Part shown: piece after piece, positions 1 to 64,000 of the stretch | Layout of the letters: every line of letters begins with the position of its first letter | How positions within the stretch are numbered: the stretch's first letter is position 1 | NCBI GenBank assembly: GCA_963662715.1 | Contig: OY759724.1 | Location: 2,843,339-2,907,338 of the forward strand | Length of the DNA stretch: 64,000 nt | Origin: Candidatus Omnitrophota bacterium | GTDB taxonomy: Bacteria > Omnitrophota > Gorgyraeia > Zapsychrales > JANLHA01 | Direction: 5' to 3' | Position numbers and translations under genes: made by a program | The notes under the pieces: generated by a model | Seen by the model: the letters and a program-made list of their open reading frames with translations, nothing else | The model's database searches: none | Told to the model about the DNA's origin: nothing

Positions 1-364
1 GTTAAAAATCTCGCGCAGTTCCTGCGGGAATTTTATCTTTCCATTAGTTGCTTTGCTGACAGTGACGTGAATGATTTTTCCCCTGGCGACCATCATCCCT
101 TCGGCGGACAAGACGTGAAATAATAACGTCAGGGAGGATTCCCCGATCCTGCCCAAAGACATTTCAATCAGCAGTTTATCTCCGGTTTTGACCGGGATAA
201 GGAAGTCCCCTTCGGCATGAACGACAGGCAGAGCATATGCTTTGCTGTGGAGCATTTCTTCTATGCGGAACCCTTCTGATTTCAGAAAGGCCTCCAACGT
301 GTCATGAAACAGGATGTAGAGGTTTGCGTAAAAGAAGGACTGTGCGGCGTCCATGTGGTACATT
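1..364 (-). CDS. Acyl-CoA thioesterase, hotdog/4HBT (YbgC-like) family; 3' end truncated by window edge
   Basis: Manual reverse-complement translation starts MYHMDAAQSFFYANLYILFHDTLEAFLKSEGF...LPVVHAEGDFLIPVKTGDKL..., typical of 4-hydroxybenzoyl-CoA thioesterase-like hotdog proteins. No stop codon before position 1, which is why it is absent from the ORF track. Confidence 0.5.
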
Positions 365-713
365 CTGACGTTTGTGTGGTGTTGAAACACGTTCCGCTCC
401 TTTCAGTGATCTTATATTCTAGCATTGATTTGAGATTGAAAGAACATAATTTTCCTCTCAATCCTGTCAGCCATTGGTGTTTGTTTCATTATCATGCCAG
501 AAGCAAGGGCCGGTTGTCCCGGTCCCCGCGTATTTGAAATGGGGAGTTTTTCCTGCCCCTATCTGCCTGAGACGGCCTGGTTCTCCCACAAGATCGTGTG
601 TTCCCCAGGACGGAGTGGAGCAGAGGGCTGTTTTTATCTGTGATTTCAAGAATATAAATAATCATTCTGTGGCAAAGGCGGGTATGTTATAATTATAAAA
701 AAGAGGAGGCGAT

Positions 714-1127
714 ATGCCCTGCCAGGACAGTTCTGCCAATATGATCATTAAATTGAATAATGATGATCATTTGGATTATTTTTATTTTACAAAATTAGCT
801 TGCGGAAGCCCTATTGATGCTCAGACAGGTTTTCAGGATTATTGTAAGGGGAAAAAGGCTTTGGAAATCCTTGATTTTGATTTTTCCGGTATTGTAAATG
901 AGCTGGGGCTTGAAAATGAGGAGCAGCAATTTATTTTGTACTTGGAATGGGATGCCTTGCGTGCTTCTTTAGCCGCTTTTTTCGGAATAGAAAAAGACAC
1001 GATTGATGCCGAACGTTGCCGGATTACTTCCATTAAGCATGATGAGGACGGCATCCTTATTTCAGAAATTGTTTTACCCCCGCGGGACCTTCCGGATTTG
1101 ATCCCCTGTCATTTACGTTCTGATTGA
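714..1127 (+). CDS. Hypothetical protein (137 aa)
   Basis: ORF preceded by a strong Shine-Dalgarno (AAGAGGAGG, 8 nt upstream of the ATG). No recognisable family. Confidence 0.4.
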   Translation: MPCQDSSANMIIKLNNDDHLDYFYFTKLACGSPIDAQTGFQDYCKGKKALEILDFDFSGIVNELGLENEEQQFILYLEWDALRASLAAFFGIEKDTIDAERCRITSIKHDEDGILISEIVLPPRDLPDLIPCHLRSD

Positions 1128-1149
1128 AAATCTAGGGAAGAAGAGAGGC

Positions 1150-1662
1150 TTAGGTTTCTGAATGACCTGAAGCCATAACGACTTTTCCGGTCCGCACCAT
1201 TTCCAAAATACCGTATTTTTTCATTAAGGCTTCAAATTCATCCAGTTCAGTCGTCGATCCCGTTTGTTCAATGATCACGGTCTTGTCAGAATCATCCAGG
1301 ATTTTTGTCCGGTATTTCTTCATTAATTTGAAAATGATGGGACGGTTGGTCGGGGTGCACTTGATCTTGATTAAAGCCAATTCCGTATGGACAGAATCCA
1401 GCCCGGTATGTTCGCTGGCGTGAATGACATCAATCAATTTATTCACTTGTTTAATGATCTGCTCTAATGTTTCCGGGTCGCCCTGGGCCGTGATCGTCAT
1501 GCGGGAATAGCGGGGGTTATAGGCCGGTGACACAACCAAAGAGTCGATATTATAACCCCGCCTGGCAAAGACATGAGCGATGCGAACCAGAACCCCGGGT
1601 TTATTGGCTACGGTCATACTAATAGTATGGACATTTTTTCGTTCGGCGTTTTCAGATTGCAT
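1150..1662 (-). CDS. ilvN: Acetolactate synthase small (regulatory) subunit, ACT domain
   Basis: 170 aa. ISMTVANKPGVLVRIAHVFARRGYNIDSLVV... is the classic IlvH/IlvN ACT-domain signature. Lies immediately downstream of the large subunit on the same strand. Confidence 0.85.
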   Translation of the reverse strand: MQSENAERKNVHTISMTVANKPGVLVRIAHVFARRGYNIDSLVVSPAYNPRYSRMTITAQGDPETLEQIIKQVNKLIDVIHASEHTGLDSVHTELALIKIKCTPTNRPIIFKLMKKYRTKILDDSDKTVIIEQTGSTTELDEFEALMKKYGILEMVRTGKVVMASGHSET

Positions 1663-1673
1663 GATTAACCTCT

Positions 1674-3401
1674 TTATGTGCTGCCTGTTGGTTTTTCTAA
1701 CTTTGTTTTTGGAGGTTCAATGATCATATGATAAGCAGATTTCCCTGCCGGCACCATAGGAAAGACATTGTCCTCCTTGATGACCTCGCAGTGAATCAGT
1801 GCCGGACCTTTATGCTTGAGGGCGGCCTGTAAGACTTTTTCCACTTCATTGACCTGGCCGATATGGAAGCCCTTCACCTGATAGGATTCCGCAAGTTTAA
1901 CGAAATCAGGGTTCCCTTCCAGATCAACGCCGGAGAGCCTGTTGTCGAAAAACAGTTCCTGCCACTGGCGCACCATTCCCAAATATTTATTATCAATAAC
2001 GATAATTTTAACCGGCAGTTTATGAATGAAAGCGGTTGCTAATTCGTATAATGTCATCTGAAAACCACCGTCACCCACAATCGCGGCAACAATTTCTTTC
2101 GGACGGCCGAACTGCGCTCCTAAGGCAGCCGGGAATCCATATCCCATGGTGCCCGCGCCACCGGAAGAAAGCCATTGATCGCTCCGGTCGCAAAGATAAA
2201 ATTGCGCGGCCCACATTTGATGCTGTCCCACGTCCGTGATAACGATGGCTTTGCCTTTTGTCAGGCGGTAAAGCGTGTCTATAATAAACTGCGGGGTGAG
2301 GCCTTTGCTGTTGTCGTAATGAAGCGGGAATTCGGTTTTATAATACGCGACCTCTTTAACCCAGTCTTCCGTATTCAGCGGCGCAACATGTTTGATCAGC
2401 TCGTCAAGAATCAGTTTGGCGTCCCCGATTAAATAATTATCCGGCTTGATAATTTTCCCTATTTCCGCCGGATCGATATCGATATGCAGTTTTTTGGCTC
2501 CTATACAGAATTCCTCGGTGTTGCCATTGATGCGGTCGTCAAAACGGGAGCCGATAGAGCAGATAAGGTCGCAATTGATTAAGGCTTTGTTGGCATACGG
2601 CGTTCCGTGCATGCCGACCATCCCGAGAGCATAGGGATGGGTTTCCGGAAAGACGCCTTTGCCTAGAAGCGTGTCGATGACCGGCGCCCGGAGTTTTTCC
2701 GCCAGGGCTTTGACCTGGTGATCCGCTTTGGCGATAACCGCGCCGTGCCCCACTAATAAAAGAGGGCGTTTGGACCCTTTGAACAGTTTGGCAAACGCCT
2801 TGATGTCCTTGAGGGGAGGTTTTGTCGGCACAGAATAGCCCGGCAGATCCATAGCCGGGGATAAGGTTTTGCCTGTGAAAGGCCCGGCGGAAACGTCTTT
2901 AGGCAGATCAATGAGAACAGGGCCGGGCCGGCCGGTATTAGAAATATAAAATGCTTCTTTGATGATCCGGGGGATGTCATTGGTGTCTTTGACAAGATAA
3001 CTGTGTTTAACCACCGGCATGGTGATTCCGGAAATGTCCGCTTCTTGAAAAGCGTCTTTCCCTAGCAGCGGCCGGATGGTTTGTCCGGTCAGGACAATGA
3101 CCGGGACAGAATCCATCATCGCTGTCATGATGCCGGTCACGGCATTCGTGGCTCCGGGGCCGCTGGTAACACAGGCAACACCGGGTTTGCCTGTCACCCG
3201 GGCATAGCCGTCGGCCATATGAACCGCGGCCTGTTCATGCCGTACAAGGATCAGTTTTATTTTTGAATTTACGAGCGCGTCAAAGATGGGGATGACCGCT
3301 CCGCCGGAAAGGCCGAAAATATATTCAACCCCTTGAGCTTCCAAACATTGGATCAGGACTTCAGCGCCGTTGTACTGCTTTTTTGTGGATTTTTTTGCCA
3401 T
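1674..3401 (-). CDS. ilvB: Acetolactate synthase large (catalytic) subunit, TPP-dependent
   Basis: 575 aa. N-terminus [32 protein letters not shown] and the TPP-binding motif GDGGFQM...NN are diagnostic of biosynthetic AHAS. Confidence 0.9.
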
Positions 3402-3510
3402 AGAACCCTCAGTATAAATATTATATTATAAATAAAACGAGTTTCATCTTATCAAAACCACTCCGGGAATGCAAGTTTTTTTACCCCGGCGGAGAGTTGC
3501 CATGGACAGA

Positions 3511-3750
3511 TTAAACAGAACGATTTTCTCTCAGCCAGTCCACAATCAGATCTGATTCATACAGCGCTTCTCCGTTAATGAGCAGGCAAGGGACCTGGGT
3601 CTTCCCGCCTATTTCAAGAAGTTCTCTGCGGAATTCGCTGTTTTGATCAATATCCTTAAGCGGCAGTTCAATGCCTTGCGTGTCCATGAATTGGAGGACT
3701 TTTTGACAAAAAGGACAGGTCGGTTTGTAAAATAGCAGCAACTCGTTCAT
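3511..3750 (-). CDS. Glutaredoxin
   Basis: 79 aa. CPFC active-site motif in YKPTCPFCQKV with a thioredoxin-fold length. Last gene of the gshA-gshB-grx minus-strand run. Confidence 0.75.
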   Translation of the reverse strand: MNELLLFYKPTCPFCQKVLQFMDTQGIELPLKDIDQNSEFRRELLEIGGKTQVPCLLINGEALYESDLIVDWLRENRSV

Positions 3751-3753
3751 GAA

Positions 3754-4725
3754 TCACTCCTTTTGCCCGGGGGCATGAGACGGTTTGTTTTTTATAAGAC
3801 GTTCTATAAAATCAAGGATATCCTTTTCCAGCTTGACCTGGCCCAGGCGGTTCATTTCCTGCAGGCAGGTCGGAGAGGTGACATTGACTTCAATAAGGAA
3901 ATCTCCAATAATATCAATACCTACAAAATAAAGTCCCAAGCGGAATAAATGAGGTTTGAGGGTCCGGATAATGTGCCGGTCGCGGTCCGAGATATCGGCC
4001 GGGTGAGGCTGGCCGCCGGAGAAAAAATTGTTGCGGTGGTCCGTCGGAGGGTGGCGTCTCAAGACCGCTCCGAGCGGTTCGCCGTTCAGAAGAAGAATGC
4101 GTTTGTCCCCGTGCCCGGCCTCCGGAACATATGGCTGCAGGATAATGTCGCGGGTAAAGCCGTGTGTTAATGTCTCCAAAATGACATTTTTGTTTGAGTC
4201 GTCCGCCAGGATACGAAAGACCGCCTGCCCGCCGAAGCCGTCCGTGGGTTTTCCTATAACGCTGTTATGCTTTTGAATGAAATCAGACAAAATTCCCTTG
4301 TCCCGGGATAAAAGGGTCGGAGGGATTAAGTCCGGGAACTGCATCGGCCAGATTTTTTCATTGGCTGTCCTGATGCCTTCAGGGCGGTTTATGATGGTGA
4401 TGTTCTCCGGCAACTGCTGTAAAAGCCAGGTATGCATCAGGTAGTCATAATCAAAGGGCGGGTCTGTGCGGATCATGAGGCCGTCGAGATTTTCGTCGTT
4501 TAAAAGGGCGGGGCCTTTAATAAGGAAGGGGGTGTTTTTATCATCCTGAGGAATGACTTCCTGCCCCCGGAATTTAAAACAGCCGGGACTTTCATGAGAG
4601 ATCCCCCCTTTAGGCAAGAAAAAAACCCGGTGTCCCCGGCGGTAAGCTTCAAGCATTATGACAAAAGTCGTGTCTTTTTCAAAGATCACTGACTCGAGGG
4701 GATCCATCAGGAAGGCGAGGTTCAT
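3754..4725 (-). CDS. gshB: Glutathione synthetase (prokaryotic ATP-grasp type)
   Basis: 323 aa. N-terminus MNLAFLMDPLESVIFEKDTTFVIMLEAYRRGH matches the GshB N-domain, followed by an ATP-grasp C-terminal region (...LEVNVTSP...). Confidence 0.8.
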   Translation of the reverse strand: MNLAFLMDPLESVIFEKDTTFVIMLEAYRRGHRVFFLPKGGISHESPGCFKFRGQEVIPQDDKNTPFLIKGPALLNDENLDGLMIRTDPPFDYDYLMHTWLLQQLPENITIINRPEGIRTANEKIWPMQFPDLIPPTLLSRDKGILSDFIQKHNSVIGKPTDGFGGQAVFRILADDSNKNVILETLTHGFTRDIILQPYVPEAGHGDKRILLLNGEPLGAVLRRHPPTDHRNNFFSGGQPHPADISDRDRHIIRTLKPHLFRLGLYFVGIDIIGDFLIEVNVTSPTCLQEMNRLGQVKLEKDILDFIERLIKNKPSHAPGQKE

Positions 4726-6005
4726 TTTATTCCTGCCTCAAGGTAGATGATTTCCCTGTGGGCGGCCAGAGCCGCAATCCGGGCCAGCAGGCGGTACACA
4801 TCGAATATATTGATGTCATGCGGCACGCCGCAGTCATTGTATTGCGGAAGATGAGGGCACATTTTTTTAAAGCCCATGCCTTTGGAATTGAGGTTGTCCC
4901 GGTTGCTTTTCCCGGAGTGATAGCGGTAAAATCCGCCCAGCAGATTATTTTCAACCTGGTAAATGACGACCTCGCTGACCTGTTGATCAACATGGTGGAT
5001 CGTGGGGACCCCTTCCTGCAGAAGATAGGTGTCTATGGCCTGGGCCCCTTTCCCTTTATAAAGTTTATTGCGTTTTTTCCGGCTAAGCTGGAGGATTTGC
5101 GCCGGTTCCTCGAGAGCCATCACCCCCATACCATAGGTCCCGGAATCAGCTTTAAGGACAATATACGGTTTTTCTTTGACATGATGTTCCTGATATTTCA
5201 GGGTGATTTCATGGAACAAATCTCCGGCAGCGCGGTACAGCTTTAAACGGTCCTGTTCCTGGTTGATGTCAACATGCTTTACGGAAGTGTACAGGCAGGA
5301 AAAGAACCAGGGGTCCAGGTTTATCAGGCCTGCGAACTCATGAAGGAGTTCATTGCTTAATTGGAAATGATGTGATTTCTTCCTCGAATGCCATCCGGCC
5401 TGGGTGGAAGGGTAGATCGGGATCCGGGACTGTTTAAGAATGTCGGGTATCCCGTTGATGAGGTCGTTGTTCATGATAATCAGATCAAAGGCTATTTCCT
5501 GTTTTTCAAAATCCTGCAGTAATTTCCTGAAACAATGGATTTTTACCGACTCTCCGGTTGCTGTCTCCAAAACAACATAACTTGTTTTTTCACAGAAACG
5601 CGGTTCAACGGTCAAAAATGTGGCGATCTTGCTGGAGAACCCTGCATCTCTGATGATTTTTTGCAGGACAAGAATATTTTGTAAATACCAGGTGTTCCGC
5701 GTATGTTCTTCCGCGATGATCAGAACGTTCTGGCAGTGAGGAACGCGCCGTAAGATCGCTTCCCGCATGAAATGGACGGAGTCGCTTAAACCATGTTCAC
5801 AGAGATTGTTGAATCCGGCCGGGAAAAGGTTGGTATCCACCACCGCCGTTTTAAATCCGGAATCCCGGATATCAACGGAAGAATATAAAGGCAGTTCCAG
5901 GACGGATTCGTATTTCTGGAGCCAGGCAAGGATTTGGTCCTGTTTGCTTTTGATCCGTTCGATAAATAACGGGTAGATTTGGCTGTCGGCCAGCGTTGAA
6001 TTCAT
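4722..6005 (-). CDS. gshA: Glutamate--cysteine ligase, GshA family of the PF08886 type (not E. coli-like GshA)
   Basis: 427 aa. The ...SVDIRDSGFKTAVVDTNLFPAGFNNL... region resembles the alternative prokaryotic gamma-glutamylcysteine synthetase family. Its stop overlaps the gshB start (ATGA), consistent with an operon. Confidence 0.55.
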   Translation of the reverse strand: MNSTLADSQIYPLFIERIKSKQDQILAWLQKYESVLELPLYSSVDIRDSGFKTAVVDTNLFPAGFNNLCEHGLSDSVHFMREAILRRVPHCQNVLIIAEEHTRNTWYLQNILVLQKIIRDAGFSSKIATFLTVEPRFCEKTSYVVLETATGESVKIHCFRKLLQDFEKQEIAFDLIIMNNDLINGIPDILKQSRIPIYPSTQAGWHSRKKSHHFQLSNELLHEFAGLINLDPWFFSCLYTSVKHVDINQEQDRLKLYRAAGDLFHEITLKYQEHHVKEKPYIVLKADSGTYGMGVMALEEPAQILQLSRKKRNKLYKGKGAQAIDTYLLQEGVPTIHHVDQQVSEVVIYQVENNLLGGFYRYHSGKSNRDNLNSKGMGFKKMCPHLPQYNDCGVPHDINIFDVYRLLARIAALAAHREIIYLEAGIK

Positions 6006-6097
6006 CGTTCGCCTTTTTGATATTTTAGTTTATTATGATATAAAACACTGTTTATGTCGATGTTTTTCCCGAAGTCTTACATGCTTTTCCCGGACGC

Positions 6098-7093
6098 TTA
6101 ATAACACTTTTGGAGTTCCGTTAATTTTTGTCGCAGTTTATCCAAATCGTTTACTTTCATCAGTTCCGAGCGGATATATCCTGCCTCGGGGAATCCCCTT
6201 AGGTAACCGATAAAATGCTTGCGAAGATGAACGGTCCCCCATCGGGGGCCTTTGTAATGAGCCGCCAATTCCAAATGTTTCAAACAAAGATCAAAACGGT
6301 CCCGGATAGACGGCCGGGGCGGCTCCTGTCCGGTTGTCAGGAAATGTTTTGTCATCTGGAAAATCCAGGGATTGACGACGGCTTCCCGGCCGATCATAAC
6401 CCCGTCACAGCCCATATTGAACAACGTTGCTGCATCAAAACAGGACCGGACATCTCCGTTGCCTATAACGGGAATGGAAACGGCTTTTTTGATTTTTTCC
6501 AGCCAAGACCAGTCCGCCCGGCCTTTATAGGCCTGACTGCGTGTCCGGCAATGAACCGAAAGGAACTGGACCCCGGCTTGTTCTGCCATCCGGGCGACGT
6601 CCAGGACGACGATGCTGTTCTGATCCCATCCCAGCCGGGTTTTAACCGTGACAGGAATTTGAGAGCTTTTTACAACGGCCTTTAGGATCCGTTCCAGCAG
6701 AGGCAGATCCCTGAGCAGCCCGGCGCCTTCTCCCCGCTGGGCATGATTTTTAGCCCAGCATCCGCAGTTAATATCAATAAAGTCCGGGTGCTGCCGGGCG
6801 GCCATTTCAGCCGCCTGCTGCACAGAGTCTTCGCGGCTTCCAAAGAGCTGAATCCCGATGGGCCGCTCATCCCCGAGAATCTTAATGCGTTGTTCGGCTT
6901 TGGGTATACGGCGGATCAAGGCTTCACAGCTGGTGAACTCGGTCATAAGCACATCCGCCCCCAATTGTTTGCATATGGCGCGAAACGGGATATCCGTAAT
7001 ATCATCCATAGGGGCTAAAAAGAGCGGGTTTTTAATTTCCGTTGATCCTATTCTCATGATGGTAGTCCGGGCTTTAATTTGGAATTCGACCAA
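6098..7093 (-). CDS. dus: tRNA-dihydrouridine synthase (Dus family, TIM-barrel flavoenzyme)
   Basis: 331 aa. LAPMDDITDIPFRAICKQLGADVLMTEF... and the C-terminal helical domain are typical of DusB/DusA. Confidence 0.85.
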   Translation of the reverse strand: MVEFQIKARTTIMRIGSTEIKNPLFLAPMDDITDIPFRAICKQLGADVLMTEFTSCEALIRRIPKAEQRIKILGDERPIGIQLFGSREDSVQQAAEMAARQHPDFIDINCGCWAKNHAQRGEGAGLLRDLPLLERILKAVVKSSQIPVTVKTRLGWDQNSIVVLDVARMAEQAGVQFLSVHCRTRSQAYKGRADWSWLEKIKKAVSIPVIGNGDVRSCFDAATLFNMGCDGVMIGREAVVNPWIFQMTKHFLTTGQEPPRPSIRDRFDLCLKHLELAAHYKGPRWGTVHLRKHFIGYLRGFPEAGYIRSELMKVNDLDKLRQKLTELQKCY

Positions 7094-7211
7094 TTATACT
7101 TGATTTACCATTGTTTGCAAACATTTCATAAATAGTGTATATGTATATTTAATCCGAGTTATGATAATATGAATTCATGAATACGGAAAATTTTGTCCCA
7201 GGAAGGATGCC

Positions 7212-8513
7212 ATGATTTTAAAACAACCGACCGTTTCCTTTTATACCCTAGGCTGCCGGGTGAATCAATCCGAGACGGCCGTTCTGCAAAATATGCTGGA
7301 AGACGACGGCTTCCGGGTCGTTGATTTTGAATCTCCGGCTCAGATTGTTGTGATCAATACCTGCACTGTTACGGCCCGGGGGGATGCTGATACAAAACGC
7401 ATGGTGAACCGGATCAGCCGAAAACACCATCAGACAAAAATTGCTTTGATCGGATGTCAGTCTCAGGTTCAGGGCGCCCGGCTGGCCTCTTTGAAAAATG
7501 TGTGCTGGATCGTTGGCACAGAAGCTAAAATGGATTTGGGAGCCATTTTGAAAAACCGGCCGCAGCCGGATTCGGGGCCGCAGGTCTTTGTTTCTCCTAT
7601 ACGCCGCAAAAAATTCACCATGCCTTCGGGAGGGGCAGACCGTCAGCATACAAGGGCCAATTTGAAAATTCAGGACGGGTGTGATTTTTTCTGTTCGTAT
7701 TGTGAAATCCCTTATGCCCGGGGCCGGCCCCGCAGCCGGGTGTATCAGGACTTGCTCAAGGCCGCCCAGAATTTGGCCGAGGCCGGGCATAAAGAGATTG
7801 TTTTAACCGGAATCAATTTGGGGTTGTACCGTGACGGGAATTATACTTTAAAGGATGTGATCGGAGATATGCAGTCCATCCCGGGACTCGCGCGGATACG
7901 GATTTCTTCCGTTGAATTCAATACGTTCCCCGACCTCTTGCTGAAACACATGTTCCCCAAAGGGAAATTATGCCGTTATCTGCATGTGCCTTTGCAAAGC
8001 GGAGAGGATGATGTTCTGCAAAGAATGAACCGGCGCTATACGACCGGAGAGTTCTCTGCCTGGCTTAAGCATGCCCGTAAACAGGTGCCGTATCTGTGTG
8101 TGGGGACAGACGTTATTGTGGGGTTCCCGGGGGAGGATGGCGATGCCTTTGATCGAACTTATGAATTTCTGAAATCCCAGCCTTTTCAATATTTTCATGT
8201 TTTCAGTTATTCGAAAAGACAGCGGGCTAAAAGCCGGAATTTCTCCGGAGAGATTCCGGCGCATACGATTCGTAAAAGGAGTGAAATCCTCCGGGCCTTA
8301 TCTCTGCAGAAAAGAAGAGCTTTCTTTGAATCGTTGGAGGGCAAGGTTGAACCGGTCCTTTTTGAAGAGGAGAAAAACGGATGCTGGTCCGGGTTGAGTG
8401 ATAATTTTGTCCGGGTAAGAGTTAAAAGCCCTTTGAACCTGAAAAATCAAATCATTCCTGTCAGGTTGGAAAAACCTGTTCAACAATATATGGTAGGGAC
8501 CATGGTCCGTTGA
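7212..8513 (+). CDS. mtaB: tRNA (t6A37) methylthiotransferase, MtaB type, with TRAM domain
   Basis: 433 aa. MTTase N-domain (FYTLGCRVNQSETAV, NTCTVT), radical SAM motif CDFFCSYC, and a C-terminal TRAM-like beta region. Confidence 0.75.
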   Translation: MILKQPTVSFYTLGCRVNQSETAVLQNMLEDDGFRVVDFESPAQIVVINTCTVTARGDADTKRMVNRISRKHHQTKIALIGCQSQVQGARLASLKNVCWIVGTEAKMDLGAILKNRPQPDSGPQVFVSPIRRKKFTMPSGGADRQHTRANLKIQDGCDFFCSYCEIPYARGRPRSRVYQDLLKAAQNLAEAGHKEIVLTGINLGLYRDGNYTLKDVIGDMQSIPGLARIRISSVEFNTFPDLLLKHMFPKGKLCRYLHVPLQSGEDDVLQRMNRRYTTGEFSAWLKHARKQVPYLCVGTDVIVGFPGEDGDAFDRTYEFLKSQPFQYFHVFSYSKRQRAKSRNFSGEIPAHTIRKRSEILRALSLQKRRAFFESLEGKVEPVLFEEEKNGCWSGLSDNFVRVRVKSPLNLKNQIIPVRLEKPVQQYMVGTMVR

Positions 8514-8537
8514 CGAAATTTTACGAGGGCAAGGAAA

Positions 8538-9419
8538 ATGTCAGTCTTTAATTTTTTTAAGCAAATTTTTCAAACCTCAAAGAAGACCGCCACAGGAAAA
8601 GAAGATGATCCTTTAACGGAGAACCCTGTGGCGCCTGCGGATTTGACGGGTGAGCCTAAGCCGGAAACAGCAATTTTGGAGAGTCCGGCGCAAACGGATT
8701 CCCGCGAAGAGCCTGAGGCCGTGGCTGAAACAGCCCCTTCAGCGCCAACAGGGGAATCAGCCCGGGAAGCAGCGGAAGCCTCGGCTGCCGTTGCGGATGG
8801 AGTTGAAGAAACATCAGAGGATCAAACCCCGCCGAATGAATCAAAAGAACCGGCGCCGGCGGCCCAGGAGAACGGGGAGGCCGCTCTTGAAAGCGAGCCC
8901 CAGGGGCAGGCTCCGGATACGAATCAGCCGACAGAGGCAAAAACAGATCAGGCTCCGAAAGCAGACCTTCAGCCTCCCAAACAGCTGTTGAAAAAAGTGT
9001 TCTTCCTGGGAAGCGGACACGAAAAATTGAACCACAGAATTAAAGATGAACTGAAAAAACTCGGCTTTTCTTATGTCGATTTGTCGGACAGTTACACGGA
9101 AATATCTTTGGATGAAATTACCAACTCGCATCGGGGTGTGTTTTTCAGTATTGTCACTTTATCCGGGGATGAATTCATTTACGACAAAAACGGCAAACCG
9201 GCCCAGGCTCAATTGGGGGCAAAACAGGATGTTGTTTTCAAGCTGGGCTACTTAATCGGCAAATATGGCAAAATGAACTGTTATGTCCTTTTCAAGGAAC
9301 AAAAGAGTTTTGCTCTGCCCACAAGTCTGCTGCACGGTACTTTTACGGTGCTGGATGATGATGCCCGCTGGCGGGACATTTTAAGACATCGGCTTACGGG
9401 CAGCGGTTATTCGTTATGA
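8538..9419 (+). CDS. Two-part protein: ~150 aa acidic/Pro/Ala/Glu-rich disordered N-terminal region, then a TIR-like nucleotide-binding domain (COG4271 / Cap12-PycTIR-like)
   Basis: The C-terminal ~140 aa, KKVFFLGSGHEKLNH...VFFSIVTLSGDEF...QDVVFKLGYLIGKYGKMNCYVLFKEQ, follows the KVFIVHGHD...VIFELGYFIGKLG pattern of COG4271 TIR-like domains. The N-terminal part is low-complexity. Confidence 0.5.
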   Translation: MSVFNFFKQIFQTSKKTATGKEDDPLTENPVAPADLTGEPKPETAILESPAQTDSREEPEAVAETAPSAPTGESAREAAEASAAVADGVEETSEDQTPPNESKEPAPAAQENGEAALESEPQGQAPDTNQPTEAKTDQAPKADLQPPKQLLKKVFFLGSGHEKLNHRIKDELKKLGFSYVDLSDSYTEISLDEITNSHRGVFFSIVTLSGDEFIYDKNGKPAQAQLGAKQDVVFKLGYLIGKYGKMNCYVLFKEQKSFALPTSLLHGTFTVLDDDARWRDILRHRLTGSGYSL

Positions 9420-9979
9420 TGAACAGATCTCCTTTTTATAACAATCTGGCTGTGTTTTCCTTCCTTGTTCTTACGGCGGTTTCCTTTTTGTGCTGTTGCC
9501 CCTTCCAGCTTTTTGCCGAGGATCCTTCTCCGACCAGCGTTGATCTTATCGAATGCGGGGACCGGAAACTGGCATTTAAGATGTTCTGCAATCCCCGCTG
9601 GCAGACCAGCCGAAAAACATTAAGTTTAAAACTTGTGATTGACGGGACCCCCCAGAGAGAAGTGTCTGTCACGGTTTCCAAATCCGAGGAGGTGGGGCTT
9701 TCTTATGAAGACCTGAAGCCGGTGGCCTTAAAACGGGTTTTTGAATATGCCGATGAGTTTAAATATGCCAAGACGTATGTGAATTGGAACAGGGTTATCC
9801 GGGTGGAAGCTCAGCCTCAGGGCCAGCCGGAAACATACCTGTTGGATTATTTTTTGATACGGGACAGTCAATTATACCGGATCAGTTATTCCGCCCAAAG
9901 CCGGGAGCAGTTCAGGAAATATCTGCCGTTGTTCGCTGAAATGATGCGCAGCTTTGAATTCATTAATGTCGGACGGTGA
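9416..9979 (+). CDS. Hypothetical signal-peptide/membrane-anchored protein (187 aa)
   Basis: Start overlaps the stop of the upstream TIR-like gene (ATGA). N-terminal hydrophobic segment LAVFSFLVLTAVSFLCCC. No recognisable family. Confidence 0.4.
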   Translation: MMNRSPFYNNLAVFSFLVLTAVSFLCCCPFQLFAEDPSPTSVDLIECGDRKLAFKMFCNPRWQTSRKTLSLKLVIDGTPQREVSVTVSKSEEVGLSYEDLKPVALKRVFEYADEFKYAKTYVNWNRVIRVEAQPQGQPETYLLDYFLIRDSQLYRISYSAQSREQFRKYLPLFAEMMRSFEFINVGR

Positions 9980-10055
9980 TCTTTTATGTCGGAAAATAAG
10001 ATAATGTAATGGCCCATAGACAAGAAAGGGAGTTTGTGATATACATTAAGTAACT

Positions 10056-10595
10056 ATGAGAGTATCTATTTTAATACTGTTCAGTTTACTCTTGCTGGTT
10101 TTTCTTCATAACCCCGGTTATGCGGAGATGGTTCATTATTTTGACGAGAACGGGCAGATCCACTATGTGAATACGGCTGTGACCAATGTCCCGGAGAAGT
10201 ATATGAACCAGGTCCGCCCGCAACTGGAAAAGGCGAGACAGCAGGAAGGCGAAAGCAACGTCACAGAAAAAAAGGAGGAGGCTCAAAACTCCATGGATAT
10301 GGGGACAGAACTCTTTGAAGAAAGTGACGCGGCACCCGAGCCTCCTGACAGAATTGTCGTTGACGTCTTAAGAAAGGCGGACTGCAAATCCTGTCTGAAA
10401 CTGTTCTCTGTGTTGAGGCAAAGCAAGATACTTTTCCAGTCCCGTAATGTGGATATTGACCCCAGGGGGAAAGAGCTGTATGAAAAGTATCCGGATATGG
10501 AACTGCCGATTACAGTCGTGGGGGATCAAGCTGTCTCGGGGCTTGATTTTTTTAAAATCAAGCAACTTGTGCGTGAATTGAAAAATCAGCAGTAA
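10056..10595 (+). CDS. Secreted DUF4124-like protein with C-terminal glutaredoxin-like (CxxC) domain
   Basis: 179 aa. Signal peptide, then MVHYFDENGQIHYVNTAV (DUF4124-like), then CKSC...PITVVGDQAVSGLDFFKIKQL, a glutaredoxin-like fold. Confidence 0.5.
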   Translation: MRVSILILFSLLLLVFLHNPGYAEMVHYFDENGQIHYVNTAVTNVPEKYMNQVRPQLEKARQQEGESNVTEKKEEAQNSMDMGTELFEESDAAPEPPDRIVVDVLRKADCKSCLKLFSVLRQSKILFQSRNVDIDPRGKELYEKYPDMELPITVVGDQAVSGLDFFKIKQLVRELKNQQ

Positions 10596-10638
10596 ATGGT
10601 CTTGAATATCGTAAACGGAACTATAAACTAAGGACCAA

Positions 10639-11028
10639 GTGATGGGTAAGAAAACTGGTTTTACGCTAGTTGAGGTGATGATTGTTGTCGCTATCATCGC
10701 CCTTTTAGCCGTTATTGCAATTCCTAACCTTTACCGGGCAAGAGTGCAGGCCAATCAGTCAACAGCTCAGGCCCACTTGAAATCTATCGCGAATTCCCTG
10801 GAAAACTACGCAGCGATTCATAGTATTTATCCTTCGGATACAACACAACTTTTAGGCGCCAGCCCCCCGTACCTCAGCATTGACTTTTTTTCCGGATTTC
10901 ACGCCGGATACAGTTTTACCAGTCAGCTGGGAGATTATTATTATACAATTACGGCCACCCCTGCGACTTCAGGCGCTGGAACGAGCACGTATACCTTAAC
11001 GACAGGTGGCGTTATTTCTGCCATCTAA
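10639..11028 (+). CDS. Prepilin-type (type IV pilin / T2SS pseudopilin) protein
   Basis: 129 aa. N-terminus GFTLVEVMIVVAIIALLAVIAIPNL is the canonical prepilin peptidase cleavage/methylation motif plus a hydrophobic helix. Confidence 0.75.
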   Translation: MMGKKTGFTLVEVMIVVAIIALLAVIAIPNLYRARVQANQSTAQAHLKSIANSLENYAAIHSIYPSDTTQLLGASPPYLSIDFFSGFHAGYSFTSQLGDYYYTITATPATSGAGTSTYTLTTGGVISAI

Positions 11029-11111
11029 TTCTCAAGCCTCCTAAAAAAACTGAATTTTTGACAAGAATTTTTAATTGGGATTTAAAATAAGTCAATAATA
11101 GAAGTATTTCC

Positions 11112-11140
11112 TTGACAATCTTTCGGCAAACCTTAATATA
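11112..11140 (+). promoter_or_regulatory. Candidate sigma70-type promoter (TTGACA-N16-TAATAT) upstream of the large island
   Basis: TTGACA at 11112-11117 and TAATAT at 11134-11139 with a 16 nt spacer. A second, weaker TTGACA lies at 11058-11063. It sits in the 396 bp AT-rich gap before the first island gene, which starts at 11425. Confidence 0.3.
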
Positions 11141-11424
11141 GTATAAGTGGTTTAAACAGGATGGGATAAGAGAAATGAGGGGCGGGGTCAGCCTAAAAGC
11201 CTGTTTTTTTTTGCCCTGGGGTTATCTGTCAGCATAAAACAGAGAGAGGGAAATTGTGCTATAATGATAAGTATTAAAACTTATTAAGAATAAATCTTTA
11301 TTACAGTAATATTTATTTTAAACTATAATGACTGCATCTGAAACACCGAATAGATGATAAGGTTAAAGAGGAGCCCCGGGAAAGACTTGGGTATAGCTTA
11401 GAACATGGGAATTAATATAGGAGC

Positions 11425-12492
11425 ATGATCGAACATTCAAAACCAACACTTGGATTAGAAGAGAAGAAAGCTGTTTTAGACACCCTTGACACAAATTATA
11501 TCGCGGAAGGGCCACAGGTCCGCTCTTTTGAGGATGAGGTTGCCGCGTATATAGGCTCCGTTGGGGGTGTAGCCACCTCCACGGGCACATTAGGTCTCCA
11601 CCTGGCGCTGCTCTGCTTTGACCTCACCCGGAAAGACGAAGTTCTTATCCCGAGTTATACTTGCCGGTCGGTTTTAAATGCCGTTTTATATTCTGGAGCC
11701 CGGCCCGTATTATGCGATGTCAATAAAGACGATTATAACTTATCTCTGACAGAGGTTAAGAATAAGATAACATCAAAAACAAAGGTGATAATCGTTCCGC
11801 ATATGTTTGGCTGTCCGGCCCCCGTGGACCGCTTCAAAGAGCTGGGGATACCCATTATTGAAGACTGCGCCCACGCTATCGGGGCGGAATATCAGGGCCG
11901 GAAAGTAGGATGTTGGGGGGACCTGGCGCTGTTTTCATTCGAGGGTACGAAGTATATCGTTACGGGCGAAGGGGGTATGGTTCAGGCCAATTCTCAGGTC
12001 ATGCTCGATAAACTTCGAAAACTAAAAGAGAGCGATTCTTTTGATTTTTTAACGAAATATACTTACCGGATGACTGATTTGCAGGCGGCCGTGGGCCGGG
12101 CTCAACTCAGGAAATTAGACGGTTTTATAGAGAAAAGAAGGTCTATCGCTGAAATCTACAATAAAGCTTTTCGGACCTTGCCCGTGACCGGCCCAGAGGA
12201 TAACTTGAAAGAGGGGCATATTTATCAGCGTTATATGATTCAAATCGGCGGGGGTATTCAGGCTTTCATGGAAAAATGCTATAAGAAAGGGATCAAGGTC
12301 AAACAGCCTGTTAAACCCTATGCGCTTCATTCGTATCTGAGGGTGTCTGCCCGGAGGTATCCTCATACGGAATATATTATGCATTCAGCCGTTTCTGTCC
12401 CCATTTATCCGTCGTTAACAGCCGAACAAACGGTTTATATAACTGAAACTTTAAGGGAACTATTAACAGAACATCATGCGAAATCCCCATAA
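11425..12492 (+). CDS. DegT/DnrJ/EryC1/StrS (ArnB-like) PLP-dependent sugar aminotransferase
   Basis: 355 aa. DegT family pattern with the putative PLP-lysine in FSFEGTKYIVTGEGGMV. N-terminal LGLEEKKAVLDTLDTNYIAEGPQVRSFEDE. Confidence 0.85.
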   Translation: MIEHSKPTLGLEEKKAVLDTLDTNYIAEGPQVRSFEDEVAAYIGSVGGVATSTGTLGLHLALLCFDLTRKDEVLIPSYTCRSVLNAVLYSGARPVLCDVNKDDYNLSLTEVKNKITSKTKVIIVPHMFGCPAPVDRFKELGIPIIEDCAHAIGAEYQGRKVGCWGDLALFSFEGTKYIVTGEGGMVQANSQVMLDKLRKLKESDSFDFLTKYTYRMTDLQAAVGRAQLRKLDGFIEKRRSIAEIYNKAFRTLPVTGPEDNLKEGHIYQRYMIQIGGGIQAFMEKCYKKGIKVKQPVKPYALHSYLRVSARRYPHTEYIMHSAVSVPIYPSLTAEQTVYITETLRELLTEHHAKSP

Positions 12493-13450
12493 CACAACTG
12501 TTTCTCACTATGGTTTTTTGACAGAAAAGGCCAAACGCTTTCCTCCGATGATTGTCGTTGAGATCACCAACGTTTGCAATCTGGAGTGCATCCATTGTCC
12601 GCATGCCTTTATATCCAAGGAGCCCGGGTACCAGCCACGCTATATGGGCTGGGCTCTTTACAAAAAAATCGTCGATGAAGTTTCGCAATATCCCGGAACG
12701 ATTTTCCGGCTGCTGTGTGACGGGGAGCCCTTATGCCATCCGCGCTTTATTGATATGCTCCGTTATGCGAAGGAGAAAAATGTCCGGCCCGTAAATTTCA
12801 TTACCAACGGTCTCCTGCTGGATTCTTCCAAGGCAGAGGCTGTTCTGCAATCCGGAGTTGAGGCTGTGGAATTCAGTCTTGATGCGCTTCACAAAGAGAC
12901 CTACGAGAAGATCCGGGTGGGATCGGATTTTGAAAAGGTTATGCATAATGTCCACCAGTTTATTGAAATGCGCGACCGGCTTAAGGCGCAGACCAAAATT
13001 TTTGTGAGCATTATCGATCAGCCGGAAGCCGAACAGGAACTGGAGGCCTTCCTCGCTTATTGGACGCCGAAGGTCGACCGTGTTCTGACGAGGATGTATA
13101 CCTCTATCCGGGGTTTGGTCGATACGAGAAAGATTAAGATCGACCCCGACCTGACCCGCTGGCCATGTCCGGATCTCTGGCGGCGTTTTTTTATCAACGT
13201 GGACGGCCTGGCGGAATTTTGTGTGGAAGACTGGTATGACCAGTCTGTTATCGGTGACGTGACCCAGGCCGGCATTCATGCTATTTGGCGGTCTCCCGCC
13301 TATGAGCGGATCAGGGGCCTGCATTTGCAGGGGAAATTTGAAGAGGTGTCTTATTGCCACCACTGTTTAGACTGGCGGGCCCGTGACTGGCATTATGATT
13401 ATTTCCTGGCCCTTAAAGAAGTTTTGAATCATGAAACAAAGACGGAGTAA
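12476..13450 (+). CDS. Radical SAM enzyme with C-terminal SPASM/twitch auxiliary-cluster domain
   Basis: 324 aa. CNLECIHC (CX3CX2C) radical SAM motif near the N-terminus. C-terminal Cys cluster (CPDLW...FCVEDW...YCHHC). Confidence 0.75.
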   Translation: MRNPHNTTVSHYGFLTEKAKRFPPMIVVEITNVCNLECIHCPHAFISKEPGYQPRYMGWALYKKIVDEVSQYPGTIFRLLCDGEPLCHPRFIDMLRYAKEKNVRPVNFITNGLLLDSSKAEAVLQSGVEAVEFSLDALHKETYEKIRVGSDFEKVMHNVHQFIEMRDRLKAQTKIFVSIIDQPEAEQELEAFLAYWTPKVDRVLTRMYTSIRGLVDTRKIKIDPDLTRWPCPDLWRRFFINVDGLAEFCVEDWYDQSVIGDVTQAGIHAIWRSPAYERIRGLHLQGKFEEVSYCHHCLDWRARDWHYDYFLALKEVLNHETKTE

Positions 13451-13452
13451 AC

Positions 13453-14841
13453 ATGGGAGCTGCGATATCCCCCAAGACAATAAGAACAACCCGGAGTGTC
13501 TGCCCCAAATGCCTTCAGACGATTGATGCCTTTATTGTGGAAAAGGATAACAAGGTTTTCATGCAGAAGACCTGTCAGCTGCACGGGTTTTTTGAGATAT
13601 TGCTCTCAGAGACAGCCCCGTATTATTCTGAACTGGAACAGTATTATTTTGACCTGGCGGACGAGCGCAACGAGGTGCCGGAATATGAGATCTGGCCGAC
13701 CTATAAATGCAACATTGATTGCTCTATTTGCTGTTTCGGGAAACAAAATCATGAGATGGAGGACCAGGACGCTTCTCTCTCCCAAATCGAACAGTTCATC
13801 AAAAACAGTTCCAAACGCTTTTTTATCCTTTCCGGGGGAGATCCGACCTGCCGGGATGACCTCGATCAGATCATAAAATTATTCCGGAAATACGGTAAAA
13901 CGGTCACGATCAACACCAACGGCCTGAAATGCGCGAGCATAAACTATCTTAAAAAACTTAAAGAGGCTGGCCTGGACCGCCTTAACCTGCAGTTTGACGG
14001 TTTTGACCGCAAGGCCTATATTGCGCTGCGGCGTCAGGACTATCTGGATGTGAAGTTGAAGGTTATTGAAAATTTGAAAACCCTCAATATCCAGACGACG
14101 TTCAACGCAACCATAGCCAAGAATCTTAATGAGAACGCCGTTAAAGATTTAATAGATTTCGCCGCAAAGCATCCGTTTATCAACGGGGTAAACTTTTTTA
14201 CGATTTGCTACCTGGGCGGCGCCAGGGACTGGGGCCCGGATAACTATATTATGCCTGATGAAATTGTCGACTTGCTGCAGCAACAGACGGATCATAAGGT
14301 CAGCAAAGAAAATGTCTTTATATTTCAGAAACTTCATCTGGCCATAAAATCCTTTTTATCCCAGAAATGGTGTTTTTACAATCAGGTTTATCTTTTTGTC
14401 CGTGACCGGGGTTCTTATCAGCCGATCGACCGGTATTTGAACCTGGCCAAAGCCGGCCCCTGGCTGGATAAGTACCGGGACGCTTTTATCAGGAAAAAGT
14501 TCTTGTCCCGTTTTTATCTTGGCATGGCGGTTGTGTGTCTGTTCCTGAAGAAAGAATCTTTGGTCATTTTTAAGGAAATCCTTTTAAGGGGGCTGTCTTA
14601 TTTCTTGAAAACCCAGCATTATCTGAAAGGCAGCCGTTTCTTTTCCGTCAGTTTTTCGACCGGGTGCGATCCGTATAAATTTGATCATGATATTGTCAAA
14701 CATTGTCAAAATGAGATTATCGCGGCTCAGGATGCGACAGGGATCCTGACGGAACTGGGGAGCGACGGAATTTACTGCATGAATTTAGAGAGAAGACATT
14801 TAAACAAAACCTTAAACCAGGAAAGGACGGCGTCCCCTTAA
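13453..14841 (+). CDS. Radical SAM protein with N-terminal Cys-rich ribbon; COG1964 / Tes-GDGT-MAS-like family (paralog 1 of 3)
   Basis: 462 aa. N-terminal CPKC...TCQLHG, then CNIDCSIC (CX3CX2C). Shares LQFDGFD and NxTIAKN motifs and a C-terminal CDPYKFD motif with its two paralogs. Confidence 0.65.
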   Translation: MGAAISPKTIRTTRSVCPKCLQTIDAFIVEKDNKVFMQKTCQLHGFFEILLSETAPYYSELEQYYFDLADERNEVPEYEIWPTYKCNIDCSICCFGKQNHEMEDQDASLSQIEQFIKNSSKRFFILSGGDPTCRDDLDQIIKLFRKYGKTVTINTNGLKCASINYLKKLKEAGLDRLNLQFDGFDRKAYIALRRQDYLDVKLKVIENLKTLNIQTTFNATIAKNLNENAVKDLIDFAAKHPFINGVNFFTICYLGGARDWGPDNYIMPDEIVDLLQQQTDHKVSKENVFIFQKLHLAIKSFLSQKWCFYNQVYLFVRDRGSYQPIDRYLNLAKAGPWLDKYRDAFIRKKFLSRFYLGMAVVCLFLKKESLVIFKEILLRGLSYFLKTQHYLKGSRFFSVSFSTGCDPYKFDHDIVKHCQNEIIAAQDATGILTELGSDGIYCMNLERRHLNKTLNQERTASP

Positions 14842-14842
14842 T

Positions 14843-16108
14843 ATGCTCAAGGCCTACCCCCGACATTCCGTGGATATTACAAAGCATGATTATAAACGGA
14901 TGCTTGCTTTTTTGTTCGCCCCCCGGTCCGTCAAAGCCGGATATCTGAAGCGGTTCGAGCAATCATTCGCCGGATATATCGGGACGCGGTTCGCTTTGTC
15001 CATGCCTTCCGCCAGGCTCGGTCTTTATGTCGTGTTGAAATATTTTAATTTCCCCGAGGGGACGGAAGTTATTATCACGCCTTTCACCCATCAGAGTATC
15101 TTCACGGTTCTCAAAACATTCCGGCTGAAGCCTGTTTTTGTTGACATAGACCCCAAGACCCATAACACCAATCCTTCTTTGGTCAAACAGTGTATCTCAG
15201 AAAAAACGCGCCTTATGGTTTTGACCCACATGTGGGGGCAGGCCTGTGATATGGACGCTTTTATGACGCTGAAAGAGGAATACGGCCTGAAAATCATTGA
15301 AGACTGCGCCATGGCGGCCGGGGCCGTTTATAAAGGCAAAAAAGTAGGCAGTTACGGAGATGCCAGCATATTTAGTTTCGGGAAGGCGAAAGCCATTTGT
15401 GCTTTCGGAGGAGGAATGTTGTGCCTGAATGACGAGAAGATGCATGAGTTTGTCGCTTCGGTCATTAAGGATTTTCAGCCGCCCCGGCCGTTTTCTCTGG
15501 TCTTTTCCGTGATCAATTCCGTGGTCGCCAATGTCCTCACCCGTCCGCGATGTTTTTTCCTGTCGCTTTATCCGGTTATGCGGCTTTTTAATCTCAGAGA
15601 CCCCTACAATCCGGTTGAGCATAAAAAGGATTCCGAAGTCATTCTGGAGCAGATGCCGGAAGAATGGAAAGTCCGGTTATCGTCTTTTCAGGCGGCCATA
15701 GGCCTTGAACAGCTTAAGACTTTGGAAGAACGCAATGACCGCAGAACCCAAAATGCCCGGATTTTGAACTATGCCTTGAAGGACGTCCCGGATATTGGTC
15801 TGCCGGAGACGTCAGAACGCGGGCAGCATATTTATCTCTACTATGCGGTTCACATAAAGAAGAAAACCGATCTGGACAATCTCCGGAAGAAACTGTTGGC
15901 GCGGGCCGTGGATACCCAGCTGAATGAATTGACGAATCCCGAGCAGTTAAGCATTTTTGGCGCGGACAGCGGGTCTTTTCCGGTCTTTGACAAGATCTCT
16001 CCCAACATTCTTGTTATTCCCAACGGAATAATGCTGAATGAGCAGGATATCCATGCGGTGGCACAGGCGGTCAGGGAATGCCTTGGGCCCGGCGGGGGTG
16101 AGATGTAA
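14843..16108 (+). CDS. DegT/DnrJ/EryC1 (ArnB-like) PLP-dependent aminotransferase
   Basis: 421 aa. DegT family pattern with the putative PLP-lysine in FSFGKAKAICAFGGGML. Confidence 0.8.
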   Translation: MLKAYPRHSVDITKHDYKRMLAFLFAPRSVKAGYLKRFEQSFAGYIGTRFALSMPSARLGLYVVLKYFNFPEGTEVIITPFTHQSIFTVLKTFRLKPVFVDIDPKTHNTNPSLVKQCISEKTRLMVLTHMWGQACDMDAFMTLKEEYGLKIIEDCAMAAGAVYKGKKVGSYGDASIFSFGKAKAICAFGGGMLCLNDEKMHEFVASVIKDFQPPRPFSLVFSVINSVVANVLTRPRCFFLSLYPVMRLFNLRDPYNPVEHKKDSEVILEQMPEEWKVRLSSFQAAIGLEQLKTLEERNDRRTQNARILNYALKDVPDIGLPETSERGQHIYLYYAVHIKKKTDLDNLRKKLLARAVDTQLNELTNPEQLSIFGADSGSFPVFDKISPNILVIPNGIMLNEQDIHAVAQAVRECLGPGGGEM

Positions 16109-16111
16109 GAT

Positions 16112-17425
16112 ATGATAAAGGATGATAAGTTCAGTCACATCGTCAGGGCGACTGAAAGCGTGTGTCCGGTTTGTCTGGACTCCGTTCAGGCATTGGTGCA
16201 AATCCGGGGGGAGTCTGTTTATCTTGAAAAGACATGTCCCCGGCACGGAGATTTCCGCGTCCTCTTATCGAAACACGCCAAAGATTATAAGGAGTTGTCG
16301 GATTGCTATTTCTATTTTATCCCGCAGGCTTTGGTGCAGAAAGAATATTACCTCTGCGCAACCATGCAGTGCAATATCTCCTGCCCGATTTGTTTTCTGG
16401 ATTACTGTCAGGACAGGCAGGACCTCTCTTTTGAACGTCTGGCAGACAACCTCCGCGATAAAACAGACGTGGAAAGATTTACTTTTTCCCATGGCGAACC
16501 GACCGTCAGTCCGCAATTACCCGATATGATCCGGGCTTTGAAACGGGCGAATAAACTGGTTAACATTCATACCAACGGCGTCAGACTGGCGGATTATGAT
16601 TATGCGCTTTCCTTGAGGAACGCCGGGCTCGACCATGTCAGCCTGCAGTTCGATGGTTTCCGGGACGAGATTTATCAGGCTCTCCGGGGGGCGCGGTTAT
16701 TGGATGTTAAATTAAAAGCTCTGGAGAACCTCAAACGTTTATCCTTGCCGGTCACTTTAAATGTCACGGTGGCCAAGGAGGTGAACGATGATGAATGCGG
16801 CCGGATCTTCGATTATGTCGTTAAAAATGATTTCATGAAAGACCTGAGTTATATCACTTATTGCCATTATTCTCCTGACGATAAGGATATGGAACGTTAT
16901 ATGATGCCCGATGATCTTTTGGTTATTCTGGAAAAACACACCCAAGGCCGGCTGCAAAGAGAAAATATCATCCATTTTCAGAAACTATATTATGCTTATC
17001 TCAGTGCGTCGCATAAGAGAAAATGCTTCAATTATTATCATTATTTTATCGTCCGGACAAAGACAGGCTATCGCGGAATCGACCAGTACCTGGATTTAAA
17101 AAAGATCGCGCGGGCCATAGACCGCTGCAAAGATCAAAAGAAGAAGATGACGCGCTGGAGGCTTTATAAAATATTGCTGACATCCTTGAAAAAATCCAGC
17201 CTGTTTTTGATCCCTTATGGGGTGTCCCTGGTGTTGAGAGGGGGATATCCCAAAAAACCGGGACGGTTCCTGGTGGTGACCTTTGCCAGTATCTGTGACC
17301 CTTATAAGTATGATGCCACGGTCGCTTTGAATTGCGGGCAGGGGATTGTGACGCAGAAAAATGAACAGGAAAGTTACGGTTCATATATTATCGAAGAAAT
17401 GAAAACTTTAAGAGTCCAGTCATGA
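16112..17425 (+). CDS. Radical SAM protein with N-terminal Cys-rich ribbon; COG1964 / Tes-GDGT-MAS-like family (paralog 2 of 3)
   Basis: 437 aa. CPVC...TCPRHG, then CNISCPIC. LQFDGFRDEIY. C-terminal ICDPYKYD. Confidence 0.65.
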   Translation: MIKDDKFSHIVRATESVCPVCLDSVQALVQIRGESVYLEKTCPRHGDFRVLLSKHAKDYKELSDCYFYFIPQALVQKEYYLCATMQCNISCPICFLDYCQDRQDLSFERLADNLRDKTDVERFTFSHGEPTVSPQLPDMIRALKRANKLVNIHTNGVRLADYDYALSLRNAGLDHVSLQFDGFRDEIYQALRGARLLDVKLKALENLKRLSLPVTLNVTVAKEVNDDECGRIFDYVVKNDFMKDLSYITYCHYSPDDKDMERYMMPDDLLVILEKHTQGRLQRENIIHFQKLYYAYLSASHKRKCFNYYHYFIVRTKTGYRGIDQYLDLKKIARAIDRCKDQKKKMTRWRLYKILLTSLKKSSLFLIPYGVSLVLRGGYPKKPGRFLVVTFASICDPYKYDATVALNCGQGIVTQKNEQESYGSYIIEEMKTLRVQS

Positions 17426-18999
17426 AAATTGCCTTTGTCAATGATTCCTGCGAACGGTTAGGCGTGGAGTACATTTCGGCCGTCCTTAAACAACACGGCC
17501 ACACCGTTAAGCTCTTCGCCGATCCCCAGCTGTTTAATGACGAAAATTTCACCATCGCTCCTTTCGCAAGGTTTTTTGACTATACGGAAGAACTTGTCGC
17601 GGATATCAAGGCGTTTCAGCCGGATTTAATCGCATTTTCCGTCGTGACCGACTTTTATCAATGGGCCTGCCGCCTGGCCAGGCGGATTAAGTCTGAGATG
17701 GATGTCCCGGTCCTTTTCGGCGGTATTCATGCCACTTCCGTACCTGAAAAAGTCCTGCAGCAGGATTGTGTCGATATGGTCTGCCGGGGGGAGGGGGAAT
17801 ACGCTCTTTTGGATCTTGTCACGAGTATGGAGCGGGGGGCGATAGATTATGCCACCCGGAATATTTGGTTTAAAAAAGACGGCCGGGTTATTAGGAATGA
17901 AGTCCGCCCGTTGATAGAGAACCTGGATGAGCTTCCTTTTGCGGACAAAGATCTTTTTTACGAAGCCAGCGCCCATTTTTCCCGGTGTTATTTCTTAATG
18001 ACCAACCGCGGGTGCGCCTATGCCTGTAGTTATTGCTGCAATTCGTTCCTTAAAAAATTTTATCAGGACAAGGGGAAATATCTGCGGTTCCGCAGCGTCT
18101 CTAACGTTATCCGGGAACTGGTATGGGCCAAGGAAAAGTACGGTATCCGCATGATCCGTATCCACGACGATGATTTCCTGACCCATGACGTCAAGTGGTT
18201 CGAAGAATTTTCCGGGCAGTATGCCGGGCGGATCAAAGCCCCGTTCGCCTGTTTTACTCATCCCAACAGCGTGACGGAACGCAAGGCCGCTCTTCTTAAG
18301 AAAGCGGGCTGTCATGATATCGAAGTGGGGGTCCAGTCCATCTCCGCCAAAACACGTTACGAGGTCTTAAACCGCCGTGTTTCCGATGAGCAGTTAAGCA
18401 AAGCCATCCGCATCTTAAAAGACGCCGGGATCAAAGTTATCACGGATAATATCCTGGGGCTCCCGCACCAAAGTGATCAGGAACTGCTGGATCTTATGAG
18501 ATTTTATAATAAAAACCGGATCATGAAGATTTACTGTTTTGGGTTCCGGCACTACCCGGCCACGGATATCGTGGAGTATTCCCGAAAAGCCTCTTTGCTG
18601 ACCCGGGAGGATGTTGAGAACCTGGAAAACGGCGTGAATGTCAAAACATTCATCCAGAGCGGGGATATCTTAAGCCGGGAAGCCAAACAGCTGCAGACTT
18701 TCTTTGCGTTTCTGCTTTATCTTCCGGAATCCTTTAACAATTTTATACTGAACAGAAAATTGTACCGTTTTTTCATTCCGTTACCGTATTATATTCTTGT
18801 TATTTTCTCCAACTGGCTGAGGATCCCGTATCGTTACAACTGGGCGTTGCACATTACGGTTTGCCGTTACGGCACATATATTTTCAGGCGTTTCAAGAGC
18901 AAGCTGCGGTTTCCCGGGATGTTTGCCCGGGGAAAAAGAACTGATTTTATTCTTAAACATCCCGTAGGGCAGGAATGCGGTTCAGGAGAGAGGGCTTGA
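17422..18999 (+). CDS. Cobalamin-binding-domain radical SAM enzyme (class B-like), tandem paralog 1
   Basis: 525 aa. N-terminal B12-binding Rossmann domain (MKIAFVNDSCERLGVEYISAVLK...FGGIHATSVPE...CRGEGEY), then radical SAM CAYACSYC. Start overlaps the upstream stop (ATGA). Confidence 0.85.
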   Translation: MKIAFVNDSCERLGVEYISAVLKQHGHTVKLFADPQLFNDENFTIAPFARFFDYTEELVADIKAFQPDLIAFSVVTDFYQWACRLARRIKSEMDVPVLFGGIHATSVPEKVLQQDCVDMVCRGEGEYALLDLVTSMERGAIDYATRNIWFKKDGRVIRNEVRPLIENLDELPFADKDLFYEASAHFSRCYFLMTNRGCAYACSYCCNSFLKKFYQDKGKYLRFRSVSNVIRELVWAKEKYGIRMIRIHDDDFLTHDVKWFEEFSGQYAGRIKAPFACFTHPNSVTERKAALLKKAGCHDIEVGVQSISAKTRYEVLNRRVSDEQLSKAIRILKDAGIKVITDNILGLPHQSDQELLDLMRFYNKNRIMKIYCFGFRHYPATDIVEYSRKASLLTREDVENLENGVNVKTFIQSGDILSREAKQLQTFFAFLLYLPESFNNFILNRKLYRFFIPLPYYILVIFSNWLRIPYRYNWALHITVCRYGTYIFRRFKSKLRFPGMFARGKRTDFILKHPVGQECGSGERA

Positions 19000-20333
19000 T
19001 GAAGACCTATTTTATAACAGCTTCGACATTCTGCATGGAAAGAATGCTGGACTGCCAGAAAATTTCCGATTACTTAAAAATGAACGGCTGGCGGCCGGTG
19101 AGGCGGATCAAGAAAGCCGGTTTGATTATTGTCAGCACATGTTCTTTCGGCCGGGAAGAAGACGATAGCTCGCTCGATTATATCCGGTTTTACCTGCGCC
19201 GGAAGTTGCCTGAAGCACAATTTTTTATCATCGGGTGCGTGCCGGCGATCAATCCCGAACAGCTTGCCTCTCTGGGCGATATCCCCACGCTTTCTCCCAC
19301 CACGTTGTCCCGGCTCGACACTTTGCTGCAGCCGTCTGTGAAATTCGCGGATGTCCCGGAGCCGAACAAGATTCTTGCCGCGGAGGTCATGCACAGCGTT
19401 TTTTTGAAAAAAGCTCTCTGGCTCCGGTCCTACGTGCGGCAGGCCTTGAAGGATGTCCCGCCCGGCCCGGCGGTTCTGAGAAAAGGGGGGCAAGCGCTGA
19501 AAACCGGGATCAAGTACTTTCCGGTGCTGAAATCACACATTAATCCTTTCCTCTCCTGCAACCGGAACGGATTTTATTATCTGCGGATTTCCAAAGGGTG
19601 TCTGGGGAGCTGCAGCTACTGTGCCAAGAGACATTCTACCGGGCGGCTCAGGAGCAAACCGGATGATATGATCGTTCAGGAGTTTCAAAAAGGATTGCAA
19701 GCCGGGGAGAAAAGGTTCTACCTCTTAACGGAAGACGTCGGGTGCTACGGAATTGATCAGGAAACGACTGTCATGGCTCTGCTGAAAAGGATATTTGCTG
19801 TGGGGCATGCCCAGGAATTCCGGATTGTTGTTTCCAATTTTAACGCCCGCTGGTTTGTCAAGTATTATGACGAACTGGAAGAGCTCTTTGTGAAATATCA
19901 GACCAAAATTCTTTATGTGCAGATTCCGATCCAATCCGGGAGTACGCGGATTTTAGGGCTGATGGACCGGCATTATACGGCGGAAGACCTGAAAGAAAAA
20001 CTGCTGGCTTTAAGGCGCAAGGCCCCGGCGCTTAACCTAACGACAGACATGATTGCCGGTTTTCCCGGAGAAACCGATGAGGATTTTGAATTAACCAAGC
20101 AGTTCGTCTCTGAAATCCGGTTTCAGCATATTGATATTTTTGGATATGAACACCGGCCCAACACCCGGGCGGGGGCCCTGACGGGGCAGCTTTCCCAGGA
20201 AGTGATAGACCAAAGGGTTTTCGAACTCGCCCGATGGCAGAATAAATATTCCCAAACAAGGACTGTCATCGGCAAATTGATCGAGGTGGCCAAGGAAAAT
20301 GCGCAGCGGTACCGGACGAATTCAAGACAATAA
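18999..20333 (+). CDS. MiaB/RimO-family methylthiotransferase-like radical SAM protein with no evident TRAM domain
   Basis: MTTase N-domain cysteines (TFCMER...STCSF...GCVPA) and radical SAM motif CLGSCSYC. The C-terminus is short with no TRAM beta-barrel. Start chosen as MKTYFITAS at 18999, which overlaps the upstream stop by 1 nt (TGATG). An in-frame ATG also exists at 18975. Confidence 0.65.
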   Translation: MKTYFITASTFCMERMLDCQKISDYLKMNGWRPVRRIKKAGLIIVSTCSFGREEDDSSLDYIRFYLRRKLPEAQFFIIGCVPAINPEQLASLGDIPTLSPTTLSRLDTLLQPSVKFADVPEPNKILAAEVMHSVFLKKALWLRSYVRQALKDVPPGPAVLRKGGQALKTGIKYFPVLKSHINPFLSCNRNGFYYLRISKGCLGSCSYCAKRHSTGRLRSKPDDMIVQEFQKGLQAGEKRFYLLTEDVGCYGIDQETTVMALLKRIFAVGHAQEFRIVVSNFNARWFVKYYDELEELFVKYQTKILYVQIPIQSGSTRILGLMDRHYTAEDLKEKLLALRRKAPALNLTTDMIAGFPGETDEDFELTKQFVSEIRFQHIDIFGYEHRPNTRAGALTGQLSQEVIDQRVFELARWQNKYSQTRTVIGKLIEVAKENAQRYRTNSRQ

Positions 20334-20335
20334 AC

Positions 20336-21844
20336 ATGATGAAGAAAAAAGGTTTGAAAATTGCTTTTGTCAATGATTCCTGCGAGCATTTAGGGGTTGA
20401 GTATATATCAGCCGTCTTGAAGGCCGCAGGCCATCAGACGCAACTGTTTGTCGACCCCTTGTTATTTGATGATGAATTTATTACGGTCAAAGCCCTAAGC
20501 AAGTGTTTTGATTATAAAACGAAAATTATCAAGGAATTAAAAAGTTACGGGCCTGACCTTATCACCATGTCGGTTGTCTCCAGTTTTTATCCCTGGGCTT
20601 CCGGTATGGCGCGTTTAATCAAACAGGAGATTCCTGTTCCCGTCATTATGGGCGGCGCTCATCCCACGGCTGTCCCGGAGAGGGTCATTCAGAATGAGTT
20701 TGTTGATATGGTCTGTGTCGGAGAAGGGGAGTATTCTATGCTGGAGCTGGCCAACAGCATGGCGGCGGGCAAGGTCGATACCACTATTAAGAATATCTGG
20801 TTTAAACAAGACGGACGGATCATACGCAATGAGCTGCGGCCCCTTATCGATAACCTGGATGAGCTTCCCATGCCGGATAAGGAGCTTTACTATTCCGCCA
20901 GCCCGCATTTTTCCCAAAGCTATTATATTACCGCCAGCCGGGGGTGTCCTTATGCCTGCAGTTATTGCTGCAACTCTTACCTGCGGTCCCTGTATAAAGG
21001 GCTGGGGCCTTATCGTCGTCAGCGCAGCCCAGGTCATGTGATCGGGGAATTGGTCGAGGCGAAAAAACGCTTTGCCATTGATCCGGTTTTCTTCCTGGAT
21101 GACTGCTTTGCCTACGATCTTCAGTGGCTTAAAGAGTTTGCCCCGGCCTACCGGAAGCAGGTCGGCATAAGATTTTATTGTATGATGTTCCCTGACGATA
21201 AAATGGAGGAAGCCTTAAAATATCTGAAATTAGCCGGATGCGGAGAGATTGAAATCGGGGTGCAGTCCTGGGATGAAGATGTCCGGCGGAATATTTTTCA
21301 CCGCCGTGTTTCAAACGAGACGATGATCCGGACGATGAAGCTTATTAAAAAAGAGAATATCAATCTGGTGACCGGAGATATTCTGGGCTACCCGGGACAA
21401 AGAGAAGAGCATATCCTGAAGGCCGCGCATATTTATACGGAGATAAAACCCAGCCGGACCTATTCTTTTATCCTGAAATATTTCCCCAAAACACAGATCA
21501 CGGAAGAGGCGGTTAAAAAGGGCCAGCTAAAAGGTGAGGATGTGGAAAAGATCCTGGACGGGCATTACGGGAAATATCTGTCGAAAGACGGGAGCATGAC
21601 GGAAAAAGAGGTGATGCAGTATCTGTTCCTTTTCCTGCTTGTGCGCATCCTGCCCGTCCGGATGGCGCGGGCTGTTATCCGTAAACGTCTCTACCGGAAA
21701 TTTCCGGTGGTTCTTACGCCGGCCGCCATCTCCATTTTGAACAATTTTTCGACATCCACTTTTGAATCTAAAATTAACCGGCGAAGCGCATGGCACCGGT
21801 ATATTTATTTTTTAAAGAAGATGTTCTTTAAAGGCAAACGATGA
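20336..21844 (+). CDS. Cobalamin-binding-domain radical SAM enzyme (class B-like), tandem paralog 2
   Basis: 502 aa. KIAFVNDSCEHLGVEYISAVLK. CPYACSYC. Confidence 0.85.
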   Translation: MMKKKGLKIAFVNDSCEHLGVEYISAVLKAAGHQTQLFVDPLLFDDEFITVKALSKCFDYKTKIIKELKSYGPDLITMSVVSSFYPWASGMARLIKQEIPVPVIMGGAHPTAVPERVIQNEFVDMVCVGEGEYSMLELANSMAAGKVDTTIKNIWFKQDGRIIRNELRPLIDNLDELPMPDKELYYSASPHFSQSYYITASRGCPYACSYCCNSYLRSLYKGLGPYRRQRSPGHVIGELVEAKKRFAIDPVFFLDDCFAYDLQWLKEFAPAYRKQVGIRFYCMMFPDDKMEEALKYLKLAGCGEIEIGVQSWDEDVRRNIFHRRVSNETMIRTMKLIKKENINLVTGDILGYPGQREEHILKAAHIYTEIKPSRTYSFILKYFPKTQITEEAVKKGQLKGEDVEKILDGHYGKYLSKDGSMTEKEVMQYLFLFLLVRILPVRMARAVIRKRLYRKFPVVLTPAAISILNNFSTSTFESKINRRSAWHRYIYFLKKMFFKGKR

Positions 21845-23337
21845 AAATCGCATTTATCAATGATTCCGCTCAGCAGCTGGGCATTCAGTACATGTCCGCT
21901 GTGCTGAAACAGCACGGCCATGATGTGAGGCTGTTTATGGACCCCCAGCTGTTTGCTGACGATGTTATACAGATCAAAAGGCTCAACCGCCTGCTTGACA
22001 TGAGAAAAGACATCGTCCGGCGGGTCAAGGACTATGCTCCGGATCTGGTCGGCATATCCGTTGTCACTGATTTTTATCAATGGGCCAGCCAGATAGCCCG
22101 GATGATCAAGGATGAAATGGATGTCCCTATCATTGCCGGAGGCATCCATCCGACCTCGGTTCCGGAACGGGTCCTGCAGGATGAATGCTTTGACATGGTG
22201 TGCCTGGGGGAGGGGGAATTTCCGCTTTTGGAATTAGCCGACAGCATGCAAAGAGGAAAAATGGACACCTCCATCCCGAATATCTGGTTTAAAGAAAACG
22301 GCCGGATCATTAAAAATGAACTCCGGCCGCTTCTTGAAGACCTTGACGCTTTGCCGCTGCCGGACACGGACTTGTATTATTCCGTCAGCCCTCATTTTAG
22401 AAGGACCGGGTTGTATATTACGATGACGTCCCGCGGCTGTCCGAATGCCTGCAGTTACTGCTGTTTCTCCTATCTGCAGGACCTGTATAAAGGCAAGGGC
22501 AAACGGATCAGGCAGCGCAGCGTTCAAAATGTGATTGAAGAGTTGAGAATCAATAAGGCAAAATATAAAATAAAGTTTATCGCGTTTATGGATAACTGTT
22601 TCGGGTATGATGTGAAATGGCTCAGGGAATTCACCCCGGTTTACCGTTCGGAAATCGGCATAAAGTTCTGGTGCATCATGCACCCCAAAGACGTTACAGA
22701 AGAAACCCTCCGGCACCTCAAACAGGCCGGATGCCATACCATTGACATGGGCGTGCAGTCCTGGAACGAGGATATACGAAAAGAAGTCCTTCACCGGGAT
22801 GTCGATAACGATACGATGGCCCGGGCTATTCAGATCGTTAAGGATGCCGGGATCGAAATTATGACCGACAGCATTTTTGACCTGCCCGGGCAGACAGAAG
22901 AGGATGTCCTGGAAAGCGCCCGGAGATACGTTGAGATCAGGCCGAAGCGGATATATTTTTACATGTTACGGCATTATCCGAACACCCTCATAACCCGGTT
23001 GGCCAAACAAGATCAGCGGCTTGCGCCGGCCAGGTATGAAGAAGTGATGAGCGGGGTGAATGTCACGTCCTTTACGGTCGGCGGAGACCAGGTCAACCAG
23101 AGAATGATTCAGTTCCAAATCCTGTTTTATTTGATTGATCTGATCCCCAAAAGCATAAGCCGGTATATCATTCGCAAAAGACTTTATCGGTATTTCCCTG
23201 TGGCTTTGGGGCCGGCTATTATTGTCATCCTGCGCAATCTTTTGGCTTTTGATATGAATGCGCGGCTTCAACGCGCCTGGGCTTTTAATCGCTACGCCTA
23301 TTTTATCTGGCAGAAATTAAAACCTTTAAAGAAATAA
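21841..23337 (+). CDS. Cobalamin-binding-domain radical SAM enzyme (class B-like), tandem paralog 3
   Basis: 498 aa. MKIAFINDSAQQLGIQYMSAVLK. CPNACSYC. ATGA overlap with the upstream gene. Confidence 0.85.
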   Translation: MKIAFINDSAQQLGIQYMSAVLKQHGHDVRLFMDPQLFADDVIQIKRLNRLLDMRKDIVRRVKDYAPDLVGISVVTDFYQWASQIARMIKDEMDVPIIAGGIHPTSVPERVLQDECFDMVCLGEGEFPLLELADSMQRGKMDTSIPNIWFKENGRIIKNELRPLLEDLDALPLPDTDLYYSVSPHFRRTGLYITMTSRGCPNACSYCCFSYLQDLYKGKGKRIRQRSVQNVIEELRINKAKYKIKFIAFMDNCFGYDVKWLREFTPVYRSEIGIKFWCIMHPKDVTEETLRHLKQAGCHTIDMGVQSWNEDIRKEVLHRDVDNDTMARAIQIVKDAGIEIMTDSIFDLPGQTEEDVLESARRYVEIRPKRIYFYMLRHYPNTLITRLAKQDQRLAPARYEEVMSGVNVTSFTVGGDQVNQRMIQFQILFYLIDLIPKSISRYIIRKRLYRYFPVALGPAIIVILRNLLAFDMNARLQRAWAFNRYAYFIWQKLKPLKK

Positions 23338-23352
23338 GCGGACTGGCAAATC

Positions 23353-24882
23353 ATGAAAATCGCTTTTGTCAATGATTGTATTGAACGGCTCGGCGTCGAA
23401 TATATTTCCGCTCTTCTGAAGAACGCGGGACACGACGTTAAGCTTTTCGTCGATCCGCAGCTGTTTGATGATGTCCATATTCATCACAAGGCGTTAAACC
23501 GATATTTCGACCACAAGCAAAAGATCATCGCGGACCTGCTGGAATACCGGCCGGACCTGATCGCTTTCTCCGTGGACACAGAATCCTATGCCTGGGCCAG
23601 CGGCATGGCCCGGGCCGTTAAATCCCGCATGGAGGCGCCTGTTATATTTGGCGGGATCCACCCTTCATCCGTTCCTGACCATGTCATCAGGAACGACGCC
23701 GTCGATATCCTGTGCGTCGGCGAGGGGGAATACCCCATGCTGGAACTTGCGGAAAGCATGGCCAGAGGGGAAATGGACACACATATTAGCAATTTGTGGT
23801 TTAAACAGCAGGGAAAGATTGTCAGAAATCCTCTGCGCCCGTTGCTCAAGGACCTCGATGTTCTGCCTTACGCCGATCATGATCTTTTCTACAGTCACAG
23901 CCCGTATTTTCAGCAAGGGTACGGCACCATAGTCTCCCGGGGGTGCCCTTACACTTGCAGTTACTGCTGTCATTCCTATTTGCGCAAGCTCTATCAGGCA
24001 AACGGGACATATCTCCGTCTGCGCAGCGTGAGTAATGTGATTGAAGAATTGAAAGATCATGTGGCGAAATATGATGTCGGGACGATCACTTTTTTTGATG
24101 ATAATTTCGGCTATAATTTCAAATGGCTGGAAGAATTTTCCCGTGAATATGCCCGGGCCATTAAGAAAAGGTTTAAAGTGACGACTCATCCGGAGATTGT
24201 GTCCCGCGAATATATCCGTCTGCTGAAAGACGCGGGCTGCTGTTCGGTGGATCTGGGCATCCAGTCCTGGGATCGGCAGGTGAGACGCTATTGGTTCCAG
24301 AGAGATGTTGAAACAGGCGTGATGCGGCGGGCGATGGAGCTTATCAAAGAAGCACGCCTGGAATTGATCTGCGATAATATTTTTAACGTCCCTGCGCAGG
24401 ATGATGAACAGTATATTCAGACGCTGTTGCCGTATACGGATATTAAACCGCATCGGATCATATTTAACCAGTTGAAATATTATCCCGGCGTGGCCATCAC
24501 CGAAAAGGCCAAAAGGGAGGGGTTCATCGGCGAGGAAAGATACCGCATGATATTGGACGGGGCGGATCAAAAGGGGGTTTATTTGGACGAAGTCGTGCTG
24601 AAAGAGCGGGAACGGAAGAGTTTTGTTAAAATGAAAGTTTTTTTGTATCTCATGGATTGTTTCCCCAAGAAATTTTCCCGCTATGTCATCATGAAAAAGA
24701 TTTACCGTTATTTCCCCGGTATTTTTAACCCGGCGTTTTTTCTGATGTTCCGGACCCTTTTTTCCTCTGATTCCGACACGCAATATTTAAAACAAAGAAC
24801 CTTGGCGAGATACCGTTATCATATCGGCAGACGGCTAAGGTTGAAATTATTTTCAAGGAGACATAATGAACAGTCAAAGTGA
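23353..24882 (+). CDS. Cobalamin-binding-domain radical SAM enzyme (class B-like), tandem paralog 4
   Basis: 509 aa. MKIAFVNDCIERLGVEYISALLK. CPYTCSYC. Confidence 0.85.
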   Translation: MKIAFVNDCIERLGVEYISALLKNAGHDVKLFVDPQLFDDVHIHHKALNRYFDHKQKIIADLLEYRPDLIAFSVDTESYAWASGMARAVKSRMEAPVIFGGIHPSSVPDHVIRNDAVDILCVGEGEYPMLELAESMARGEMDTHISNLWFKQQGKIVRNPLRPLLKDLDVLPYADHDLFYSHSPYFQQGYGTIVSRGCPYTCSYCCHSYLRKLYQANGTYLRLRSVSNVIEELKDHVAKYDVGTITFFDDNFGYNFKWLEEFSREYARAIKKRFKVTTHPEIVSREYIRLLKDAGCCSVDLGIQSWDRQVRRYWFQRDVETGVMRRAMELIKEARLELICDNIFNVPAQDDEQYIQTLLPYTDIKPHRIIFNQLKYYPGVAITEKAKREGFIGEERYRMILDGADQKGVYLDEVVLKERERKSFVKMKVFLYLMDCFPKKFSRYVIMKKIYRYFPGIFNPAFFLMFRTLFSSDSDTQYLKQRTLARYRYHIGRRLRLKLFSRRHNEQSK

Positions 24883-26206
24883 CAGAATGATCCGGGAAAC
24901 GCAAAGTCTATGCCCGGTGTGCGGCCGTAAAATCCAGGCGGCTATTGTCGAGTCGGAAGGCCGTGTTTATTTGAAAAAAAACTGCGGCGAGCACGGCATG
25001 TTCCGGATCAGGGTTTCCAGGCACGCCTGGTACTACAAGGCGCTGACGGACTATTATTTCAGGGTTATGCCGGAGACTATGCCTCAAAAACGTTTTTATA
25101 TTTATTTCAGCAACCGCTGCAATCTGCATTGCCCGATCTGTCTGCTGGAGCCCAACCAGGATAAAATGGCGGATATCGATCTGGAACGTTTTAAAAAGGT
25201 TATCAGGGAAAACCCGAAGTTCCGTTATTACATTTACGGCGCGGAGCCGACATTGCGTCAGGATCTGCCGGAGTGGATCCGGCTGCTGAAAGATTACGGG
25301 AATATGGTCAATATTCACAGTAACGGCATTAAGCTGGATGATTTTGAATATTTGCAGGAACTGCAGGCATGCGGGCTGGATTATCTGAGCCTGCAGTTTG
25401 ACGGTTTTGACGATGATATTTATCTCCGGTTGAGAAACCAGAAGCTGCTGGACAGGAAAATGAAAGTCCTGGAAAATCTGGAAAAGCTGAATATCCCTAC
25501 CGGGCTGAATGTCACAATCGCCAAAAACGTCAACGAAGCCCAGGTGAAGCCCATTATTGATTATGCCGTTAAAAGGCCGTTTATCCGGGATGTGAGTTTC
25601 GCCTCGGTGTCCTTCCTGGGGGATGCGGAAAAGAATTTTTCTGCCGAAGATCTGCTCATGCCGGACGACTTGGTCGACATGGCCGAGGAGCAAACTCAGG
25701 GGGAGATTTCCCGGCGCAGTATGTATCTGTTTCAAAAGTTATATTATGCCGTTTTATCTGTTTTTAACATCCGGCGCTGTTATAATTTTCACCATATGGC
25801 CCTGGTGCGTGACCGGCAAGGTTACCAGACATTTGATGCCCTGTTTGATTTGGCGGATTTTGAAAAGGTCCTGGACAGATATTCTCAATGGGCGGGGAAA
25901 AGCAAAACCAAAGCCTCGTTATATTTCTGGGGGCAGCTTGTGCTGAATATGTTGACCAAAAAGCCCTTTGAAAAATTAAAGACTCTGCCGCTCAACATGC
26001 TTCTGCCGGGGAATATCCGAAGCCCCAAGATCCCGTCGAAAATCTTGCTGGTCAGCTTCGGAACGGTTTGCGACAAGTATAAATATGATTCCGGTATTTC
26101 CAAATACTGCGGACAGGGTTTTGTATTCAATCAAAATGAGGATATCGTTTTGTCCGATTCGATATCCGATGTGACGCTTTTACGTGAGGACCGGCAGTGT
26201 TTGTAG
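24866..26206 (+). CDS. Radical SAM protein with N-terminal Cys-rich ribbon; COG1964 / Tes-GDGT-MAS-like family (paralog 3 of 3)
   Basis: 446 aa. CPVCGRK...NCGEHG, then CNLHCPIC. LQFDGFDDDIY. C-terminal VCDKYKYD. Overlaps the upstream gene by 17 nt. Confidence 0.65.
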   Translation: MNSQSDRMIRETQSLCPVCGRKIQAAIVESEGRVYLKKNCGEHGMFRIRVSRHAWYYKALTDYYFRVMPETMPQKRFYIYFSNRCNLHCPICLLEPNQDKMADIDLERFKKVIRENPKFRYYIYGAEPTLRQDLPEWIRLLKDYGNMVNIHSNGIKLDDFEYLQELQACGLDYLSLQFDGFDDDIYLRLRNQKLLDRKMKVLENLEKLNIPTGLNVTIAKNVNEAQVKPIIDYAVKRPFIRDVSFASVSFLGDAEKNFSAEDLLMPDDLVDMAEEQTQGEISRRSMYLFQKLYYAVLSVFNIRRCYNFHHMALVRDRQGYQTFDALFDLADFEKVLDRYSQWAGKSKTKASLYFWGQLVLNMLTKKPFEKLKTLPLNMLLPGNIRSPKIPSKILLVSFGTVCDKYKYDSGISKYCGQGFVFNQNEDIVLSDSISDVTLLREDRQCL

Positions 26207-26239
26207 TGCGAAACGTTTTTTATTACCGAGCGGGGTACG

Positions 26240-27760
26240 ATGAAAATAGCCTTTGTGAATGATTCCTGTGAACGTTTGGGGGTGGGGTATATTGCCGCCC
26301 TTTTAAGATCCCGCGGGCATGAGGTCCGGATATATATTGACCCGCAATATTTTAAAGACGAAAATATCAACATCAAATATCTGCAGAATATTTGTGATCG
26401 TCAGGCCCGGCTGATATCCCGTCTCAAAACCTATAACCCCGACCTTATCGGCTTTTCTGTTGTCTCCGATTTTTACCCCTGGGCCTGTGCCTTGGCGCAG
26501 TCCATTAAACGGGAGATGGCCGCGCCGATCATCTTTGGGGGGATTCATCCGTCTTCCGTCCCGGACCGCGTTATTCAGAAAGATTTTGTGGATATGGTCT
26601 GTGTGGGGGAGGGGGAATACCCCATGCTGGAGCTTGCGGAGAGCCTGGAACGGGGCAAGATAGATACTTCGATCAAAAATATCTGGTTTAAAAAGAACGG
26701 TACGGTCATAAAGAATGAACAGCGCCTTTTACTGACCGACCTGGACCGGCTCCCGTTTCCGGAAAAAGATCTTTTTTACGCCTCGAGCCCGTATCTGTCG
26801 CGGTGTTACTATATTATGGCGAGCCGGGGATGCGCGTATTCCTGCAGTTACTGCTGTCATTCCTACCTCAGACAAATGTGTCAGGGGAAAGGCCCGTACT
26901 TCAGGCAAAGAAGCGTTGATAATGTCTTGGCGGAACTGATTGAAGCTAAAAACAGGTACCCGGTCAAGTATGTGAGATTTTTTGACGACAGCCTGGGACT
27001 GAATCTCAAATGGCTTAAGGAATTTTCTGAAAAATACCCGAAAACCGTGGGGCTGCCTTTCATGTGTTATATGTATCCCAGCCATATTTCAGAGGTGACG
27101 GCGCACTACCTGAAACAGGCCGGGTGCTGCGAAGTGGAGATCGGTGTTCAGAGTCTTAACGAGGATTTAAGCCGGAATGTTTTGCATCGCAACCTGTCTG
27201 AACAGCAGATCGCGCAAGCTATCGATATCCTTAAAAAGGAAAAAATCCGCCTGGTGGCGGATAACATTGTCGGCCTGCCCGGACAGGAAGAATCGGATAT
27301 CCTTCATATGGCGGAATTTTACAATAAACGGAGAGTGAACAGGATTTATTTTTTCTGGCTGCGTTATTATCCCGGAACAGTGATTGCGGAATATGCCAAA
27401 GAACAGGGGTACCTGAGTGAAGAAGAATATAACAGCATCATGGACGGTCGGCCGAGCCGGCCTTTTTCAAGGGGAGGGAATACTCTGAACCGAAAATGGC
27501 TGGGCCTGCAATTTCTGTTATTTCTTCTTCCTTTTCTCCCGCCACGGATTGTGAACTGGATCATCGAGAAAAAGATTTACAGGCATTTTAATAAAATCCG
27601 TTCTCCGGGGATTTTTACCGCCCTGACAAGTTTGTTCTCAACAGCGTATAATGATAAAATTCTTATCAGGCGGGAACTGGCCCGTTACAGCTGTTTGTTT
27701 AAAAGGCTGCGTGAACCTCAAAAAACGAAAAAAAATCTCCAACGGCCTCCTGTTTTTTAA
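26240..27760 (+). CDS. Cobalamin-binding-domain radical SAM enzyme (class B-like), tandem paralog 5
   Basis: 506 aa. MKIAFVNDSCERLGVGYIAALLR. CAYSCSYC. Confidence 0.85.
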   Translation: MKIAFVNDSCERLGVGYIAALLRSRGHEVRIYIDPQYFKDENINIKYLQNICDRQARLISRLKTYNPDLIGFSVVSDFYPWACALAQSIKREMAAPIIFGGIHPSSVPDRVIQKDFVDMVCVGEGEYPMLELAESLERGKIDTSIKNIWFKKNGTVIKNEQRLLLTDLDRLPFPEKDLFYASSPYLSRCYYIMASRGCAYSCSYCCHSYLRQMCQGKGPYFRQRSVDNVLAELIEAKNRYPVKYVRFFDDSLGLNLKWLKEFSEKYPKTVGLPFMCYMYPSHISEVTAHYLKQAGCCEVEIGVQSLNEDLSRNVLHRNLSEQQIAQAIDILKKEKIRLVADNIVGLPGQEESDILHMAEFYNKRRVNRIYFFWLRYYPGTVIAEYAKEQGYLSEEEYNSIMDGRPSRPFSRGGNTLNRKWLGLQFLLFLLPFLPPRIVNWIIEKKIYRHFNKIRSPGIFTALTSLFSTAYNDKILIRRELARYSCLFKRLREPQKTKKNLQRPPVF

Positions 27761-27798
27761 AGAAATGTTGGCCTTTTGAAAAGAAAGTTTCTGCATCC

Positions 27799-29409
27799 AT
27801 GCGAAAATTCAATTTGTTAGCCGTTTTCTTGAAATACCGCATCCTGTTGCTCGTATTGCTGTTGATTGATATTCTACGAAATCCTTTTTATCTTAATTTT
27901 GTTGAGTCCTCGGACCGCCTGCGGGAATTCTCCAAATACATTTTCTTGAGATCAGCCGTTTTAAATCAAATTATTGACAACGGGGTAACGGTTTTAAATA
28001 AGCAATTTCATTTGTTGCAGGGTGCGTTCACCAATATTTTGCTTTATTTCGGCGGCTATGTTTTGCTGTGTGTCATCTCTGCGGTTTCCCGGAAGAATGC
28101 GGACCGCCGCGCCCATCCGTCCCTTGTCCCGGGAATACTGATTATCCTGTGGTCTTTTATTTACGTTTTTTGTCTGAAGGATTTTCCTCCCGGCATAAGT
28201 TTCTGCCTTATGGCCTGTATGGTCGGGGTTGCGGGCATGGATTTCATCCTTTTTTTCAGGGAAGGTTTTTTCGATAATAAATCTAATAAAAACATTTTTG
28301 CCGGTTTTTTTACGTCCGTTATTTTTCTGAGTGAATTGTTCTGCGCCCCGCTCTATTGGCAATTTTTATGTGTGTTGCAGGGGAAGAAATTCCCGAAAAA
28401 GATTTCCGTTGTTATTCAGCACGGGCATTTTATGCTCTTTATGGCTGTGGCGCTGATTTTCCTGTCTCCCCTTGAGAGCCCGTCCATTATTGAGATGCGA
28501 CAGATCAAAAAAGGCCAGTACTATGGTCTGCAGTATTATAAGGATAATATCCTGGTGGCGCTTAATGATTTCGAAGGACAGGTGGAACGTATCCACGTGG
28601 GTCATGATGTGTCTACAAAGGTCATTTACCGTTCGACGTTTCCCCGGGGCACGGAGGAGGCCATGGGGGAGAGGCTGGCTTTGAGCCCTGAGAGAGAAGA
28701 GGTGTATTTTACGGACAGGAAACAAAGCCAGCTGATCGTTGCGGATGACCGCAGTCAGAAAATAAAAGCAATGATTTCTTCCGATGTCTTCGATATGGGG
28801 GATAATGCTCTTGCTTACATGAACGGTCACGTTTATGGACTTACGGAAGAAAAACTGTGCGTTTATAAAATTGATATGTCGAGCGCCGCTCCCCAACATG
28901 TCCCGCGTTATTGCATCAATGAAGGAGAGGGAGGGATCATCCTGCCTAACGGGCCGCGTAATGTTTTATATGCCGCGAACTGGAATGATCCGGAAAACCG
29001 ATTTTTTATTTATGAGATTGACGGCCAGACACTGGATATTCACAGACGTTTCCCGATGCCGGCTGCCGGAGTGGCTATGGCCGCCGAAAACGGCAAAAAA
29101 CTGTATTGTATCTGGCCAAGGAATCTTTATGTTTTAGATGCCGGGAATTTTCGTGTTGTTGATAAAATGAAGCTTTCTTACGGCCTGATGAACACGTTTT
29201 CCCTGGATGATACGAATCAATTGGTATTCGGGGCGAACCATTTCACCAATATCATCGAAGTCATCGATTTAAAGACCAAGAAAACAGTGCAATATTTCCG
29301 GGCGGGGATCGGCAATTCCCATATCAGCAGAATCACGGTTGATGCGGAGAATAAAAATTTTTATGCCACGGTATTCCGCGACGGCATTTATATGGGGCAT
29401 TATGAATAG
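27799..29409 (+). CDS. Hypothetical polytopic membrane protein with C-terminal predicted beta-propeller-like soluble domain
   Basis: 536 aa. About 6 hydrophobic segments in the first ~230 aa, then repeated beta-strand-rich segments (...LYAANWNDPENRFFIYEIDGQ...LYCIWPRNLYVLDAGNFRVVD...). Confidence 0.35.
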   Translation: MRKFNLLAVFLKYRILLLVLLLIDILRNPFYLNFVESSDRLREFSKYIFLRSAVLNQIIDNGVTVLNKQFHLLQGAFTNILLYFGGYVLLCVISAVSRKNADRRAHPSLVPGILIILWSFIYVFCLKDFPPGISFCLMACMVGVAGMDFILFFREGFFDNKSNKNIFAGFFTSVIFLSELFCAPLYWQFLCVLQGKKFPKKISVVIQHGHFMLFMAVALIFLSPLESPSIIEMRQIKKGQYYGLQYYKDNILVALNDFEGQVERIHVGHDVSTKVIYRSTFPRGTEEAMGERLALSPEREEVYFTDRKQSQLIVADDRSQKIKAMISSDVFDMGDNALAYMNGHVYGLTEEKLCVYKIDMSSAAPQHVPRYCINEGEGGIILPNGPRNVLYAANWNDPENRFFIYEIDGQTLDIHRRFPMPAAGVAMAAENGKKLYCIWPRNLYVLDAGNFRVVDKMKLSYGLMNTFSLDDTNQLVFGANHFTNIIEVIDLKTKKTVQYFRAGIGNSHISRITVDAENKNFYATVFRDGIYMGHYE

Positions 29410-29458
29410 AGCCCAAGATGCAAGCGGGGGAAACTTTACAAGAAACGGATGAGGCAAC

Positions 29459-30499
29459 GTGAGAGAAACGAGAACTCTTTATAAAACAATTATGATGTTT
29501 CTTGTCCCGACCTGCCTTACGGTCGTCGTCCTGTATCTGTTATTCAGAAAAGTGGATCTGCCGATGATGTGGGCTTCTATGCGGCAGATCCATCCTGTGT
29601 TTCTTTTAACAGCGTTTTCAATTTCTGTTTTCTGTAACATCGCGGTTTATGCGCTGATTCGGTGTAAGATATGGCGGATCATGGGCGTTCCGGTCTCTTA
29701 CCGGGAATCGGTTTTTATCAGGCTGGGAAGCCTGCCGTTTCAGGCGATCCCGACATTTAAAGATACCGGCTTAGCCAAGGCCATATACCTGAAAAAATTT
29801 TTTGCCATGCCGATGACGGAAGGAGTTCTATCAAATATTATTGCCAATATTTTCAGCGTGACGGCAATAATATCTTTGGCGGTCGCCGGCGCTCTGGCGA
29901 ACGGAATCAATGTGATGCATATGTCTCAGATCAACCAGCCGCTTCTGCTCAGAGTGGTCCCGGTTATCGGGGTGATCAGCTTCGTCCTTTATGCGTTTTA
30001 TTTTCATCAGCCCTTTGGGAAAAAAATGCTTTTTCATGTCTGCTTCAAAAGAAACCCGGACCTGTACCGTATTTTTGAAAAAAATATGCATCTCTGGAAA
30101 AAACTTCCCGGGGTCCGGCTCTTCAGCTTTTTTGCCCTGGCCCTTGCTTTTAAGTTAGCCGAGGTGTCTATTTTTTTTGTCTTAGCGCAGGCGTATTCTT
30201 TGAATATCCCCTTTTCGGCTATTTTACTTTTTGTCCCTTTGGCCATGATTATCAGCGAGTCGCCGGCCAATATCTCCGGACTTGGGGTCAGGGAAGGGGC
30301 CCTTGTGCTGTTTTTCTGGAATTTTGCGGCCAAGGAAACCCTTGTGGCCATGGCTGTGCTGGTTTTTGTTTTTAACCGGCTCTGTCCGTTAATACTGGGA
30401 CTTGTGTTTTGTTATCCGTTTTTTTCCAGGTTAGGGGTATCATGGAAAAGCGTCAGGGCCATGGCGGGCCGGGAAGGAATAAATTCATTTTCTACATAA
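29459..30499 (+). CDS. Flippase-like / lysylphosphatidylglycerol-synthase-TM-region family membrane protein
   Basis: 346 aa, ~8 TM segments. The pattern resembles the TIGR00374/PF03706 family that is usually paired with GT2 polyprenol-phosphate glycosyltransferases. Confidence 0.55.
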   Translation: MRETRTLYKTIMMFLVPTCLTVVVLYLLFRKVDLPMMWASMRQIHPVFLLTAFSISVFCNIAVYALIRCKIWRIMGVPVSYRESVFIRLGSLPFQAIPTFKDTGLAKAIYLKKFFAMPMTEGVLSNIIANIFSVTAIISLAVAGALANGINVMHMSQINQPLLLRVVPVIGVISFVLYAFYFHQPFGKKMLFHVCFKRNPDLYRIFEKNMHLWKKLPGVRLFSFFALALAFKLAEVSIFFVLAQAYSLNIPFSAILLFVPLAMIISESPANISGLGVREGALVLFFWNFAAKETLVAMAVLVFVFNRLCPLILGLVFCYPFFSRLGVSWKSVRAMAGREGINSFST

Positions 30500-30517
30500 A
30501 AAGGCCATTGTTGATTC

Positions 30518-31246
30518 ATGCTAAATCAAACGATTTCTCTGGTTGTTCCTGTTTATAATGAGGCGGAAATCATCGCGGAAACAGTTGCCGTTTTTGACGA
30601 CGCCTTAAGGAGCATCTGCCGGGATTACGAAATCATTATCGTGGACGACGGAAGCGTTGATGAAACCCCGGGGATTCTTCAGCGCCTCTGTTCCCAGCAC
30701 GTTCGTTTAAAGATTATGCATAATTCTGCCAATATCGGAAGCGGGGCCAGCCTTTGGCGGGGCTTTCAGCAGGCGGGCAAAGACCTTGTCGTCAGCAATT
30801 TCGCGGACAGGCCTTTTGATGTTACGGAGCTGGGAAGAATTATCCCGTCCGTTGATTTCAGCGCCACAGACTTCGTCGTGGTTGTCCGGCAGGACAGAAG
30901 CGCAAACACACCCTATCGTAAGATCACGTCTTTGACGAATTATTGGCTTATCCGATGCCTTTTCCGAATTGAGATTTCTGATTTCCAATTTGTGCAGATT
31001 TACAGGCGGGACATCCTGAAGGGCGTTCGCATTGACTCCCAGGAAACATTTGTTCCCCCCGAGCTTATGATCAGGCTGATTCAAAAGGGATATCGGTATC
31101 AGGAGGTTGTTTCTTCTTTTTATAGACGGCCCGGGGGCCAGCCCAAGTGCGGTCATCCCGGGAAAATCATGAAAAGTATATTTGATATTTTAAAATTTTG
31201 GATATCCTGGGAAATCTTGGGGAAAAAGGACGGAGGGGAGCGATGA
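30518..31246 (+). CDS. GT2 glycosyltransferase, polyprenol-phosphate sugar transferase type (ArnC/DPM1-like)
   Basis: 242 aa. N-terminus SLVVPVYNEAEIIAETVAVF...YEIIIVDDGSVDETPGIL is the GT-A DXD region of ArnC/DPM1-like enzymes. Confidence 0.8.
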   Translation: MLNQTISLVVPVYNEAEIIAETVAVFDDALRSICRDYEIIIVDDGSVDETPGILQRLCSQHVRLKIMHNSANIGSGASLWRGFQQAGKDLVVSNFADRPFDVTELGRIIPSVDFSATDFVVVVRQDRSANTPYRKITSLTNYWLIRCLFRIEISDFQFVQIYRRDILKGVRIDSQETFVPPELMIRLIQKGYRYQEVVSSFYRRPGGQPKCGHPGKIMKSIFDILKFWISWEILGKKDGGER

Positions 31247-31941
31247 GAATCAGCATTATGCAACCCGGGTATTTACCCTGGCTGGGTTTCTTTGACCTGA
31301 TGGCCCGCTGTGAACTGTTTGTGATACTCGATGACGTCCGGTTTGCCCCAAGGGACTGGCGTAGCCGTAACCGGATCCGCACCAAAGACGGATGGGTCTG
31401 GTTGACGGTCCCGGTTTTATCCAAAGGCCGGGCCGGGCAAAACATTCTAGACGCTCAAATCAATAATGATATCAACTGGCGTCATACTCATTTGAACTGT
31501 TTGAGAATTCATTATGCGAAGGCCCCGTATTTTAAGGATTACATCCGATTGTTCGAGGATGTTTACACCCGACAGTGGAACAGCCTGCTGGAGCTGGATA
31601 TGGCCCTGATTTCCTCCCTGTCCCGGCAAATGAAGATTGAGACCCCTGTCATGCACTCGTCATCTTTATCTCTTACGGATGTCTCCGGCAATGAACGTAT
31701 CATTAAAATCTGTCAAGAACTGGACGCCCAAGAGCTTTACGACAGTCAGGGCGCTAAGCCGTTTATCCAAATGCCTCTATTTGAGGAAGCGAATATCCGG
31801 GTGGTTTTTCAGGATTACCGGCATCCGGAATATCAACAAGTTTATGAACCGTTTTTACCGTATATGTCTGTCGTTGATTTATTGTTTAACGAAGGGCCGC
31901 GGAGCAAGGATGTTCTGCTGCGTGATGGCCCTTCCGGTTAA
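31243..31941 (+). CDS. WbqC-family protein (polysaccharide-cluster associated)
   Basis: MRISIMQPGYLPWLGFFDLMARCELFVILDDV matches the WbqC family N-terminus. Start set at the ATG that overlaps the upstream stop (ATGA), not the track's upstream ATG at 31198. Confidence 0.6.
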   Translation: MRISIMQPGYLPWLGFFDLMARCELFVILDDVRFAPRDWRSRNRIRTKDGWVWLTVPVLSKGRAGQNILDAQINNDINWRHTHLNCLRIHYAKAPYFKDYIRLFEDVYTRQWNSLLELDMALISSLSRQMKIETPVMHSSSLSLTDVSGNERIIKICQELDAQELYDSQGAKPFIQMPLFEEANIRVVFQDYRHPEYQQVYEPFLPYMSVVDLLFNEGPRSKDVLLRDGPSG

Positions 31942-31971
31942 AGGGTAGACAAGGAAAAGGAAGATGGTTTT

Positions 31972-33807
31972 ATGAAGAAATATCCCTGGATGCCGTTTTT
32001 CATATTATTGGCTGTTGCGTTGGGCTTTGCGGCCCCTGTCTTGAAAAACATCCATTACTGGGGCCATATGGACTGGGACCAGTTTACATTCTGGCATGCC
32101 GTCCCGCGGGAAACAATTTTAAAATACCGTCAGTTCCCGCTTTGGAATCCTTATGTCAACGGCGGAAATGTCCTGCTGGCCCATCCTCATTCGGCTTTTT
32201 TATCCCCTTTTTTTATTTGTGTTCTGATCTGGGGGCCGGTTATCGGCCTTAAGCTGGAGATAGTGCTCCATCTGTTTGCCGGGCTGACGGGGATGTACAC
32301 GCTGTCGAGATATATGAAGATGAACGAACGGGCCGCTTATCTCTCTTCTTTTGTCTATATGTTAAGTTCGATTTTCCCGTTGCACTTGGGGGAAGGACAA
32401 GCCGAGTGGCTTTCCCTGGCTTTTGTCCCCTGGTTTTTTTTGTTTTTTTTGAAAACAATAGATGCGGACATGGCCCGTCGGACGGTTACGGCTGAATCAT
32501 CCGGAAGGACAGACCTTGCTTCCGGACCGGTGAGGCATGGGAATCCTTTGGCGGGAATAAAGAATTTTACGGCTGCCGTATTTTTTTTGGGCATGATTTT
32601 GGTGAGCGGGGTATATGTCTTTAACATCCTCTTCGTATTTTTGTGCTTGTATTCTCTCCTGAAATCGGTCCGAGAGAAGAGCCCGGCGCCCCTTAAAATT
32701 TTCAGCGTCATTCTCCTGGGGGCATGTTTGTTGTGCGCTGTTAAACTGCTGCCCATGCTGGAATTTTTAAACCAGTATCCCCGGCTGATCGACCAAAAGA
32801 GCGGGCTGGGCTGGGACACATTAGGAACCATGCTTTTCAGCCGGCAACAGGCCCTTTTGGACATGCGTCTCTGGGAAACGGTTCTTCTTGAGACAGGGGA
32901 ATATCAGTACGGCTGGCATGAATACGGAGCCTATGTCGGATTTCTGCCTTTCTTTTTGTTCCTTTACGGGGTTTTCAAAAGATATAAGAAGAACTGGCCT
33001 TTAATCCTCACCGCCGTTATCTGCCTACTGATTGTTTTGGGGGCGCGCGCTCCCGTCAATATCTGGGGCTTCCTTCGTCATTTCCCGGTCTATAAATCCC
33101 TTACGGTACCCTCGAGATTTATTTTTTGTTTCATTTTTCCGTTTGCCTTGTTGGCGGGCTGGGGGCTGTTTTGTTTGGAATCGTATTTGCCGCAGAGGGC
33201 TAAATCATTATCCGTCATGATTGTTCTGCTGGTCCTCACGGATTTATGGCAGGTCAATGCTCCGATCTTTAAAAATGTTTTCAGAATACCTCCGGTTAAG
33301 GTGTCCAGCGCCGGAGAGTTCCGGCAGCGGTACGACAAGATTAATTTTTATGAGGATAAAGATATCAACCGCAGTTCTCAATACCCGGTTTTCCTGAGTC
33401 ATAGCGGGATTCTGGATGCTTACGAATGCGTGCAGGTCAAACGGGGCGATGTCCGTGCGCTGACCGATCCCGGATACCGGGGGGAGATTTATTTTAAAGA
33501 CAATAAGGGGGACATTTTAAGCCAACAGTTTTCTCCCAATAAAATTACCGTTGATATTGAAACAGAAGAGCAGGATGTCCTGGTCATCAACCAGAATTAT
33601 TATCGGGGATGGCGTCTCCGCTATAACGGACGTAAACAGCAGCCTGTCAGTTACAACGGGTTGATCGCGGCTTCTGTCCCGCCGGGCCGTCACCGCATAA
33701 TTTTTTATTATTTGCCTTGGAGTTTCATCCTGGGGCTGGGGGTGAGTTTGGCTTTTATCGGCGGAATCCTTTTTTGTTTTATCAAAAATTCCCAATATCG
33801 GGGATAG
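31972..33807 (+). CDS. Large polytopic membrane protein, possibly a GT-C-fold / YfhO-like glycosyltransferase
   Basis: 611 aa. More than 10 hydrophobic segments plus a C-terminal periplasmic-like domain and a final TM segment. No confident family assignment. Confidence 0.4.
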   Translation: MKKYPWMPFFILLAVALGFAAPVLKNIHYWGHMDWDQFTFWHAVPRETILKYRQFPLWNPYVNGGNVLLAHPHSAFLSPFFICVLIWGPVIGLKLEIVLHLFAGLTGMYTLSRYMKMNERAAYLSSFVYMLSSIFPLHLGEGQAEWLSLAFVPWFFLFFLKTIDADMARRTVTAESSGRTDLASGPVRHGNPLAGIKNFTAAVFFLGMILVSGVYVFNILFVFLCLYSLLKSVREKSPAPLKIFSVILLGACLLCAVKLLPMLEFLNQYPRLIDQKSGLGWDTLGTMLFSRQQALLDMRLWETVLLETGEYQYGWHEYGAYVGFLPFFLFLYGVFKRYKKNWPLILTAVICLLIVLGARAPVNIWGFLRHFPVYKSLTVPSRFIFCFIFPFALLAGWGLFCLESYLPQRAKSLSVMIVLLVLTDLWQVNAPIFKNVFRIPPVKVSSAGEFRQRYDKINFYEDKDINRSSQYPVFLSHSGILDAYECVQVKRGDVRALTDPGYRGEIYFKDNKGDILSQQFSPNKITVDIETEEQDVLVINQNYYRGWRLRYNGRKQQPVSYNGLIAASVPPGRHRIIFYYLPWSFILGLGVSLAFIGGILFCFIKNSQYRG

Positions 33808-33818
33808 GAGGGGGGAAG

Positions 33819-35312
33819 TTACCAGTAGTTGCCCAAAGGCCGCTTTTGCTCTTCGACGCATCGGAAAGGTTCGTATGTCGCTGATCTGACGAGACGGTAT
33901 TTCCCGGAAGAGGCCGATCTGATATAATCCACTTCTTGAACATCGATGTCGATACGGTCCCCCAGCAGGGATTTTATGCCTTTTTTTATCTGTTCGATGT
34001 CCAGCCGGACTGAGGGATCGTCCTTGACAACTTTAAAGTCTATGGTCTCAGCGTTGCGTTGAATGCACTGAAAAAGCTTAACGCCGGGGTAATCAAGAAA
34101 AGCACCGATCACTTCCTTTGAAGGAATCGGGGCCCCTTCCCGGCTGATGATCAAGTCCTGCAGCCGGCCTGCCACGTCCATAAGTTGACTTGTCCTTCGG
34201 CAGGCACAGGACTGGTTGTGAAATTTTCCGACGTCGCCGTGTTCGTAGCGGATAAACGGCATGCCGTAGGAATTTAATGCTGTCACGATAATATTCGCCA
34301 GTTCTCCTTCCTGCGCTTTTTCCCCGGAATTCTTTATGAACTCGATATAACATTGCTCTTCCAGGATGTGCATCAACCCGTCGCTGTGCGGACAGGAACT
34401 GGCAATCCGACCCAGTTCGCATCCTCCGTAACTTTGAAACACAGGAGCATGAAATTGTTCGCCGATAAATTGTCTCATGGCGCGGGTGGATACCCCGGCC
34501 GTCAGGTCTATGCCTTTGCAGGCAGGGAGCCGGCAGGGATGCTTCTGCAGGTATCGGGCACACAAATAGAGATAAACAGGGTAGCCGGTGATGATTTGAG
34601 GCCGGAATCGCTGGATCTCTTTAATATAGGCTAATATGTCATTATCTGTAAAATCCGCTTCTAATGGAGGAGGAAAACGCCGGTTGTTGATAAGACTGTT
34701 GGCGATATGCCTTTCGACAAAGATATAATACGCTTGCCTTCTGTATTTATGGCGGCTTAGCGCCATTTGCAGATATTGACGCAGCCCCACTTCAGGGCTT
34801 TGTCCGTCGGGCAGGCAGGGTTGACATTCATTGGGGGCTAACCGCAGGATAGAGTCATTCACATCACAGCCCATCAAATAGCGGCTTCTTAATTTTGAGG
34901 CATATTTGTAATTGATATCCTCATGATCATGCACCAGCATTAAACCGGCCCCGGTCGTCCCTGAGGTGTTTGAAAATCGCATGAATTCTTTAGGGTAATT
35001 CTGCGCGATGACATTTTTAGGGAAAAATTCCCGCAGCTCCTTTTTTGTGATAACAGGCAGTCTCCTGAAATCCTCTTCGCATCGGATGTCTGCGGGGGTG
35101 ATCCCCGCCTCATCGTATTTTTTGCGGTAAAAGGGGACATTTTGGTATGCGTGGTCAACCACCCGCATGAGTTTTGCCCAGCGTCTTTTTCTCCTGATCT
35201 CCGCCGGATCAAAATCAGCCTGGATATATTGGCCGTAATAATCCCAGCCTTTGTTGGAACTGCATTTTGCCGCAAGAGGCAGCATAATATTTTTTAAGAT
35301 ATATTTGCGCAT
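33819..35312 (-). CDS. Adenylate-forming enzyme of the phenylacetate-CoA ligase / coenzyme F390 synthetase / CapK family
   Basis: 497 aa. ...FYRKKYDEAGITPADIRCEEDFRRLPVITKKELREFFPKN... with ANL-superfamily architecture typical of CapK/PaaK-like proteins. Confidence 0.7.
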   Translation of the reverse strand: MRKYILKNIMLPLAAKCSSNKGWDYYGQYIQADFDPAEIRRKRRWAKLMRVVDHAYQNVPFYRKKYDEAGITPADIRCEEDFRRLPVITKKELREFFPKNVIAQNYPKEFMRFSNTSGTTGAGLMLVHDHEDINYKYASKLRSRYLMGCDVNDSILRLAPNECQPCLPDGQSPEVGLRQYLQMALSRHKYRRQAYYIFVERHIANSLINNRRFPPPLEADFTDNDILAYIKEIQRFRPQIITGYPVYLYLCARYLQKHPCRLPACKGIDLTAGVSTRAMRQFIGEQFHAPVFQSYGGCELGRIASSCPHSDGLMHILEEQCYIEFIKNSGEKAQEGELANIIVTALNSYGMPFIRYEHGDVGKFHNQSCACRRTSQLMDVAGRLQDLIISREGAPIPSKEVIGAFLDYPGVKLFQCIQRNAETIDFKVVKDDPSVRLDIEQIKKGIKSLLGDRIDIDVQEVDYIRSASSGKYRLVRSATYEPFRCVEEQKRPLGNYW

Positions 35313-36793
35313 GATTTATTCCCGACAGCCCTGAGGATTTTCCGGGGATAATGTTGTATATATATGATAAAACGTCTGTCTTTGTTTTTAAGAGCCAGAA
35401 GGGTCATGAGTATTATAATGAAAAAGTTGGGGATATAGCGGAATTTTTTCCAATGATTTTTTCTCTGCAAAAAAATCCTGAAATTTCGCGGCAGAAGGGG
35501 AAGGACTTTGAAATATTTTTGGAAACACGCGTTGATCTCCCTCAGTTCTCTCGCCCCGGCAACTTCGGAGAAGAAATCTTCATGATAATCGGCATTGTCC
35601 TTGATGCCCTCCGGAGAATAATCATAGATATCCGCATGGCGGTAAAAAACCAGATTATGGCATTTGATCCTGTTGAGATACTTCTGCCGTCCGTAAATTT
35701 CAGCCGCTTTTTTGTGATCGCCCTGCGTTTCCCCGGGTATCCCGAAAAGATGGTCCGCATCATACATGAGCCGGTGCCGTTCACACATGGCAAAAGCCTT
35801 TAAAATATTTTCTGTCTTTTCCTCCCGCGAAAGGACTCTTTCTTTCAGCGATTCATTGAATGTCTGCACCCCGAATTCGACACAGTAGCAGCGGCTTTGT
35901 TTAAGCATCCCGGCTGTTTCGTCGTCGAAACTTTCGGCTTTGCCGAAACATTTAAAAGGCAGACGGATATCTTCCCGGTATCGCGGCAGGTATTCTCTGA
36001 GCCAGCTTTTATTTAAGGCAAAAATAGAATCTTTATAGATGACTTCCTGAATGTCGTATTTCACGCGGGCTGCTTTGAGTTCGGCGATGACATGAGCCGG
36101 GTCCCGTCTGCGGAAAAACTGCGGCCCGAAATTGTTCTTCAGTACGGTTTCCAGACAGTAAGAACAGCTGCACGGACAGCCTTTGCTCGTGTAAATGAGA
36201 TAGCTGCTTTTAAAAGAAATGTGCCCGGAAAAAAGATCCTTGTCCGGAGGAGGCAATTCATTGAGGTCTGCCATGGCCGTAGACCGGAAGACTTTGCAGT
36301 TTTTCCCGATGTGATCGTCCCTCAGGAAAATATTAAAGGTATATTCCGGTTCTCCGATCAGGGTGAAGTCAAAATGAGGGCGTGACGGATTTTCAATATA
36401 AGACAAATAAACAGTTCTGACATCGGGGCGTTTGCGTTTTACGGTTTTCAATACATCGTTGACCCATGCTTCATTTTGATGGATAGCGTCATAAAAGACA
36501 ATCAAATCCGGGGAGGTGATGAGGAAGTTGTCCGTGAACCGCTCCATATTACGAATAAAGCTGTGAAGCCGGCGTGAAGAGATGACGTTGTCCGAAACCC
36601 CGAAAATGTCCTGGTCGTAGGCCAGAGAAGTTTTATGCCCAAACTGCTTGGCGATGGCCGAGAGGGTTTCGGTGACCACCGCATCCTGCAAAAAATACCG
36701 GCCTTTGTACAAAAATAAAATATTCATAACTGGTAGCTGTTGCCCCCCCTGTGCGGCTTTCTGGAAATTTAAAGGCTCCGTTAACGTTAACAA
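35294..36793 (-). CDS. Cobalamin-binding-domain radical SAM enzyme (class B-like)
   Basis: 499 aa. N-terminal B12-binding domain (MNILFLYKGRYF...), then radical SAM CPCSCSYC. Overlaps the downstream CapK-like gene by 19 nt on the minus strand. Confidence 0.8.
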   Translation of the reverse strand: MLTLTEPLNFQKAAQGGQQLPVMNILFLYKGRYFLQDAVVTETLSAIAKQFGHKTSLAYDQDIFGVSDNVISSRRLHSFIRNMERFTDNFLITSPDLIVFYDAIHQNEAWVNDVLKTVKRKRPDVRTVYLSYIENPSRPHFDFTLIGEPEYTFNIFLRDDHIGKNCKVFRSTAMADLNELPPPDKDLFSGHISFKSSYLIYTSKGCPCSCSYCLETVLKNNFGPQFFRRRDPAHVIAELKAARVKYDIQEVIYKDSIFALNKSWLREYLPRYREDIRLPFKCFGKAESFDDETAGMLKQSRCYCVEFGVQTFNESLKERVLSREEKTENILKAFAMCERHRLMYDADHLFGIPGETQGDHKKAAEIYGRQKYLNRIKCHNLVFYRHADIYDYSPEGIKDNADYHEDFFSEVAGARELREINACFQKYFKVLPLLPRNFRIFLQRKNHWKKFRYIPNFFIIILMTLLALKNKDRRFIIYIQHYPRKILRAVGNKSCANIS

Positions 36794-37149
36794 TAAACGG
36801 GCTGTTTTTCAGTGAATTCGCGGTGCCCTTGAACGGGAACTGTAAAGTGCGGGCATTAACTTAAAGTTGATTTTATGATACTAAAAACAAAGACATTAAA
36901 CTAGAACAAAATTTGCAATTTCAGCTCTTGCCCCTCCGCCGTGTTTCGCCTGGAAGAGTTTTCCGTTATCACAACATAGTCGAGAAAAGCCTGGAAATAA
37001 AAAACAGAATCGCTTTTGCTATTAATATTTAGTATAATATTATGACAAATAAAAATTTTAAATATGATTCATCTAAAGAAATTATTTTCAAAGACATGAA
37101 GGATAGCGGCGATCCTAATAGCCAATGAGAGAGGAGAAATAAAGGTCAT
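36794..37149. promoter_or_regulatory. AT-rich divergent intergenic region between the minus-strand B12-rSAM/CapK pair and the plus-strand HEAT-repeat gene
   Basis: 356 bp non-coding, AT-rich, with several TATAAT/TTGACA-like hexamers on both strands. The only strand switch inside the island. Confidence 0.3.
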
Positions 37150-38322
37150 ATGAAAATCACGGGGCTAACTGTTTTAAAGCTGTTGTTATGGCTGTTTGTG
37201 TGTGTTTTGATTATATCTGCCAACGAATTCCTGACCCTGAATGATACAGACGAAGTCACTCCGCAGGACCAGGCTGTTTTTAAATACCGCGAGGATTTTA
37301 AACAAAAGAAAATCCATGACCCGAAGAAGCTCCGGGAAATCCTGTACCAGCAGCTCAACCATAAAAATATTCGGGTGAGAATGAATGCTGCTGAAGTTCT
37401 GGGTGAACTCGGGGGGGCGGGTATCCTTGAGGACCTCTGGAACATCTATCTCAGTGACGGCGGGCCTTCGATTAGAATCTCCGCTATTGCGGGTATTCTT
37501 AATCATGATACTCCGGACGGCTTGCCGTATTTGCTGCAATCTTTGTCCGATGAACACAAAGATGCCAGGAGGAAATCCTTGTACGGGGTCTCTATCTGGG
37601 GGGATGCTTCTCACCTGGACATCCTTGAAAAAATGTTCAACGAAGAGTCTGAGTATTTGAACCGGATCGCCGTGGCTGCGGTCATGTACAACTTCGGGGA
37701 CACGGAGAAAGCGGAATATATTAAAAATGTGCTGCTCAATGAACCCGGCATCGATGTGCGCAGATATACAGCCCATCTTCTGCAGGATTACCATATCGAG
37801 ATAGACAGTCAGATCGTTGTAGAAGCCCTGCAAACGGAACAGGACCCTTATGTCAGAATATGGTTGTCGGCTCTCTTGGTCGAGCGGGGTGATCAAAACG
37901 CGCTGTCCTATATAAAGAATGTTTTATCCAGCAGTGATGTCCCGGCTTTAAAATCCTGCGCGGCCCAGGCCCTGAACGCTTTATGTGAGAGAGAGTTCGC
38001 CTATCCCTACTTGCTCGATCTTCTAAAAGCGGAAGATGCCGATGTCCGGGAAAGAGCGGTTGAAGACCTGGTGGATTTCATGGAATTTCCTCTGCTCCCG
38101 GTGCTGGGCCGGGTGCTGAAGGAAGATTCGAGTATTATTGTCCGAGAGGTCGCGGCCTGGGCCATGGGGGAAAGAAAAGAGGCCGCTGCTTTGCCGTACC
38201 TGGAACCGGGACTTTATGATGAAAGCGCTTTTGTCCGGACCGGTGTTGTTGCCGCCATTTATAAAATTCTTACCAGCGAAGGCAAGAAGCCCCGTAACGA
38301 CAGGATGTGCCATTCAAAATAA
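37150..38322 (+). CDS. HEAT/PBS-lyase-type repeat protein with N-terminal signal/anchor
   Basis: 390 aa. Repeated ...RVRxxAAxxLGEL... HEAT-like units (NIRVRMNAAEVLGELGG, DVRRYTAHLL, VREVAAWAMGE). Hydrophobic N-terminus. Confidence 0.6.
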   Translation: MKITGLTVLKLLLWLFVCVLIISANEFLTLNDTDEVTPQDQAVFKYREDFKQKKIHDPKKLREILYQQLNHKNIRVRMNAAEVLGELGGAGILEDLWNIYLSDGGPSIRISAIAGILNHDTPDGLPYLLQSLSDEHKDARRKSLYGVSIWGDASHLDILEKMFNEESEYLNRIAVAAVMYNFGDTEKAEYIKNVLLNEPGIDVRRYTAHLLQDYHIEIDSQIVVEALQTEQDPYVRIWLSALLVERGDQNALSYIKNVLSSSDVPALKSCAAQALNALCEREFAYPYLLDLLKAEDADVRERAVEDLVDFMEFPLLPVLGRVLKEDSSIIVREVAAWAMGERKEAAALPYLEPGLYDESAFVRTGVVAAIYKILTSEGKKPRNDRMCHSK

Positions 38323-38385
38323 ACATGGCGCATGAAGGAAAGAACGGCACGTGGAATTCTGTAACTTATGGAAATTTGAGGCCCC

Positions 38386-39894
38386 ATGAAACTCTCCTTA
38401 ATTTTTAATCCGTTTTCCTATAAGGTTCATGAGGAAAATATAAGAGTCGTCCAGAAATATTTCGGACTGTTCCCGCCTTTGAGCCTCGCTTGGGTTGCTT
38501 CCATTGCCGAACAGGCGGGACACCAGGTTCAATTGGTTGATGCCCGCACTTTGAGACTTTCCATGGAAGCCACGCTCGAAAAAGTCCGGGATTTTCAGCC
38601 GGACATCATGGGATTCATGATGACGACATATATGTTCCAGGACACGTTGCTTTGGATCAAGTTCCTTAAACAGCATCTAAATATCCCGGTTCTTATCGGC
38701 GGATACAATCTGAGAGTTTATCCCCGGGAGTCTCTTTCTCATCCGGAAATCGATTTTGGTGTTGTTGAACATGCGTATTACACCGTTCCCCGGCTTTTGG
38801 AAGAGCTTGAAAGCGGCCGGCGTGATTTCGATAAAGTGCCCGGCCTGGTTTATAAACGCAACGGCCAGATCGTGGTCACGCCGCATCCGCAAAAAATAGA
38901 ATTTGATAAGTTCCCCAACCCGGCCCGGCATCTTTTACCCAATGAGCTTTATGCGGAATTCCCTACGGAGCGGAGGAACTTTACCGTCATGGTGACATCT
39001 CTCGGCTGTCCGTATGGTTGTACATTTTGTGAGGCAGGCCAGACGCCGTACAATCCCCGTTCTCCGGAGACAGTGGTCGCTGAGATGGAAGAATGCTACC
39101 GGAACTACGGGATAAGGGAAATTGATATCTTTGATTATGAGTTTACGGGTATCCGCAACCGTGTCATGCGGATTTGTCAATTGATAAAAAAGAAAGAGCT
39201 GGATATTATCTGGGCCTGCCGTTCCCGGATTGATACCGTTGACCGGGAGCTTCTGAAAGAAATGAAAGAAGCGGGATGCCGGCGAATATATTTTGGGGTG
39301 GAATCAGGCCGGCAGGAGCTCCTGGATAGAGTTCATAAAGGATATTCCATTGCCCAGATCAGGGACATTATCGCGGTGTGCTCTGATTTGGGTATCCGCA
39401 CTCTGGGCTTCTTTCTTATAGGAGCTCCGGGGGATACCCGGGAAACCGTGAAGGACACGGTGGCCTTTGCAAAAACACTTGATTTGGACTATGTCCAGTT
39501 TTCCAAATGTCTGGCCAAACCGTTAACGCCTTTGTGGAAGGAGATGGTCGCCCAGGAAAAGAAGGATTATTGGCGGGACTGGATTCTGGGCCGGGAGGTG
39601 GATCGGGAGTTGCCCCGTCCGTGGACAGAATTAACAAATCAGGAAATAGACCGGTTGGCCCGCTGGGCGTACGTTTCATACTATGCCAGACCCTTTTTCC
39701 TCTGGAAGCATTTATGCAAAATAGCTTCGTTTTCTGAATTGAAAAGAAAAGTTTTTGCCTTGTTCGATATGGTTTTTAAACAGGAATCCTATTCTCGTCC
39801 GGATGCCCATTTCGTGGCTTTTAACGAGAATCCCGGAATGAAACTGACGAAATATCAGACGTCAAAGGGCTGCCCTGACGACGGGGGCTTATGA
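38386..39894 (+). CDS. Cobalamin-binding-domain radical SAM enzyme (class B-like)
   Basis: 502 aa. B12-binding N-domain, then radical SAM CPYGCTFC. Confidence 0.8.
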   Translation: MKLSLIFNPFSYKVHEENIRVVQKYFGLFPPLSLAWVASIAEQAGHQVQLVDARTLRLSMEATLEKVRDFQPDIMGFMMTTYMFQDTLLWIKFLKQHLNIPVLIGGYNLRVYPRESLSHPEIDFGVVEHAYYTVPRLLEELESGRRDFDKVPGLVYKRNGQIVVTPHPQKIEFDKFPNPARHLLPNELYAEFPTERRNFTVMVTSLGCPYGCTFCEAGQTPYNPRSPETVVAEMEECYRNYGIREIDIFDYEFTGIRNRVMRICQLIKKKELDIIWACRSRIDTVDRELLKEMKEAGCRRIYFGVESGRQELLDRVHKGYSIAQIRDIIAVCSDLGIRTLGFFLIGAPGDTRETVKDTVAFAKTLDLDYVQFSKCLAKPLTPLWKEMVAQEKKDYWRDWILGREVDRELPRPWTELTNQEIDRLARWAYVSYYARPFFLWKHLCKIASFSELKRKVFALFDMVFKQESYSRPDAHFVAFNENPGMKLTKYQTSKGCPDDGGL

Positions 39895-41168
39895 TTTTTA
39901 GACCGATTCCAAGACAGAAATCTTCTAATTCCCTGAGCGACTTATGCCGTGTTTTTGAATTGATGCGGGAGAAAGGTTTTTTTCAGGGCGAAGGCATCAG
40001 GGCGTTTGAAACAGAGTTCGCGCAGGCTTACGGCGTCAGACATGCCTTGGCGACGGGATCCTGCCGTTCGGCCTTCTCGCTGGCGCTTGATGCTTTAGGG
40101 ATTCAAAGCGGGGACGAGGTGATACTGCCGGCCTTTAATATGCCGGCATTTCCAAAAATATTAAGATACAAGGGGATTAAACCGGTCTTTGTCGATATTC
40201 ATGAAAGGACGCTTAATATTGACGAGACATTGATAGAGGAAAAGATTACCGCCCGGACCAGGGCCATTGTTGCGGTGCATTTGTTCGGCAACACGTGTCC
40301 CATGGACCGGATCATGACTTTGGCCCGAAAGCACCGGCTGGTTGTTATTGAGGACTGTGCCAATGCTTTTAACACGCCGTATCAAGAACGTTTGGCCGGG
40401 ACTTACGGTGACGTGGCGTGTTTTAGCCTGGGTTCGACAAAAGATATCCCCACATGGGGTGGCGGGGTCATTATTACGAATGATTCCGCCCTTTTCAGCA
40501 AATGCGTCGATCTGTATGAACGAAATTTTGTGTTCCCTTCTTGGACCGAAGTGACAAAAAATCTTATTAAAGGAGCTTTGATGCAGTTGTTGTCATTGAA
40601 ATTTTCTTATCTTCTGTTAATTTTTCCCATGAACCTTTTCTGTTCACTCGTTCATTTTGACCCTTTGGACTATGTGATTGAAGAGAAGGACCGGGAGATG
40701 AGTTGTCTTCCGCAAAAGAAATACACCAACTTTCAAGCGCTTATTGGAATAAACAAATTCCAAAAGAGCCGGTTTTTTCAGGAAAAGCGCGGCGCTAACG
40801 CCCGGATTTTAAACGACCGTTTGTCTGAATGCCCGGCCATTGTCACACCCGGGGTTCTTGAAGGCGGTAGCCACGCCTACTGGAATTATCCTCTGCTGGT
40901 CCCTTGCCGGAGGCCGTTTGTCCGGGCATTGTTACGGCACGGCATCGGGACAAAGACGATTGACACTTATGACTGTAATGGATTGGATATCTTCCGGGAA
41001 TACCGGCAGATGTGCCCCAAAACAGAAGAGGTGGCCCAAAAGATTTTGGTTCTTCCTGTTTATCATCACTTGAATAAAAATGATGTGGAATTTATGGCCG
41101 CAATTCTTAAGAAGACATATTCTAAGCTGGCGCTCCAGGACCGGGGGGAGGGCTGCTCGGGGACATGA
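39891..41168 (+). CDS. DegT/DnrJ/EryC1 (ArnB-like) PLP-dependent aminotransferase
   Basis: 425 aa. Putative PLP-lysine in FSLGSTKDIPTWGGGVI. ATGA overlap with the upstream gene. Confidence 0.8.
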   Translation: MIFRPIPRQKSSNSLSDLCRVFELMREKGFFQGEGIRAFETEFAQAYGVRHALATGSCRSAFSLALDALGIQSGDEVILPAFNMPAFPKILRYKGIKPVFVDIHERTLNIDETLIEEKITARTRAIVAVHLFGNTCPMDRIMTLARKHRLVVIEDCANAFNTPYQERLAGTYGDVACFSLGSTKDIPTWGGGVIITNDSALFSKCVDLYERNFVFPSWTEVTKNLIKGALMQLLSLKFSYLLLIFPMNLFCSLVHFDPLDYVIEEKDREMSCLPQKKYTNFQALIGINKFQKSRFFQEKRGANARILNDRLSECPAIVTPGVLEGGSHAYWNYPLLVPCRRPFVRALLRHGIGTKTIDTYDCNGLDIFREYRQMCPKTEEVAQKILVLPVYHHLNKNDVEFMAAILKKTYSKLALQDRGEGCSGT

Positions 41169-42697
41169 ATGAAATGAATCTGAAAAACAGGCCTAAAATT
41201 CTGCTGCTGAGGTTATCGCCCGGTATTTATAAACATTCCCATCATCCCATCGGGCATCGGCCGCCCTATACGCTGAAATATATCGAAGCTTTGTTAAGGC
41301 AAGATCGGCACTGCGAGGTGAGGTTTATTGATCAGCGCGTTTCAAAGCTGTCGGTAACTGATATCGAAAAGGATATGAAACAATGGGGGCCGCAGTATGT
41401 TGTTTTTGATATTTCATCGTTAAACCTGGACATCAGTATAAAATTTTGTGAAAATATGACCCCTAAAAGCCCTTCCGCAAAGATCATAAGCCTTTGTGTC
41501 GGGCAATCGCCCAGCGCCGATATCCGCACTTTTAAAAGGCAGTACCGGCAGTTTGATTTTGCTTTGGCCGGCGAAGCTGAACTTGAAATCCATAAAATTC
41601 TTCAATGCCTTTATCAAGGCCGGTCCGTTGAAAATATTCAGCACATGTATCAACAGGAGGGGACCGCCGATCGCCTCTGGACGGTGGAAGATCCTGATCA
41701 GATGCCTTTCCCGGAATATGACGGGGAATCGTTGAAAGGATATTCTTTTGTTTATCCCTTAAGAATGGCTCAGCGGATTATCTGGGGGCATATGCTGAGC
41801 AGCCGGGGCTGCCCTCATCAATGCGTTTTCTGTTCCCAGATCATGCGAGAAAGCTACGGGAGACGCGTGCGCCTGCGGTCCGCATCTTCTGTCGTGGATG
41901 AGATGGAACACTTATTGGCCTCCGGGGCGAATGTCATCAGTTTTGATGACGATAATTTTACAAGTTCCCCTCAGCATGTGCAGTCTATCTGTGAGGAGAT
42001 ATTGCGCCGGAAATTAAAAATCCGCTGGATCGCCCATGCGCGCATTGATGAAATTAACGCCGATCTCTTGAAACTTATGGGACACAGCGGTTGTGTTCTG
42101 TTAAGATACGGGATTGAAACAGCCAGTGAGAGAATCCTGCATGTGTTGCACAAGACCCGTGAGACATCTCTCTGGTTGAAAAAAGCCCGGGAAGCTGTCC
42201 TGCTCTCCCGACAGAACGGTATTTCTGTCGCATGTTTATTTATGATCGGATGCCCGAGTGAGACACAGGAAGAGTTAAAGCAAACCATCCGGTTTGCTCA
42301 GGACATTAATCCGGACATTATCCAGGTGGCCTATTTTACGCCTTTTCCGGGTTCGCATTATTATAAAATTTTCCGGGAAACGTTTTCCCGGTATAACGTG
42401 ACACAGCTGTACCATTACAGTATCCCCAGTATCAATCTGAGTCACATGACGGAACGGGAATTCCGGTCGGCACAGAAATCGTTTTACAAAAGTTTTCTCC
42501 TGAGGCCGGCTTTTATCATAAATCATTTCCGGAAATACACTTTTTTTTACATGGCGAATCCCGATGTCTTTTTGAAATTGATTAAGGTTAAAAAACTGAC
42601 TCAGCAGAGAGGCCCGTTATCTCCGGAGGCAGGATGCTTTGAAAAAACACCCGGAAGGTCCCCCGCGGTCTGTCAGGAGTTGAAAGAACAGCCCTGA
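41165..42697 (+). CDS. Cobalamin-binding-domain radical SAM enzyme (class B-like)
   Basis: 510 aa. Radical SAM motif CPHQCVFC after an N-terminal Rossmann-like domain. ATGA overlap with the upstream DegT gene. Confidence 0.8.
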   Translation: MNEMNLKNRPKILLLRLSPGIYKHSHHPIGHRPPYTLKYIEALLRQDRHCEVRFIDQRVSKLSVTDIEKDMKQWGPQYVVFDISSLNLDISIKFCENMTPKSPSAKIISLCVGQSPSADIRTFKRQYRQFDFALAGEAELEIHKILQCLYQGRSVENIQHMYQQEGTADRLWTVEDPDQMPFPEYDGESLKGYSFVYPLRMAQRIIWGHMLSSRGCPHQCVFCSQIMRESYGRRVRLRSASSVVDEMEHLLASGANVISFDDDNFTSSPQHVQSICEEILRRKLKIRWIAHARIDEINADLLKLMGHSGCVLLRYGIETASERILHVLHKTRETSLWLKKAREAVLLSRQNGISVACLFMIGCPSETQEELKQTIRFAQDINPDIIQVAYFTPFPGSHYYKIFRETFSRYNVTQLYHYSIPSINLSHMTEREFRSAQKSFYKSFLLRPAFIINHFRKYTFFYMANPDVFLKLIKVKKLTQQRGPLSPEAGCFEKTPGRSPAVCQELKEQP

Positions 42698-42744
42698 TAG
42701 CCGGGTGTTTTCATCCATCTGCCCATAAGACAAGCGAGTCCAGG

Positions 42745-44151
42745 ATGAAACAGATATATCTATTGTATATTAATGCCGCCAGCGAAAGTTCCCTGGATTA
42801 CTCGGGATTGCTGCAGACGAATTTATTAAAGGTTGTCCCGAAACTGGGGCTGCAGTATTTACACGCGGTATTGCATCAGCATGATTTTCCGGCTGTATTA
42901 TTGGACCAGGAGATAGAACCTTTAACCCTTAAAATATTGTCTGATAAATTTCATGAACAGCCGCCTCTTTTCGTCGGGATTTATTCGTCGGAAAGGATCC
43001 GAAGCACGACGATCCGTTTTATTCAACAACTCCTGGCCGCCTGGCCGAGACTGATGATTATTGTCGGCGGGCCGGATTATTTCAGCTATGAAAGCTATCT
43101 TAAAGCCGGGTGCACCTTTGTCTGCCACGGGGAAGGGGAAAAAACAATTGTCGAAATAGCGAAATATGCCCGGGGCGAATTGGCCCTGGATGCCTTAAAA
43201 GGGGTTTATTACAGGAAAGGGACGGAGGTTGTCCGGACAGAACCGCAGGAGCTGATCGATGACTTGGACCGGCTTCCGTTTCCCCGAAGAGAGCATCTTC
43301 ACGCATACGCGGATTTTCATTATCTCGGCATGGTTAAGCCTTATGTGCACATGATAACATCCCGCGGCTGCGGCTGTTCCTGCAGTTATTGTTCGTCCCC
43401 TTATATCTGGGGCAGGCGGGTGCGGAGGAGAAGCATCGAGAATATCCTGGCTGAGATTGATGATCTTGTCGGCCGATGCCAGATCCGCTATATCAGTTTT
43501 AAAGATGACCGGTTCTTTTCGAATTTGGCTTGGCTGAGGACATTTTGTCATGCTTTGATTGAAAGAAAATATTCGTTGCGTTTTAACTGCAGCGCCTGCC
43601 CGTCAGATTTTAAAAATGACTGGGAAGAGAAGATTGACCTGCTGAAGGCGGCCGGCTGTGATGCCCTTATTTTGGGCCTGCAGTCAACAGACAAATCCAT
43701 ACTGCAGAAGATTCACCGTAATCCCGATGAAGTGGACTTTTTGAAGCCAGTTATCGCTTATGCGAATAAAGTCCGCCTTTTTACGATTGTGGAATTCATA
43801 TTCGGGCTGCCGGGGGATACGGAACAATCGCTTCAGCAGACGATTTCGTACGTGATGAAGATAAAGCCCTATTTTATCCAGTTCAACAGGCTGATGCTTT
43901 TTAAGGGGTCGGAGTTGAACGCTTTGAGGGAAGAGCCGGCGCCCTTTTGCGCCCTGACAACCCGGCAAATTAAAAGAATCATTTTAAAGGGATATCTGCG
44001 TTTCTATCTGCACCCGCAGGTTTTTTATAAAAATATCCGATATGTTTTGCGGCATAACCCCCGCTGGTTCGTGAACGCCCGGCGCGTGTGGTTATATCCC
44101 TTACTGCTCGGTTATAACTATTTTCACAGCATGAAAACTTTACATCGGTAA
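42745..44151 (+). CDS. Cobalamin-binding-domain radical SAM enzyme (class B-like)
   Basis: 468 aa. N-terminal B12-type domain (IVGGPDYFSYESYLKAGCTFVCHGEGE). Radical SAM motif CGCSCSYC. Confidence 0.8.
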   Translation: MKQIYLLYINAASESSLDYSGLLQTNLLKVVPKLGLQYLHAVLHQHDFPAVLLDQEIEPLTLKILSDKFHEQPPLFVGIYSSERIRSTTIRFIQQLLAAWPRLMIIVGGPDYFSYESYLKAGCTFVCHGEGEKTIVEIAKYARGELALDALKGVYYRKGTEVVRTEPQELIDDLDRLPFPRREHLHAYADFHYLGMVKPYVHMITSRGCGCSCSYCSSPYIWGRRVRRRSIENILAEIDDLVGRCQIRYISFKDDRFFSNLAWLRTFCHALIERKYSLRFNCSACPSDFKNDWEEKIDLLKAAGCDALILGLQSTDKSILQKIHRNPDEVDFLKPVIAYANKVRLFTIVEFIFGLPGDTEQSLQQTISYVMKIKPYFIQFNRLMLFKGSELNALREEPAPFCALTTRQIKRIILKGYLRFYLHPQVFYKNIRYVLRHNPRWFVNARRVWLYPLLLGYNYFHSMKTLHR

Positions 44152-44156
44152 AATTC

Positions 44157-45077
44157 ATGAACATCGCTTTTATGAAAAAAACACAAATCCTCCTGGCCCC
44201 GGCTCTGACCGCGGTTATTTTCGTGATCCTGTTCCGCTATATTTCTCTGACGGAGGTCGTCCGGATAACGAAAAATTGCCATATCAATATCCTTTTGTGG
44301 ACTTTAGTGGTCTCGGCAGGGTCAAATATTTATATCAATGCCTTAAGATTTCAGAATATTTTAAGGCAGCTGGGAATCCCTCTTTCGCTTTTCGAAACAA
44401 TACTGATCAAAGGGGGCGGTTCGCTGTTTAAAGTTTTTATGCCGGCCCGCAGCGGTGAATTCGTCATGATGGCTTACCTGAAACGGGTGAAAGACCTGTC
44501 TTATATCCAGTCCTTTTTTCTGATCATATCCGAATACATTCTCAACCTTTCGGCGCTGATCCTTTTTTTTCTTACAGGCTTCTTGTGGTCAATCAACCAG
44601 CCTGCTGTGAACCGGCATACCCTGGCCATGATTATTATGTTCCCCACGGAAGAAAATCCTTCTTCCCGGGGATTCCGGGCCGTTTTTCATAAATGGCTTC
44701 CGGATATTAAAGACAACGTCAGCCTTTTCCGCCGATTATGTTTCCGGAAAACCATTATTTTTTATACGCTGCTGTATATGGGAGCTGAAGTGCTGACATT
44801 TTATCTGTTGGCACACGCCCTGAACATTTTTATTCCTTTCGGTATTGTTCTCATGCTGATTCCGGCAGCCTTTTTGCTGAGCAGCCTTCCGCTCACTTTG
44901 GGAGGGCTGGGCCTGAGAGAGTGCGCCGTATTGTTTTTATTTTCATCCTATGCCCCGGCAGAAGAGCTGTTGTCTTTGGGCGTTCTTTATTCTTTTGTTG
45001 AAAACCTTTTCCCTTTGCTGATTAACGGATCTCTGTCCGGTCTTTTTCTTTCCAGGTTATTGAAAGGGGAGCAATGA
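44157..45077 (+). CDS. Flippase-like / LPG-synthase-TM-region family membrane protein
   Basis: 306 aa, multiple TM segments. Same family pattern as 29459..30499. Confidence 0.5.
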   Translation: MNIAFMKKTQILLAPALTAVIFVILFRYISLTEVVRITKNCHINILLWTLVVSAGSNIYINALRFQNILRQLGIPLSLFETILIKGGGSLFKVFMPARSGEFVMMAYLKRVKDLSYIQSFFLIISEYILNLSALILFFLTGFLWSINQPAVNRHTLAMIIMFPTEENPSSRGFRAVFHKWLPDIKDNVSLFRRLCFRKTIIFYTLLYMGAEVLTFYLLAHALNIFIPFGIVLMLIPAAFLLSSLPLTLGGLGLRECAVLFLFSSYAPAEELLSLGVLYSFVENLFPLLINGSLSGLFLSRLLKGEQ

Positions 45078-46066
45078 TAAGTTATAAAAAAATTTTTCCA
45101 ATTGTCGGACATATTTTGGCCGCTAAGATGTGTCATATCCCGTGCCCCCTGGCGGTCCGCTGGGCGTTAACTTATCGGTGCAATCAGCAGTGTTTGTATT
45201 GCGGTATCCCGCACCGGAAGGATTACTATGAATTGGATGCGGCCGGTATTTGCCGTATGCTGGATGATTTTGTGCGCCTGGGCACACAATGGATTTCTTT
45301 CTCCGGAGGGGAGCCTTTGCTCCGGGACGACCTTCCTGCGATTGTGAAGCATGCGAAAAAGCGGGGTTTTTTTGTGACACTCAGTACGAACGGAAGACTG
45401 CTGCCGGAAAAAATCCGGGATTTGCGATGTGTCGACCGCATCAAAATAAGCCTGGACGGCCCTCAAGATGTCCATGACCGCATCAAAGGCCAAGGGTCTT
45501 TTCAAAAGGTCATGGAGGCTTTGGCCTTATGTCAGGAACAGGCTATCCCGGTTGCTGTGGATTGTGTCATTTCGAAATTCAACGCCGATGTCATTGAGGA
45601 ATGTCTTGGGATCGCTGAGGCCCGTCATATCCCGATATCCTTTCAGCCGGCGACGATAAGGCGGTTGCCCCGGGATGAGGAGGAGGATTATCTGGTGCCG
45701 GCGGATAAATACAGAACGATTATAGAGCTTTTAATTGCCTTGAAAAAGAAGGGAGCCCGCATAGAAAACTCCGTGGCCGGGTTGCGCCATCTTGGGCATT
45801 GGCCTGTTCCTCGGTCTATCCCGTGTTCCATGGGATTATTAAGTTATAATGTGGAACCCAACGGGATCATCGGGGCTTGCATCGATAAATCCTATATTTA
45901 TGTGGGGCGGGATGAATCGCAAGGGCAGGAGTCCCTTCGGACAATCTTAAAAAACGCGAAGCCGCCGTCTTCTTGCCGGGAATGCTGGTGCGGAGCTATG
46001 GTGGAATTTAACCTGATAAATTCTTTCAACCTGGATGCTATTTTTAATCGCATGAAATATTCATGA
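45074..46066 (+). CDS. Radical SAM enzyme with SPASM/twitch C-terminal domain
   Basis: 330 aa. CNQQCLYC near the N-terminus. C-terminal Cys-rich tail (CSMG...CIDKSY...CRECWC). ATGA overlap with the upstream gene. Confidence 0.75.
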   Translation: MISYKKIFPIVGHILAAKMCHIPCPLAVRWALTYRCNQQCLYCGIPHRKDYYELDAAGICRMLDDFVRLGTQWISFSGGEPLLRDDLPAIVKHAKKRGFFVTLSTNGRLLPEKIRDLRCVDRIKISLDGPQDVHDRIKGQGSFQKVMEALALCQEQAIPVAVDCVISKFNADVIEECLGIAEARHIPISFQPATIRRLPRDEEEDYLVPADKYRTIIELLIALKKKGARIENSVAGLRHLGHWPVPRSIPCSMGLLSYNVEPNGIIGACIDKSYIYVGRDESQGQESLRTILKNAKPPSSCRECWCGAMVEFNLINSFNLDAIFNRMKYS

Positions 46067-46107
46067 TCCGGATTTTTATCCATTAGCGGTCTATAGCCGA
46101 TATTCTT

Positions 46108-47322
46108 ATGTTAAAAAAGTTTCCTAAAAGAAATATTTTTATATCCGAAAAAGAAATAAAAGCGGTATTGTCTTTTCTGTTTCGTCCGCGAGTCAGGGCT
46201 GAAGATTTTGTCAGAAAGTTTGAAGATAATTTCAGTCGGCACATCGGGGTAAAAGAGGCTATCGCTGTCGGCTCGGGCCGGTTCGCTTTGTCTTTAATCC
46301 TGAGATCCCTGGGAGTGCAAAGAGGCGATGCTGTTTTACTCAGCGCCTATAACTTTACCGGTGTGCCCGAATCGTTACGGCAGGAGGGGGTGGAGCCTCA
46401 TTTTGTTGACGCCGATCCGTCAACTTATCAAATGAACATCGATCTGATCCCGCAAAAAATCACTGAAAAAACTAAAGTTCTCCTGGCCACGCATCTTTTC
46501 GGGCAGCTATCCGACACGGACCGGCTGGCGGATCTGGCCCGGGAAAATCACCTCTACCTCATAGAAGATGCCGCGCAGGCTTTGGGAAGCTTTTATAAAA
46601 ACAGGCCGGCAGGAACACGGGCCGATATCGGGCTGTTCAGTTTTACGGGCAGTAAATTGCTTAATACGTCCTGGGGTGGGATGATCGTTACAAACAACGC
46701 AGACTTAGCCGGAAAGATCCGTCAGGAGTTGTCCCGTTATCCTGCTCTCGGCACAGCCCAGGCCGTTTTCTTCAGGGTGAAAACTTATGCCTATGCTTTG
46801 GCGACCCAGCGTGCTTTTTACAGTTATCTGGTCTATCCTCTGACGGTGTTGTTTTATTTGTGCGGTATTGACCTTTTTGCGGCTTATAAAATGTTTGACC
46901 GCCGGGTGTCTCCCTACAAGAGGAACGGGCTGAATAATTTGCAGGGGTATCTGGGCCTCGATCAGATGGACCGGCTTGAACAGTTTATAAAAAAGCGGAA
47001 AGAGTACGCCGGCAAACTTCTGGCCCAATTGGCCCCTGCGATATCTTTGCAGAAAGGCCCCCCGGACGCCGACCCGTGTTATTTTATGATCCCCCTGAAA
47101 GCAAAACACAAGGGGGAGGCCTATAAAAAACTGCTCCTTAAAGGGATTGACAGCAATATTCAGTATGCGGCCGATTGTTCGGGATTGACAGGGGTTCATA
47201 ATCCGTGCGCAGCGGATTTATCCCAACATATTTTAACGATGAATTTGCCTTTGCGCATGAGTGATCAGGATATAAATTATATGGCGCAATCCATAAATGA
47301 TTTAAAAGATATGTTAGAATGA
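46108..47322 (+). CDS. DegT/DnrJ/EryC1 (ArnB-like) PLP-dependent aminotransferase
   Basis: 404 aa. Putative PLP-lysine in FSFTGSKLLNTSWGGMI. Confidence 0.8.
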   Translation: MLKKFPKRNIFISEKEIKAVLSFLFRPRVRAEDFVRKFEDNFSRHIGVKEAIAVGSGRFALSLILRSLGVQRGDAVLLSAYNFTGVPESLRQEGVEPHFVDADPSTYQMNIDLIPQKITEKTKVLLATHLFGQLSDTDRLADLARENHLYLIEDAAQALGSFYKNRPAGTRADIGLFSFTGSKLLNTSWGGMIVTNNADLAGKIRQELSRYPALGTAQAVFFRVKTYAYALATQRAFYSYLVYPLTVLFYLCGIDLFAAYKMFDRRVSPYKRNGLNNLQGYLGLDQMDRLEQFIKKRKEYAGKLLAQLAPAISLQKGPPDADPCYFMIPLKAKHKGEAYKKLLLKGIDSNIQYAADCSGLTGVHNPCAADLSQHILTMNLPLRMSDQDINYMAQSINDLKDMLE

Positions 47323-47443
47323 AACGGTATAAATTTTTCAGCCTTAAAAAGTTTTATCTGAAAAATGCAAAAGCTGTTTGTCCGGGGGGCTTCCTTTCTC
47401 CGGGATATCCCATATGGATACAAAAGGCGGGTAACGGGAATTT

Positions 47444-48730
47444 ATGACTAAAAAAGTTGAAATGATTTTTTTGTTCCTTTGCTTCCTGGGGGCATTTTAT
47501 TTGCGCCTCCAGGCGTCCCTGAATGTTCCCTATGCTTCCGATGAAACTCTTAAGATCCGCGTCGCGAAAGAAATTAACTTAAAGAATTTTGAGCTCCCTT
47601 TGGGTAATGAAGAAACGCATAATGGCCCTTTGCTGCTTTATGTGATGAAGGCGAGCATGAGTCTTTTAGGAGAAAACAGAATGGGGGTGCGTCTTCCGTC
47701 ATTGATTTACAGTTTATTGACTTTGTGGCTTTTATATGTTTTGGTTAAGGAATCCCTGGATCAAAGAACGGCGATGTTGTCTCTGATTCTGCTGAGCCTG
47801 AGTCAGCTTCATATCGGCTTTACAAGAATTGTCGATGAAAACGGCTTCCTGATATTTTTTGTTGTCCTGACGCTTTTATTTATTCAAAAAGCCTTGCATG
47901 CCGGGCAAAAAAGATATATTTTTTTCGCAGGTTTATCCTTAGGGATGGGAAGCTTGGTGAAAGGCACCATGCTGACGATCCTTCCGGGAATCCTTTTATA
48001 TCTCTGGCTGTATAAAGGACACCGCCACCCTTTCTCCGGCAGAGATATTTTGCTGTTTCTTATAACCTGTGGGCTTGTCGTGTCTCCCAGTGTTTATTGG
48101 GACATGACTCACGGTTATACGGATTTTAAATATCATCTGGATAAATCAGGATTTTTTGCCTTCAGTTTTATTTCTTTGGCCCTTTTTTTGGGGGAATTAT
48201 TTATATGGAACTTGCATTACATCGATGAGATATCGCTGTCGCAAATCGTGTCTTATGAATATCCTTTTTGCAACTGGCTTATGGGGTTGATCTGTTTGGC
48301 GGGGGCGACATACTTTCTGAATAACAGAAAGAACGGGTTTACGGATTTGCTGTTGTGGATTTTTTGGTCTAATTTTATTTTTTTCTCTCTGGTCAGGTCA
48401 AACTCGGGAGGGGGGGCGGCTTTTCATCTGGATAATTTCTGGTGGGCTATTGTGGCTGTTATCCCGGGTTTTATCCTGGGGGGAGCCTTTCTTGCGGATT
48501 TATGCCGGAGATACAAACCTGTACGATATTTCATCCTCCCGTTGATACTGATTTATTTTGGGATAAACGGCATAAGTTTTGTCCGTTTCCCGGCCCTTTG
48601 CTGGATCCCCAACGATCGGGTAAAAATTTTGGAATTAAGTAAGACAGCCCAAAAGTACCGGGAGGAAGGTTTGCGGGAGGAAGCTTTAAAGGTGGAGCAA
48701 TATATCCAGGGCCGATACTATGGTTTGTGA
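47444..48730 (+). CDS. GT-C fold membrane glycosyltransferase (ArnT / PMT_2 / GT39-83-like)
   Basis: 428 aa polytopic protein. Acidic first-loop motif (ASDETLKIR) and the TM layout of undecaprenyl-phosphate-sugar-dependent transferases. Confidence 0.55.
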   Translation: MTKKVEMIFLFLCFLGAFYLRLQASLNVPYASDETLKIRVAKEINLKNFELPLGNEETHNGPLLLYVMKASMSLLGENRMGVRLPSLIYSLLTLWLLYVLVKESLDQRTAMLSLILLSLSQLHIGFTRIVDENGFLIFFVVLTLLFIQKALHAGQKRYIFFAGLSLGMGSLVKGTMLTILPGILLYLWLYKGHRHPFSGRDILLFLITCGLVVSPSVYWDMTHGYTDFKYHLDKSGFFAFSFISLALFLGELFIWNLHYIDEISLSQIVSYEYPFCNWLMGLICLAGATYFLNNRKNGFTDLLLWIFWSNFIFFSLVRSNSGGGAAFHLDNFWWAIVAVIPGFILGGAFLADLCRRYKPVRYFILPLILIYFGINGISFVRFPALCWIPNDRVKILELSKTAQKYREEGLREEALKVEQYIQGRYYGL

Positions 48731-50273
48731 AACAAAGACAATCAACATTTGGGATAAAAAGTTTATTTCTTGGATAACCGTTCTGTCTTTCGGAGTGTAT
48801 ATGTTCGGGACATACATTTTGAGCGTTCTCAGCCGTTCTGCATTTTTTGACGTATCTCTCTTCGGATCAAGCCAGGAAAACCCTGTCACGACCGTCATAA
48901 GCTTTCTTGTTTTCGGGGCCGGGTTCCTTATGCTTTTCATCCTTCCCGGGTGGATTTTTTCTCTTCATTTCAAGAGGTTGAAAAGCGATATGACGGTGTT
49001 TCTCGCTGTCTCCCTGGCGGCAAGTGTTATCGGCTTAATTTTTTCTGTGACGGTTTATAAAATCATCGGAGGGGAGACGTTAAACAGGACGAATTTTCTT
49101 GTGATATTGATCATGCTTCTGGGCGCCGGCTTGATTTCCTTACGGGCGCGGTTCCCCCAGCATAAAAACGCTCCGGGAGTGGCCCGGGTTTCCCTGCCCC
49201 GCATATCCGCTGTTTTCGTTTTTATCCTGATCCCTTTAATATTTCTTTCAACCTTGGGCCATAAACTTATAGACGGGAAACCGGTGTCTTTTGATTACAG
49301 TCAAGAGGCTGTCCTGGCCATCCCCTTAGGACATCAGTCAGACGCTCTGGAAACATTCGGTTTGGCGCATAGCCTCAAAGACCGTATCCTGCCTTATTGG
49401 GATTTGGAGTATGCCGACACTTTTGGCTTCGCCTTCACTGATCCTCCGTTGTATCCGTTTCTTTGTCTGTTTGCCGTATTGCTTTTTGGAGAAAGTTTTG
49501 CCACATTGTCTCTGATGTCGGCGGGGTTTATTATCCTTATGTTTTTGTTTGTTTGGGGACAGGGAACCCGTCCGTCTCCTCTGCGTTTTTTTATCAGCCT
49601 CATGTTTATGCTGTCATATCTATATTTTTTCCGAAACAATACTGTCGTTTTTGTGCTGCTTGAACATTTTTTTATGCTGCTGATATTCCTGACCTATATT
49701 TTCCTGTTGCGGGAAAACTACGGAATATTTTTTGTGTTCGCAACTTTGGCAACTTTGACGAGATTTTACGGTATTTTTTTTGTGTTGCTGGGATGGGGGG
49801 CCTGGGCTTTATTCTATAAAGACCGCAGGGATAAATCGTTCTGGATTCTGTCCCGGTACGGTTTTGTCGTGGCCGGTATCCTTTCCGGCGTGGCTTTCAT
49901 CGGGGTTTTGACCGGACACCTGGACACGTATCTAAAATGCATTTTAATCGAACACTTTAACAGGCTGGATTATTTTTCCGCACTGTCGGGCATTTATCCG
50001 GGAAACGTTGTCTCCCTGCCGGCAGCCTCCTTGCGCCAGGGCGTGCAATTCCTGGCCTGGTGTTTATATAGTACTGTATTTACGTTCCCGGTTCTGATAT
50101 ATTTCAGTAAGAGCAGAGAGGAAAATTTTTATTCATTTATCTGTCTTGTTTACTGTTTTCTTGTCGTTTCCAGTAAATACAGTTTGCCTAGATATGTTAT
50201 CCCGATGCTGCCTTTGGTGGCCATGATTTTTGCCAGTAAAGTTGAGCGGTTCATGGGAGCCGCTCTTCCCTAA
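48720..50273 (+). CDS. Hypothetical polytopic membrane protein (possible GT-C fold or polymerase-like)
   Basis: 517 aa, ~12 hydrophobic segments. Overlaps the upstream gene by 11 nt. Confidence 0.4.
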   Translation: MVCETKTINIWDKKFISWITVLSFGVYMFGTYILSVLSRSAFFDVSLFGSSQENPVTTVISFLVFGAGFLMLFILPGWIFSLHFKRLKSDMTVFLAVSLAASVIGLIFSVTVYKIIGGETLNRTNFLVILIMLLGAGLISLRARFPQHKNAPGVARVSLPRISAVFVFILIPLIFLSTLGHKLIDGKPVSFDYSQEAVLAIPLGHQSDALETFGLAHSLKDRILPYWDLEYADTFGFAFTDPPLYPFLCLFAVLLFGESFATLSLMSAGFIILMFLFVWGQGTRPSPLRFFISLMFMLSYLYFFRNNTVVFVLLEHFFMLLIFLTYIFLLRENYGIFFVFATLATLTRFYGIFFVLLGWGAWALFYKDRRDKSFWILSRYGFVVAGILSGVAFIGVLTGHLDTYLKCILIEHFNRLDYFSALSGIYPGNVVSLPAASLRQGVQFLAWCLYSTVFTFPVLIYFSKSREENFYSFICLVYCFLVVSSKYSLPRYVIPMLPLVAMIFASKVERFMGAALP

Positions 50274-50289
50274 ACCCCGGTCATTTAAA

Positions 50290-51765
50290 ATGAACTTTAT
50301 TCGTAATATTATTCTTATTAGAGCGGGCTATCTGCAAAGGAAAAAATTCGAACATCCTCTGCACTGTCCGCCGCCCTTGTCCCTGAAGTATGCCAAAGCC
50401 CTTCTGGAGACAAGCGGGGAATACAATGTTAAAATTGTCGACGGGTTGATCGACTGCGTGCCGGATGAAAACATCCTGAAGATGCTGTCTCAGTGGCCGG
50501 CACAATTTGTTTTTATTGAAATTGCTTCGCCGGCCAGCGAAAAGGGCCTGGCTTTATCTCAAAAGATCAGGAGCCAGTTCCAGGATATGGTTGTCGTGGC
50601 CGGAGGGTCGGATGTCAGTGAACGGTATCAGTTTTATCTGACGGCGAAGGACACTTTTGATGTCATCCTCCGCGGCGAATTTGAAAATGAATTAACCGTG
50701 CTGGTCAAACAGCTGCAAACAGCTGATAAGAAAGAAGATGTTCAAAAAATATACCTGGAAGAGAGAAACCGGCAGGTTTTGCTGGTCGAAGACCTGGATG
50801 TCCTGCCCTGTCTTGCCTGGACCAGGGCGGAATTAAAAAAATACCCTTATCGTTATCCTTTGAAATATGCCCGGCCGCTGTTGTCAGGTTATGTCTCGAC
50901 TTCGAGAGGGTGCCGGCACGGGTGCACCTTCTGTTCGCCGTCAGTCCGCAAAAGTTATGGAAAAAAACTGAGGCTGCGGTCTGCTTCGCATGTCGTCGCA
51001 GAGATAGAATATCTGCAGACATTGGGTGTCAATCTTGTCTCTTTTGAGGATGATGATTTTACCGGCAGCCGGGATCATTTACTTTCCATCTGTGAAGAGC
51101 TGATGAAAAAGAACACGAACATAAAATGGACCTGCCATGCCAGGATTGATGAAGTGTCCCCGGACATATTGAAAATTATGCGGCAGGCCGGCTGTATCTT
51201 AATTTTGTTTGGAGTAGAATCCGGTTCGCAGAACATTATACACACCCTGCATAAGAATTTTTCTGAAAGGGACTGGGGGGACCGGGCGCGGGAAACCTTC
51301 CTCAATGCAAGAGAGGCGGGTATCGCCACGTGCGCATTGTTCATGGTGGGGAACCCCGGTGAGACCCGCGATGATGTTAATGCCAGCATTCAACTGGCTT
51401 TTGACTTGCATCCGGATTTTATAAAAGTTCATAATTTCACGCTTTATCCCGGCTCAAAGGATTACGGCCGATACCAGTCCCAGCATGCCCCGGTTCTTTC
51501 TCAGCATCATTATCTGCAGCCGATCATTAATGTGAGCTGTTTGACAAATACCGAATTAAAAATTTTACAGCGGGAATTCTACCGCCGGTTTTTCTTCCGG
51601 GCCTCTTTTCTCATAAACCATACTTTAGGTTACGCTGTTTTTTATTTGCTGAATTGGCCGTGGAGCTTTAAGATGCTCGGAGAATTGTTGAGTTTTTTGT
51701 TCAGCAGGCATAAAAATGAGTCTCTTAAGGGGAACGACGCAGAGAATAGAAAAGGGGGGCTTTAA
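50290..51765 (+). CDS. Cobalamin-binding-domain radical SAM enzyme (class B-like)
   Basis: Radical SAM motif CRHGCTFC after an N-terminal Rossmann-like domain. Start moved to the ATG at 50290 (MNFIRNI), not the track's 50230, which overlaps the upstream gene by 44 nt. Confidence 0.75.
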   Translation: MNFIRNIILIRAGYLQRKKFEHPLHCPPPLSLKYAKALLETSGEYNVKIVDGLIDCVPDENILKMLSQWPAQFVFIEIASPASEKGLALSQKIRSQFQDMVVVAGGSDVSERYQFYLTAKDTFDVILRGEFENELTVLVKQLQTADKKEDVQKIYLEERNRQVLLVEDLDVLPCLAWTRAELKKYPYRYPLKYARPLLSGYVSTSRGCRHGCTFCSPSVRKSYGKKLRLRSASHVVAEIEYLQTLGVNLVSFEDDDFTGSRDHLLSICEELMKKNTNIKWTCHARIDEVSPDILKIMRQAGCILILFGVESGSQNIIHTLHKNFSERDWGDRARETFLNAREAGIATCALFMVGNPGETRDDVNASIQLAFDLHPDFIKVHNFTLYPGSKDYGRYQSQHAPVLSQHHYLQPIINVSCLTNTELKILQREFYRRFFFRASFLINHTLGYAVFYLLNWPWSFKMLGELLSFLFSRHKNESLKGNDAENRKGGL

Positions 51766-51766
51766 G

Positions 51767-53650
51767 ATGACCGATTTTATGGGAATGCTGTCATGGGATA
51801 AAGGGCTAAAGGCTGGCACCCGCCAGAAAATTATGAAAAATGATGATGTCCCGTCCCCTGCCGGCATTGAGACAAATCTGAACGGAGGGGGAGCGTTTAT
51901 CGGGGCGACAGGCTCTGTCGGAGCCCCCGGAACCTTCAGGGGCAAAGAGGTTCTGGGATACCATGTGATGTTCAACGGGCAGTTATACAACACCGAGGAA
52001 CTGTTCGCCGAAGGAGGAAGATCGGAAGAACGGCCCGCTTTGCCGAATCCTCCTGAACTTATAGCCGCGATGTTCCGGAAATACGGGGAACAATGTTTTT
52101 TGAGACTGAACGGAGTCTATTCCCTGGCCCTGCTTGATCCGGGGCGCAGGCTGTTTTTTCTGGGGACAGGAAAACTCAATCCCCAGACGATTTACTATCT
52201 TTATCAAGAGGAATGTCTTTATTTTGCAGATAAAATTGAAACCCTGGTAAGAATATCCGGCATGCCGCCGGAGCTTGACCATCAGTTCCTGCCCAAATAT
52301 TTTGCGCACGGCTTTGTCCCCAGCCCGCACACATTGCTGAAAGGAATACGCAAAATACCCACAGGAAGTTTTCTGCTTTTCCAGGAAGGCGGGCGGCTGT
52401 CTTTACAGCGTTACTGGGATATGCAATTCAGCGGGAAGGATGTCCCGGAACTCAGAGAAAAAGATTACAGCCGGAATATTTATAAAACATTGATCGACAC
52501 CACCCGCAGACGCCTTAATATTGATTCAAGACTGGGCGTGTTTCTAAGCGGAGGTCTTGATTCCGGATCCTTGGTTGCGGTCCTCAGTCAGTTGAAAGAG
52601 GGAAAGCCCCTGCATACCTTTACGGCGATCTTTGACGAGAAATCCTTCAGTGAAGCGAATCAGGCCAAGACTGTCGCGGCTCATTTCGGCACGAAACATT
52701 TTGAAATCCTTCTGACCCCTGAAAAGGCTCTGGAGTTTGTGAGGCGCTTAATCGGGAAAATTGACGACCCGTTTTCTGACGATGATGTCATCTGCGGGGG
52801 GGTGCTGTCCCCGGTCGCCTCTGAGCATGTCGATGACGTTTTCCTGGGAGACGGCCCCGATGAATTATTGATGGGGTACCCGTCCCTTTTAGCTCATAAA
52901 TTGTCCCGCATTTATGAAGCCGTTCCCGGGGCGCTCAGGAGAATTTTTGAGCGGGGGATGAACCGCCTGCCTGTTTCTTATGAATATTGTGCGTTTGACG
53001 CGCGGTTCAGGCAGTTTTTAGGAGGCGTGGGCTACCCGGCGGAACTCCGCGACGCGGCATGGTGGGGCCCTTTCCCGCCCCAGAATCAACCCGGCCTTTT
53101 TCACAGGGATATTCAGGAAAACCTGAACTTTGAATACCGGCAGATTTATTCTGAGGCTTTGGAGGAAATAGCCCGGGGTAATGCACATGGGATCATAGAA
53201 AAGATTTTAACATTATACATTCGGTGCCTGGGTGAACGCTGGTTCATGAAATTGAATGCCGTGAGTCAAAGCACGTCCATTCATTTTAAACTGCCTTACC
53301 TGGATGACCGTTTTGTGGAGTGCGCCAATGCCGTCCCGAGCCGGTATAAACAGAAATCGAAATATATTTTAAGAAAAGCGATGGAGACTGATTTGCCGAA
53401 GAGTATTTTATGGGGACGCAAAAGACCTTTCTTTGTCCCGTTGGCTCTGTGGATGAAGAATAATTTCAGAACATTGATTTTGGATGTCCTGACGGAAACG
53501 AATGTCCTGAAAGCGGGGTTGAACTATTCTTATGTTTCTCATATGCTTCAGCAGCATTTCTCCGGGGAAGCGAATCATGCCAAACAACTGTGGAATATCT
53601 TTATTTATGTGGCATGGGCTATCCGCCTGCCCAAGTGGGGCCGGGACTGA
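51767..53650 (+). CDS. Asparagine synthetase B-family amidotransferase / adenylating enzyme lacking the N-terminal catalytic Cys
   Basis: PP-loop SGGLDSGSLVAVL and AsnB C-domain architecture. Start taken at MTDFMGML, preceded by a GGGGGG SD. There is no Cys at position 2 and none upstream in frame. Confidence 0.75.
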   Translation: MTDFMGMLSWDKGLKAGTRQKIMKNDDVPSPAGIETNLNGGGAFIGATGSVGAPGTFRGKEVLGYHVMFNGQLYNTEELFAEGGRSEERPALPNPPELIAAMFRKYGEQCFLRLNGVYSLALLDPGRRLFFLGTGKLNPQTIYYLYQEECLYFADKIETLVRISGMPPELDHQFLPKYFAHGFVPSPHTLLKGIRKIPTGSFLLFQEGGRLSLQRYWDMQFSGKDVPELREKDYSRNIYKTLIDTTRRRLNIDSRLGVFLSGGLDSGSLVAVLSQLKEGKPLHTFTAIFDEKSFSEANQAKTVAAHFGTKHFEILLTPEKALEFVRRLIGKIDDPFSDDDVICGGVLSPVASEHVDDVFLGDGPDELLMGYPSLLAHKLSRIYEAVPGALRRIFERGMNRLPVSYEYCAFDARFRQFLGGVGYPAELRDAAWWGPFPPQNQPGLFHRDIQENLNFEYRQIYSEALEEIARGNAHGIIEKILTLYIRCLGERWFMKLNAVSQSTSIHFKLPYLDDRFVECANAVPSRYKQKSKYILRKAMETDLPKSILWGRKRPFFVPLALWMKNNFRTLILDVLTETNVLKAGLNYSYVSHMLQQHFSGEANHAKQLWNIFIYVAWAIRLPKWGRD

Positions 53651-53680
53651 AATAAAGATGTCTATGGGCAAGGGAGCCTC

Positions 53681-54979
53681 GTGAGCCGTATATTATTGTT
53701 AAAACCTTACTGGCCTTATCCTTACGGGAAGGGAGAGCATACATATAACCGTATCTGGGCGCCTTTGTCTTTATTGAACTGTGCCGCGATCCTTCAGCAG
53801 TCCGGACACCAGCCTTATATCTTGGATGCCCATGCCCTGCGCATAAAAGCGCGAAAGCTGCGGCCGTATTTACAGGGATTTGAAAAGATCGTTATTTCGT
53901 CTTCCTGTTTGGATAGATGGCAATGCCCCAACATTGATATCACGCCGTTTCTAGAGGCTGTGGAAAATCTCAAACAGGTCACCGCGGAATTTTATGTGAC
54001 AGGGTATCACGGGACAAGGTGTCCTGAGGATATGCTCAGAAAGACGGGAGCGAAAGCGGTCATCCGGGGGGAACCGGAATCCGTTATCCTGGATATTGCC
54101 AGCGGTAAAAGTCTTCAGGATATCCCCGGGATAACTTATGCCGGGCACAGCCGCATTGTTTCGAATCCTGACGCCTGTCTCCCGGATTTAAAAACATTAC
54201 CCGTGCCGGCCTACCGTTTGTTAAACCCCCGGAAGTATTTTTACGAAATCTTGGGCGGAAGATTCGCTTTGCTGGAATACAGCCGGGGATGTCAATACCA
54301 GTGCACATTCTGCAATAAGGTCATGTACGGTTCCGGATTGAGGCTCAAGTCTGCCCGCCAAATGATCGAGGAAATCCGGACCGTCGTCGAAGAATGTCAT
54401 TTCCGTTCCGGGTATTTTATCGATCTGGAATTCCTGTCCGACAGGGAAATGGTGGAGGATATCTGTGATTTTTTTATAACCGAAAATTACGATTTCAGAT
54501 GGTGCTGTCAGACCAGAGTTGACTCTTTGGACGGCGATATCCTGATGAAAATGAAGAAAGCCGGCTGCCAGCTGATTCATTTTGGGGTCGAAAGCGGCAA
54601 GCAGAAATTTTTAAATGAAACACGCAAAGGCTTTAAGCTGGACAGGGCCATGCCGTCAGTTAAACTCTGCAAAGATGCCGGGATAAAAACACTCGCTTTT
54701 TTTATCTTCGGATTTCAGGAGGAAACAGCCCGGGACAGGGCAGAGATACTCGAATACGCAAAGACTTTGGACACGGATTACGTCTCTTTTCATAAAATAT
54801 TCCCTTATGCGCAGGATAATGGAAGTGTCCCGGAATTCCGGCCGGATGAAATAGACGCGTTTATCCGTCAGGCTTTTTTGCAGTATTATTTAAGGCCGGC
54901 GTGCCTGAAAAAATTGGATTTTAATGTTCTGTTGCGCTCTGTGAGGTTGTTATGGGCCCGCATGACCTCATTGTCGTGA
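53681..54979 (+). CDS. Cobalamin-binding-domain radical SAM enzyme (class B-like)
   Basis: 432 aa. GTG start. Radical SAM motif CQYQCTFC. Confidence 0.75.
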   Translation: MSRILLLKPYWPYPYGKGEHTYNRIWAPLSLLNCAAILQQSGHQPYILDAHALRIKARKLRPYLQGFEKIVISSSCLDRWQCPNIDITPFLEAVENLKQVTAEFYVTGYHGTRCPEDMLRKTGAKAVIRGEPESVILDIASGKSLQDIPGITYAGHSRIVSNPDACLPDLKTLPVPAYRLLNPRKYFYEILGGRFALLEYSRGCQYQCTFCNKVMYGSGLRLKSARQMIEEIRTVVEECHFRSGYFIDLEFLSDREMVEDICDFFITENYDFRWCCQTRVDSLDGDILMKMKKAGCQLIHFGVESGKQKFLNETRKGFKLDRAMPSVKLCKDAGIKTLAFFIFGFQEETARDRAEILEYAKTLDTDYVSFHKIFPYAQDNGSVPEFRPDEIDAFIRQAFLQYYLRPACLKKLDFNVLLRSVRLLWARMTSLS

Positions 54980-55009
54980 CCTCTTTTAAAATACGGAATC
55001 AAGACAATA

Positions 55010-56626
55010 TTGATGAACGATGCGACACTAAAAAAATTTATTGCGGCGGCCGTTTTGCTGTGCATGACATTTTTGATCTTTTTTCATCTGGGACATTATG
55101 CTTTCTGGGATGACGAAGCTATCTGCGCTTTATTCGCCAAATCACTTTTTGAGCATGGGGATACGAGCGCTGTTTCAGGTCATAATCTGATTGCCTTCAA
55201 TGACGGCCGGGAACTGGAAAATCTTCATCAAAGATATGTCCCCCCGCTGCAGTTTTATTTTGCCGCTCCCTTTGTCGGGCAGGGAGGAGGCTCGACCTTC
55301 ATCGCCCGGTTCCCTTTTGCTGTTTGCGGTTTGCTGACGGTTGCCGTTATTTTCCTCTGGCTTTGGAGAAGCCGTGCTCCAGTTTATACCTGGCTTTTGA
55401 TGTCAGCCGGGATATTGGGAAACGTTTCCTTTATCCTCTCCTGTCGGCAATGCCGTTACTATGCCCTGAGCATGCTCCTGACTGTTCTTCTGGCATTTTT
55501 ATATTATTTTAGAACCCCCAAAAAACAGACCGTTTTGGCCATGGCAGGCGTGTCCTTGTTGCTTTTAGCTTCCAATTATTTGTGTTACGCGGCTGTTATG
55601 GGATGTTTGATCATGCATGACATCATCTGGGGCAGGAAGAGGCATGCCTCCAGCCGCTCGGATATTCTCCTTTTCTGGGGTATGCAGCTTTTCCTCGGGG
55701 GCCTCATTGTTTTGACGTATAATCCTTTGGGAAAAAATGTCTGGGATATCTCCTCGGATTCCTGGCTCAGGAACAGAACAGCTTTATTCTTCTGGAATTT
55801 TCGTGATTTGAACAGCTGTGAAATGGGCGTGGGGATTCTTATCGCTTTGTGCCCTTTTTTGTATTTTTACAAAAAAGACCGCCGTTTCCTGCAGTGTCCC
55901 GCTCTTATTGTGACATATATTTTGATCGTATCGTTATTCACCCCGCACCCTTTTGATATGCTGTGGGTCGCTTTTGTCCGTTATTTGTGTCCCTTAATCC
56001 CGCTCTGTATCTATACGGCTGTGCTGGTTATCCAGACTTTATCCGGGCACAGGCGCTGGCTGCTCATTCTTCTGGCTTTTCTGGCCTTCGGGACCAATGT
56101 TTTGCACGGAGGCCCGTTGACCAGGGTCAAACGGCACACAGCTTTCAGCCATGCCGTCGCTCACGGACATTTCCGTTCGACGTTTGTTGAATATTTCAAT
56201 GAATTGTTGACCGCAAGGCCCAATCCGTATCAATTAGTTTCTGACTGGATTAATGGCAACCTGCAGACCGGGGATACGGTCTGGGTCGTGCCGGGATACG
56301 CCAATTATCCTCTTATGTTTCACGCCCCCAAGGTTGTATATGCCTGGCAGCTCACGGAAAAACAAGGGCAGTTTTCGAACCTGCCGGATATTCATTTTAA
56401 AGGTGAGGAATGGCCTGATTACATTATCGCTTTCGGCCCGAACCTTCTGGATGTTTTTGCATTCTTTGAAAATAAAGAGGAGGCCTTTCCCTATGAAATG
56501 ATCGATCAGATAAACATTTTTTGGTCATCCTTGACCCGTCCGGAACTTTTTTGGCATTCATTCCGTGAGATTGAGAATTATTCCCTTGCGACGGAAGCCA
56601 TTTATATTTTTAAGTTTTCAGAATAA
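55010..56626 (+). CDS. GT-C fold membrane glycosyltransferase (ArnT / PMT_2-like)
   Basis: 538 aa polytopic protein. First periplasmic-loop motif FWDDEA, typical of the ArnT/PMT_2 catalytic loop. Confidence 0.55.
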   Translation: MMNDATLKKFIAAAVLLCMTFLIFFHLGHYAFWDDEAICALFAKSLFEHGDTSAVSGHNLIAFNDGRELENLHQRYVPPLQFYFAAPFVGQGGGSTFIARFPFAVCGLLTVAVIFLWLWRSRAPVYTWLLMSAGILGNVSFILSCRQCRYYALSMLLTVLLAFLYYFRTPKKQTVLAMAGVSLLLLASNYLCYAAVMGCLIMHDIIWGRKRHASSRSDILLFWGMQLFLGGLIVLTYNPLGKNVWDISSDSWLRNRTALFFWNFRDLNSCEMGVGILIALCPFLYFYKKDRRFLQCPALIVTYILIVSLFTPHPFDMLWVAFVRYLCPLIPLCIYTAVLVIQTLSGHRRWLLILLAFLAFGTNVLHGGPLTRVKRHTAFSHAVAHGHFRSTFVEYFNELLTARPNPYQLVSDWINGNLQTGDTVWVVPGYANYPLMFHAPKVVYAWQLTEKQGQFSNLPDIHFKGEEWPDYIIAFGPNLLDVFAFFENKEEAFPYEMIDQINIFWSSLTRPELFWHSFREIENYSLATEAIYIFKFSE

Positions 56627-56766
56627 CAATATGTTGATGTTGTTTTTGTCCGATATCTGATATAAAACAAAAAATGCATGGTATCCTTGAATATATGAGG
56701 TAAAATTTAAGATTAGACTTGATAAAGATATCCTGGCGATATCCGTTGTATGATTTATGTGAACAT

Positions 56767-57471
56767 ATGGACAGACAAGCCACCTCCATTTCGATTGTTC
56801 TTCCTGTTTTTAATGAGGCCGGTAATATTGAAACGACCATGCAGGAAACTGTGAACTTTTTTAAGCAGGAAAAATTTTTCCCCGAATATGAGATTATTAT
56901 TGTTGATGACGGCAGCACGGATAATTCTCCCCGAGTCTTGGACGGGCTCTCGGGAAAAATCGAACGGTTGTCTGTTGTCCGGCATGCCCAAAATCGGGGC
57001 TACGGAGCCGCTTTAGTGACTGGAATAAAGAAAGCCCGGCATCCCTGGATTCTGCTCATGGATGCAGACGGCCAGTTTAAAATCAATTCCATCCTGGACA
57101 TGATCCCCCGCATGAACAGCTGTGATGTCCTTGCCGGTTACCGGCGGAAGAGAACCGATTCCCGGATAAGGATTTTGCTGGGGAAGACTTATACTTATCT
57201 TGCGTTTTTGCTTTTTAAAGTAAAATTAAAGGATATTAACTGCGGATTTAAACTTCTGAGAAAAGATATCATTGATATTGATGCCGTGAGTTCTCATGGC
57301 GGGGCTTTTTATACGGATTTTTTTATCAAGACCCAGAAAAAAGGCTGCCGGATTGAGCAGGTCCCGGTCGAACATTTCCCCCGTTTAAAAGGGAAACAGA
57401 CCGGAGCGAGCTTCAAAGTTGTTTTGGCGGCGATGATTGATGTTTTTCGATTATTTTTTATTGATAGATAA
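56767..57471 (+). CDS. GT2 glycosyltransferase, polyprenol-phosphate sugar transferase type (ArnC/DPM1-like)
   Basis: ISIVLPVFNEAGNIETTMQETVNFF...YEIIIVDDGSTDNS. Start set at the first ATG (56767). The track begins at an upstream TTG (56719). The exact start is uncertain. Confidence 0.75.
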   Translation: MDRQATSISIVLPVFNEAGNIETTMQETVNFFKQEKFFPEYEIIIVDDGSTDNSPRVLDGLSGKIERLSVVRHAQNRGYGAALVTGIKKARHPWILLMDADGQFKINSILDMIPRMNSCDVLAGYRRKRTDSRIRILLGKTYTYLAFLLFKVKLKDINCGFKLLRKDIIDIDAVSSHGGAFYTDFFIKTQKKGCRIEQVPVEHFPRLKGKQTGASFKVVLAAMIDVFRLFFIDR

Positions 57472-57562
57472 TTTCTGCAAGATTGCTTACAATGTCTTTT
57501 GGGAAAACAGGGGCAGATGGCCTGTCCGTTAGAAAACGACCATCAATTTTAAAGAGTTTGTT

Positions 57563-58789
57563 ATGACGATAGGATTCATGCGGCGTATCGATTATTGGTT
57601 CGGGATCCCGGCGTGTTTTTTTCTTTCCATATTTCATGCCGTATTTAAAAAGCTGGCCCGTCCCAAACAGCCTCCGGCACCCATCAGAAAAATTCTCTTT
57701 TTAGAGCTGTCCGAGATCGGAAGCACCATCCTGTCTTATCCTGCCATCACCAAGGCCAAAGAGCTGTTCCCGGAGAGCGAGCTTTTTTTCTGGATTTTTG
57801 AATCCAACCAGGATGCTGTGCATGTCCTGAAAGTTATTGACCGAAAAAATGTTTTAACTGTTAGGACAAAAAATTTGTTCATCTCCGCAAAAGACCTGAT
57901 AAACAATTTACGGAGGATCCGCAGAGAAAAAATCGATGTTGTCCTTGACTTGGAATTGTTTTCCAGGTTCAGTTGTGTTTTATCCTTCCTGTCCGGAGCC
58001 CCCCGCCGGGTCGGGTTTCACTCATTCGCCCAGGAGGGGCTTTATCGCGGGAATCTTCATACGCACAGAGTCTCTTATAACCCTTACCAGCACATTTCCG
58101 TGAATTTTCTTTCTCTTGTCAGCGGGATCAATGCGCCGCTAGATCAAGTGCCCCTTGTCAAAGAATATTATGAAAAGAAGGGCTGCGATATCCTCCTGCC
58201 GAAGTTAAAATCAACGGGAGACGGGAAGAAAGCCATTTGGAAAAAGTTGAAACAGATTGCTCCGGATATTGACGAAAAGAAAACAATTGTTGTTATCCAT
58301 CCCGGGATCAAGGAAGCTTTGCCTTTGCGCCAATGGGCCTTAGGCCACTATTTGGAACTGACCCGGAGGTTGCTCCTGAATCCCAATGTCTTTATCGTTA
58401 TGGCCGGGGTGCTTTATGAATCGCTGGATAAAGATATTGTCGAGCAGTTGCGTATGCCCCGTTTGATAAATCTAATAGGGAAGACCTCGATCCCGGAGTT
58501 GATTGATTTGTTCAACGTATCTGATATGCTGATCAGCCATGACGGCGGTATTATTCATATCGCGTCTTTAACCCCCGTTCATATCATTGCCCTTTTCGGC
58601 CCGGAGACGCCTTCCTTGTACCAGCCGTTGACAGACAATAAGACAATTTTATATCGGCCTTTGTCCTGCAGCCCTTGTTTAACGGCCTACAATCACCGGA
58701 TTTCCATGTGCCGTGACAATCAGTGCGTTCGGGAGATTACTGTCGAAGAGGTTCTGGAAAAGGCTTTGTGTTCTTTGCCGGATGCCTGA
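57563..58789 (+). CDS. GT9 family glycosyltransferase (ADP-heptose:LPS heptosyltransferase-like)
   Basis: 408 aa. Typical GT9 two-Rossmann layout (...DVVLDLELFSRFS...VIHPGIKEALPLRQW...LISHDGGIIHIAS...). Confidence 0.7.
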   Translation: MTIGFMRRIDYWFGIPACFFLSIFHAVFKKLARPKQPPAPIRKILFLELSEIGSTILSYPAITKAKELFPESELFFWIFESNQDAVHVLKVIDRKNVLTVRTKNLFISAKDLINNLRRIRREKIDVVLDLELFSRFSCVLSFLSGAPRRVGFHSFAQEGLYRGNLHTHRVSYNPYQHISVNFLSLVSGINAPLDQVPLVKEYYEKKGCDILLPKLKSTGDGKKAIWKKLKQIAPDIDEKKTIVVIHPGIKEALPLRQWALGHYLELTRRLLLNPNVFIVMAGVLYESLDKDIVEQLRMPRLINLIGKTSIPELIDLFNVSDMLISHDGGIIHIASLTPVHIIALFGPETPSLYQPLTDNKTILYRPLSCSPCLTAYNHRISMCRDNQCVREITVEEVLEKALCSLPDA

Positions 58790-59244
58790 AAACGAACGGG
58801 GGAAGAAGCCTTTGCCGGGTAAAATTTGAATTCTTGGTGAAGAAATTTGGTGAAGGATTGTTGTTATTTCATTATTATCAGATGGTTATGAGAAAAGCAC
58901 CGTATTGAACCGTAATGGTTGCATCATTTGCCTGTTAACAATTATACTTGTTATATATAGAAAAACGGATCCCCTGTTTTTCTGACACAGGATTTGAGGG
59001 CCGTGACGTGCTATTTCTTAATAGGAGAGAGGAAAAGGTTGTTTGCAATAAGCAAAAAACTCTTTGATTTTTCCTTTTACCCATGATTAAATAGAATATA
59101 GAATACAAAAAGTATAAATCTTAAGATTTTCCGTTTATCGTAGGGCAAATACCCAGTCTATCTTAAGTCACAGTAAGAATAATGACTTAATAGTTTATAT
59201 AATAATTTGCAAAGTAAGATTTATATAATAAGGGAGGAAATACA

Positions 59245-59517
59245 ATGTGGCACAATAAACTATTTCGCTGGGCGATAATCCTCACGAGCCTGAACGTATT
59301 TATTGCGATGGGATTGTTCCTTGCCGGGCCGAAAGCCCCGGTACAAACGGTCACAGATGCCGACGCCCAATGTGTGCGTTTCTATTTAGCCAGTTGTTCA
59401 GGAAACGGCTGTACACCCAGCTGCGGTGCTGGATCGGCGGTTAATACTGTTATTACCGGTTACGTCAATGTTTACGGCGGACAGGCCCAGTACAGGACAT
59501 CATTATGTTCACAATAA
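59245..59517 (+). CDS. Small secreted/membrane-anchored Cys-rich peptide (90 aa)
   Basis: Strong SD (AGGGAGG) 6 nt upstream. N-terminal hydrophobic segment AIILTSLNVFIAMGLFLAG. C-terminal Gly/Ser/Cys-rich region with 5 Cys (QCVRFYLASCSGNGCTPSCGAGS...SLCSQ). Confidence 0.4.
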   Translation: MWHNKLFRWAIILTSLNVFIAMGLFLAGPKAPVQTVTDADAQCVRFYLASCSGNGCTPSCGAGSAVNTVITGYVNVYGGQAQYRTSLCSQ

Positions 59518-59719
59518 GCTGCTGATTTTTTATGCAGCTTCAACGTCTTGCAGGAACAGTAAATTTATTGATGTTGATTTTCTAAATCCACATCAATCTC
59601 TTCGGAAGAAGGTAATATTTCTTATATCTGCCCAATAGTTTTTTGCTAGAATACATGGGTTATTGATATTATTCAACCCGATAATCCCGTTTATCGCCAG
59701 CCATTCCAGTCCTTCATAG

Positions 59720-61420
59720 ATGCCAAGGGAAAAGAAACCACTTTTAAATTTTCGCCGCTTTGACTGGCAAAAAAATCCTTATATAAAATTTGGGGTCATA
59801 ATATTGCTCATTGCCTGCGCCGCAGCTTTACGCATGTATCGTGTGAGCTATTACGATATGTCTTTTGAGGAAATCGGGACCGAGGTGTATACGTTCCAGA
59901 ACTTAAACAGGATTTCCCAGGCAACAGGAATGTCCCAGTTTTCTCTGTTTTTCAAGAAAATGAAAAACGATCCCCATTCCAGTTTTTCTTATCTGTTGGT
60001 GTATTTCTTCAGCAAGGTGTTCGGTGACGGGAAGATATTAAGATATTTGTCCGTCATTTTCAGCCTCTGGGCATGCGTGATTTTTTACCGGCTGTCCCGT
60101 ATGTTATTTCCCCCCCGGGTAAGCCTGTATTCAACAATGATCCTGGCCATTCATCCGTTCCATATTTGGTATGCGCAGGAGGCGAGGATGTATGCGGCTA
60201 TGACGTGGATCTCTTTGTTGGCGTTCTATGCTTATTTCAAGGCGCTGAACACAAATAAACTTGTCCCCTGGATGAATTTTGCTCTGGCAAGTTTGCTGGC
60301 TTTCAATTTCAGTTATTTTTATGGATTATGGCTTTTGGCTTCAAGTGCGCCTTTTTTCTTTAAAAAATACCGGCCTTTTTTAAAAAAATGGCTTTTTTCT
60401 GTTGTGTTCGTTTTTTCTGTGCAAATATTCCTCTATCCTGTTTTTTTAAGCCAGTACGGGTTCGTGAAACACAGTTTCTGGATCCCTATTCCTACCCCAG
60501 AAACGTTGTTTTGGACTTTCCGGGTTTTTAATTTAGGCTACACGTCCTCTTATCCACAGTATCATTTAGCATTGTTCCTTTTTTCGTGTTTATTCGTGTT
60601 TGGGGCCTGCCGTTTGTATAAAAAAGACCACATTTTAACTGTAACGATATTAAGCTTTATTTTTTTCCCGATTCTTTCGGCCTTTGTTATTTCAAAACTT
60701 GTGGCCCCGGTTTATATTAACCGGCAATTGCTTATTTTTTCCCCTTTATATTATTTGTTCATTGCCTACGGTATCGACCGCCTGGCCCGGAAAGAACTCC
60801 GCGTATTCGTGTTTTTATTCGTTATTCTGCTTATTTCCACATCTCTTTACAATTATTATGGCGGCTACATGTTTTATCATCCTTTCCGGGCTAATCTCCT
60901 GGGCGGCGTCTTCCCCAAAAAGAGATATCTGCATTTATTCGACTCTTTAATGAAAGAATTCCGCCCGCACGATATCCTGGTGGCCGGAGACCTGCAGTCT
61001 TATATCCTCCTGCGGTCGTATCTTTTGAAAAACGACAAGACATGTCCTGTTTCCGTTGACCAGTTAAGGTTCCTTTTTTATCCGGAAGATCTTTTCCGCT
61101 TTTCGCAGCGTTATTTAAAGATCAACAACCTTATTGAACAAATGCCTGAGAAAGAACTGTCGGAATTGCATGAATTCCAGTTATTTGAAAATGATACCCG
61201 CCGGTTAAGAAAAAGCGACCTGGAAAAGGAATCTTTCCGGCGCATATGGCTTGTTCTGGCCAGCTGGGAGCCCGAAAGGCAATTGAGCGCAGAAGCGGGT
61301 GTTTTGCATGTTAAGTTGGCAGAGCAGTATCGTTATGTCTCTTGGCAGCAGAACGACGGGATATTTGTGGAGCTTTTTTTGCAGGATCGCAGGGGGGGCG
61401 CCGGGGAACCTATCCCTTGA
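59720..61420 (+). CDS. GT-C fold membrane glycosyltransferase (ArnT / PMT_2-like)
   Basis: 566 aa polytopic protein with ArnT-like topology. The C-terminal ~150 aa are soluble. Confidence 0.5.
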   Translation: MPREKKPLLNFRRFDWQKNPYIKFGVIILLIACAAALRMYRVSYYDMSFEEIGTEVYTFQNLNRISQATGMSQFSLFFKKMKNDPHSSFSYLLVYFFSKVFGDGKILRYLSVIFSLWACVIFYRLSRMLFPPRVSLYSTMILAIHPFHIWYAQEARMYAAMTWISLLAFYAYFKALNTNKLVPWMNFALASLLAFNFSYFYGLWLLASSAPFFFKKYRPFLKKWLFSVVFVFSVQIFLYPVFLSQYGFVKHSFWIPIPTPETLFWTFRVFNLGYTSSYPQYHLALFLFSCLFVFGACRLYKKDHILTVTILSFIFFPILSAFVISKLVAPVYINRQLLIFSPLYYLFIAYGIDRLARKELRVFVFLFVILLISTSLYNYYGGYMFYHPFRANLLGGVFPKKRYLHLFDSLMKEFRPHDILVAGDLQSYILLRSYLLKNDKTCPVSVDQLRFLFYPEDLFRFSQRYLKINNLIEQMPEKELSELHEFQLFENDTRRLRKSDLEKESFRRIWLVLASWEPERQLSAEAGVLHVKLAEQYRYVSWQQNDGIFVELFLQDRRGGAGEPIP

Positions 61421-61609
61421 CATGAATTTTCTTGAAATATATAATGCGAACAGTCCATAGGATAATTTTTTCCTTTAATAATCTATAATTTGTGATATTT
61501 TGGTTTGAGCATCCCGGATACTCATTGTATGATCGCTGACGCTGCGGTGTACGGGTTAAGGGAAGGGCGTTAAAATTCTGTTTTTCCGTAACTGTAAAAG
61601 GGGAGCATA

Positions 61610-63589
61610 ATGAAACTGATCAAATTTCGTATCTATAATTACAAATCAATCATCGACAGCGGATATTGTGACCTGTCCACGGATTTTACGATTCTTTTGG
61701 GAAAGAACGAGTCGGGAAAAACCGCGGTCCTGGAAGCCTTAAGGGATTTTGACAAACAGGTGGCGAATTTCCCGGAAGACGCTTTTCCTATCAGCGGTGA
61801 TTATGAATCCCCGAAACTTGAAATGTGCTTTCAGGTTGATGAGGCGGAACTGGATGCGATTCAAGATTCAACGGGAATTAAATTGAAGGGAGCGCTCGCG
61901 GATTATCTCATTGAGAAAGGTTTGTCCCTGGAGAAAAACTGTACCGGCGAGTATTCTATTAAAGACGAGACCCTGCTTCGGTTATTAGATGAGGTGAACC
62001 AGGGCCAGCGTCACTATATCCGTAAAGAGGAAAAGAAGATAAGGGCGCTGTTGACGGGATATTCGATCCCGGAGCTTGACCTGGAAGCCTCTGTCCCGGA
62101 AATCCAGGAACGTGTCCAGCAGCTATTCGTGACCATCAAATCCATTTTACCGCTGATCAAAGAGGAGGATATTCAGCAATCTGTTATAGAGGCTTTGCGT
62201 TTTATTAAGCAGGAATCCAAGGATTTATCGGAGCAGGAGAGTCAAGTCGATGCTAAGATGGCTTTTTTGGATAAAATTAAGGGCTTTTTGCCGCATTTTA
62301 TTTTCTTTAACGAATTCAATGATATCCTGCCCTTTGAAATCCCCCTGCAGGAACTCAGCCGAAACCAGGCCGTGCTTGATTTTGCCAAGATTGCCCGTTT
62401 GGATATTGATAAAATTATCAACACGCAGGACACCCAGAAACGCATTAATATTCTGAACCATCATTCTGCCGCTATCAGCGGGGAATTCCTGAATTTCTGG
62501 GGGCAGAACCAGATGGAGCTGATCATTCGTCCTGAAGGCGATAAACTGCTTTTCGGGGTCAAAGAGGCCAACAGGACGGAGCTGTTCAAAATCCAGCAAC
62601 GAAGCAAAGGTTTTCAGTGGTTCCTGTCTTTCTATCTGAGGCTCAACAGCCAAAAAGGCGCCTCTAATGTCATTCTTATTGATGAGCCCGGGATGAACCT
62701 GCATGCCAAGGCCCAGAACGAAATTATAAAGGTCCTGGAGCATTTGACTCTGCACGGGAATCAAATTGTATTCAGCACCCATTCACCTTATCTTTTGGAT
62801 GATCTTCGGCTGGACAGGATACGTCTTGTTCTTAAAGACCCGGCCAGCGGGACAGTTTTGGAGAGTAATTTAAGTATGGCTACCGACGATGAAACATTAA
62901 CGCCTCTTATTTCCTTGTTTAAGCTGGGCCTTTCGCATCGTCTTTCCATGCTGGAAACCGGAAAAATAAATGTTATTGTTGACGGGCTTGCCAATTATTA
63001 CTTCTTGGACGGGATGCAATGCTTTGATGAAAATGTCCCTTGGGCCGATTATCACTTCATCCCCGCTTCCGATATCTCTGAAATCCGGCAGATGGCGTCC
63101 TTGATGGTGGGCTCAAAAATGAATTTCCTGATTCTTCTGGATTTCAATCAGGATAGCGAAAAGCTTGCGAATATCCTGCAGGAAACATTGGGATTGGACG
63201 CGACACAGATTATCTTTATCAATGCCGCTCTTGATCAGAGAGTGGAGGACCTTTTTTCAAAAGAGGATTTCTGCAGAATTCTCATAGGCGAAGATCCGGA
63301 CGAAGAAAGTACGCTGTCAAATTCGACTTATCTTAAGACGCACAATAAAAACCGTGTTTGGCTGGCGAAAAAATTTACGGATTTATCTCATAAAAAGGAC
63401 AGGCTGCTTTTATCTCAGGAAACGTTATCTTCTTTCAGGCAGTTTATAAACCGTGTGTTCAGAAGCGGAGAAGATAATGCCCCACCTCAGGACAGGAAAG
63501 AAAAATCCTTGTTCTCAGAAATCAGGCGCTTTCCATTTTTCCCGAAATTCGGAAAACGGCCTGAACTTACACAAGACAGCAAAAAATAA
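61610..63589 (+). CDS. OLD-family (overcoming lysogenization defect) ATPase with C-terminal TOPRIM-like region; AAA_15/AAA_21 ABC-type ATPase
   Basis: 659 aa. Walker A LLGKNESGKTAVLEAL. ABC signature/Walker B ...VILIDEPGMNLHAKAQ...VFSTHSPYLLD. The C-terminal region has VIVDG/LLDFNQD acidic motifs consistent with a TOPRIM nuclease. Confidence 0.6.
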   Translation: MKLIKFRIYNYKSIIDSGYCDLSTDFTILLGKNESGKTAVLEALRDFDKQVANFPEDAFPISGDYESPKLEMCFQVDEAELDAIQDSTGIKLKGALADYLIEKGLSLEKNCTGEYSIKDETLLRLLDEVNQGQRHYIRKEEKKIRALLTGYSIPELDLEASVPEIQERVQQLFVTIKSILPLIKEEDIQQSVIEALRFIKQESKDLSEQESQVDAKMAFLDKIKGFLPHFIFFNEFNDILPFEIPLQELSRNQAVLDFAKIARLDIDKIINTQDTQKRINILNHHSAAISGEFLNFWGQNQMELIIRPEGDKLLFGVKEANRTELFKIQQRSKGFQWFLSFYLRLNSQKGASNVILIDEPGMNLHAKAQNEIIKVLEHLTLHGNQIVFSTHSPYLLDDLRLDRIRLVLKDPASGTVLESNLSMATDDETLTPLISLFKLGLSHRLSMLETGKINVIVDGLANYYFLDGMQCFDENVPWADYHFIPASDISEIRQMASLMVGSKMNFLILLDFNQDSEKLANILQETLGLDATQIIFINAALDQRVEDLFSKEDFCRILIGEDPDEESTLSNSTYLKTHNKNRVWLAKKFTDLSHKKDRLLLSQETLSSFRQFINRVFRSGEDNAPPQDRKEKSLFSEIRRFPFFPKFGKRPELTQDSKK

Positions 63590-63805
63590 TTATTTCTTTC
63601 TGTCTTCCTTTTGAATTTTTTTGTCTTTATTTATAATAAAATAAACTAATATTAATAATTATGTTTACTTTTTTAAACATTTATTATAAAAATTAGACAT
63701 TCATATTGCAAAAAAATACATATTTTTCTATTTATAAGTATAAGTTTGTAATAAATATTATAATGGCACATTTATTGCTATATATTTTGTTAAGGAGGAG
63801 TCAAC

Positions 63806-64000
63806 ATGAAAAAATATAGAGCCATTCTCATTATTTCTGTCGTTTTTTTTAGCCTTTTAGGGTCTGCTGCTGCGGAAGCCGGAACTTATTACGAATTTAT
63901 TCCTAGTCCTGATGCAGATTTAAATGACTTAGACCATTACAGATATAGTTTGTGGGGCATAACCTGGACCGTGCCCAGTAATGAAGAGATTGTCGGCGCC
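63806..64000 (+). CDS. Secreted hypothetical protein, 3' end truncated by window edge
   Basis: AGGAGG SD, then ATG. Signal peptide MKKYRAILIISVVFFSLLGSAAAEA. Open to the end of the window. Confidence 0.4.
   Translation, partial: MKKYRAILIISVVFFSLLGSAAAEAGTYYEFIPSPDADLNDLDHYRYSLWGITWTVPSNEEIVGA

Follow-up and report, generated by a model that had tools for sequence, protein, structure and literature searches.

A PF10137 TIR-like protein lacking the canonical catalytic residues is encoded next to mtaB in Omnitrophota

The mtaB locus and its genes

The window analysed here is a stretch of 64,000 nucleotides from a Candidatus Omnitrophota genome. In it, a gene for a TIR-like protein lies between mtaB and a short series of genes for exported proteins. 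The features of this part of the window are as follows, with the three parts of the TIR-like protein given separately:

7212..8513, + strand: mtaB, tRNA t6A37 methylthiotransferase (TIGR01579 MtaB at 381.9 bits against a cutoff of 357; Pfam UPF0004 and Radical_SAM)
8538..8594, + strand: TIR-like protein residues 1-19, conserved N-terminal amphipathic helix MSVFNFFKQIFQ
8595..8987, + strand: TIR-like protein residues 20-150, acidic A/E/P/T-rich intrinsically disordered linker
8988..9419, + strand: TIR-like protein residues 151-293, PF10137 TIR-like domain with a degenerate active site
9416..9979, + strand: p187, secreted signal-peptide protein with a predicted PsbP/Mog1/DcrB-like fold
10056..10595, + strand: p179, signal-peptide protein with a weak glutaredoxin-like C-terminal domain
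10639..11028, + strand: prepilin-type pilin/pseudopilin (GFxxxE, N-methylation), the last gene of the conserved block

The TIR-like gene is ORF 8538..9419 on the + strand, which encodes 293 aa, and the ORF is real. Two ORFs inside the linker (8650..8991 on the + strand and 8656..8940 on the - strand) were considered as alternative genes and rejected, because the annotated frame, with its conserved N-terminus, is the one kept open in all orthologs. The gene begins 24 nt after mtaB, and its stop codon overlaps the start codon of the next ORF (9416..9979, 187 aa) in the sequence ATGA, so the coupling to a signal-peptide ORF that had been read from the letters is present. We found no terminator-like site on the + strand between the genes of the operon, including the gap between mtaB and the TIR-like gene, and these two genes are probably co-transcribed. 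The neighbours in the window are ilvBN, gshAB, dusB, mtaB, the PsbP-like protein and the pilin. The sequence-only reading had placed the gene in a housekeeping setting beside mtaB, with no cyclase, sensor or nuclease partner, and this description holds: mtaB, with its TIGR01579 match above cutoff, is directly upstream, there is no such partner in the neighbourhood, and searches with Pfam, PADLOC and NCBIfam models found no defence, cyclase or sensor genes near the TIR-like gene.

The protein encoded directly downstream, p187, has a hydrophobic helix at its N-terminus and, after it, a cleavage site of the A-x-A type; no Pfam match was found for it. Its AF2 model has a mean pLDDT of 85, and a Foldseek comparison with the PDB placed PsbP at the top (E 5e-6, probability 1.00, TM 0.56/0.69), followed by Mog1, EagT6, Tsi3, LpqN and DcrB; all 30 matches at E <= 1e-3 belong to this fold class. 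Based on this predicted structure, p187 is a soluble periplasmic protein of the PsbP/Mog1 fold. It had earlier been described as a small membrane protein, but a signal peptide followed by a soluble PsbP-like domain is not an integral membrane protein. Like DcrB and LpqN it would be secreted or periplasmic, and its predicted fold matches that of PsbP, but its sequence is only 10-17% identical to PsbP, Mog1, DcrB and LpqN, and it belongs to a lineage-specific family with a conserved Cys pair (C47 and C58, both invariant). We also considered whether p187 is a lipoprotein and rejected this, as there is no conserved lipobox and the orthologs have A-x-A-type cleavage sites. A scan of metagenomes with the alignment of p187 gave no more than 3 close orthologs. 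Among the 13 loci with downstream sequence, p187 follows the TIR-like gene in 9 and is missing from L010, L011, L014 and L016; the two-gene cassette that was looked for in relatives is thus not obligate.

Further downstream, p179 has only sub-cutoff matches (TIGR02196 GlrX_YruB at 29 bits and Pfam Glutaredoxin at 17.5 bits), and it is syntenic in most orthologous loci. The pilin scores 30.6 bits with TIGR02532 against a cutoff of 16.3, its N-terminus matches the PilA, GspG and ComGC models, and it is carried by 11/13 other distinct loci with downstream sequence, with 47-89% identity.

The TIR-like domain and its active site

TIR-like domains of the PF10137 family are commonly interpreted as immune effectors that degrade NAD, and automated annotation gives a gene of this kind the label 'TIR domain-containing' or assigns it to a defence candidate. 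In the window protein, residues 154-262 match the Pfam model PF10137 (CAP12-PCTIR_TIR) with an E-value of 1.1e-10 and 42 bits against a gathering score of 24.7, and the match spans HMM positions 2-107 of 119. When the domain was compared by hhalign with a canonical profile built from 15 E-bearing members, the probability was 99.6% (E 1.8e-24, 148 aligned columns). The only natural PDB relative found by sequence is Cap12 / TIR-STING. An AF2 model of the full protein, made from a 6-sequence alignment, has the alternating beta-alpha order expected for a TIR fold, at a pLDDT of 45 that makes the model unreliable. No other domains were found in the protein with Pfam, NCBIfam or PADLOC models. Assignment to flavodoxin or CheY was rejected, given the strong PF10137 homology and the lack of any such Pfam or NCBIfam match at E <= 1. 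Judged by these profile comparisons, residues about 151-293 are a genuine PF10137 TIR-like domain, and the Cap12/PycTIR-type domain proposed for the C-terminus is confirmed. No unrelated Rossmann-like family was assigned to it, but the TIR-like catalytic glutamate is absent.

The pocket of SfSTING consists of F6, W33, F37 and L47, then S10, R78 and N80, then E84, and D110', with E84 as the catalytic glutamate (PMC9402430). Because the AF2 model of the TIR-like domain is of low confidence (pLDDT 45), the pocket geometry that we describe comes from sequence alignment only. In alignments to SfSTING (7un8) and to the canonical profile, Lys235 lies opposite the catalytic E84 at the start of helix alpha-C, and alignment to SfSTING places Ser263 (9324-9326, in LPTS) opposite the trans-acting D110 in the DD loop. 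The other pocket positions have changed as well, with G160 in place of S10, K229 in place of R78 and D231 in place of N80, and the canonical HGH loop corresponds to G158-S159-G160 in the first beta-alpha loop of the domain. Motif by motif, hhalign pairs the canonical IVHGHDEE with FLGSGHEK in the window protein, SPDD with SGDEF, RQNVIFELGY with KQDVVFKLGY, and MPSD with LPTS. The TIR-like motif reads DVVFKLGYLIGK (VVFKLGY), and the V(I/V)FELGY motif that had been reported here is not in the sequence, as its diagnostic glutamate is a lysine (Lys235, codon AAG at 9240-9242).

These replacements extend beyond the window protein. Within the window's clade neither K235 nor S263 varies. Position 263 in the nearest 9 relatives is Ser in 7, Ala in 1 and Gly in 1, and it is Asp in 59/94 of the most distant relatives; both canonical residues (Glu and Asp) occur together in 0/9 of the nearest relatives versus 53/94 of the most distant. 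In a neighbour-joining tree, the Glu has been replaced many times independently (by K, H, A, D, G, Q, L and M) within the mtaB-linked clade. The structural residues of the domain (S209, D211, F213, Q230, F234, G237, P261 and W278) are fixed or nearly so in that clade. Of these, D211, Q230 and W278 do not vary anywhere in the family, and in the window's clade E212 is conserved as well. The Glu is still present in orthologs from other Omnitrophota lineages (L010, L011, L013, L014, P0015 and P0027), so the ancestral protein of the syntenic group may have been an enzyme, and function may differ between its sub-clades.

As far as alignment can tell, the domain has kept its structural core and lost the N-glycosidase residues, namely the Glu, the trans Asp, the HGH loop, the Arg and the Asn. 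Given this loss, the protein is most likely neither an NADase toxin nor a signal generator. With D211, Q230 and W278 invariant and E212 conserved, the domain may nonetheless have an altered active site.

Genomic context and relation to defence systems

A genome-locus search with a 12-sequence alignment gave 8 loci, and the named source genomes of the relatives are all Omnitrophota MAGs. In 14/14 distinct Omnitrophota loci the TIR-like gene directly follows mtaB, also where other genes than usual come after it. The conserved block consists of dusB, followed by mtaB, the TIR-like gene, p187 (in some loci), p179 (in some loci) and the pilin. In L016 all of the downstream genes have changed, and in some loci genes are inserted between dusB and mtaB, and in both situations mtaB and the TIR-like gene remain adjacent. 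Among close orthologs the TIR-like domain is 66-69% identical, compared with about 60% for MtaB and about 67% for DusB. The TIR-like protein has no phage matches, and its plasmid matches are only canonical relatives at about 28% identity. The TIR-like gene is vertically inherited and syntenic across Omnitrophota, outside defence islands.

The window protein shares its Pfam family, PF10137, with Cap12/TIR-STING (SfSTING, PDB 7UN8; 9LMQ) and PycTIR, and the alignable blocks are beta1 VF(I/F)xG, LS/LTxDD(F), Q(N/D)VxF-x-LG and LPT/PSD. Unlike these CBASS and Pycsar TIR NADase effectors, it has Lys at the position of E84, Ser at that of D110, and changes at N80 and S10; it lacks both a fused sensor (STING, SAVED or cNMP) and a CD-NTase/cyclase operon, and its gene is found in a housekeeping operon instead of a defence island. 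With the Cap12 equivalog models the window protein reaches a negligible 15 bits, where the cutoff is 450.

The closest subtype is PDC-S35, as all five PDC-S35 models are at the top of the PADLOC matches (E 8e-13), and hhalign gives 99.6% to an alignment of full-length PDC-S35-matching proteins. However, the match covers only model positions 100-256 at 46.7 bits, whereas true members match positions 1-262 at 237-272 bits. PDC systems are PADLOC phage defence candidates defined by sitting in or next to known defence systems, and PDC-S35 is a single-gene candidate whose role in defence is putative (10.1101/2024.01.29.577857). In contrast to that definition, the TIR-like gene of the window and its counterpart in every orthologous locus belong to a housekeeping operon. 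The window protein also differs from PDC-S35 in that the N-terminal helical domain (about 100 aa) is replaced by the amphipathic helix and acidic linker, the catalytic residues are missing, and the genomic context is fixed. Two syntenic relatives, P0027 and the first paralog in L013, have kept both a PDC-S35-like N-terminal helical domain and the Glu. The canonical PDC-S35-type relatives whose context was looked up are on contigs of 1.5-3.3 kb, where mtaB is not upstream. We found nothing in the literature on PDC-S35 or on a TIR domain in Omnitrophota.

The sequence-only reading had proposed a stripped-down NADase toxin or signalling module with a membrane partner, that is, a minimal TIR toxin or signal-generating immune module for which the small downstream protein would be partner or effector. 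Membership in PF10137, the PDC-S35 models as best PADLOC matches, and a translationally coupled neighbour whose N-terminus is hydrophobic are what one would expect of such a module. Even so, we consider it very improbable: the catalytic Glu (K235), the trans Asp (S263) and the HGH loop are gone, no cyclase, sensor or other defence gene is nearby, and the gene has a fixed housekeeping-operon position across a phylum. In addition, p187 is predicted to be soluble and periplasmic, on the opposite side of the membrane, and is missing from 4/13 loci, while the PDC-S35 match is confined to the TIR half and to a class of systems that are themselves candidates.

It is also improbable, though less markedly so, that the protein is a retained defence gene in which the TIR-like domain acts without catalysis, as a sensor, decoy or oligomerising scaffold; the abortive-infection system to which it belonged would resemble PDC-S35 and have become fixed beside mtaB. 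The affinity to PDC-S35, the plasmid location of canonical relatives, and the N-terminal domain and Glu kept by P0027 and the first L013 paralog would fit this origin. On the other hand, defence genes are not typically inherited vertically in stable synteny, the window protein is without the PDC-S35 N-terminal domain, no effector is encoded nearby, and PDC-S35 is itself only a candidate for defence.

The adjacency to mtaB is the most persistent feature of these loci, kept even in L016 and at loci with inserted genes between dusB and mtaB, and it raises the question of whether the protein works with MtaB. It could be an enzyme of altered chemistry, a nucleotide or nucleoside N-glycosidase or a binding factor tied to MtaB, which would remove or sequester by-products of the radical-SAM reaction (5'-deoxyadenosine or SAH, for example) by means of D211/E212 (SGDEF) or Lys235. 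The TIR / nucleoside 2-deoxyribosyltransferase-like superfamily is an N-glycosidase superfamily, and the family-wide invariance of D211, Q230 and W278 and the conservation of E212 in the window's clade are compatible with such a role. We nevertheless regard it as unlikely. Close relatives have K, H, A, G, D, Q, L or M at position 235, and this variability argues against a conserved catalytic role there; no PF10137 enzyme lacking the Glu is known to us. The adjacency may mean no more than that the gene entered a stable operon and stayed there. MtaB is of full length here, including the C-terminal region, and to our knowledge it requires no accessory protein.

The N-terminal helix, the linker and a possible role

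In the N-terminal helix, M1, F6, F7 and K8 are invariant in 6 orthologs. Residues 1-19 have a hydrophobic moment of 0.66, which is equalled by 0.15% of shuffles, and AF2 places a helix at residues 4-12 with low confidence. Similar N-terminal helices occur in distant relatives (L006, L011, P0024 and P0038), and the helix is absent altogether from several relatives. We infer that residues 1-19 may be a membrane-targeting or docking helix. The linker that follows (residues 20-150, 131 aa) is the E/P/A/T-rich low-complexity stretch already recognized from the letters, with 18% A, 17% E, 14.5% P, a hydrophobic fraction of 0.08 and a net charge of -23. We found no tandem repeats in it, and AF2 predicted no secondary structure in residues 20-150. 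The linker cannot be aligned between orthologs, and the length of the N-terminal region ranges among them from a few residues to about 600 aa, while its low-complexity composition is kept.

Given such variability and the loss of the catalytic residues, one could take the protein for a decaying, functionless pseudo-enzyme relic carried along by the operon. We find this hardly credible, because the TIR-like domain has a mean column identity of 86% among six orthologs whose linkers do not align, the reading frame is intact in 14/14 distinct loci, the N-terminal helix has been conserved, and the domain is as well conserved as the core genes beside it.

Proteins of the SepF, FtsY and MreB type have an N-terminal amphipathic membrane-targeting helix followed by a flexible linker. 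The window protein resembles them in its short amphipathic F/L/K-rich helix, its disordered, often acidic linker and its globular domain of the binding type. Unlike them, it has no sequence homology to these proteins, its globular domain is unrelated, and its binding to the membrane is a prediction. Animal TIR domains of the TLR / MyD88 adaptor type serve protein-protein assembly rather than catalysis. They are a precedent for a non-enzymatic function of the TIR fold by analogy only, as they belong to another TIR sequence family (PF01582 / PF13676) and signalling assemblies are without evidence here.

The reading that we favour, to which we give about even credence, is that the TIR-like protein is a lineage-specific, vertically inherited and catalytically degenerate relative of PDC-S35, probably a membrane-tethered, non-catalytic binding module. 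The loss of catalytic residues in combination with a conserved housekeeping operon makes a domesticated binding module likelier than an immune toxin. Such a protein would be expressed from one operon with MtaB and the three exported proteins. Its N-terminal helix would anchor it to the membrane from the cytoplasmic side, with the acidic linker as a flexible spacer, and the task of the globular domain would be to bind either a ligand (a nucleotide) or a partner protein, or to self-associate through the alpha-C surface.

More tentatively, and with considerable doubt on our part, a defence TIR of the PDC-S35 lineage could have been captured after mtaB in an Omnitrophota ancestor and domesticated to a core factor. 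It would have lost its N-terminal domain and its NADase activity (the Glu repeatedly and independently) and gained a membrane-targeting helix and an acidic entropic linker whose length varies widely, and it would now be an accessory or nucleotide-handling partner of MtaB, a radical-SAM enzyme, or a membrane-tethered scaffold.

Here a whole PF10137 clade has a fixed place in a housekeeping operon, within a phylum that is uncultured, with repeated loss of the Glu and gain of disordered tethers, and it cautions that defence systems should not be called from the domain alone. The strict linkage to mtaB is an unexplained but testable lead. If domestication is true, a bacterial immune TIR domain has been turned to housekeeping use, and this clade could be a tractable example of how an immune domain is domesticated for a non-catalytic or altered role.

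Genomic setting of the TIR-like gene

The TIR-like gene stands among housekeeping genes and next to mtaB, the gene for the tRNA t6A37 methylthiotransferase, just as the sequence-only reading described, and p187, p179 and a pilin gene follow it in this order:

5' of mtaB (-): ilvBN (acetolactate synthase), gshB, gshA and dusB
after dusB (+): mtaB (TIGR01579, 382 bits, cutoff 357)
8538-9419 (+): TIR-like ORF, 293 aa
residues 1-19 of its protein: MSVFNFFKQIFQTSKKTAT, basic and Phe-rich
residues 20-150: low-complexity linker (A 18%, E 17%, P 14.5%, T 8%)
residues 151-293: globular
9416-9979: p187 (AF2 model, pLDDT 85)
10056-10595: p179, signal peptide followed by a C-terminal part whose glutaredoxin-like matches are under threshold
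10639-11028: prepilin-type pilin

An AAGGA Shine-Dalgarno-like element lies just 5' of the TIR-like start codon, which is 24 nt from the preceding gene's stop, the TIR-like stop overlaps the p187 start in an ATGA, as had been read, and no terminator-like sites were found on the + strand between any of the genes that run from mtaB to pilin. Base composition is unremarkable except for a GC peak due to the linker's Ala, Pro and Glu codons, and the DNA that encodes this linker is free of tandem repeats. Two alternative-frame ORFs in this GC-rich region, 8650-8991 (+, 113 aa) and 8656-8940 (-, 94 aa), were rejected as genes because orthologs conserve only the annotated frame, and they are most likely by-products of biased composition.

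Searching every fetched locus with tblastn gave a common block of dusB (-), mtaB, TIR-like gene, p187, p179 and pilin gene. The number of loci is limited, and all source-named ones are Candidatus Omnitrophota MAGs, a few of these bins carrying the label 'uncultured Planctomycetales'. The TIR-like gene adjoins mtaB in 14 of 14 distinct loci, also in the divergent Glu-bearing relatives P0015 and P0027, also where ~2 kb are inserted between dusB and mtaB (loci L010, L013 and L016), and also in L016, where the downstream genes are entirely different (DUF4914, carbonic anhydrase and a PhdYeFM/ParE pair). In L013, two tandem TIR-like paralogs follow mtaB (L013:5146-6591 and L013:7231-8103). On plasmids, the closest matches are canonical relatives (28% identity); phages gave no matches. 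Such a setting marks the gene as a vertically inherited core gene rather than part of a defence island.

Apart from the L016 toxin-antitoxin pair (L016:8661-9186, ~2.7 kb 3' of mtaB and the TIR-like gene), we saw no defence- or addiction-type module near any family member. Just 3' of the block in the window, we observed a very dense radical-SAM (rSAM) gene cluster (11425-29409) entirely on the + strand, as are the ORFs of comparable size that run on to ~58.8 kb. It encodes two DegT/PseC-like aminotransferases, one SPASM-type rSAM, a Tes/TrsS-like rSAM (156-178 bits, under cutoff), at least five paralogous B12-binding rSAM proteins of ~500 aa each, two rSAM proteins that carry an HMPTM zinc ribbon, and one protein combining UPF0004 with rSAM. 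rSAM genes come after the pilin gene in orthologous loci too.

The domain and its degenerate active site

Pfam assigns residues 154-262 to PF10137 (CAP12/Pycsar effector TIR domain; 42 bits against a gathering score of 24.7, E 1.1e-10), Cap12/TIR-STING entries are the only natural solved structures matched by sequence search, and profile-profile alignment of the six closest orthologs with 15 canonical members gives 99.6% probability across 148 columns, so the proposed TIR-like assignment holds. The sequence-only reading was largely real in its observations, but it misread the key catalytic motif: where it gave V(I/V)FELGY, the sequence is DVVFKLGYLIGK, with a Lys codon (AAG) at 9240-9242.

In a sequence alignment to the Cap12/TIR-STING reference SfSTING (7un8, whose chain numbering is native numbering +8), Lys235 falls opposite E84, a highly conserved catalytic residue according to the structure paper (PMC9402430). 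The other pocket residues described there are F6, W33, F37 and L47, then S10, R78 and N80, and D110 from the dimer mate; by alignment, F6 corresponds to F156, S10 to G160, R78 to K229, N80 to D231 and D110 to S263. Between the canonical profile and the window's clade, the first motif changes from IVHGHDEE to FLGSGHEK, SPDD to SGDEF, RQNVIFELGY to KQDVVFKLGY, and MPSD to LPTS. With E84 replaced by K235, D110 by S263 and IVHGHDEE by FLGSGHEK, both acidic NADase-site residues and the canonical HGH loop are, as aligned, lost in this protein, and the NADase-type toxin proposed earlier is very improbable. The structural positions S209, D211, F213, Q230, F234, G237, P261 and W278 are kept.

An exhaustive search with an HMM profile of the domain returned 1106 representatives at E <= 1e-3, and we read the E84-position residue from an alignment of the best 154 of these: E 100, K 16, Q 10, H 9, D 8, A 5, G 2, L 2, M 1 and N 1, with the non-Glu states clustered among the nearest relatives. 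Glu at the E84 position occurs together with Asp at the D110 position in 0/9 sequences at ranks 1-9, 2/21 at ranks 10-30, 4/30 at ranks 31-60, 21/40 at ranks 61-100 and 32/54 at ranks 101-154. On a neighbour-joining tree rooted on canonical members, Glu was replaced many times independently within the near clade, by K several times, by H in one clade, and also by A, D, G, Q, L and M. Mean column identity of the domain is 86% among the six closest orthologs, whose linkers cannot be aligned. The pattern of Glu loss is what would be expected if catalysis by this residue were unselected while the domain stayed under selection, and a relic without function is the reading to which we give the least credence. 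The main rival, an enzymatic or nucleotide-handling role tied to MtaB, would fit the strict mtaB adjacency and the invariance of D211, Q230 and W278, but the residue at position 235 varies among close relatives, and we regard this role as unlikely.

The best matches in the PADLOC defence library are five models of PDC-S35, a single-gene phage-defence candidate (E 8e-13, 46.7 bits); the PDC systems are candidates, themselves untested, that were derived by 'guilt-by-embedding' (10.1101/2024.01.29.577857). The window protein matches only model positions 100-256, the TIR half, whereas true full-length members score 237-272 bits over positions 1-262, mtaB-linked Glu-keeping relatives 92-122 bits, and the window's clade ~47 bits. 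Because of this gradient, the Omnitrophota clade looks like a divergent offshoot of a PDC-S35-type domain. A retained defence role is distinctly doubtful and, like the toxin and relic readings, less likely than the role tied to MtaB. The helical N-terminal domain is still present in P0027 and in the first L013 paralog, and other members of the clade have a linker inserted or a linker alone. That paralog, with a PDC-S35-like helical domain and a long linker, looks like an intermediate architecture.

N-terminal regions and the secreted neighbours

The acidic, disordered region of the earlier description is confirmed: residues 20-150 carry a net charge of -23 and a hydrophobic share of only 8%. 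Before it, M1, F6, F7 and K8 do not vary across six orthologs, AF2 places a helix at residues 4-12 with low confidence, and 0.15% of shuffled versions of the same 14 residues reach the best 11-residue hydrophobic moment, 0.66. Similar helices precede otherwise unrelated N-termini in L006 (MPLSKILSWLLS), L011 (MSNFAKKLFKKFGRK), P0024 and P0038. SepF, FtsY and MreB carry N-terminal membrane-targeting helices, and by analogy with these we infer that this helix may bind the membrane peripherally, with the acidic linker as a flexible spacer.

N-terminal regions of near relatives are typically hydrophilic and D/E/P-rich, and range from a few residues in P0030, P0036, P0063 and L014 (~154 aa in total) to ~600 aa in L011 (~750 aa in total). 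Linker length varies more than hundredfold across the family. The L011 protein (L011:3552-5807), a syntenic ortholog from another Omnitrophota MAG, has its amphipathic helix, then the extremely acidic low-complexity stretch, then a Glu-bearing TIR-like domain. A short, conserved hydrophobic motif, CLQY(I/L)SFG(K/N)Y(Y/F)FV, directly precedes the domain in L011, P0018 and P0021, and is absent from the window protein.

The twelve homologs of p187, none with a Pfam annotation, share a signal peptide whose cleavage sites are of A-x-A type, as well as an invariant pair of cysteines. Foldseek matched the p187 model best to PsbP in the PDB (E 5e-6, TM 0.56-0.69), followed by Mog1, EagT6, Tsi3, LpqN and DcrB. 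Given the signal peptide and these matches, p187 is, as modelled, a secreted PsbP/Mog1-fold protein, which rules it out as an integral membrane effector and puts it across the membrane from the signal-less TIR-like protein. Only 9 of the 13 loci with downstream sequence have p187 with the TIR-like gene. Since the membrane separates p187 from the TIR-like protein and four loci have no p187, a dedicated cassette of TIR-like protein and small membrane partner, as had been suggested, is unlikely. With matches below threshold to TIGR02196 (29 bits) and Pfam Glutaredoxin (17.5 bits), p179 may be a periplasmic thioredoxin-fold protein; it is encoded beside the Cys-pair protein p187 and a pilin.

A possible domesticated TIR-like domain

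We give roughly even chances to the reading that the TIR-like protein is domesticated and catalytically degenerate: it would be co-expressed with MtaB, probably tethered to the membrane, and would act by binding, without cleaving NAD. The domain family is known; this variant is new, and its conserved setting is unusual. The case is a useful caution when annotating defence systems, and may also show how a TIR-like domain has been domesticated.

Follow-up and report, generated by a model that had tools for sequence, protein, structure and literature searches.

The locus at 11425-58789 of the window, the 64,000-nucleotide stretch of Omnitrophota DNA analyzed here, is 47 kb long and holds 35 tightly packed ORFs, 33 on the plus strand and two on the minus strand (Table 1). 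Thirteen of its 34 junctions overlap, five of them as ATGA, and the median spacing is 4 nt; the one large gap, 356 bp at 36793-37150, separates divergent genes. Radical SAM (rSAM) genes account for 17 of the 35 ORFs (binomial P < 1e-13 even at a genome-wide rSAM rate of 5%, an assumed ceiling and not a rate measured from the rest of the genome), and CxxxCxxC is present in all 17. Among the 18 remaining genes, 14 belong to glycan-type families (four DegT, two GT2, four GT-C, WbqC, GT9, AsnB, and a CapK-like ligase), or 16 when two flippase-like proteins are included.

ORF calls and Pfam confirm the gene inventory and coordinates of a preliminary description of this DNA, including its counts, its co-directionality of all but two genes with overlapping start and stop codons, three paralogous Cys-ribbon rSAM genes, a TRAM-less MiaB-family gene, four DegT aminotransferases, two GT2s, two flippase-like proteins, a GT9, WbqC, a CapK/F390-synthetase-like ligase, and an AsnB-like enzyme. 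Pfam, Rfam, and tRNA searches likewise found no PKS/NRPS gene, transposase, integrase, tRNA, or Rfam element at the locus, the first three as previously stated.

Table 1. Features of the locus, with one gene just outside it
Feature	Coordinates	Strand	Basis
DegT1, short (355 aa) DegT/ArnB-family PLP aminotransferase	11425..12492	+	Pfam DegT 279 bits
rSAM with one-cluster twitch-like tail, BtrN-like candidate dehydrogenase	12476..13450	+	Pfam rSAM+SPASM
ZnR1, Zn-ribbon + rSAM, Tes/TrsS-like	13453..14841	+	Pfam
DegT2, long DegT with hydrophobic ~50-aa insertion	14843..16108	+	Pfam match split in two; insertion in alignment
ZnR2, paralogue of ZnR1	16112..17425	+	Pfam, NCBIfam
B12a1, B12-domain rSAM, paralogue group a	17422..18999	+	Pfam B12 68 bits, rSAM 86 bits
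MiaB-like rSAM without TRAM	18975..20333	+	Pfam UPF0004+rSAM
B12a2	20336..21844	+	Pfam, NCBIfam, paralogue identity
B12a3	21841..23337	+	Pfam, NCBIfam, paralogue identity; AprD4 1.9e-15
B12a4	23353..24882	+	Pfam, NCBIfam, paralogue identity
ZnR3	24866..26206	+	Pfam, NCBIfam, paralogue identity
B12a5	26240..27760	+	Pfam, NCBIfam, paralogue identity
Mem1, 6 TM helices + C-terminal beta-propeller-like domain, lineage-specific	27799..29409	+	Hydropathy; weak YNCE/DUF6923
LPG_synthase_TM (MprF-flippase-like) membrane protein 1	29459..30499	+	Pfam 75 bits
GT2a, short ArnC/DPM1-like GT2	30518..31246	+	Pfam GT2; top NCBIfam ArnC 67 bits vs 529
WbqC-like protein	31198..31941	+	Pfam WbqC 249 bits
YfhO-type GT-C transferase	31972..33807	+	Pfam YfhO C-terminus 39 bits, weak GT-C_AftD; 11 TM helices
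CapK/PaaK/F390-synthetase-like adenylate-forming ligase	33819..35312	-	NCBIfam PaaK 137, DVU_1553 121, FlxY 110 bits, all below cut-off
B12x, divergent B12a-like rSAM	35294..36793	-	rSAM 29.4 bits vs cut-off 29.5
HEAT-repeat protein with N-terminal signal anchor	37150..38322	+	Pfam HEAT_2 118 bits; one TM helix
B12b1, B12-domain rSAM	38386..39894	+	Pfam; NCBIfam HpnJ 174 bits vs 578
DegT3, long DegT with helical hydrophobic insertion	39891..41168	+	Pfam, alignment
B12b2	41165..42697	+	Pfam; NCBIfam BchE 146, HpnJ 145 bits, below cut-offs
B12b3	42745..44151	+	Pfam, NCBIfam
LPG_synthase_TM membrane protein 2	44157..45077	+	Pfam 112 bits
Small rSAM with twitch-like tail	45074..46066	+	Pfam rSAM only, 96 bits
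DegT4, long DegT with insertion	46108..47322	+	Pfam, alignment, hydropathy
PMT_2-type GT-C transferase	47444..48730	+	Pfam PMT_2 99 bits
Mem2, GT-C-fold transferase of rare family	48720..50273	+	ArnT-like GT-C fold; no Pfam model
B12b4	50230..51765	+	Pfam, NCBIfam
AsnB-type glutamine amidotransferase	51716..53650	+	Pfam Asn_synthase 198 bits
B12b5, variable tail	53681..54979	+	Pfam, NCBIfam
Mem3, probable GT-C	55010..56626	+	hhalign to PMT_2-like profile: 85.5%, E 5.8e-6
GT2b, polyprenyl-phosphate-type GT2	56719..57471	+	Pfam GT2
GT9 (heptosyltransferase family)	57563..58789	+	Pfam 65 bits; Heptosyltransferase II model 78 bits vs 135
Weak PMT_2-like GT-C, just outside the locus	59720..61420	+	Pfam 25.2 bits vs 26.1

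Radical SAM enzymes

Ten ORFs (B12a1 to B12a5 and B12b1 to B12b5) combine B12-binding and Radical_SAM domains in Pfam, the former scoring above the gathering threshold in seven and slightly below it in B12b2, B12b4, and B12b5. An eleventh such gene in the preliminary description, B12x, is instead a degenerate relative, 25-27% identical to group a, with a CPCSCSYC motif and no B12 match. B12a1 shares 41-49% identity with the remaining four members of group a; its top NCBIfam match is HpnJ (104 bits against a cut-off of 578), and the B12a proteins match TIGR04072 ('lipid biosynthesis B12-binding/radical SAM') about as well. The poly-C-methylation and/or cross-linking previously proposed is not supported. 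No B12-type ORF reaches a methyltransferase family cut-off, and the closest solved relative of the two tested, B12a3 and B12b1 (3e-25 for the latter), is AprD4, which NCBIfam names a diol-dehydratase and which is not known to use cobalamin. None of the 17 rSAM ORFs matches a named curated family at cut-off, so every reaction type considered below derives from distant similarity.

The three Zn_ribbon_HMPTM+rSAM proteins are 34-40% identical to one another. NCBIfam places Tes in the top two for each (124-161 bits against 450), below TrsS, whose function is unknown; for ZnR1 the scores are 178 bits for TrsS (cut-off 490) and 156 for Tes. The sole strong solved relative of ZnR1 is GDGT-MAS (7tol, 9e-44). 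It has 94 homologues, and all those with a source name come from Omnitrophota. Of the three paralogues, ZnR3 is nearest to ZnR genes from other phyla.

Tes, Grs, Gms, and the hopanoid methylases couple, cyclize, or methylate lipid tails. The Tes-like and B12-type rSAMs might do the same here, with the DegT, GT2, and GT-C enzymes decorating only that lipid's head group, and the match to GDGT-MAS, a lipid-tail coupling enzyme, the rank of Tes, and the TIGR04072 scores all argue in this direction. So do the Mss and Hbs/Gms homologues reported in Omnitrophota (10.1101/2023.10.20.563219; PMC11868695) and the antiSMASH-style 'ladderane' clusters called there (PMC9902471). However, Tes falls far below its cut-off and behind TrsS, Pfam finds no lipid-synthesis gene in the window (no acyl/alkyl transferase, fatty-acid/isoprenoid synthase, or plasmalogen/ether-lipid enzyme), the non-rSAM genes are overwhelmingly of glycan and flippase type, and the B12b type is linked to glycosyl transfer by a gene fusion and a lipid A-embedded cluster described below. 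We therefore consider lipid-tail remodeling unlikely.

The two rSAMs that the preliminary description called SPASM/twitch are indeed rSAMs, the first with a Pfam SPASM domain, but their tails hold four or five Cys, for one cluster only (231, 249, 294, and 297 in the 12476 product; 251, 269, 301, 304, and 306 in the 45074 product). The closest solved structures are BtrN (8e-10, similarity confined to the rSAM core) and DesII for the former and cytosylglucuronate decarboxylase (2.6e-11) for the latter. The genes adjoin DegT1 and DegT4, respectively, which suggests oxidize-then-transaminate chemistry and not peptide cross-linking; many loci repeat the arrangement DegT, twitch rSAM, Zn-ribbon rSAM. 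The MiaB-like protein (TIGR00089, 224 bits against 251) keeps N-terminal Cys 20, 56, and 88 and ends with its rSAM domain.

B12-type rSAMs, SPASM-type rSAMs, and AsnB-like enzymes are known from RiPP pathways, and a ribosomal peptide or protein could be the substrate. Weak matches to ApyD (at most 147 bits, cut-off 750) and lasso cyclase (119, cut-off 525), a Cys-rich ORF of 90 aa (59245-59517), and a pilin-like gene (10639-11028) are consistent with this; yet, in keeping with the lack of RiPP hallmarks noted earlier, the locus holds no precursor-like ORF and no gene for a protease, exporter, or recognition element, the pilin gene is not conserved as a neighbor, and the one-cluster tails also speak against it, making RiPP maturation extremely improbable.

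Glycosylation and amino-sugar genes

Of the four or five GT-C enzymes originally counted, three stand (YfhO-type, PMT_2-type, and Mem2), Mem3 is a probable fourth by profile alignment, lacking a Pfam match and carrying a WDDEA motif after TM1, and the fifth lies beyond the locus at 59720 (97.9% by hhalign to the PMT2 profile). Mem1, which has no Pfam match above threshold and only four homologues among 5.8e9 proteins, is not a GT-C; it has six TM helices and a beta-propeller-like domain. The closest solved structures to GT2b are ArnC (3.5e-14), DPMS, and GtrB; together with the ArnT-like fold of Mem2 and the lipid A-embedded cluster, this puts the proposed link to Arn-like lipid-carrier glycosylation on a better footing.

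DegT1 scores below the cut-offs of the PseC, LegC, and ArnB models, and its orthologues, 58-70% identical, stand at the head of Omnitrophota loci. In DegT3 the insertion spans residues 208-281, for which the best-matching solved DegT chain has no aligned counterpart, and an AF2 model places three helices at 218-268 with moderate confidence (pLDDT 51-71 across the insertion); hydropathy and this model suggest that the long DegTs may be held at the membrane. A sister-contig orthologue of the ligase carries Pfam CapK_C, and AsnB scores 255 bits against 817 for an EPS amidotransferase model. The WbqC-like orthologue in the sister is 227 aa; translation of the gene here probably begins downstream of the listed TTG.

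The closest solved relative of DegT3 is annotated as a glutamine--scyllo-inositol transaminase, with BtrR-type enzymes also matched. Together with the co-occurrence of BtrN-like and AprD4-like rSAMs with DegT enzymes, and with TobZ/NodU-type carbamoyltransferases in relatives of the locus (which also have extra GT2 genes), this recalls a secondary metabolite of aminoglycoside-like or aminocyclitol type, diffusible and built anaerobically by rSAM enzymes. Such a product is very doubtful, since a cyclitol synthase, exporter, and resistance gene are all absent, chromosomal position and clade-wide inheritance are conserved, and the four GT-C, two polyprenyl-phosphate-type GT2, and two flippase-like proteins point to periplasmic transfer to an envelope acceptor.

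Conservation of the locus

A neighborhood search found syntenic loci in other Omnitrophota. Two contigs are colinear with all or part of 11425-53650: ENA ctg94084l over 31 genes at 45-84% identity, and Ga0268387_1001893 with the second half. Among GTDB species representatives, 11 or more Omnitrophota carry the first half. The term 'island' used previously does not fit, as the locus shows no composition break, mobility gene, or tRNA, is colinear elsewhere in the phylum, and in one relative (L008) sits beside Dus and MiaB at a site that is conserved. AsnB is the last gene kept in both contigs that reach the region; both lack the four genes that follow (53681-58789), marking these as a variable add-on.

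Might the locus be two or three independent operons side by side, each for a different envelope modification? Each of two modules (A, 11.4-33.8 kb; B, 37.2-53.7 kb) comes with separate flippase-like, GT2, and GT-C genes, and sets like module B (small rSAM, ZnR, B12b-like rSAMs, with or without DegT) stand alone in many phyla. The genes of the missing tail (53.7-58.8 kb) recur in L019, where they close another rSAM cluster and a 54% B12b5 orthologue sits beside GT2b and GT9 orthologues, and gene order is not fixed, since L008 has a 69% B12b1 orthologue immediately upstream of DegT1. Nevertheless, modules A and B are adjacent and colinear in a genome with orthologues only 45-84% identical, and there too the divergent ligase/rSAM pair and the HEAT gene separate them. 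We regard independent operons, and this partition into units, as quite improbable.

Two relatives tie the B12b type to glycosyl transfer. In P0187, a B12b4 homologue, a B12-rSAM and a GT2 are fused, and another MAG (L086) carries GT9, a B12b-like rSAM (39-40% identity), a long DegT with the same insertion, PMT_2, and GT9, in that order, among one LpxA-type and three Lip_A_acyltrans (LpxL-type) genes.

A model for the locus

No paper describing the locus was found in the literature that could be searched, in agreement with its designation as undescribed. The preliminary interpretation as a whole is partly supported. On balance, we favor a locus for modifying envelope glycans that is chromosomal and vertically inherited in an Omnitrophota clade and that joins lipid-carrier glycosylation to rSAM tailoring. 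It seems somewhat likely that two or three lipid-carrier glycosylation systems are united here with an unusually large rSAM tailoring set, and a slight preference goes to each system consisting of an ArnC/DPM1-like GT2, a flippase-like LPG_synthase_TM protein, and GT-C transferases. The closest solved relatives (BtrN, AprD4, BlsE, ArnC, ArnT) suggest that the substrates are carbohydrates and the acceptors LPS-type; the twitch rSAMs adjoining DegT, the GT2 fusion, and the extra GT2 and carbamoyltransferase genes of relatives also point to carbohydrates.

The starting substrate would be a common sugar, either nucleotide-linked or attached beforehand to polyprenyl phosphate; that the window holds no nucleotide-sugar synthesis or activation gene (no nucleotidyltransferase, SDR dehydratase, or epimerase) counts against this explanation. 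A secondary alcohol would be oxidized by the two BtrN-like twitch rSAMs and the ketone transaminated by the adjoining DegT enzymes, three of the four possibly kept at the membrane by their insertion. The B12-domain paralogues and Tes-like Zn-ribbon rSAMs would target unactivated carbons, with deoxygenation, C-methylation, ring contraction, and C-C bond formation as candidate reactions not allotted to particular enzymes. A methylthio group is perhaps added by the MiaB-like enzyme, and the CapK-like ligase and AsnB would form amides. The products are probably heavily modified amino sugars made without oxygen, by chemistry undescribed for envelope glycans. Finished lipid-linked sugars would be flipped and moved by GT-C enzymes to a periplasmic acceptor, most likely LPS core or lipid A, with the GT9 enzyme helping to build the core; the small version of the locus among lipid A genes and the GT9 within the locus itself both point to LPS.

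Organization of the locus

Thirty-five ORFs fill 11425-58789, about 98% of which is coding, and 17 of them encode radical SAM (rSAM) proteins; at an assumed and generous rate of 5% rSAM genes among all genes, a share this high has P ~1e-13. Pfam reproduced almost item for item the gene list of the preliminary description. The long polycistrons with ATGA overlaps that it had proposed fit the operon-like packing of the genes: 33 ORFs lie on the plus strand, overlaps occur at 13 of the 34 junctions (ATGA type in five), and the median spacing is 4 nt. As listed, ORFs 31198 (TTG), 50230 (TTG) and 51716 (ATG) start 44-50 nt inside the upstream gene, and their orthologs on a sister contig encode products 11-21 residues shorter; the true starts probably lie further downstream.

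Features of the locus and its flanks (single numbers are ORF start coordinates)
Position	Strand	Feature	Source
7212-8513	+	18th rSAM gene, full MiaB/MtaB-type; left flank
8538-9419	+	Long Pro/Glu/Ala-rich low-complexity N-terminus, CAP12/Pycsar-type TIR domain	Pfam; PADLOC PDC-S35, 8e-13
9416-9979; 10056-10595		Small signal-anchored proteins, one with a weak glutaredoxin-like match
10639-11028	+	Type IV pilin-like protein, N_methyl motif; just upstream of the locus
11425; 14843; 39891; 46108	+	DegT aminotransferases (DegT1-4)	Pfam
12476; 45074	+	Twitch rSAMs: one rSAM+SPASM, one small rSAM	Pfam
13453; 16112; 24866	+	Zn_ribbon_HMPTM+Radical_SAM (3)	Pfam
17422; 20336; 21841; 23353; 26240	+	B12-binding+Radical_SAM, tight group (5 of 10)	Pfam
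38386; 41165; 42745; 50230; 53681	+	B12-binding+Radical_SAM, loose group (5 of 10)	Pfam
18975	+	UPF0004+rSAM without TRAM (1)	Pfam
27799	+	Mem1
30518; 56719	+	GT2 (GT2a, GT2b)	Pfam
31972	+	YfhO-type GT-C	Pfam
33819-35312	-	ORF of the minus-strand pair
35294-36793	-	Degenerate relative of the B12-type proteins	Pfam
36793-37150		Divergent region, 356 bp; sole sizeable gap
47444	+	PMT_2-type GT-C	Pfam
48720	+	Mem2, GT-C; nearest solved fold ArnT	Fold comparison
55010	+	Mem3, probable GT-C; WDDEA motif after first helix	hhalign to PMT_2-like profile only, 85.5%
		LPG_synthase_TM (2)	Pfam
		WbqC; AsnB; GT9	Pfam
59245-59517	+	90-aa ORF, N-terminal hydrophobic helix, Cys-rich tail (CVRFYLASCSGNGCTPSCGAGS); in the 930-bp gap from GT9 to the next GT-C
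59720		Fifth GT-C, just downstream of the locus
61610-63589	+	AAA_15/AAA_21 ATPase, OLD/AbiL/AriA/GajA-like; 3' of the locus

Is this a mobile island? The word "island" in the preliminary description has to be given up. GC is 0.44-0.50 inside the locus and 0.41-0.49 outside, with no composition break, and the window is free of integrase and transposase genes, tRNAs and Rfam elements; for a riboswitch or other RNA control, Rfam gave no match at gathering thresholds. In Omnitrophica WOR_2 RIFOXYA2 the locus likewise follows Dus and MiaB. A mobile island was therefore rejected: the locus is chromosomal and passed down vertically within a clade. The closest source-named relatives of the Zn-ribbon protein 13453 are all Candidatus Omnitrophota.

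The search for syntenic loci that had been proposed was productive. The sister contig ctg94084l (ENA) is colinear from DegT1 to AsnB over 31 orthologous genes with 45-84% identity, including the minus-strand pair and a HEAT gene; it has one extra Zn-ribbon paralog and one extra paralog of the tight B12-type group, and unrelated genes follow AsnB. The JGI contig Ga0268387_1001893 has the same second half, likewise stopping at AsnB, and the first half is common to at least 11 GTDB species representatives. Since colinearity ends at AsnB in both contigs, the conserved unit is 11425-53650. The tail, 53681-58789 (the last B12-type rSAM, GT-C, GT2 and GT9), is variable; in L019 its genes turn up again where a different rSAM cluster ends. 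That the locus is two or three juxtaposed operons is possible for this tail; it is less likely for the two halves, because they are colinear elsewhere.

The 18th rSAM gene is a housekeeping gene outside the locus and adjoins Dus in WOR_2 RIFOXYA2 too. Between the locus and its conserved Dus-MiaB flank, a defence-like gene (8538-9419) has been inserted. The ATPase found downstream here has a 62%-identical copy on the other side, upstream, in the sister contig (L001, 325-2307), so the neighborhood has been rearranged around the locus. Neither the pilin-like protein nor the two small signal-anchored proteins are conserved neighbors in L001 or WOR_2 RIFOXYA2, and the pilin was rejected as a glycosylation target for lack of conservation beside the locus.

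The radical SAM proteins

All 17 proteins have CxxxCxxC and 16 exceed the PF04055 gathering score, the minus-strand protein reaching 29.4 versus 29.5; by motif and core, all 17 are assigned to the radical SAM superfamily. Among the 11 for which a cobalamin-binding domain had been proposed, PF02310 is above its gathering score in seven, just under it in three (31.0, 29.0 and 24.6 versus 32.1) and undetected in one. No DxHxxG motif occurs inside the N-terminal B12 domain of these ORFs; class B rSAM enzymes usually lack it. They form a tight group of five paralogs (41-49% identity), a loose group of five (23-36%) and a third set made up of the minus-strand outlier alone. B12a3 (21841) and B12b1 (38386), one from each of the first two groups, have AprD4 (a diol-dehydratase in its NCBIfam name) as nearest solved relative. 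Curated NCBIfam cut-offs for named class B families (HpnJ, BchE, PhpK, KedN5, HpnR, TIGR04072 and others) are not reached, the best scores being 50-174 bits versus 251-775; HpnJ is the top NCBIfam match for seven of the 11, at 50-174 bits versus 578.

The three Zn-ribbon proteins, 34-40% identical among themselves, raise the main rival explanation, namely that the locus serves lipid-tail chemistry. GDGT-MAS/Tes is their one strong solved relative, with a phmmer E value of 9e-44 and 153 bits to chain 7tol, and the tight B12-type group matches a 'lipid biosynthesis' rSAM model equally well as HpnJ. The working definition of Tes is BLASTP E < 1e-50 (PMC8941075), whereas our value is from phmmer. 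Against NF045702 (Tes/GDGT-MAS), however, the three score 156, 124 and 161 bits, about one third of the 450-bit cut-off, and are outscored by their best NCBIfam match, TrsS, which has no known function. Moreover, the locus contains no gene of lipid synthesis, those for ether or membrane-spanning lipids are absent from the window and from the Omnitrophota loci examined, and the non-rSAM genes are nearly all of glycan type.

The two proteins previously listed as SPASM/twitch are both rSAM proteins, and one has a Pfam SPASM match; each tail, however, holds four or five cysteines, enough for one cluster. Beyond the rSAM core these are C231, C249, C294 and C297 in 12476 and C251, C269, C301, C304 and C306 in 45074. 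The auxiliary [4Fe-4S] cluster of BtrN has four Cys ligands in a short C-terminal domain (PMC10337720). The tails could thus ligate one auxiliary cluster and fit the BtrN pattern, as a likeness in cysteine content with sequence similarity confined to the core.

The remaining rSAM protein, 18975, resembles MiaB, RimO and MtaB in having a UPF0004 domain with three cysteines (20, 56 and 88, matching 15, 51 and 82 of the housekeeping paralog) followed by the rSAM domain. It has no Pfam TRAM match and stops where TRAM would begin. It scores 223.6 bits against TIGR00089 (cut-off 251), the profile match ending at position 381 of 429.

Aminotransferases and membrane proteins

Three of the four DegT proteins have a 45-60-residue hydrophobic insertion after the PLP-lysine region. 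It does not align to the best-matching solved DegT chain, is modeled with moderate confidence as three helices, and recurs with a conserved aromatic-Pro motif in DegT proteins of related loci.

Sequence comparison with the PDB gave nothing significant for Mem1, Mem2 or Mem3, and relaxed Pfam scans nothing for Mem2 or Mem3. Alignment by hhalign to local GT-C profiles left Mem2 unassigned; fold comparison alone resolved it. Its GT-C family has no Pfam model and counts 47 representatives among 1.84 billion proteins. Mem1, with six transmembrane helices followed by a beta-propeller-like domain, was rejected as a GT-C; it has only four homologs among 5.8 billion proteins. The "4-5 GT-C" of the preliminary description become four within the locus and a fifth just outside it. 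GT2b has ArnC, DPMS and GtrB as nearest solved relatives.

Proposed function

What might such a locus do? None of the rSAM, DegT, GT2, GT9 or AsnB proteins reaches a curated NCBIfam family cut-off, and none of the 27 locus proteins scanned reaches an equivalog cut-off; the case for a function therefore draws on context and distant similarity. Sugar substrates are indicated by four independent lines. First, carbohydrate enzymes predominate among the nearest solved relatives: BtrN and DesII for 12476, cytosylglucuronate decarboxylase for 45074, and the AprD4, ArnC and ArnT relationships given above. Second, each twitch rSAM gene abuts a DegT gene (DegT1 and DegT4), an adjacency that recurs in many loci and resembles the oxidize-then-transaminate pair BtrN/BtrS. 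Third, P0187, an 816-aa homolog of 50230 (L084, 3635-6085), is a natural fusion of a B12-domain rSAM to a GT2. Fourth, GCA_936419525.1 has a mini-cluster of a loose-group B12-type rSAM (39-40% identity), two GT9 genes, a PMT_2 GT-C and a long DegT that shares the insertion, and this mini-cluster is surrounded by lipid A genes, one of LpxA type and three of late-acyltransferase type.

Taken with the two sets of flippase-like, GT2 and GT-C genes, these lines are best read as marking a locus for lipid-carrier envelope glycosylation in the style of Arn, Gtr or YfhO. Radical chemistry would aminate its sugars and rebuild them in other ways, and the finished units would most probably be transferred to LPS core or lipid A. 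The Arn-like lipid-linked glycosylation suggested earlier agrees with the ArnC-like GT2b, the ArnT-like 48720 and the mini-cluster among lipid A genes; "poly-C-methylated" products, by contrast, are just one possibility beside deoxygenation, ring contraction and C-C bond formation. A diffusible aminoglycoside-like product fits poorly with four GT-C enzymes and no exporter. A RiPP cluster fits poorly as well: the lack of RiPP hallmarks noted before holds, as no precursor, recognition element, protease or exporter is found among the ORFs or inter-gene gaps.

A bolder version of envelope glycosylation, which we consider rather unlikely as a whole, is an all-radical, O2- and NAD-independent route to envelope sugars in Omnitrophota, with looser versions in several other anaerobic phyla and DPANN archaea. 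In it, rSAM dehydrogenases would feed membrane-anchored aminotransferases, Tes-like enzymes would make C-C bonds or branches on carbohydrate, and the TRAM-less MiaB relative would thiomethylate sugar. Lipid A or LPS core would end up carrying multi-amino, C-branched or carbocyclic (aminocyclitol-like) units, with aminoglycoside-type chemistry serving as cell-surface armor. To our knowledge, Tes-like enzymes have so far been described for lipid-tail coupling only.

If lipid-carrier glycosylation is the function, the locus would be the densest known concentration of rSAM chemistry devoted to a cell-envelope glycan, and would show how strict anaerobes can produce amino and deoxy sugars while dispensing with the customary NAD-dependent dehydratases. 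It would also be a source of new activities, among about six uncharacterized rSAM subfamilies, the Pfam-less GT-C family and the DegTs with membrane-type insertion. Omnitrophota include very small cells thought to be host-dependent, and an unusual, variable surface glycan would bear on partner attachment and phage evasion; paralog copy number varies between genomes, as O-antigen-like diversification would. As seen from its genes, the locus appears a strong lead for enzymology and Omnitrophota surface biology.

Comparison with known systems

The locus would work like the Arn, three-component and HpnI/J/K systems and shares enzyme types with aminoglycoside tailoring, yet does not match any of them in full. 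With Arn it shares a DegT aminotransferase, the GT2 nearest ArnC, the GT-C nearest the ArnT fold, a GT9/LPS context and the related mini-cluster among lipid A genes. However, domains of ArnA (dehydrogenase/formyltransferase), the ArnD deformylase and the ArnE/F flippase are absent from all 35 products, no protein reaches the cut-off of an ArnB or ArnC model, a keto-sugar would need rSAM oxidation rather than an NAD-dependent dehydrogenase, and the 17 rSAM proteins have no Arn counterpart.

An operon of GT2, flippase and GT-C is the logic of three-component glycosylation systems. Like GtrA/B/C and CsbB/GtcA/YfhO, the locus has a polyprenyl-P-sugar GT2, a flippase candidate and GT-C proteins of YfhO/PMT_2 type in operons, but the flippase candidate is LPG_synthase_TM (MprF-like), not GtrA/GtcA, there are several GT-C per GT2, and extensive tailoring genes are interposed. 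HpnI/HpnK/HpnJ similarly combine a GT2 with a B12-domain rSAM on a lipid-linked amino sugar, and HpnL we take to be an LPG_synthase_TM member; yet HpnJ scores lie far under the cut-off, and no HpnK deacetylase or hopanoid gene is in the window.

BtrN with BtrS, AprD4, BlsE and DesII are the nearest solved relatives of the four locus rSAM proteins tested, and the twitch rSAM beside DegT repeats the BtrN/BtrS pairing. The matches are modest, with E values of 1e-9 to 1e-25, and lie mostly in the rSAM core, and the genes have an envelope glycosylation setting rather than that of a secondary-metabolite cluster. The Zn-ribbon proteins share the Zn-ribbon and rSAM architecture of Tes/GDGT-MAS but differ in their sub-threshold scores, the lack of lipid-synthesis context, and occurrence as 3-5 paralogs per locus adjoining aminotransferases.

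The NifH-paralog/rSAM clusters of Elusimicrobia place nifH/D/K-like genes beside rSAM genes (10.1101/765248); this match was rejected, as the window has no nitrogenase-like domain. No description of the locus was found in the literature available, which, with the NCBIfam result, upholds the view that it is uncharacterized. Its novelty lies in several uncharacterized enzyme subfamilies, in an unusual subtype of DegT and in the GT-C family that Pfam does not model.

Related loci in other genomes

A looser set (a small twitch-type rSAM, a Zn-ribbon rSAM and 3-5 B12-type rSAMs, often with a long DegT) occurs in other Omnitrophota and in MAGs labeled Holophagae/Thermoanaerobaculales, Myxococcales, Verrucomicrobia, Lentisphaerae, Kiritimatiellia, Undinarchaeota and Nanoarchaeota. 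In Acidobacteriota, Myxococcota and PVC phyla, these looser relatives coincide in part with genes that serve as 'Tes homolog' markers of brGDGT producers; some Tes-like genes may stand in sugar-tailoring contexts, which would call for caution in using these markers.

Some looser loci add Peptidase_U32, aldo-keto reductase, PEMT/ICMT methyltransferase, carbamoyltransferase and GT2 genes. Since Peptidase_U32, aldo-keto reductase, PEMT and POR genes are absent from the window, they were left out of the model. The Peptidase_U32 family includes O2-independent hydroxylases. In three loci of other Omnitrophota and a Nanoarchaeota MAG (L016, L019 and L050), Peptidase_U32 directly follows the Zn-ribbon rSAM, and an aldo-keto reductase-ferredoxin fusion, PEMT/ICMT, an amine-oxidase-like flavoprotein and POR-like subunits are also present; this content hints at an anaerobic route of hydroxylation, oxidation and amination. 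The neighbors of P0187 are two SAM methyltransferases, another GT2 and DUF2304.

Among L005, L009, L013 and L031-L045, several 'binchicken' MAGs titled Planctomycetales or Planctomycetia have loci that share 54-72% identity with that of Omnitrophota, and other GTDB records titled Rickettsiales carry anaerobe-type rSAM clusters; the record-title taxonomy of these MAGs looks unreliable.

Follow-up and report, generated by a model that had tools for sequence, protein, structure and literature searches.

What do two gene pairs, each joining a radical SAM enzyme to a DegT-family sugar aminotransferase, do in an Omnitrophota island in which about half of the genes (17–18 of about 36) encode radical SAM proteins? 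We analysed a stretch of 64 kb (the window), in which the island runs from 11425 to about 58800 and all of the genes given with coordinates below lie on the forward strand. In the first pair, DegT1 (11425..12492, 355 aa; PF01041, E = 8e-83), a PLP-dependent sugar aminotransferase of the DegT/DnrJ/EryC1/StrS family, overlaps by 17 nt with rSAM_A, a BtrN-like radical SAM protein with a twitch domain (12476..13450, 324 aa; Radical_SAM, E = 2e-17; SPASM, E = 9e-11). In the second pair, rSAM_B (45074..46066, 330 aa; Radical_SAM, E = 5e-27), a twitch-type protein of a second family with a BlsE-like fold, is followed after 41 nt by DegT4 (46108..47322; PF01041, E = 4e-59). Two further paralogs, DegT2 (14843..16108; PF01041, E = 6e-70, in two stretches) and DegT3 (39891..41168; PF01041, E = 3e-74), bring the number of DegT genes to four. 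This layout agrees with a preliminary description of the locus, which proposed that both pairs oxidise and then transaminate in the manner of BtrN and BtrS, giving a poly-amino sugar or aminocyclitol-like unit. The reading that we favour, with a probability of about 40%, is that both pairs are functional modules that tailor amino sugars in an Arn-like, lipid-carrier-dependent surface glycosylation pathway.

The island begins at DegT1, which is separated from a pilin-like gene by a 396-nt gap (11029..11424). This gap is a probable promoter region and contains two sigma-70-like sites (10/12 each, at 11112–11139 and 11300–11329), which are consensus matches only. In the related locus L164 the island likewise begins at the DegT1 ortholog, but with different genes upstream. 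Downstream of rSAM_A are a Zn-ribbon radical SAM gene of the HMPTM/Tes/TrsS-like type (13453..14841; Zn_ribbon_HMPTM plus Radical_SAM, with NCBIfam matches to TrsS and Tes that are both under the cut-off) and then DegT2; DegT3 has B12-radical SAM genes on both sides, and the island as a whole includes about eleven B12-radical SAM and three Tes-like radical SAM enzymes. The genes around the pairs encode flippase-like proteins, a polyprenyl-phosphate sugar synthase and GT-C transferases. The two flippase-like membrane proteins belong to the LPG_synthase_TM family (copy 1, 29459..30499, PF03706, E = 9e-21; copy 2, 44157..45077, E = 6e-32), the second sharing 4 nt with rSAM_B. A GT2 of the polyprenyl-phosphate sugar synthase type (30518..31246, PF00535; ArnC/PpgS/PgfS-like, with ArnC as top NCBIfam match, under the cut-off) is followed by an O-antigen-associated WbqC-family gene (31198..31941; PF08889, E = 5e-74) and a YfhO-like GT-C membrane glycosyltransferase (31972..33807; PF09586, E = 4e-10, C-terminal part only), and a PMT_2/ArnT-like GT-C glycosyltransferase (47444..48730; PF13231, E = 4e-28) lies downstream of DegT4.

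By sequence, both radical enzymes belong to the radical SAM superfamily and, within it, to the twitch subclass, with cysteines for one putative auxiliary cluster. A twitch domain is a truncated SPASM domain with one auxiliary cluster, without the full seven-cysteine motif CX9-15GX4C...CX2CX5CX3C...C (PMC6231123). The CX3CX2C motif is invariant in both (C34/C38/C41 in rSAM_A and C36/C40/C43 in rSAM_B), PF04055 scores above its cut-off, and AF2 models of both proteins superpose on solved radical SAM cores. At its C terminus rSAM_A has CX12GX4C, then CXXC and no more conserved cysteines; in rSAM_B, SPASM is not called by Pfam, yet the pattern CX12GX4C...CXXCXC is there. The C-terminal auxiliary-cluster domain that had been proposed for both proteins is thus borne out: each has four conserved cysteines (C231, C249, C294 and C297 in rSAM_A; C251, C269, C301 and C304 in rSAM_B, conserved at at least 90% and aligned with the SkfB twitch domain) that are predicted to be able to bind one fully ligated [4Fe-4S] cluster. 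A fully cysteine-ligated auxiliary cluster goes with electron removal in two-electron oxidations, as in BtrN, SuiB and PqqE (PMC9012708, PMC6231123).

The closest solved relative of rSAM_A in the PDB by sequence profile is BtrN (E = 5e-17), with the four cluster cysteines aligned, and BtrN also gives the tightest superposition (r.m.s.d. 1.9 Å, 21% identity); the similarity is below ortholog level. Two sugar enzymes, DesII and BlsE, are among the top fold matches, and many invariant Arg, Lys and Trp residues would be compatible with an anionic sugar substrate. The likeness to BtrN proposed for both pairs is seen in rSAM_A, whose cysteines are in register with those of this nearest relative; rSAM_B is not BtrN-like.

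Other matches of the two enzymes raise the question of whether they are RiPP or protein maturases that adjoin DegT genes incidentally: the sactipeptide synthases SkfB and CteB lead the profile matches of rSAM_B, and SuiB is the top Foldseek match of rSAM_A. The role of a RiPP recognition element in such maturases has been described (PMC6231123). Here, however, the CX3CX2C motif starts as early as residue 34 (rSAM_A) or 36 (rSAM_B), and SkfB and CteB align only from their residues 105 and 100 on, so that both proteins lack an N-terminal peptide-recognition element. Nor is there a candidate precursor gene: no conserved small open reading frame lies upstream, and those of L164 have no counterpart in the window. 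The island contains no protease or exporter gene, and what is conserved is instead the linkage to DegT, GT2 and WbqC. With neither of the two hallmarks of a RiPP SPASM/twitch maturase, recognition element and precursor gene, this explanation is highly improbable.

The aminotransferases themselves look sound. All four retain the Schiff-base PLP lysine (K176 in DegT1 numbering), the loss of which had been named in advance as evidence against the proposal, and D147, the pyridine-binding aspartate of the EDxAxA motif, as expected of fold-type I PLP enzymes; DegT1 and DegT4 are intact PLP-dependent sugar aminotransferases. The proposed likeness to BtrS, by contrast, fails for DegT1. Its top NCBIfam matches are PseC, LegC and ArnB, each under its own cut-off, and its top PDB matches are generic sugar aminotransferases and ArnB (E = 6e-52 to 2.5e-47), compared with E = 8e-24 for BtrS (2c7t); it is not of the BtrS/StsC type and is far nearer to nucleotide-sugar C4 aminotransferases (PseC, ArnB and perosamine synthase). 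DegT1 falls in an Omnitrophota clade, almost all members of which are encoded immediately upstream of an rSAM_A homolog. The other three paralogs have hydrophobic insertions: in DegT2, a member of a conserved Omnitrophota clade, the insertion comes after the PLP lysine; in DegT3 hydropathy peaks at 1.71 at residues 233–256 (19-residue window); and in DegT4 it reaches 1.83.

Given that DegT2 and DegT3 also have radical SAM neighbours, of other types, the pairing could be a by-product of the density of radical SAM genes in the island. Comparison with other genomes makes this scarcely credible. First, members of the rSAM_A family are encoded in at least 269 species genomes, from Omnitrophota, Nitrospirota, Myxococcota, Ignavibacteria, Gemmatimonadota and Proteobacteria, and its linkage to DegT is conserved across phyla, including those whose loci (types II and III) carry no other radical SAM genes. 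Second, a same-strand DegT gene lies within 3 kb of the rSAM_A homolog in 55 of 79 loci from other genomes, and immediately upstream of it, with a gap of −28 to +59 nt, in 20 of the 79. Third, DegT density is 0.12–0.18 per kb within 3 kb of rSAM_A versus 0.022–0.024 per kb at 6–9 kb, a 5–8-fold difference. Fourth, the gene overlap recurs, at 17 nt in the window versus 8 nt in L164, and the order DegT, rSAM_A, HMPTM, DegT, HMPTM is kept in L001, L007, L010, L046 and L164. For rSAM_B, homologs on four other Omnitrophota contigs all have a DegT gene nearby, directly adjacent in three (one in the same order as in the window, one with DegT on both sides and one with DegT upstream) and as a DegT domain two genes downstream in the fourth. 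Both the order of the flippase-like gene and rSAM_B and the pairing of rSAM_B with a DegT4-type gene recur in L160.

The company that rSAM_A keeps in these genomes is that of cell-surface glycan, O-antigen-like, flagellin and Arn-like glycosylation cassettes. Those of Proteobacteria, Smithella and Nitrospirae consist of a DegT with ArnB as top match, rSAM_A, WbqC, a GT2 that is PgfS/ArnC-like over its full length, optionally rSAM_B, and genes for a flippase-like protein and for a PMT_2 or DUF6044 protein; this is the gene logic of Arn minus ArnA. The LPG_synthase_TM family stands beside DegT and rSAM_A in L076, a PMT_2/ArnT-like gene ends the cassette in both L076 and L160, and GT2 often neighbours rSAM_A in other phyla. 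In 11 loci the gene that directly follows rSAM_A is WbqC; WbqC and FemX-like genes, each directly flanking rSAM_A, are mutually exclusive.

These contexts argue against the aminocyclitol version of the proposal, in which inositol or an inosose would be aminated, re-oxidised by a BtrN-like enzyme and aminated again, in the style of 2-deoxystreptamine or streptamine. The kinship of rSAM_A with BtrN and the four DegT genes of the island would suit such a pathway, as would GFO/IDH/MocA genes near rSAM_A in some loci, which have inositol 2-dehydrogenase as their second match. The top match of these GFO proteins, however, is UDP-GlcNAc 3-dehydrogenase, and DegT1 fits nucleotide-sugar aminotransferases much better than it fits BtrS. 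Genes for cyclitol enzymes are absent from the window, including those for 2-deoxy-scyllo-inosose synthase and inositol-phosphate synthase, and in the related loci examined neither the former nor other 2-deoxystreptamine (2-DOS) genes were found. An aminocyclitol-like product is thus very improbable, and a nucleotide sugar or a lipid-linked sugar is the more likely substrate.

Where would the ketone for transamination come from? We found no homologs of the SDR, GFO or hexapeptide-transferase families in the window, and no NAD-dependent sugar dehydratase or oxidoreductase within 6 kb in 15 Omnitrophota loci holding 25 DegT genes, so the DegT enzymes there have no obvious local ketone source. 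In the tailoring module that we favour, the radical enzyme would take a hydrogen from a hydroxyl-bearing sugar carbon and its auxiliary cluster would accept the second electron, a role already proposed for that of BtrN; the DegT enzyme would turn the resulting keto-sugar into an amine. With its BlsE-like fold, rSAM_B may instead act on a uronic or diol sugar, which it would decarboxylate or dehydrate by a radical mechanism. Radical enzymes would, in anaerobes, stand in for the NAD-dependent ketone makers ArnA, WbpB and 4,6-dehydratases, and the completed amino sugar would be attached to polyprenyl phosphate and, once flipped, would undergo transfer outside the cytoplasm.

Some observations count against this order of steps. 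A 4,6-dehydratase or another oxidoreductase could sit elsewhere in the genome, beyond the 64 kb; the DegT partners of rSAM_A fall in different clades in different phyla; and in about ten loci a GFO/IDH/MocA oxidoreductase directly adjoins rSAM_A, which is therefore not simply a GFO replacement everywhere.

The steps may also run the other way, with DegT aminating a keto-sugar made by an NAD-dependent dehydratase and rSAM_A then altering the amino sugar, or an N-acyl or aminoacyl group added by a FemX-like or WbqC protein, possibly by oxidation at another position, epimerisation, DesII-like deamination or anSME-like side-chain oxidation. We regard this sequence of events as quite possible, if short of probable. 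Its strongest expression is in 32 loci of other phyla (type III), where the core comprises a 4,6-dehydratase-like SDR, DegT, a FemX-like acyltransferase and rSAM_A, and where 33 DegT genes are set against 29 SDR and 11 GFO genes; because NAD enzymes match the DegT count there, the supply of ketone does not call for rSAM_A, which probably takes part at a later step. DegT precedes rSAM_A in 20 loci, the window included, a FemX-like or WbqC gene, never both, directly flanks rSAM_A, and DesI and DesII, the latter a top-four fold match, are a precedent for amination followed by radical chemistry. Yet the dehydratase that this order needs is absent from the Omnitrophota islands (the window and 15 loci). 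The deamination variant fits rSAM_A poorly, since in single-DegT loci it would strip off the very amine meant for acylation by the FemX-like enzyme and since the profile match to DesII (E = 1.5e-7, covering only the core) is weaker than that to BtrN; by sequence and architecture, rSAM_A is not a DesII-type deaminase. Epimerisation is disfavoured by the lack in rSAM_A of an eighth conserved cysteine as hydrogen donor, the role that a cysteine plays in the known radical SAM epimerases NeoN and EpeE. The proposed succession of oxidation and transamination thus fits the Omnitrophota islands, with many DegT genes and no NAD oxidoreductase, whereas the loci of other phyla suggest that rSAM_A acts after amination; the iterative use of these steps to build a poly-amino sugar is speculative.

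Taking all steps together, the whole island could produce heavily modified, membrane-built amino sugars by a route that is largely radical and does not depend on NAD, although we think this unlikely. Here rSAM_A and rSAM_B would make keto-sugars in place of ArnA-, WbpB- and 4,6-dehydratase-type enzymes, the DegT paralogs with hydrophobic insertions would aminate polyprenyl-phosphate-linked intermediates, C-methylation or cross-linking by the B12-radical SAM and Tes-like enzymes would follow, and the GT-C enzymes would afterwards export the product to the cell surface. In that case, primary sugar metabolism of the cell envelope would have its first radical SAM dehydrogenase in rSAM_A.

Returning to the pairs as tailoring modules, rSAM_A represents an uncharacterised twitch radical SAM family that is consistently tied to sugar aminotransferases in surface-glycan, flagellin and Arn-like cassettes, and the pairing may bypass the usual NAD-dependent step in making amino sugars. 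As an anaerobic keto-sugar generator, rSAM_A would open a new way into amino-sugar biosynthesis, would account for anaerobe DegT genes without a partner dehydratase and would let annotators apply one rule to hundreds of ‘radical SAM/SPASM’ proteins. Should it modify N-aminoacyl amino sugars instead, it would represent new glycan chemistry. Compact proteobacterial cassettes, such as those of Sulfuricella (L076) and Smithella (L074), are tractable test systems under either reading.

Among known systems, the butirosin 2-deoxystreptamine pathway pairs a twitch radical SAM dehydrogenase, BtrN, with a DegT-family aminotransferase, BtrS. The first pair resembles it in having a DegT-family partner next door to a protein nearest to BtrN by profile and superposition, but identity is only 17–21%, rSAM_A is about 55 aa longer than the roughly 270-residue BtrN chains in the PDB, it probably acts on an anionic, nucleotide- or lipid-linked compound and not on a free aminocyclitol, and the setting is cell-surface glycosylation without 2-DOS genes, not antibiotic synthesis. 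BlsE, a radical SAM enzyme of the blasticidin S pathway, acts on cytosylglucuronic acid; here sequence identity is 15–17%, the BlsE substrate is a nucleoside antibiotic intermediate, and BlsE ranks below SkfB, CteB and viperins in the rSAM_B profile matches. In desosamine synthesis, the DegT-family aminotransferase DesI is followed by the radical SAM deaminase DesII, which, unlike rSAM_A, is about 490 aa long and whose chemistry is hard to square with an adjoining FemX-like N-acyltransferase. WbpB/WbpE and GnnA/GnnB are NAD-dependent pairs that oxidise and then transaminate to give 3-amino sugars. They share the proposed logic, from hydroxyl to ketone to amine, but their oxidant is a GFO/IDH/MocA dehydrogenase, and some loci have both rSAM_A and a gene of this kind. 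Finally, the Arn pathway of aminoarabinose lipid A modification (ArnA, ArnB, ArnC, ArnE/F and ArnT) and other three-component glycosylation systems, namely GtrABC, CsbB/YfhO and PgfS/PgfM, share with the island a DegT, a GT2 polyprenyl-phosphate sugar synthase, a flippase-like protein and a GT-C enzyme (PMT_2 or YfhO). For Arn the likeness extends to ArnB as the top match of the partner DegT in L074 and to a GT2 that is ArnC/PgfS-like over its full length. The ArnB-, ArnC- and ArnT-like genes all score under the NCBIfam equivalog cut-offs, however, and the window holds no ArnA-like or SDR gene. The pathway is like Arn in logic and not an Arn member: in place of the NAD-dependent oxidative decarboxylase/formyltransferase of the ArnA type, it has twitch radical SAM enzymes and WbqC.

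Both gene pairs lie on the + strand, their open reading frames positioned as the preliminary description gave them. The first of four DegT-family aminotransferases, DegT1 (11425-12492, 355 aa; PF01041, E = 8e-83), is followed by the radical SAM protein rSAM_A (12476-13450, 324 aa; Radical_SAM and SPASM matches), whose start lies 17 nt ahead of the DegT1 stop codon. The second radical SAM protein, rSAM_B (45074-46066, 330 aa), overlaps the flippase-like gene upstream by 4 nt, and DegT4 (46108-47322) starts 41 nt after it. Pfam recognizes only the radical SAM core of rSAM_B; outside this region, the C terminus carries CX12GX4C...CXXCXC. On alignment, the Schiff-base lysine and the aspartate of EDxAxA are retained in all four DegT paralogs of the window (starting at 11425, 14843, 39891 and 46108), and the loss of the PLP-lysine that had been raised as a possible objection is not seen. 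DegT2 (14843-16108), DegT3 (39891-41168) and DegT4 also carry a hydrophobic insertion of 45-60 aa just past the PLP-lysine region, with hydropathy peaks of 1.28, 1.71 and 1.83, respectively (Kyte-Doolittle, 19-residue window). Absent from DegT1 and from the DegT proteins of other phyla, this insertion may be a membrane-associating hairpin, a hint of lipid-linked substrates.

The rSAM_A family, aligned over 34 members (38-68% identity), has invariant C34, C38 and C41 and exactly four more invariant cysteines, C231, C249, C294 and C297 (spacing x17, x44 and x2). When all PDB sequences were searched with the family profile, the first match was BtrN of the butirosin 2-deoxystreptamine pathway (E = 5e-17), followed by MoaA (1e-10), tetraether synthase (1.6e-10), DesII (1.5e-7) and anSME (2.4e-6). 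The stronger of the two stretches aligned with BtrN is the C-terminal domain (family 227-309, BtrN 167-250), and the four C-terminal cysteines are in register (WPC/SC, FCVEDW/PCFEDF and CxxC/CKNC). The AlphaFold model of rSAM_A is confident (pLDDT 91.7), Foldseek with rSAM_A left SuiB, BtrN, DesII, anSME and BlsE unseparated, and no NCBIfam model reached its cut-off, the best being 'spiro-SPASM' at 108 bits against 250.

rSAM_B represents a distinct family, the two profiles aligning over the radical SAM core only. Besides a CX3CX2C motif, it has four C-terminal cysteines that are near-invariant (C251, C269, C301 and C304). Its profile matches SkfB best (2.6e-29, over the full length, twitch domain included) and then CteB (2.9e-27), with viperins, anSME and PqqE lower and BtrN at only 1e-6. 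Maturation of a peptide, the reading to which SkfB and CteB point, is nonetheless very improbable. The cluster motif begins at residue 34 in rSAM_A and 36 in rSAM_B, and in both cases the alignment with SkfB and CteB begins only near residue 100 of the latter two; thus, neither has the N-terminal peptide-recognition element of sactisynthases. As read from sequence, both belong to the twitch type, and each could fully ligate a single auxiliary cluster; function in the SPASM/twitch subfamily is not predictable from sequence clustering (PMC6231123). The BtrN likeness proposed in the preliminary description stands for rSAM_A, as closest known relative and in architecture, but not at the ortholog level, and it does not extend to rSAM_B.

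Scanning one genome per species, we found rSAM_A relatives at at least 269 loci and retrieved 79, which span Omnitrophota, Nitrospirota, Myxococcota, Ignavibacteria, Gemmatimonadota, Desulfobacterota, several proteobacterial classes and others. A same-strand DegT gene lies within 3 kb of the rSAM_A homolog in 55 of 79 loci and immediately upstream in 20 of 79, and DegT genes, which number 0.12-0.18 per kb within 3 kb, thin out to 0.022-0.024 per kb at a distance of 6-9 kb. Four contigs with rSAM_B homologs were examined: one keeps the window's order (LPG_synthase_TM, rSAM_B, DegT, PMT), one reads DegT, rSAM_B, DegT, one reads DegT, rSAM_B, split transketolase, and in the last, two genes downstream of rSAM_B, lies a radical SAM-DegT fusion. 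Because of these locus counts, the density fall-off and the rSAM_B contigs, the linkage is far beyond chance, and fortuitous adjacency is scarcely credible. The DegT partners of rSAM_A are not one lineage, the DegT1 clade being confined to Omnitrophota and other DegT clades occurring in other phyla.

One Omnitrophota contig (L163:8584-10770) encodes, in a single 728-aa open reading frame, a third type of twitch-like radical SAM domain fused to a DegT2-like aminotransferase. No second full-length fusion of this kind was found in 5.8 billion proteins, and this one may be genuine and rare, or it may be an artefact of a long-read indel or of assembly. Transketolase-like genes split into N- and C-terminal halves are found repeatedly beside rSAM_B, DegT and GT2 genes on this and two further Omnitrophota contigs (L161 and L162), suggesting that a two-carbon unit is transferred to a sugar, which would be branched or chain-extended as a result.

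The rSAM_A loci show three context types. Type I (15 Omnitrophota loci and the window) runs DegT, rSAM_A, HMPTM-rSAM, DegT, HMPTM-rSAM, B12-rSAM and so on; 25 DegT genes occur across its 15 loci, and neither an SDR nor a GFO/IDH/MocA gene lies within 6 kb. HMMs of four neighbour families (SDR, GFO, hexapeptide-transferase and FemX-like) matched nothing in the window's six-frame translation. Type II (10 loci from Proteobacteria, Smithella and Nitrospirae) comprises DegT, rSAM_A, WbqC, GT2 and sometimes rSAM_B, with methyltransferases, a flippase-like protein and a GT-C (PMT_2 or DUF6044). Its GT2 aligns with PgfS and ArnC over the full length and its DegT matches ArnB best, both below cut-off. 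An SDR is present in only 3 of the 10 type II loci, and the one in Smithella (L074) is a true PseB that probably serves a true PseC encoded further downstream.

For types I and II, we infer, with a probability of about 0.4, that the radical enzymes supply the carbonyl needed by the DegT enzymes. rSAM_A would do so by BtrN-like carbinol oxidation. rSAM_B would act on a uronic or diol sugar by radical chemistry resembling that of BlsE, which decarboxylates a glucuronide at C5 (PMC3715490). The two would thereby replace NAD-dependent enzymes, of which ArnA is an example. rSAM_A has many invariant Arg, Lys and Trp residues, as would suit a sugar linked to a nucleotide or a lipid phosphate.

Type III (32 loci; Nitrospira, Myxococcota, Ignavibacteria, Gemmatimonadota and others) combines a 4,6-dehydratase-like SDR, DegT, a 369-aa FemX-like protein and rSAM_A, often with GT2, and often adds a UDP-GlcNAc-3-dehydrogenase-like GFO enzyme and a hexapeptide acetyltransferase; its 32 loci hold 33 DegT genes versus 29 SDR and 11 GFO genes. 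This content favours the main rival, which we rate almost as probable, namely that amination comes first and the radical enzyme then works on the amino sugar or on an acyl group added by the FemX-like or WbqC protein. A cysteine-dependent epimerase of this sort is at odds with rSAM_A, which has no eighth conserved cysteine, and DesII-like deamination is hard to square with loci of one DegT and an N-acyltransferase. Oxidation followed by transamination, as originally proposed, is plausible for this island, but as a general rule it is contradicted by the type III loci.

The FemX-like protein (about 369 aa, no Pfam match) directly adjoins rSAM_A in 32 of 79 loci (among L012-L072; for example, L054:5982-7151 and L069:4212-5321) and resembles FemX/FemAB (PDB FemX, E = 4.9e-10; NCBIfam pepcterm_femAB). 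WbqC flanks rSAM_A in 11 loci; the two genes are mutually exclusive, each directly flanking rSAM_A, and their products may do equivalent N-acylation steps. An Ignavibacteria cassette (L055-L066) of GT1-TPR, GT2-TPR, FemX-like, SDR, rSAM_A, an 806-aa GT2 and DegT, with a 730-aa flagellin gene directly after it, looks like a flagellin glycosylation island that includes a radical SAM enzyme.

In the window, which comes from a Candidatus Omnitrophota bacterium, the island extends from 11425 to about 58800, with nearly all genes on the + strand, uniform GC content and housekeeping genes upstream (ilvBN-like, gshAB, dus and miaB); its gene order is kept in other Omnitrophota (L001, L007, L010, L046, L160 and L164). 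Radical SAM genes are exceptionally dense, at 17-18 of about 36. Besides the two twitch genes, which accompany four DegT genes, they include ten with clear B12-binding domains (17422, 20336, 21841, 23353, 26240, 38386, 41165, 42745, 50230 and 53681), three Zn-ribbon HMPTM/Tes/TrsS-like genes (13453, 16112 and 24866), one MiaB-like gene (18975) and one weak match of similar size to the B12-binding ones with no B12 domain detected (35294-36793, - strand). This concentration is more remarkable than the DegT/radical SAM pairs themselves.

Scattered among the radical SAM genes are glycosylation genes. The island encodes two LPG_synthase_TM (flippase-like) proteins, two small GT2 enzymes with polyprenyl-phosphate sugar synthases (ArnC, PgfS and PpgS) as best NCBIfam matches, WbqC, a YfhO-like protein, two PMT_2 (ArnT-like) GT-C proteins, an asparagine synthase and a GT9. 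The WbqC gene (31198-31941, PF08889) overlaps the preceding GT2 gene by 49 nt at its start; a profile search found no relative of WbqC among solved structures (best E 0.16), and we found no functional literature on it. Pfam matches nothing in four proteins of about 500-540 aa (27799-29409; 33819-35312, - strand; 48720-50273; 55010-56626). At least the one at 48720-50273 is polytopic in the membrane and may be an unrecognized GT-C or polymerase. Directly upstream of the island, a 129-aa type IV pilin-like protein (10639-11028) with an N_methyl motif and a Thr/Ser/Gly-rich C terminus could be a glycosylation target, but in L164, whose island is orthologous, another gene occupies the upstream position. 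Also upstream is a protein that combines a TIR domain of the CAP12/Pycsar type with an N terminus that is long, acidic and of low complexity (8538-9419); this protein and a downstream AAA_15/AAA_21 (AbiEii-like) ATPase (61610-63589) look defence-related; an AAA_15/AAA_21 ATPase also lies near the L164 island.

We regard it as established that the DegT proteins are intact PLP aminotransferases with a conserved linkage to twitch radical SAM enzymes, whose auxiliary sites are predicted to be fully ligated, and that the setting is extracytoplasmic glycosylation of the Arn/Gtr/CsbB-YfhO type, with a polyprenyl-phosphate sugar synthase, a flippase-like protein and a GT-C. The preliminary description had further likened the DegT enzymes to BtrS, a comparison that does not hold, and had suggested a poly-amino sugar, which remains speculative, or an aminocyclitol-like product, in keeping with the BtrN pathway; no cyclitol genes are present in the window, and aminocyclitol synthesis is highly unlikely. 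[quoted passage not shown] What is new is a widespread, uncharacterized family embedded in primary cell-surface glycosylation that, in Omnitrophota, occurs in loci without any NAD-dependent partner.
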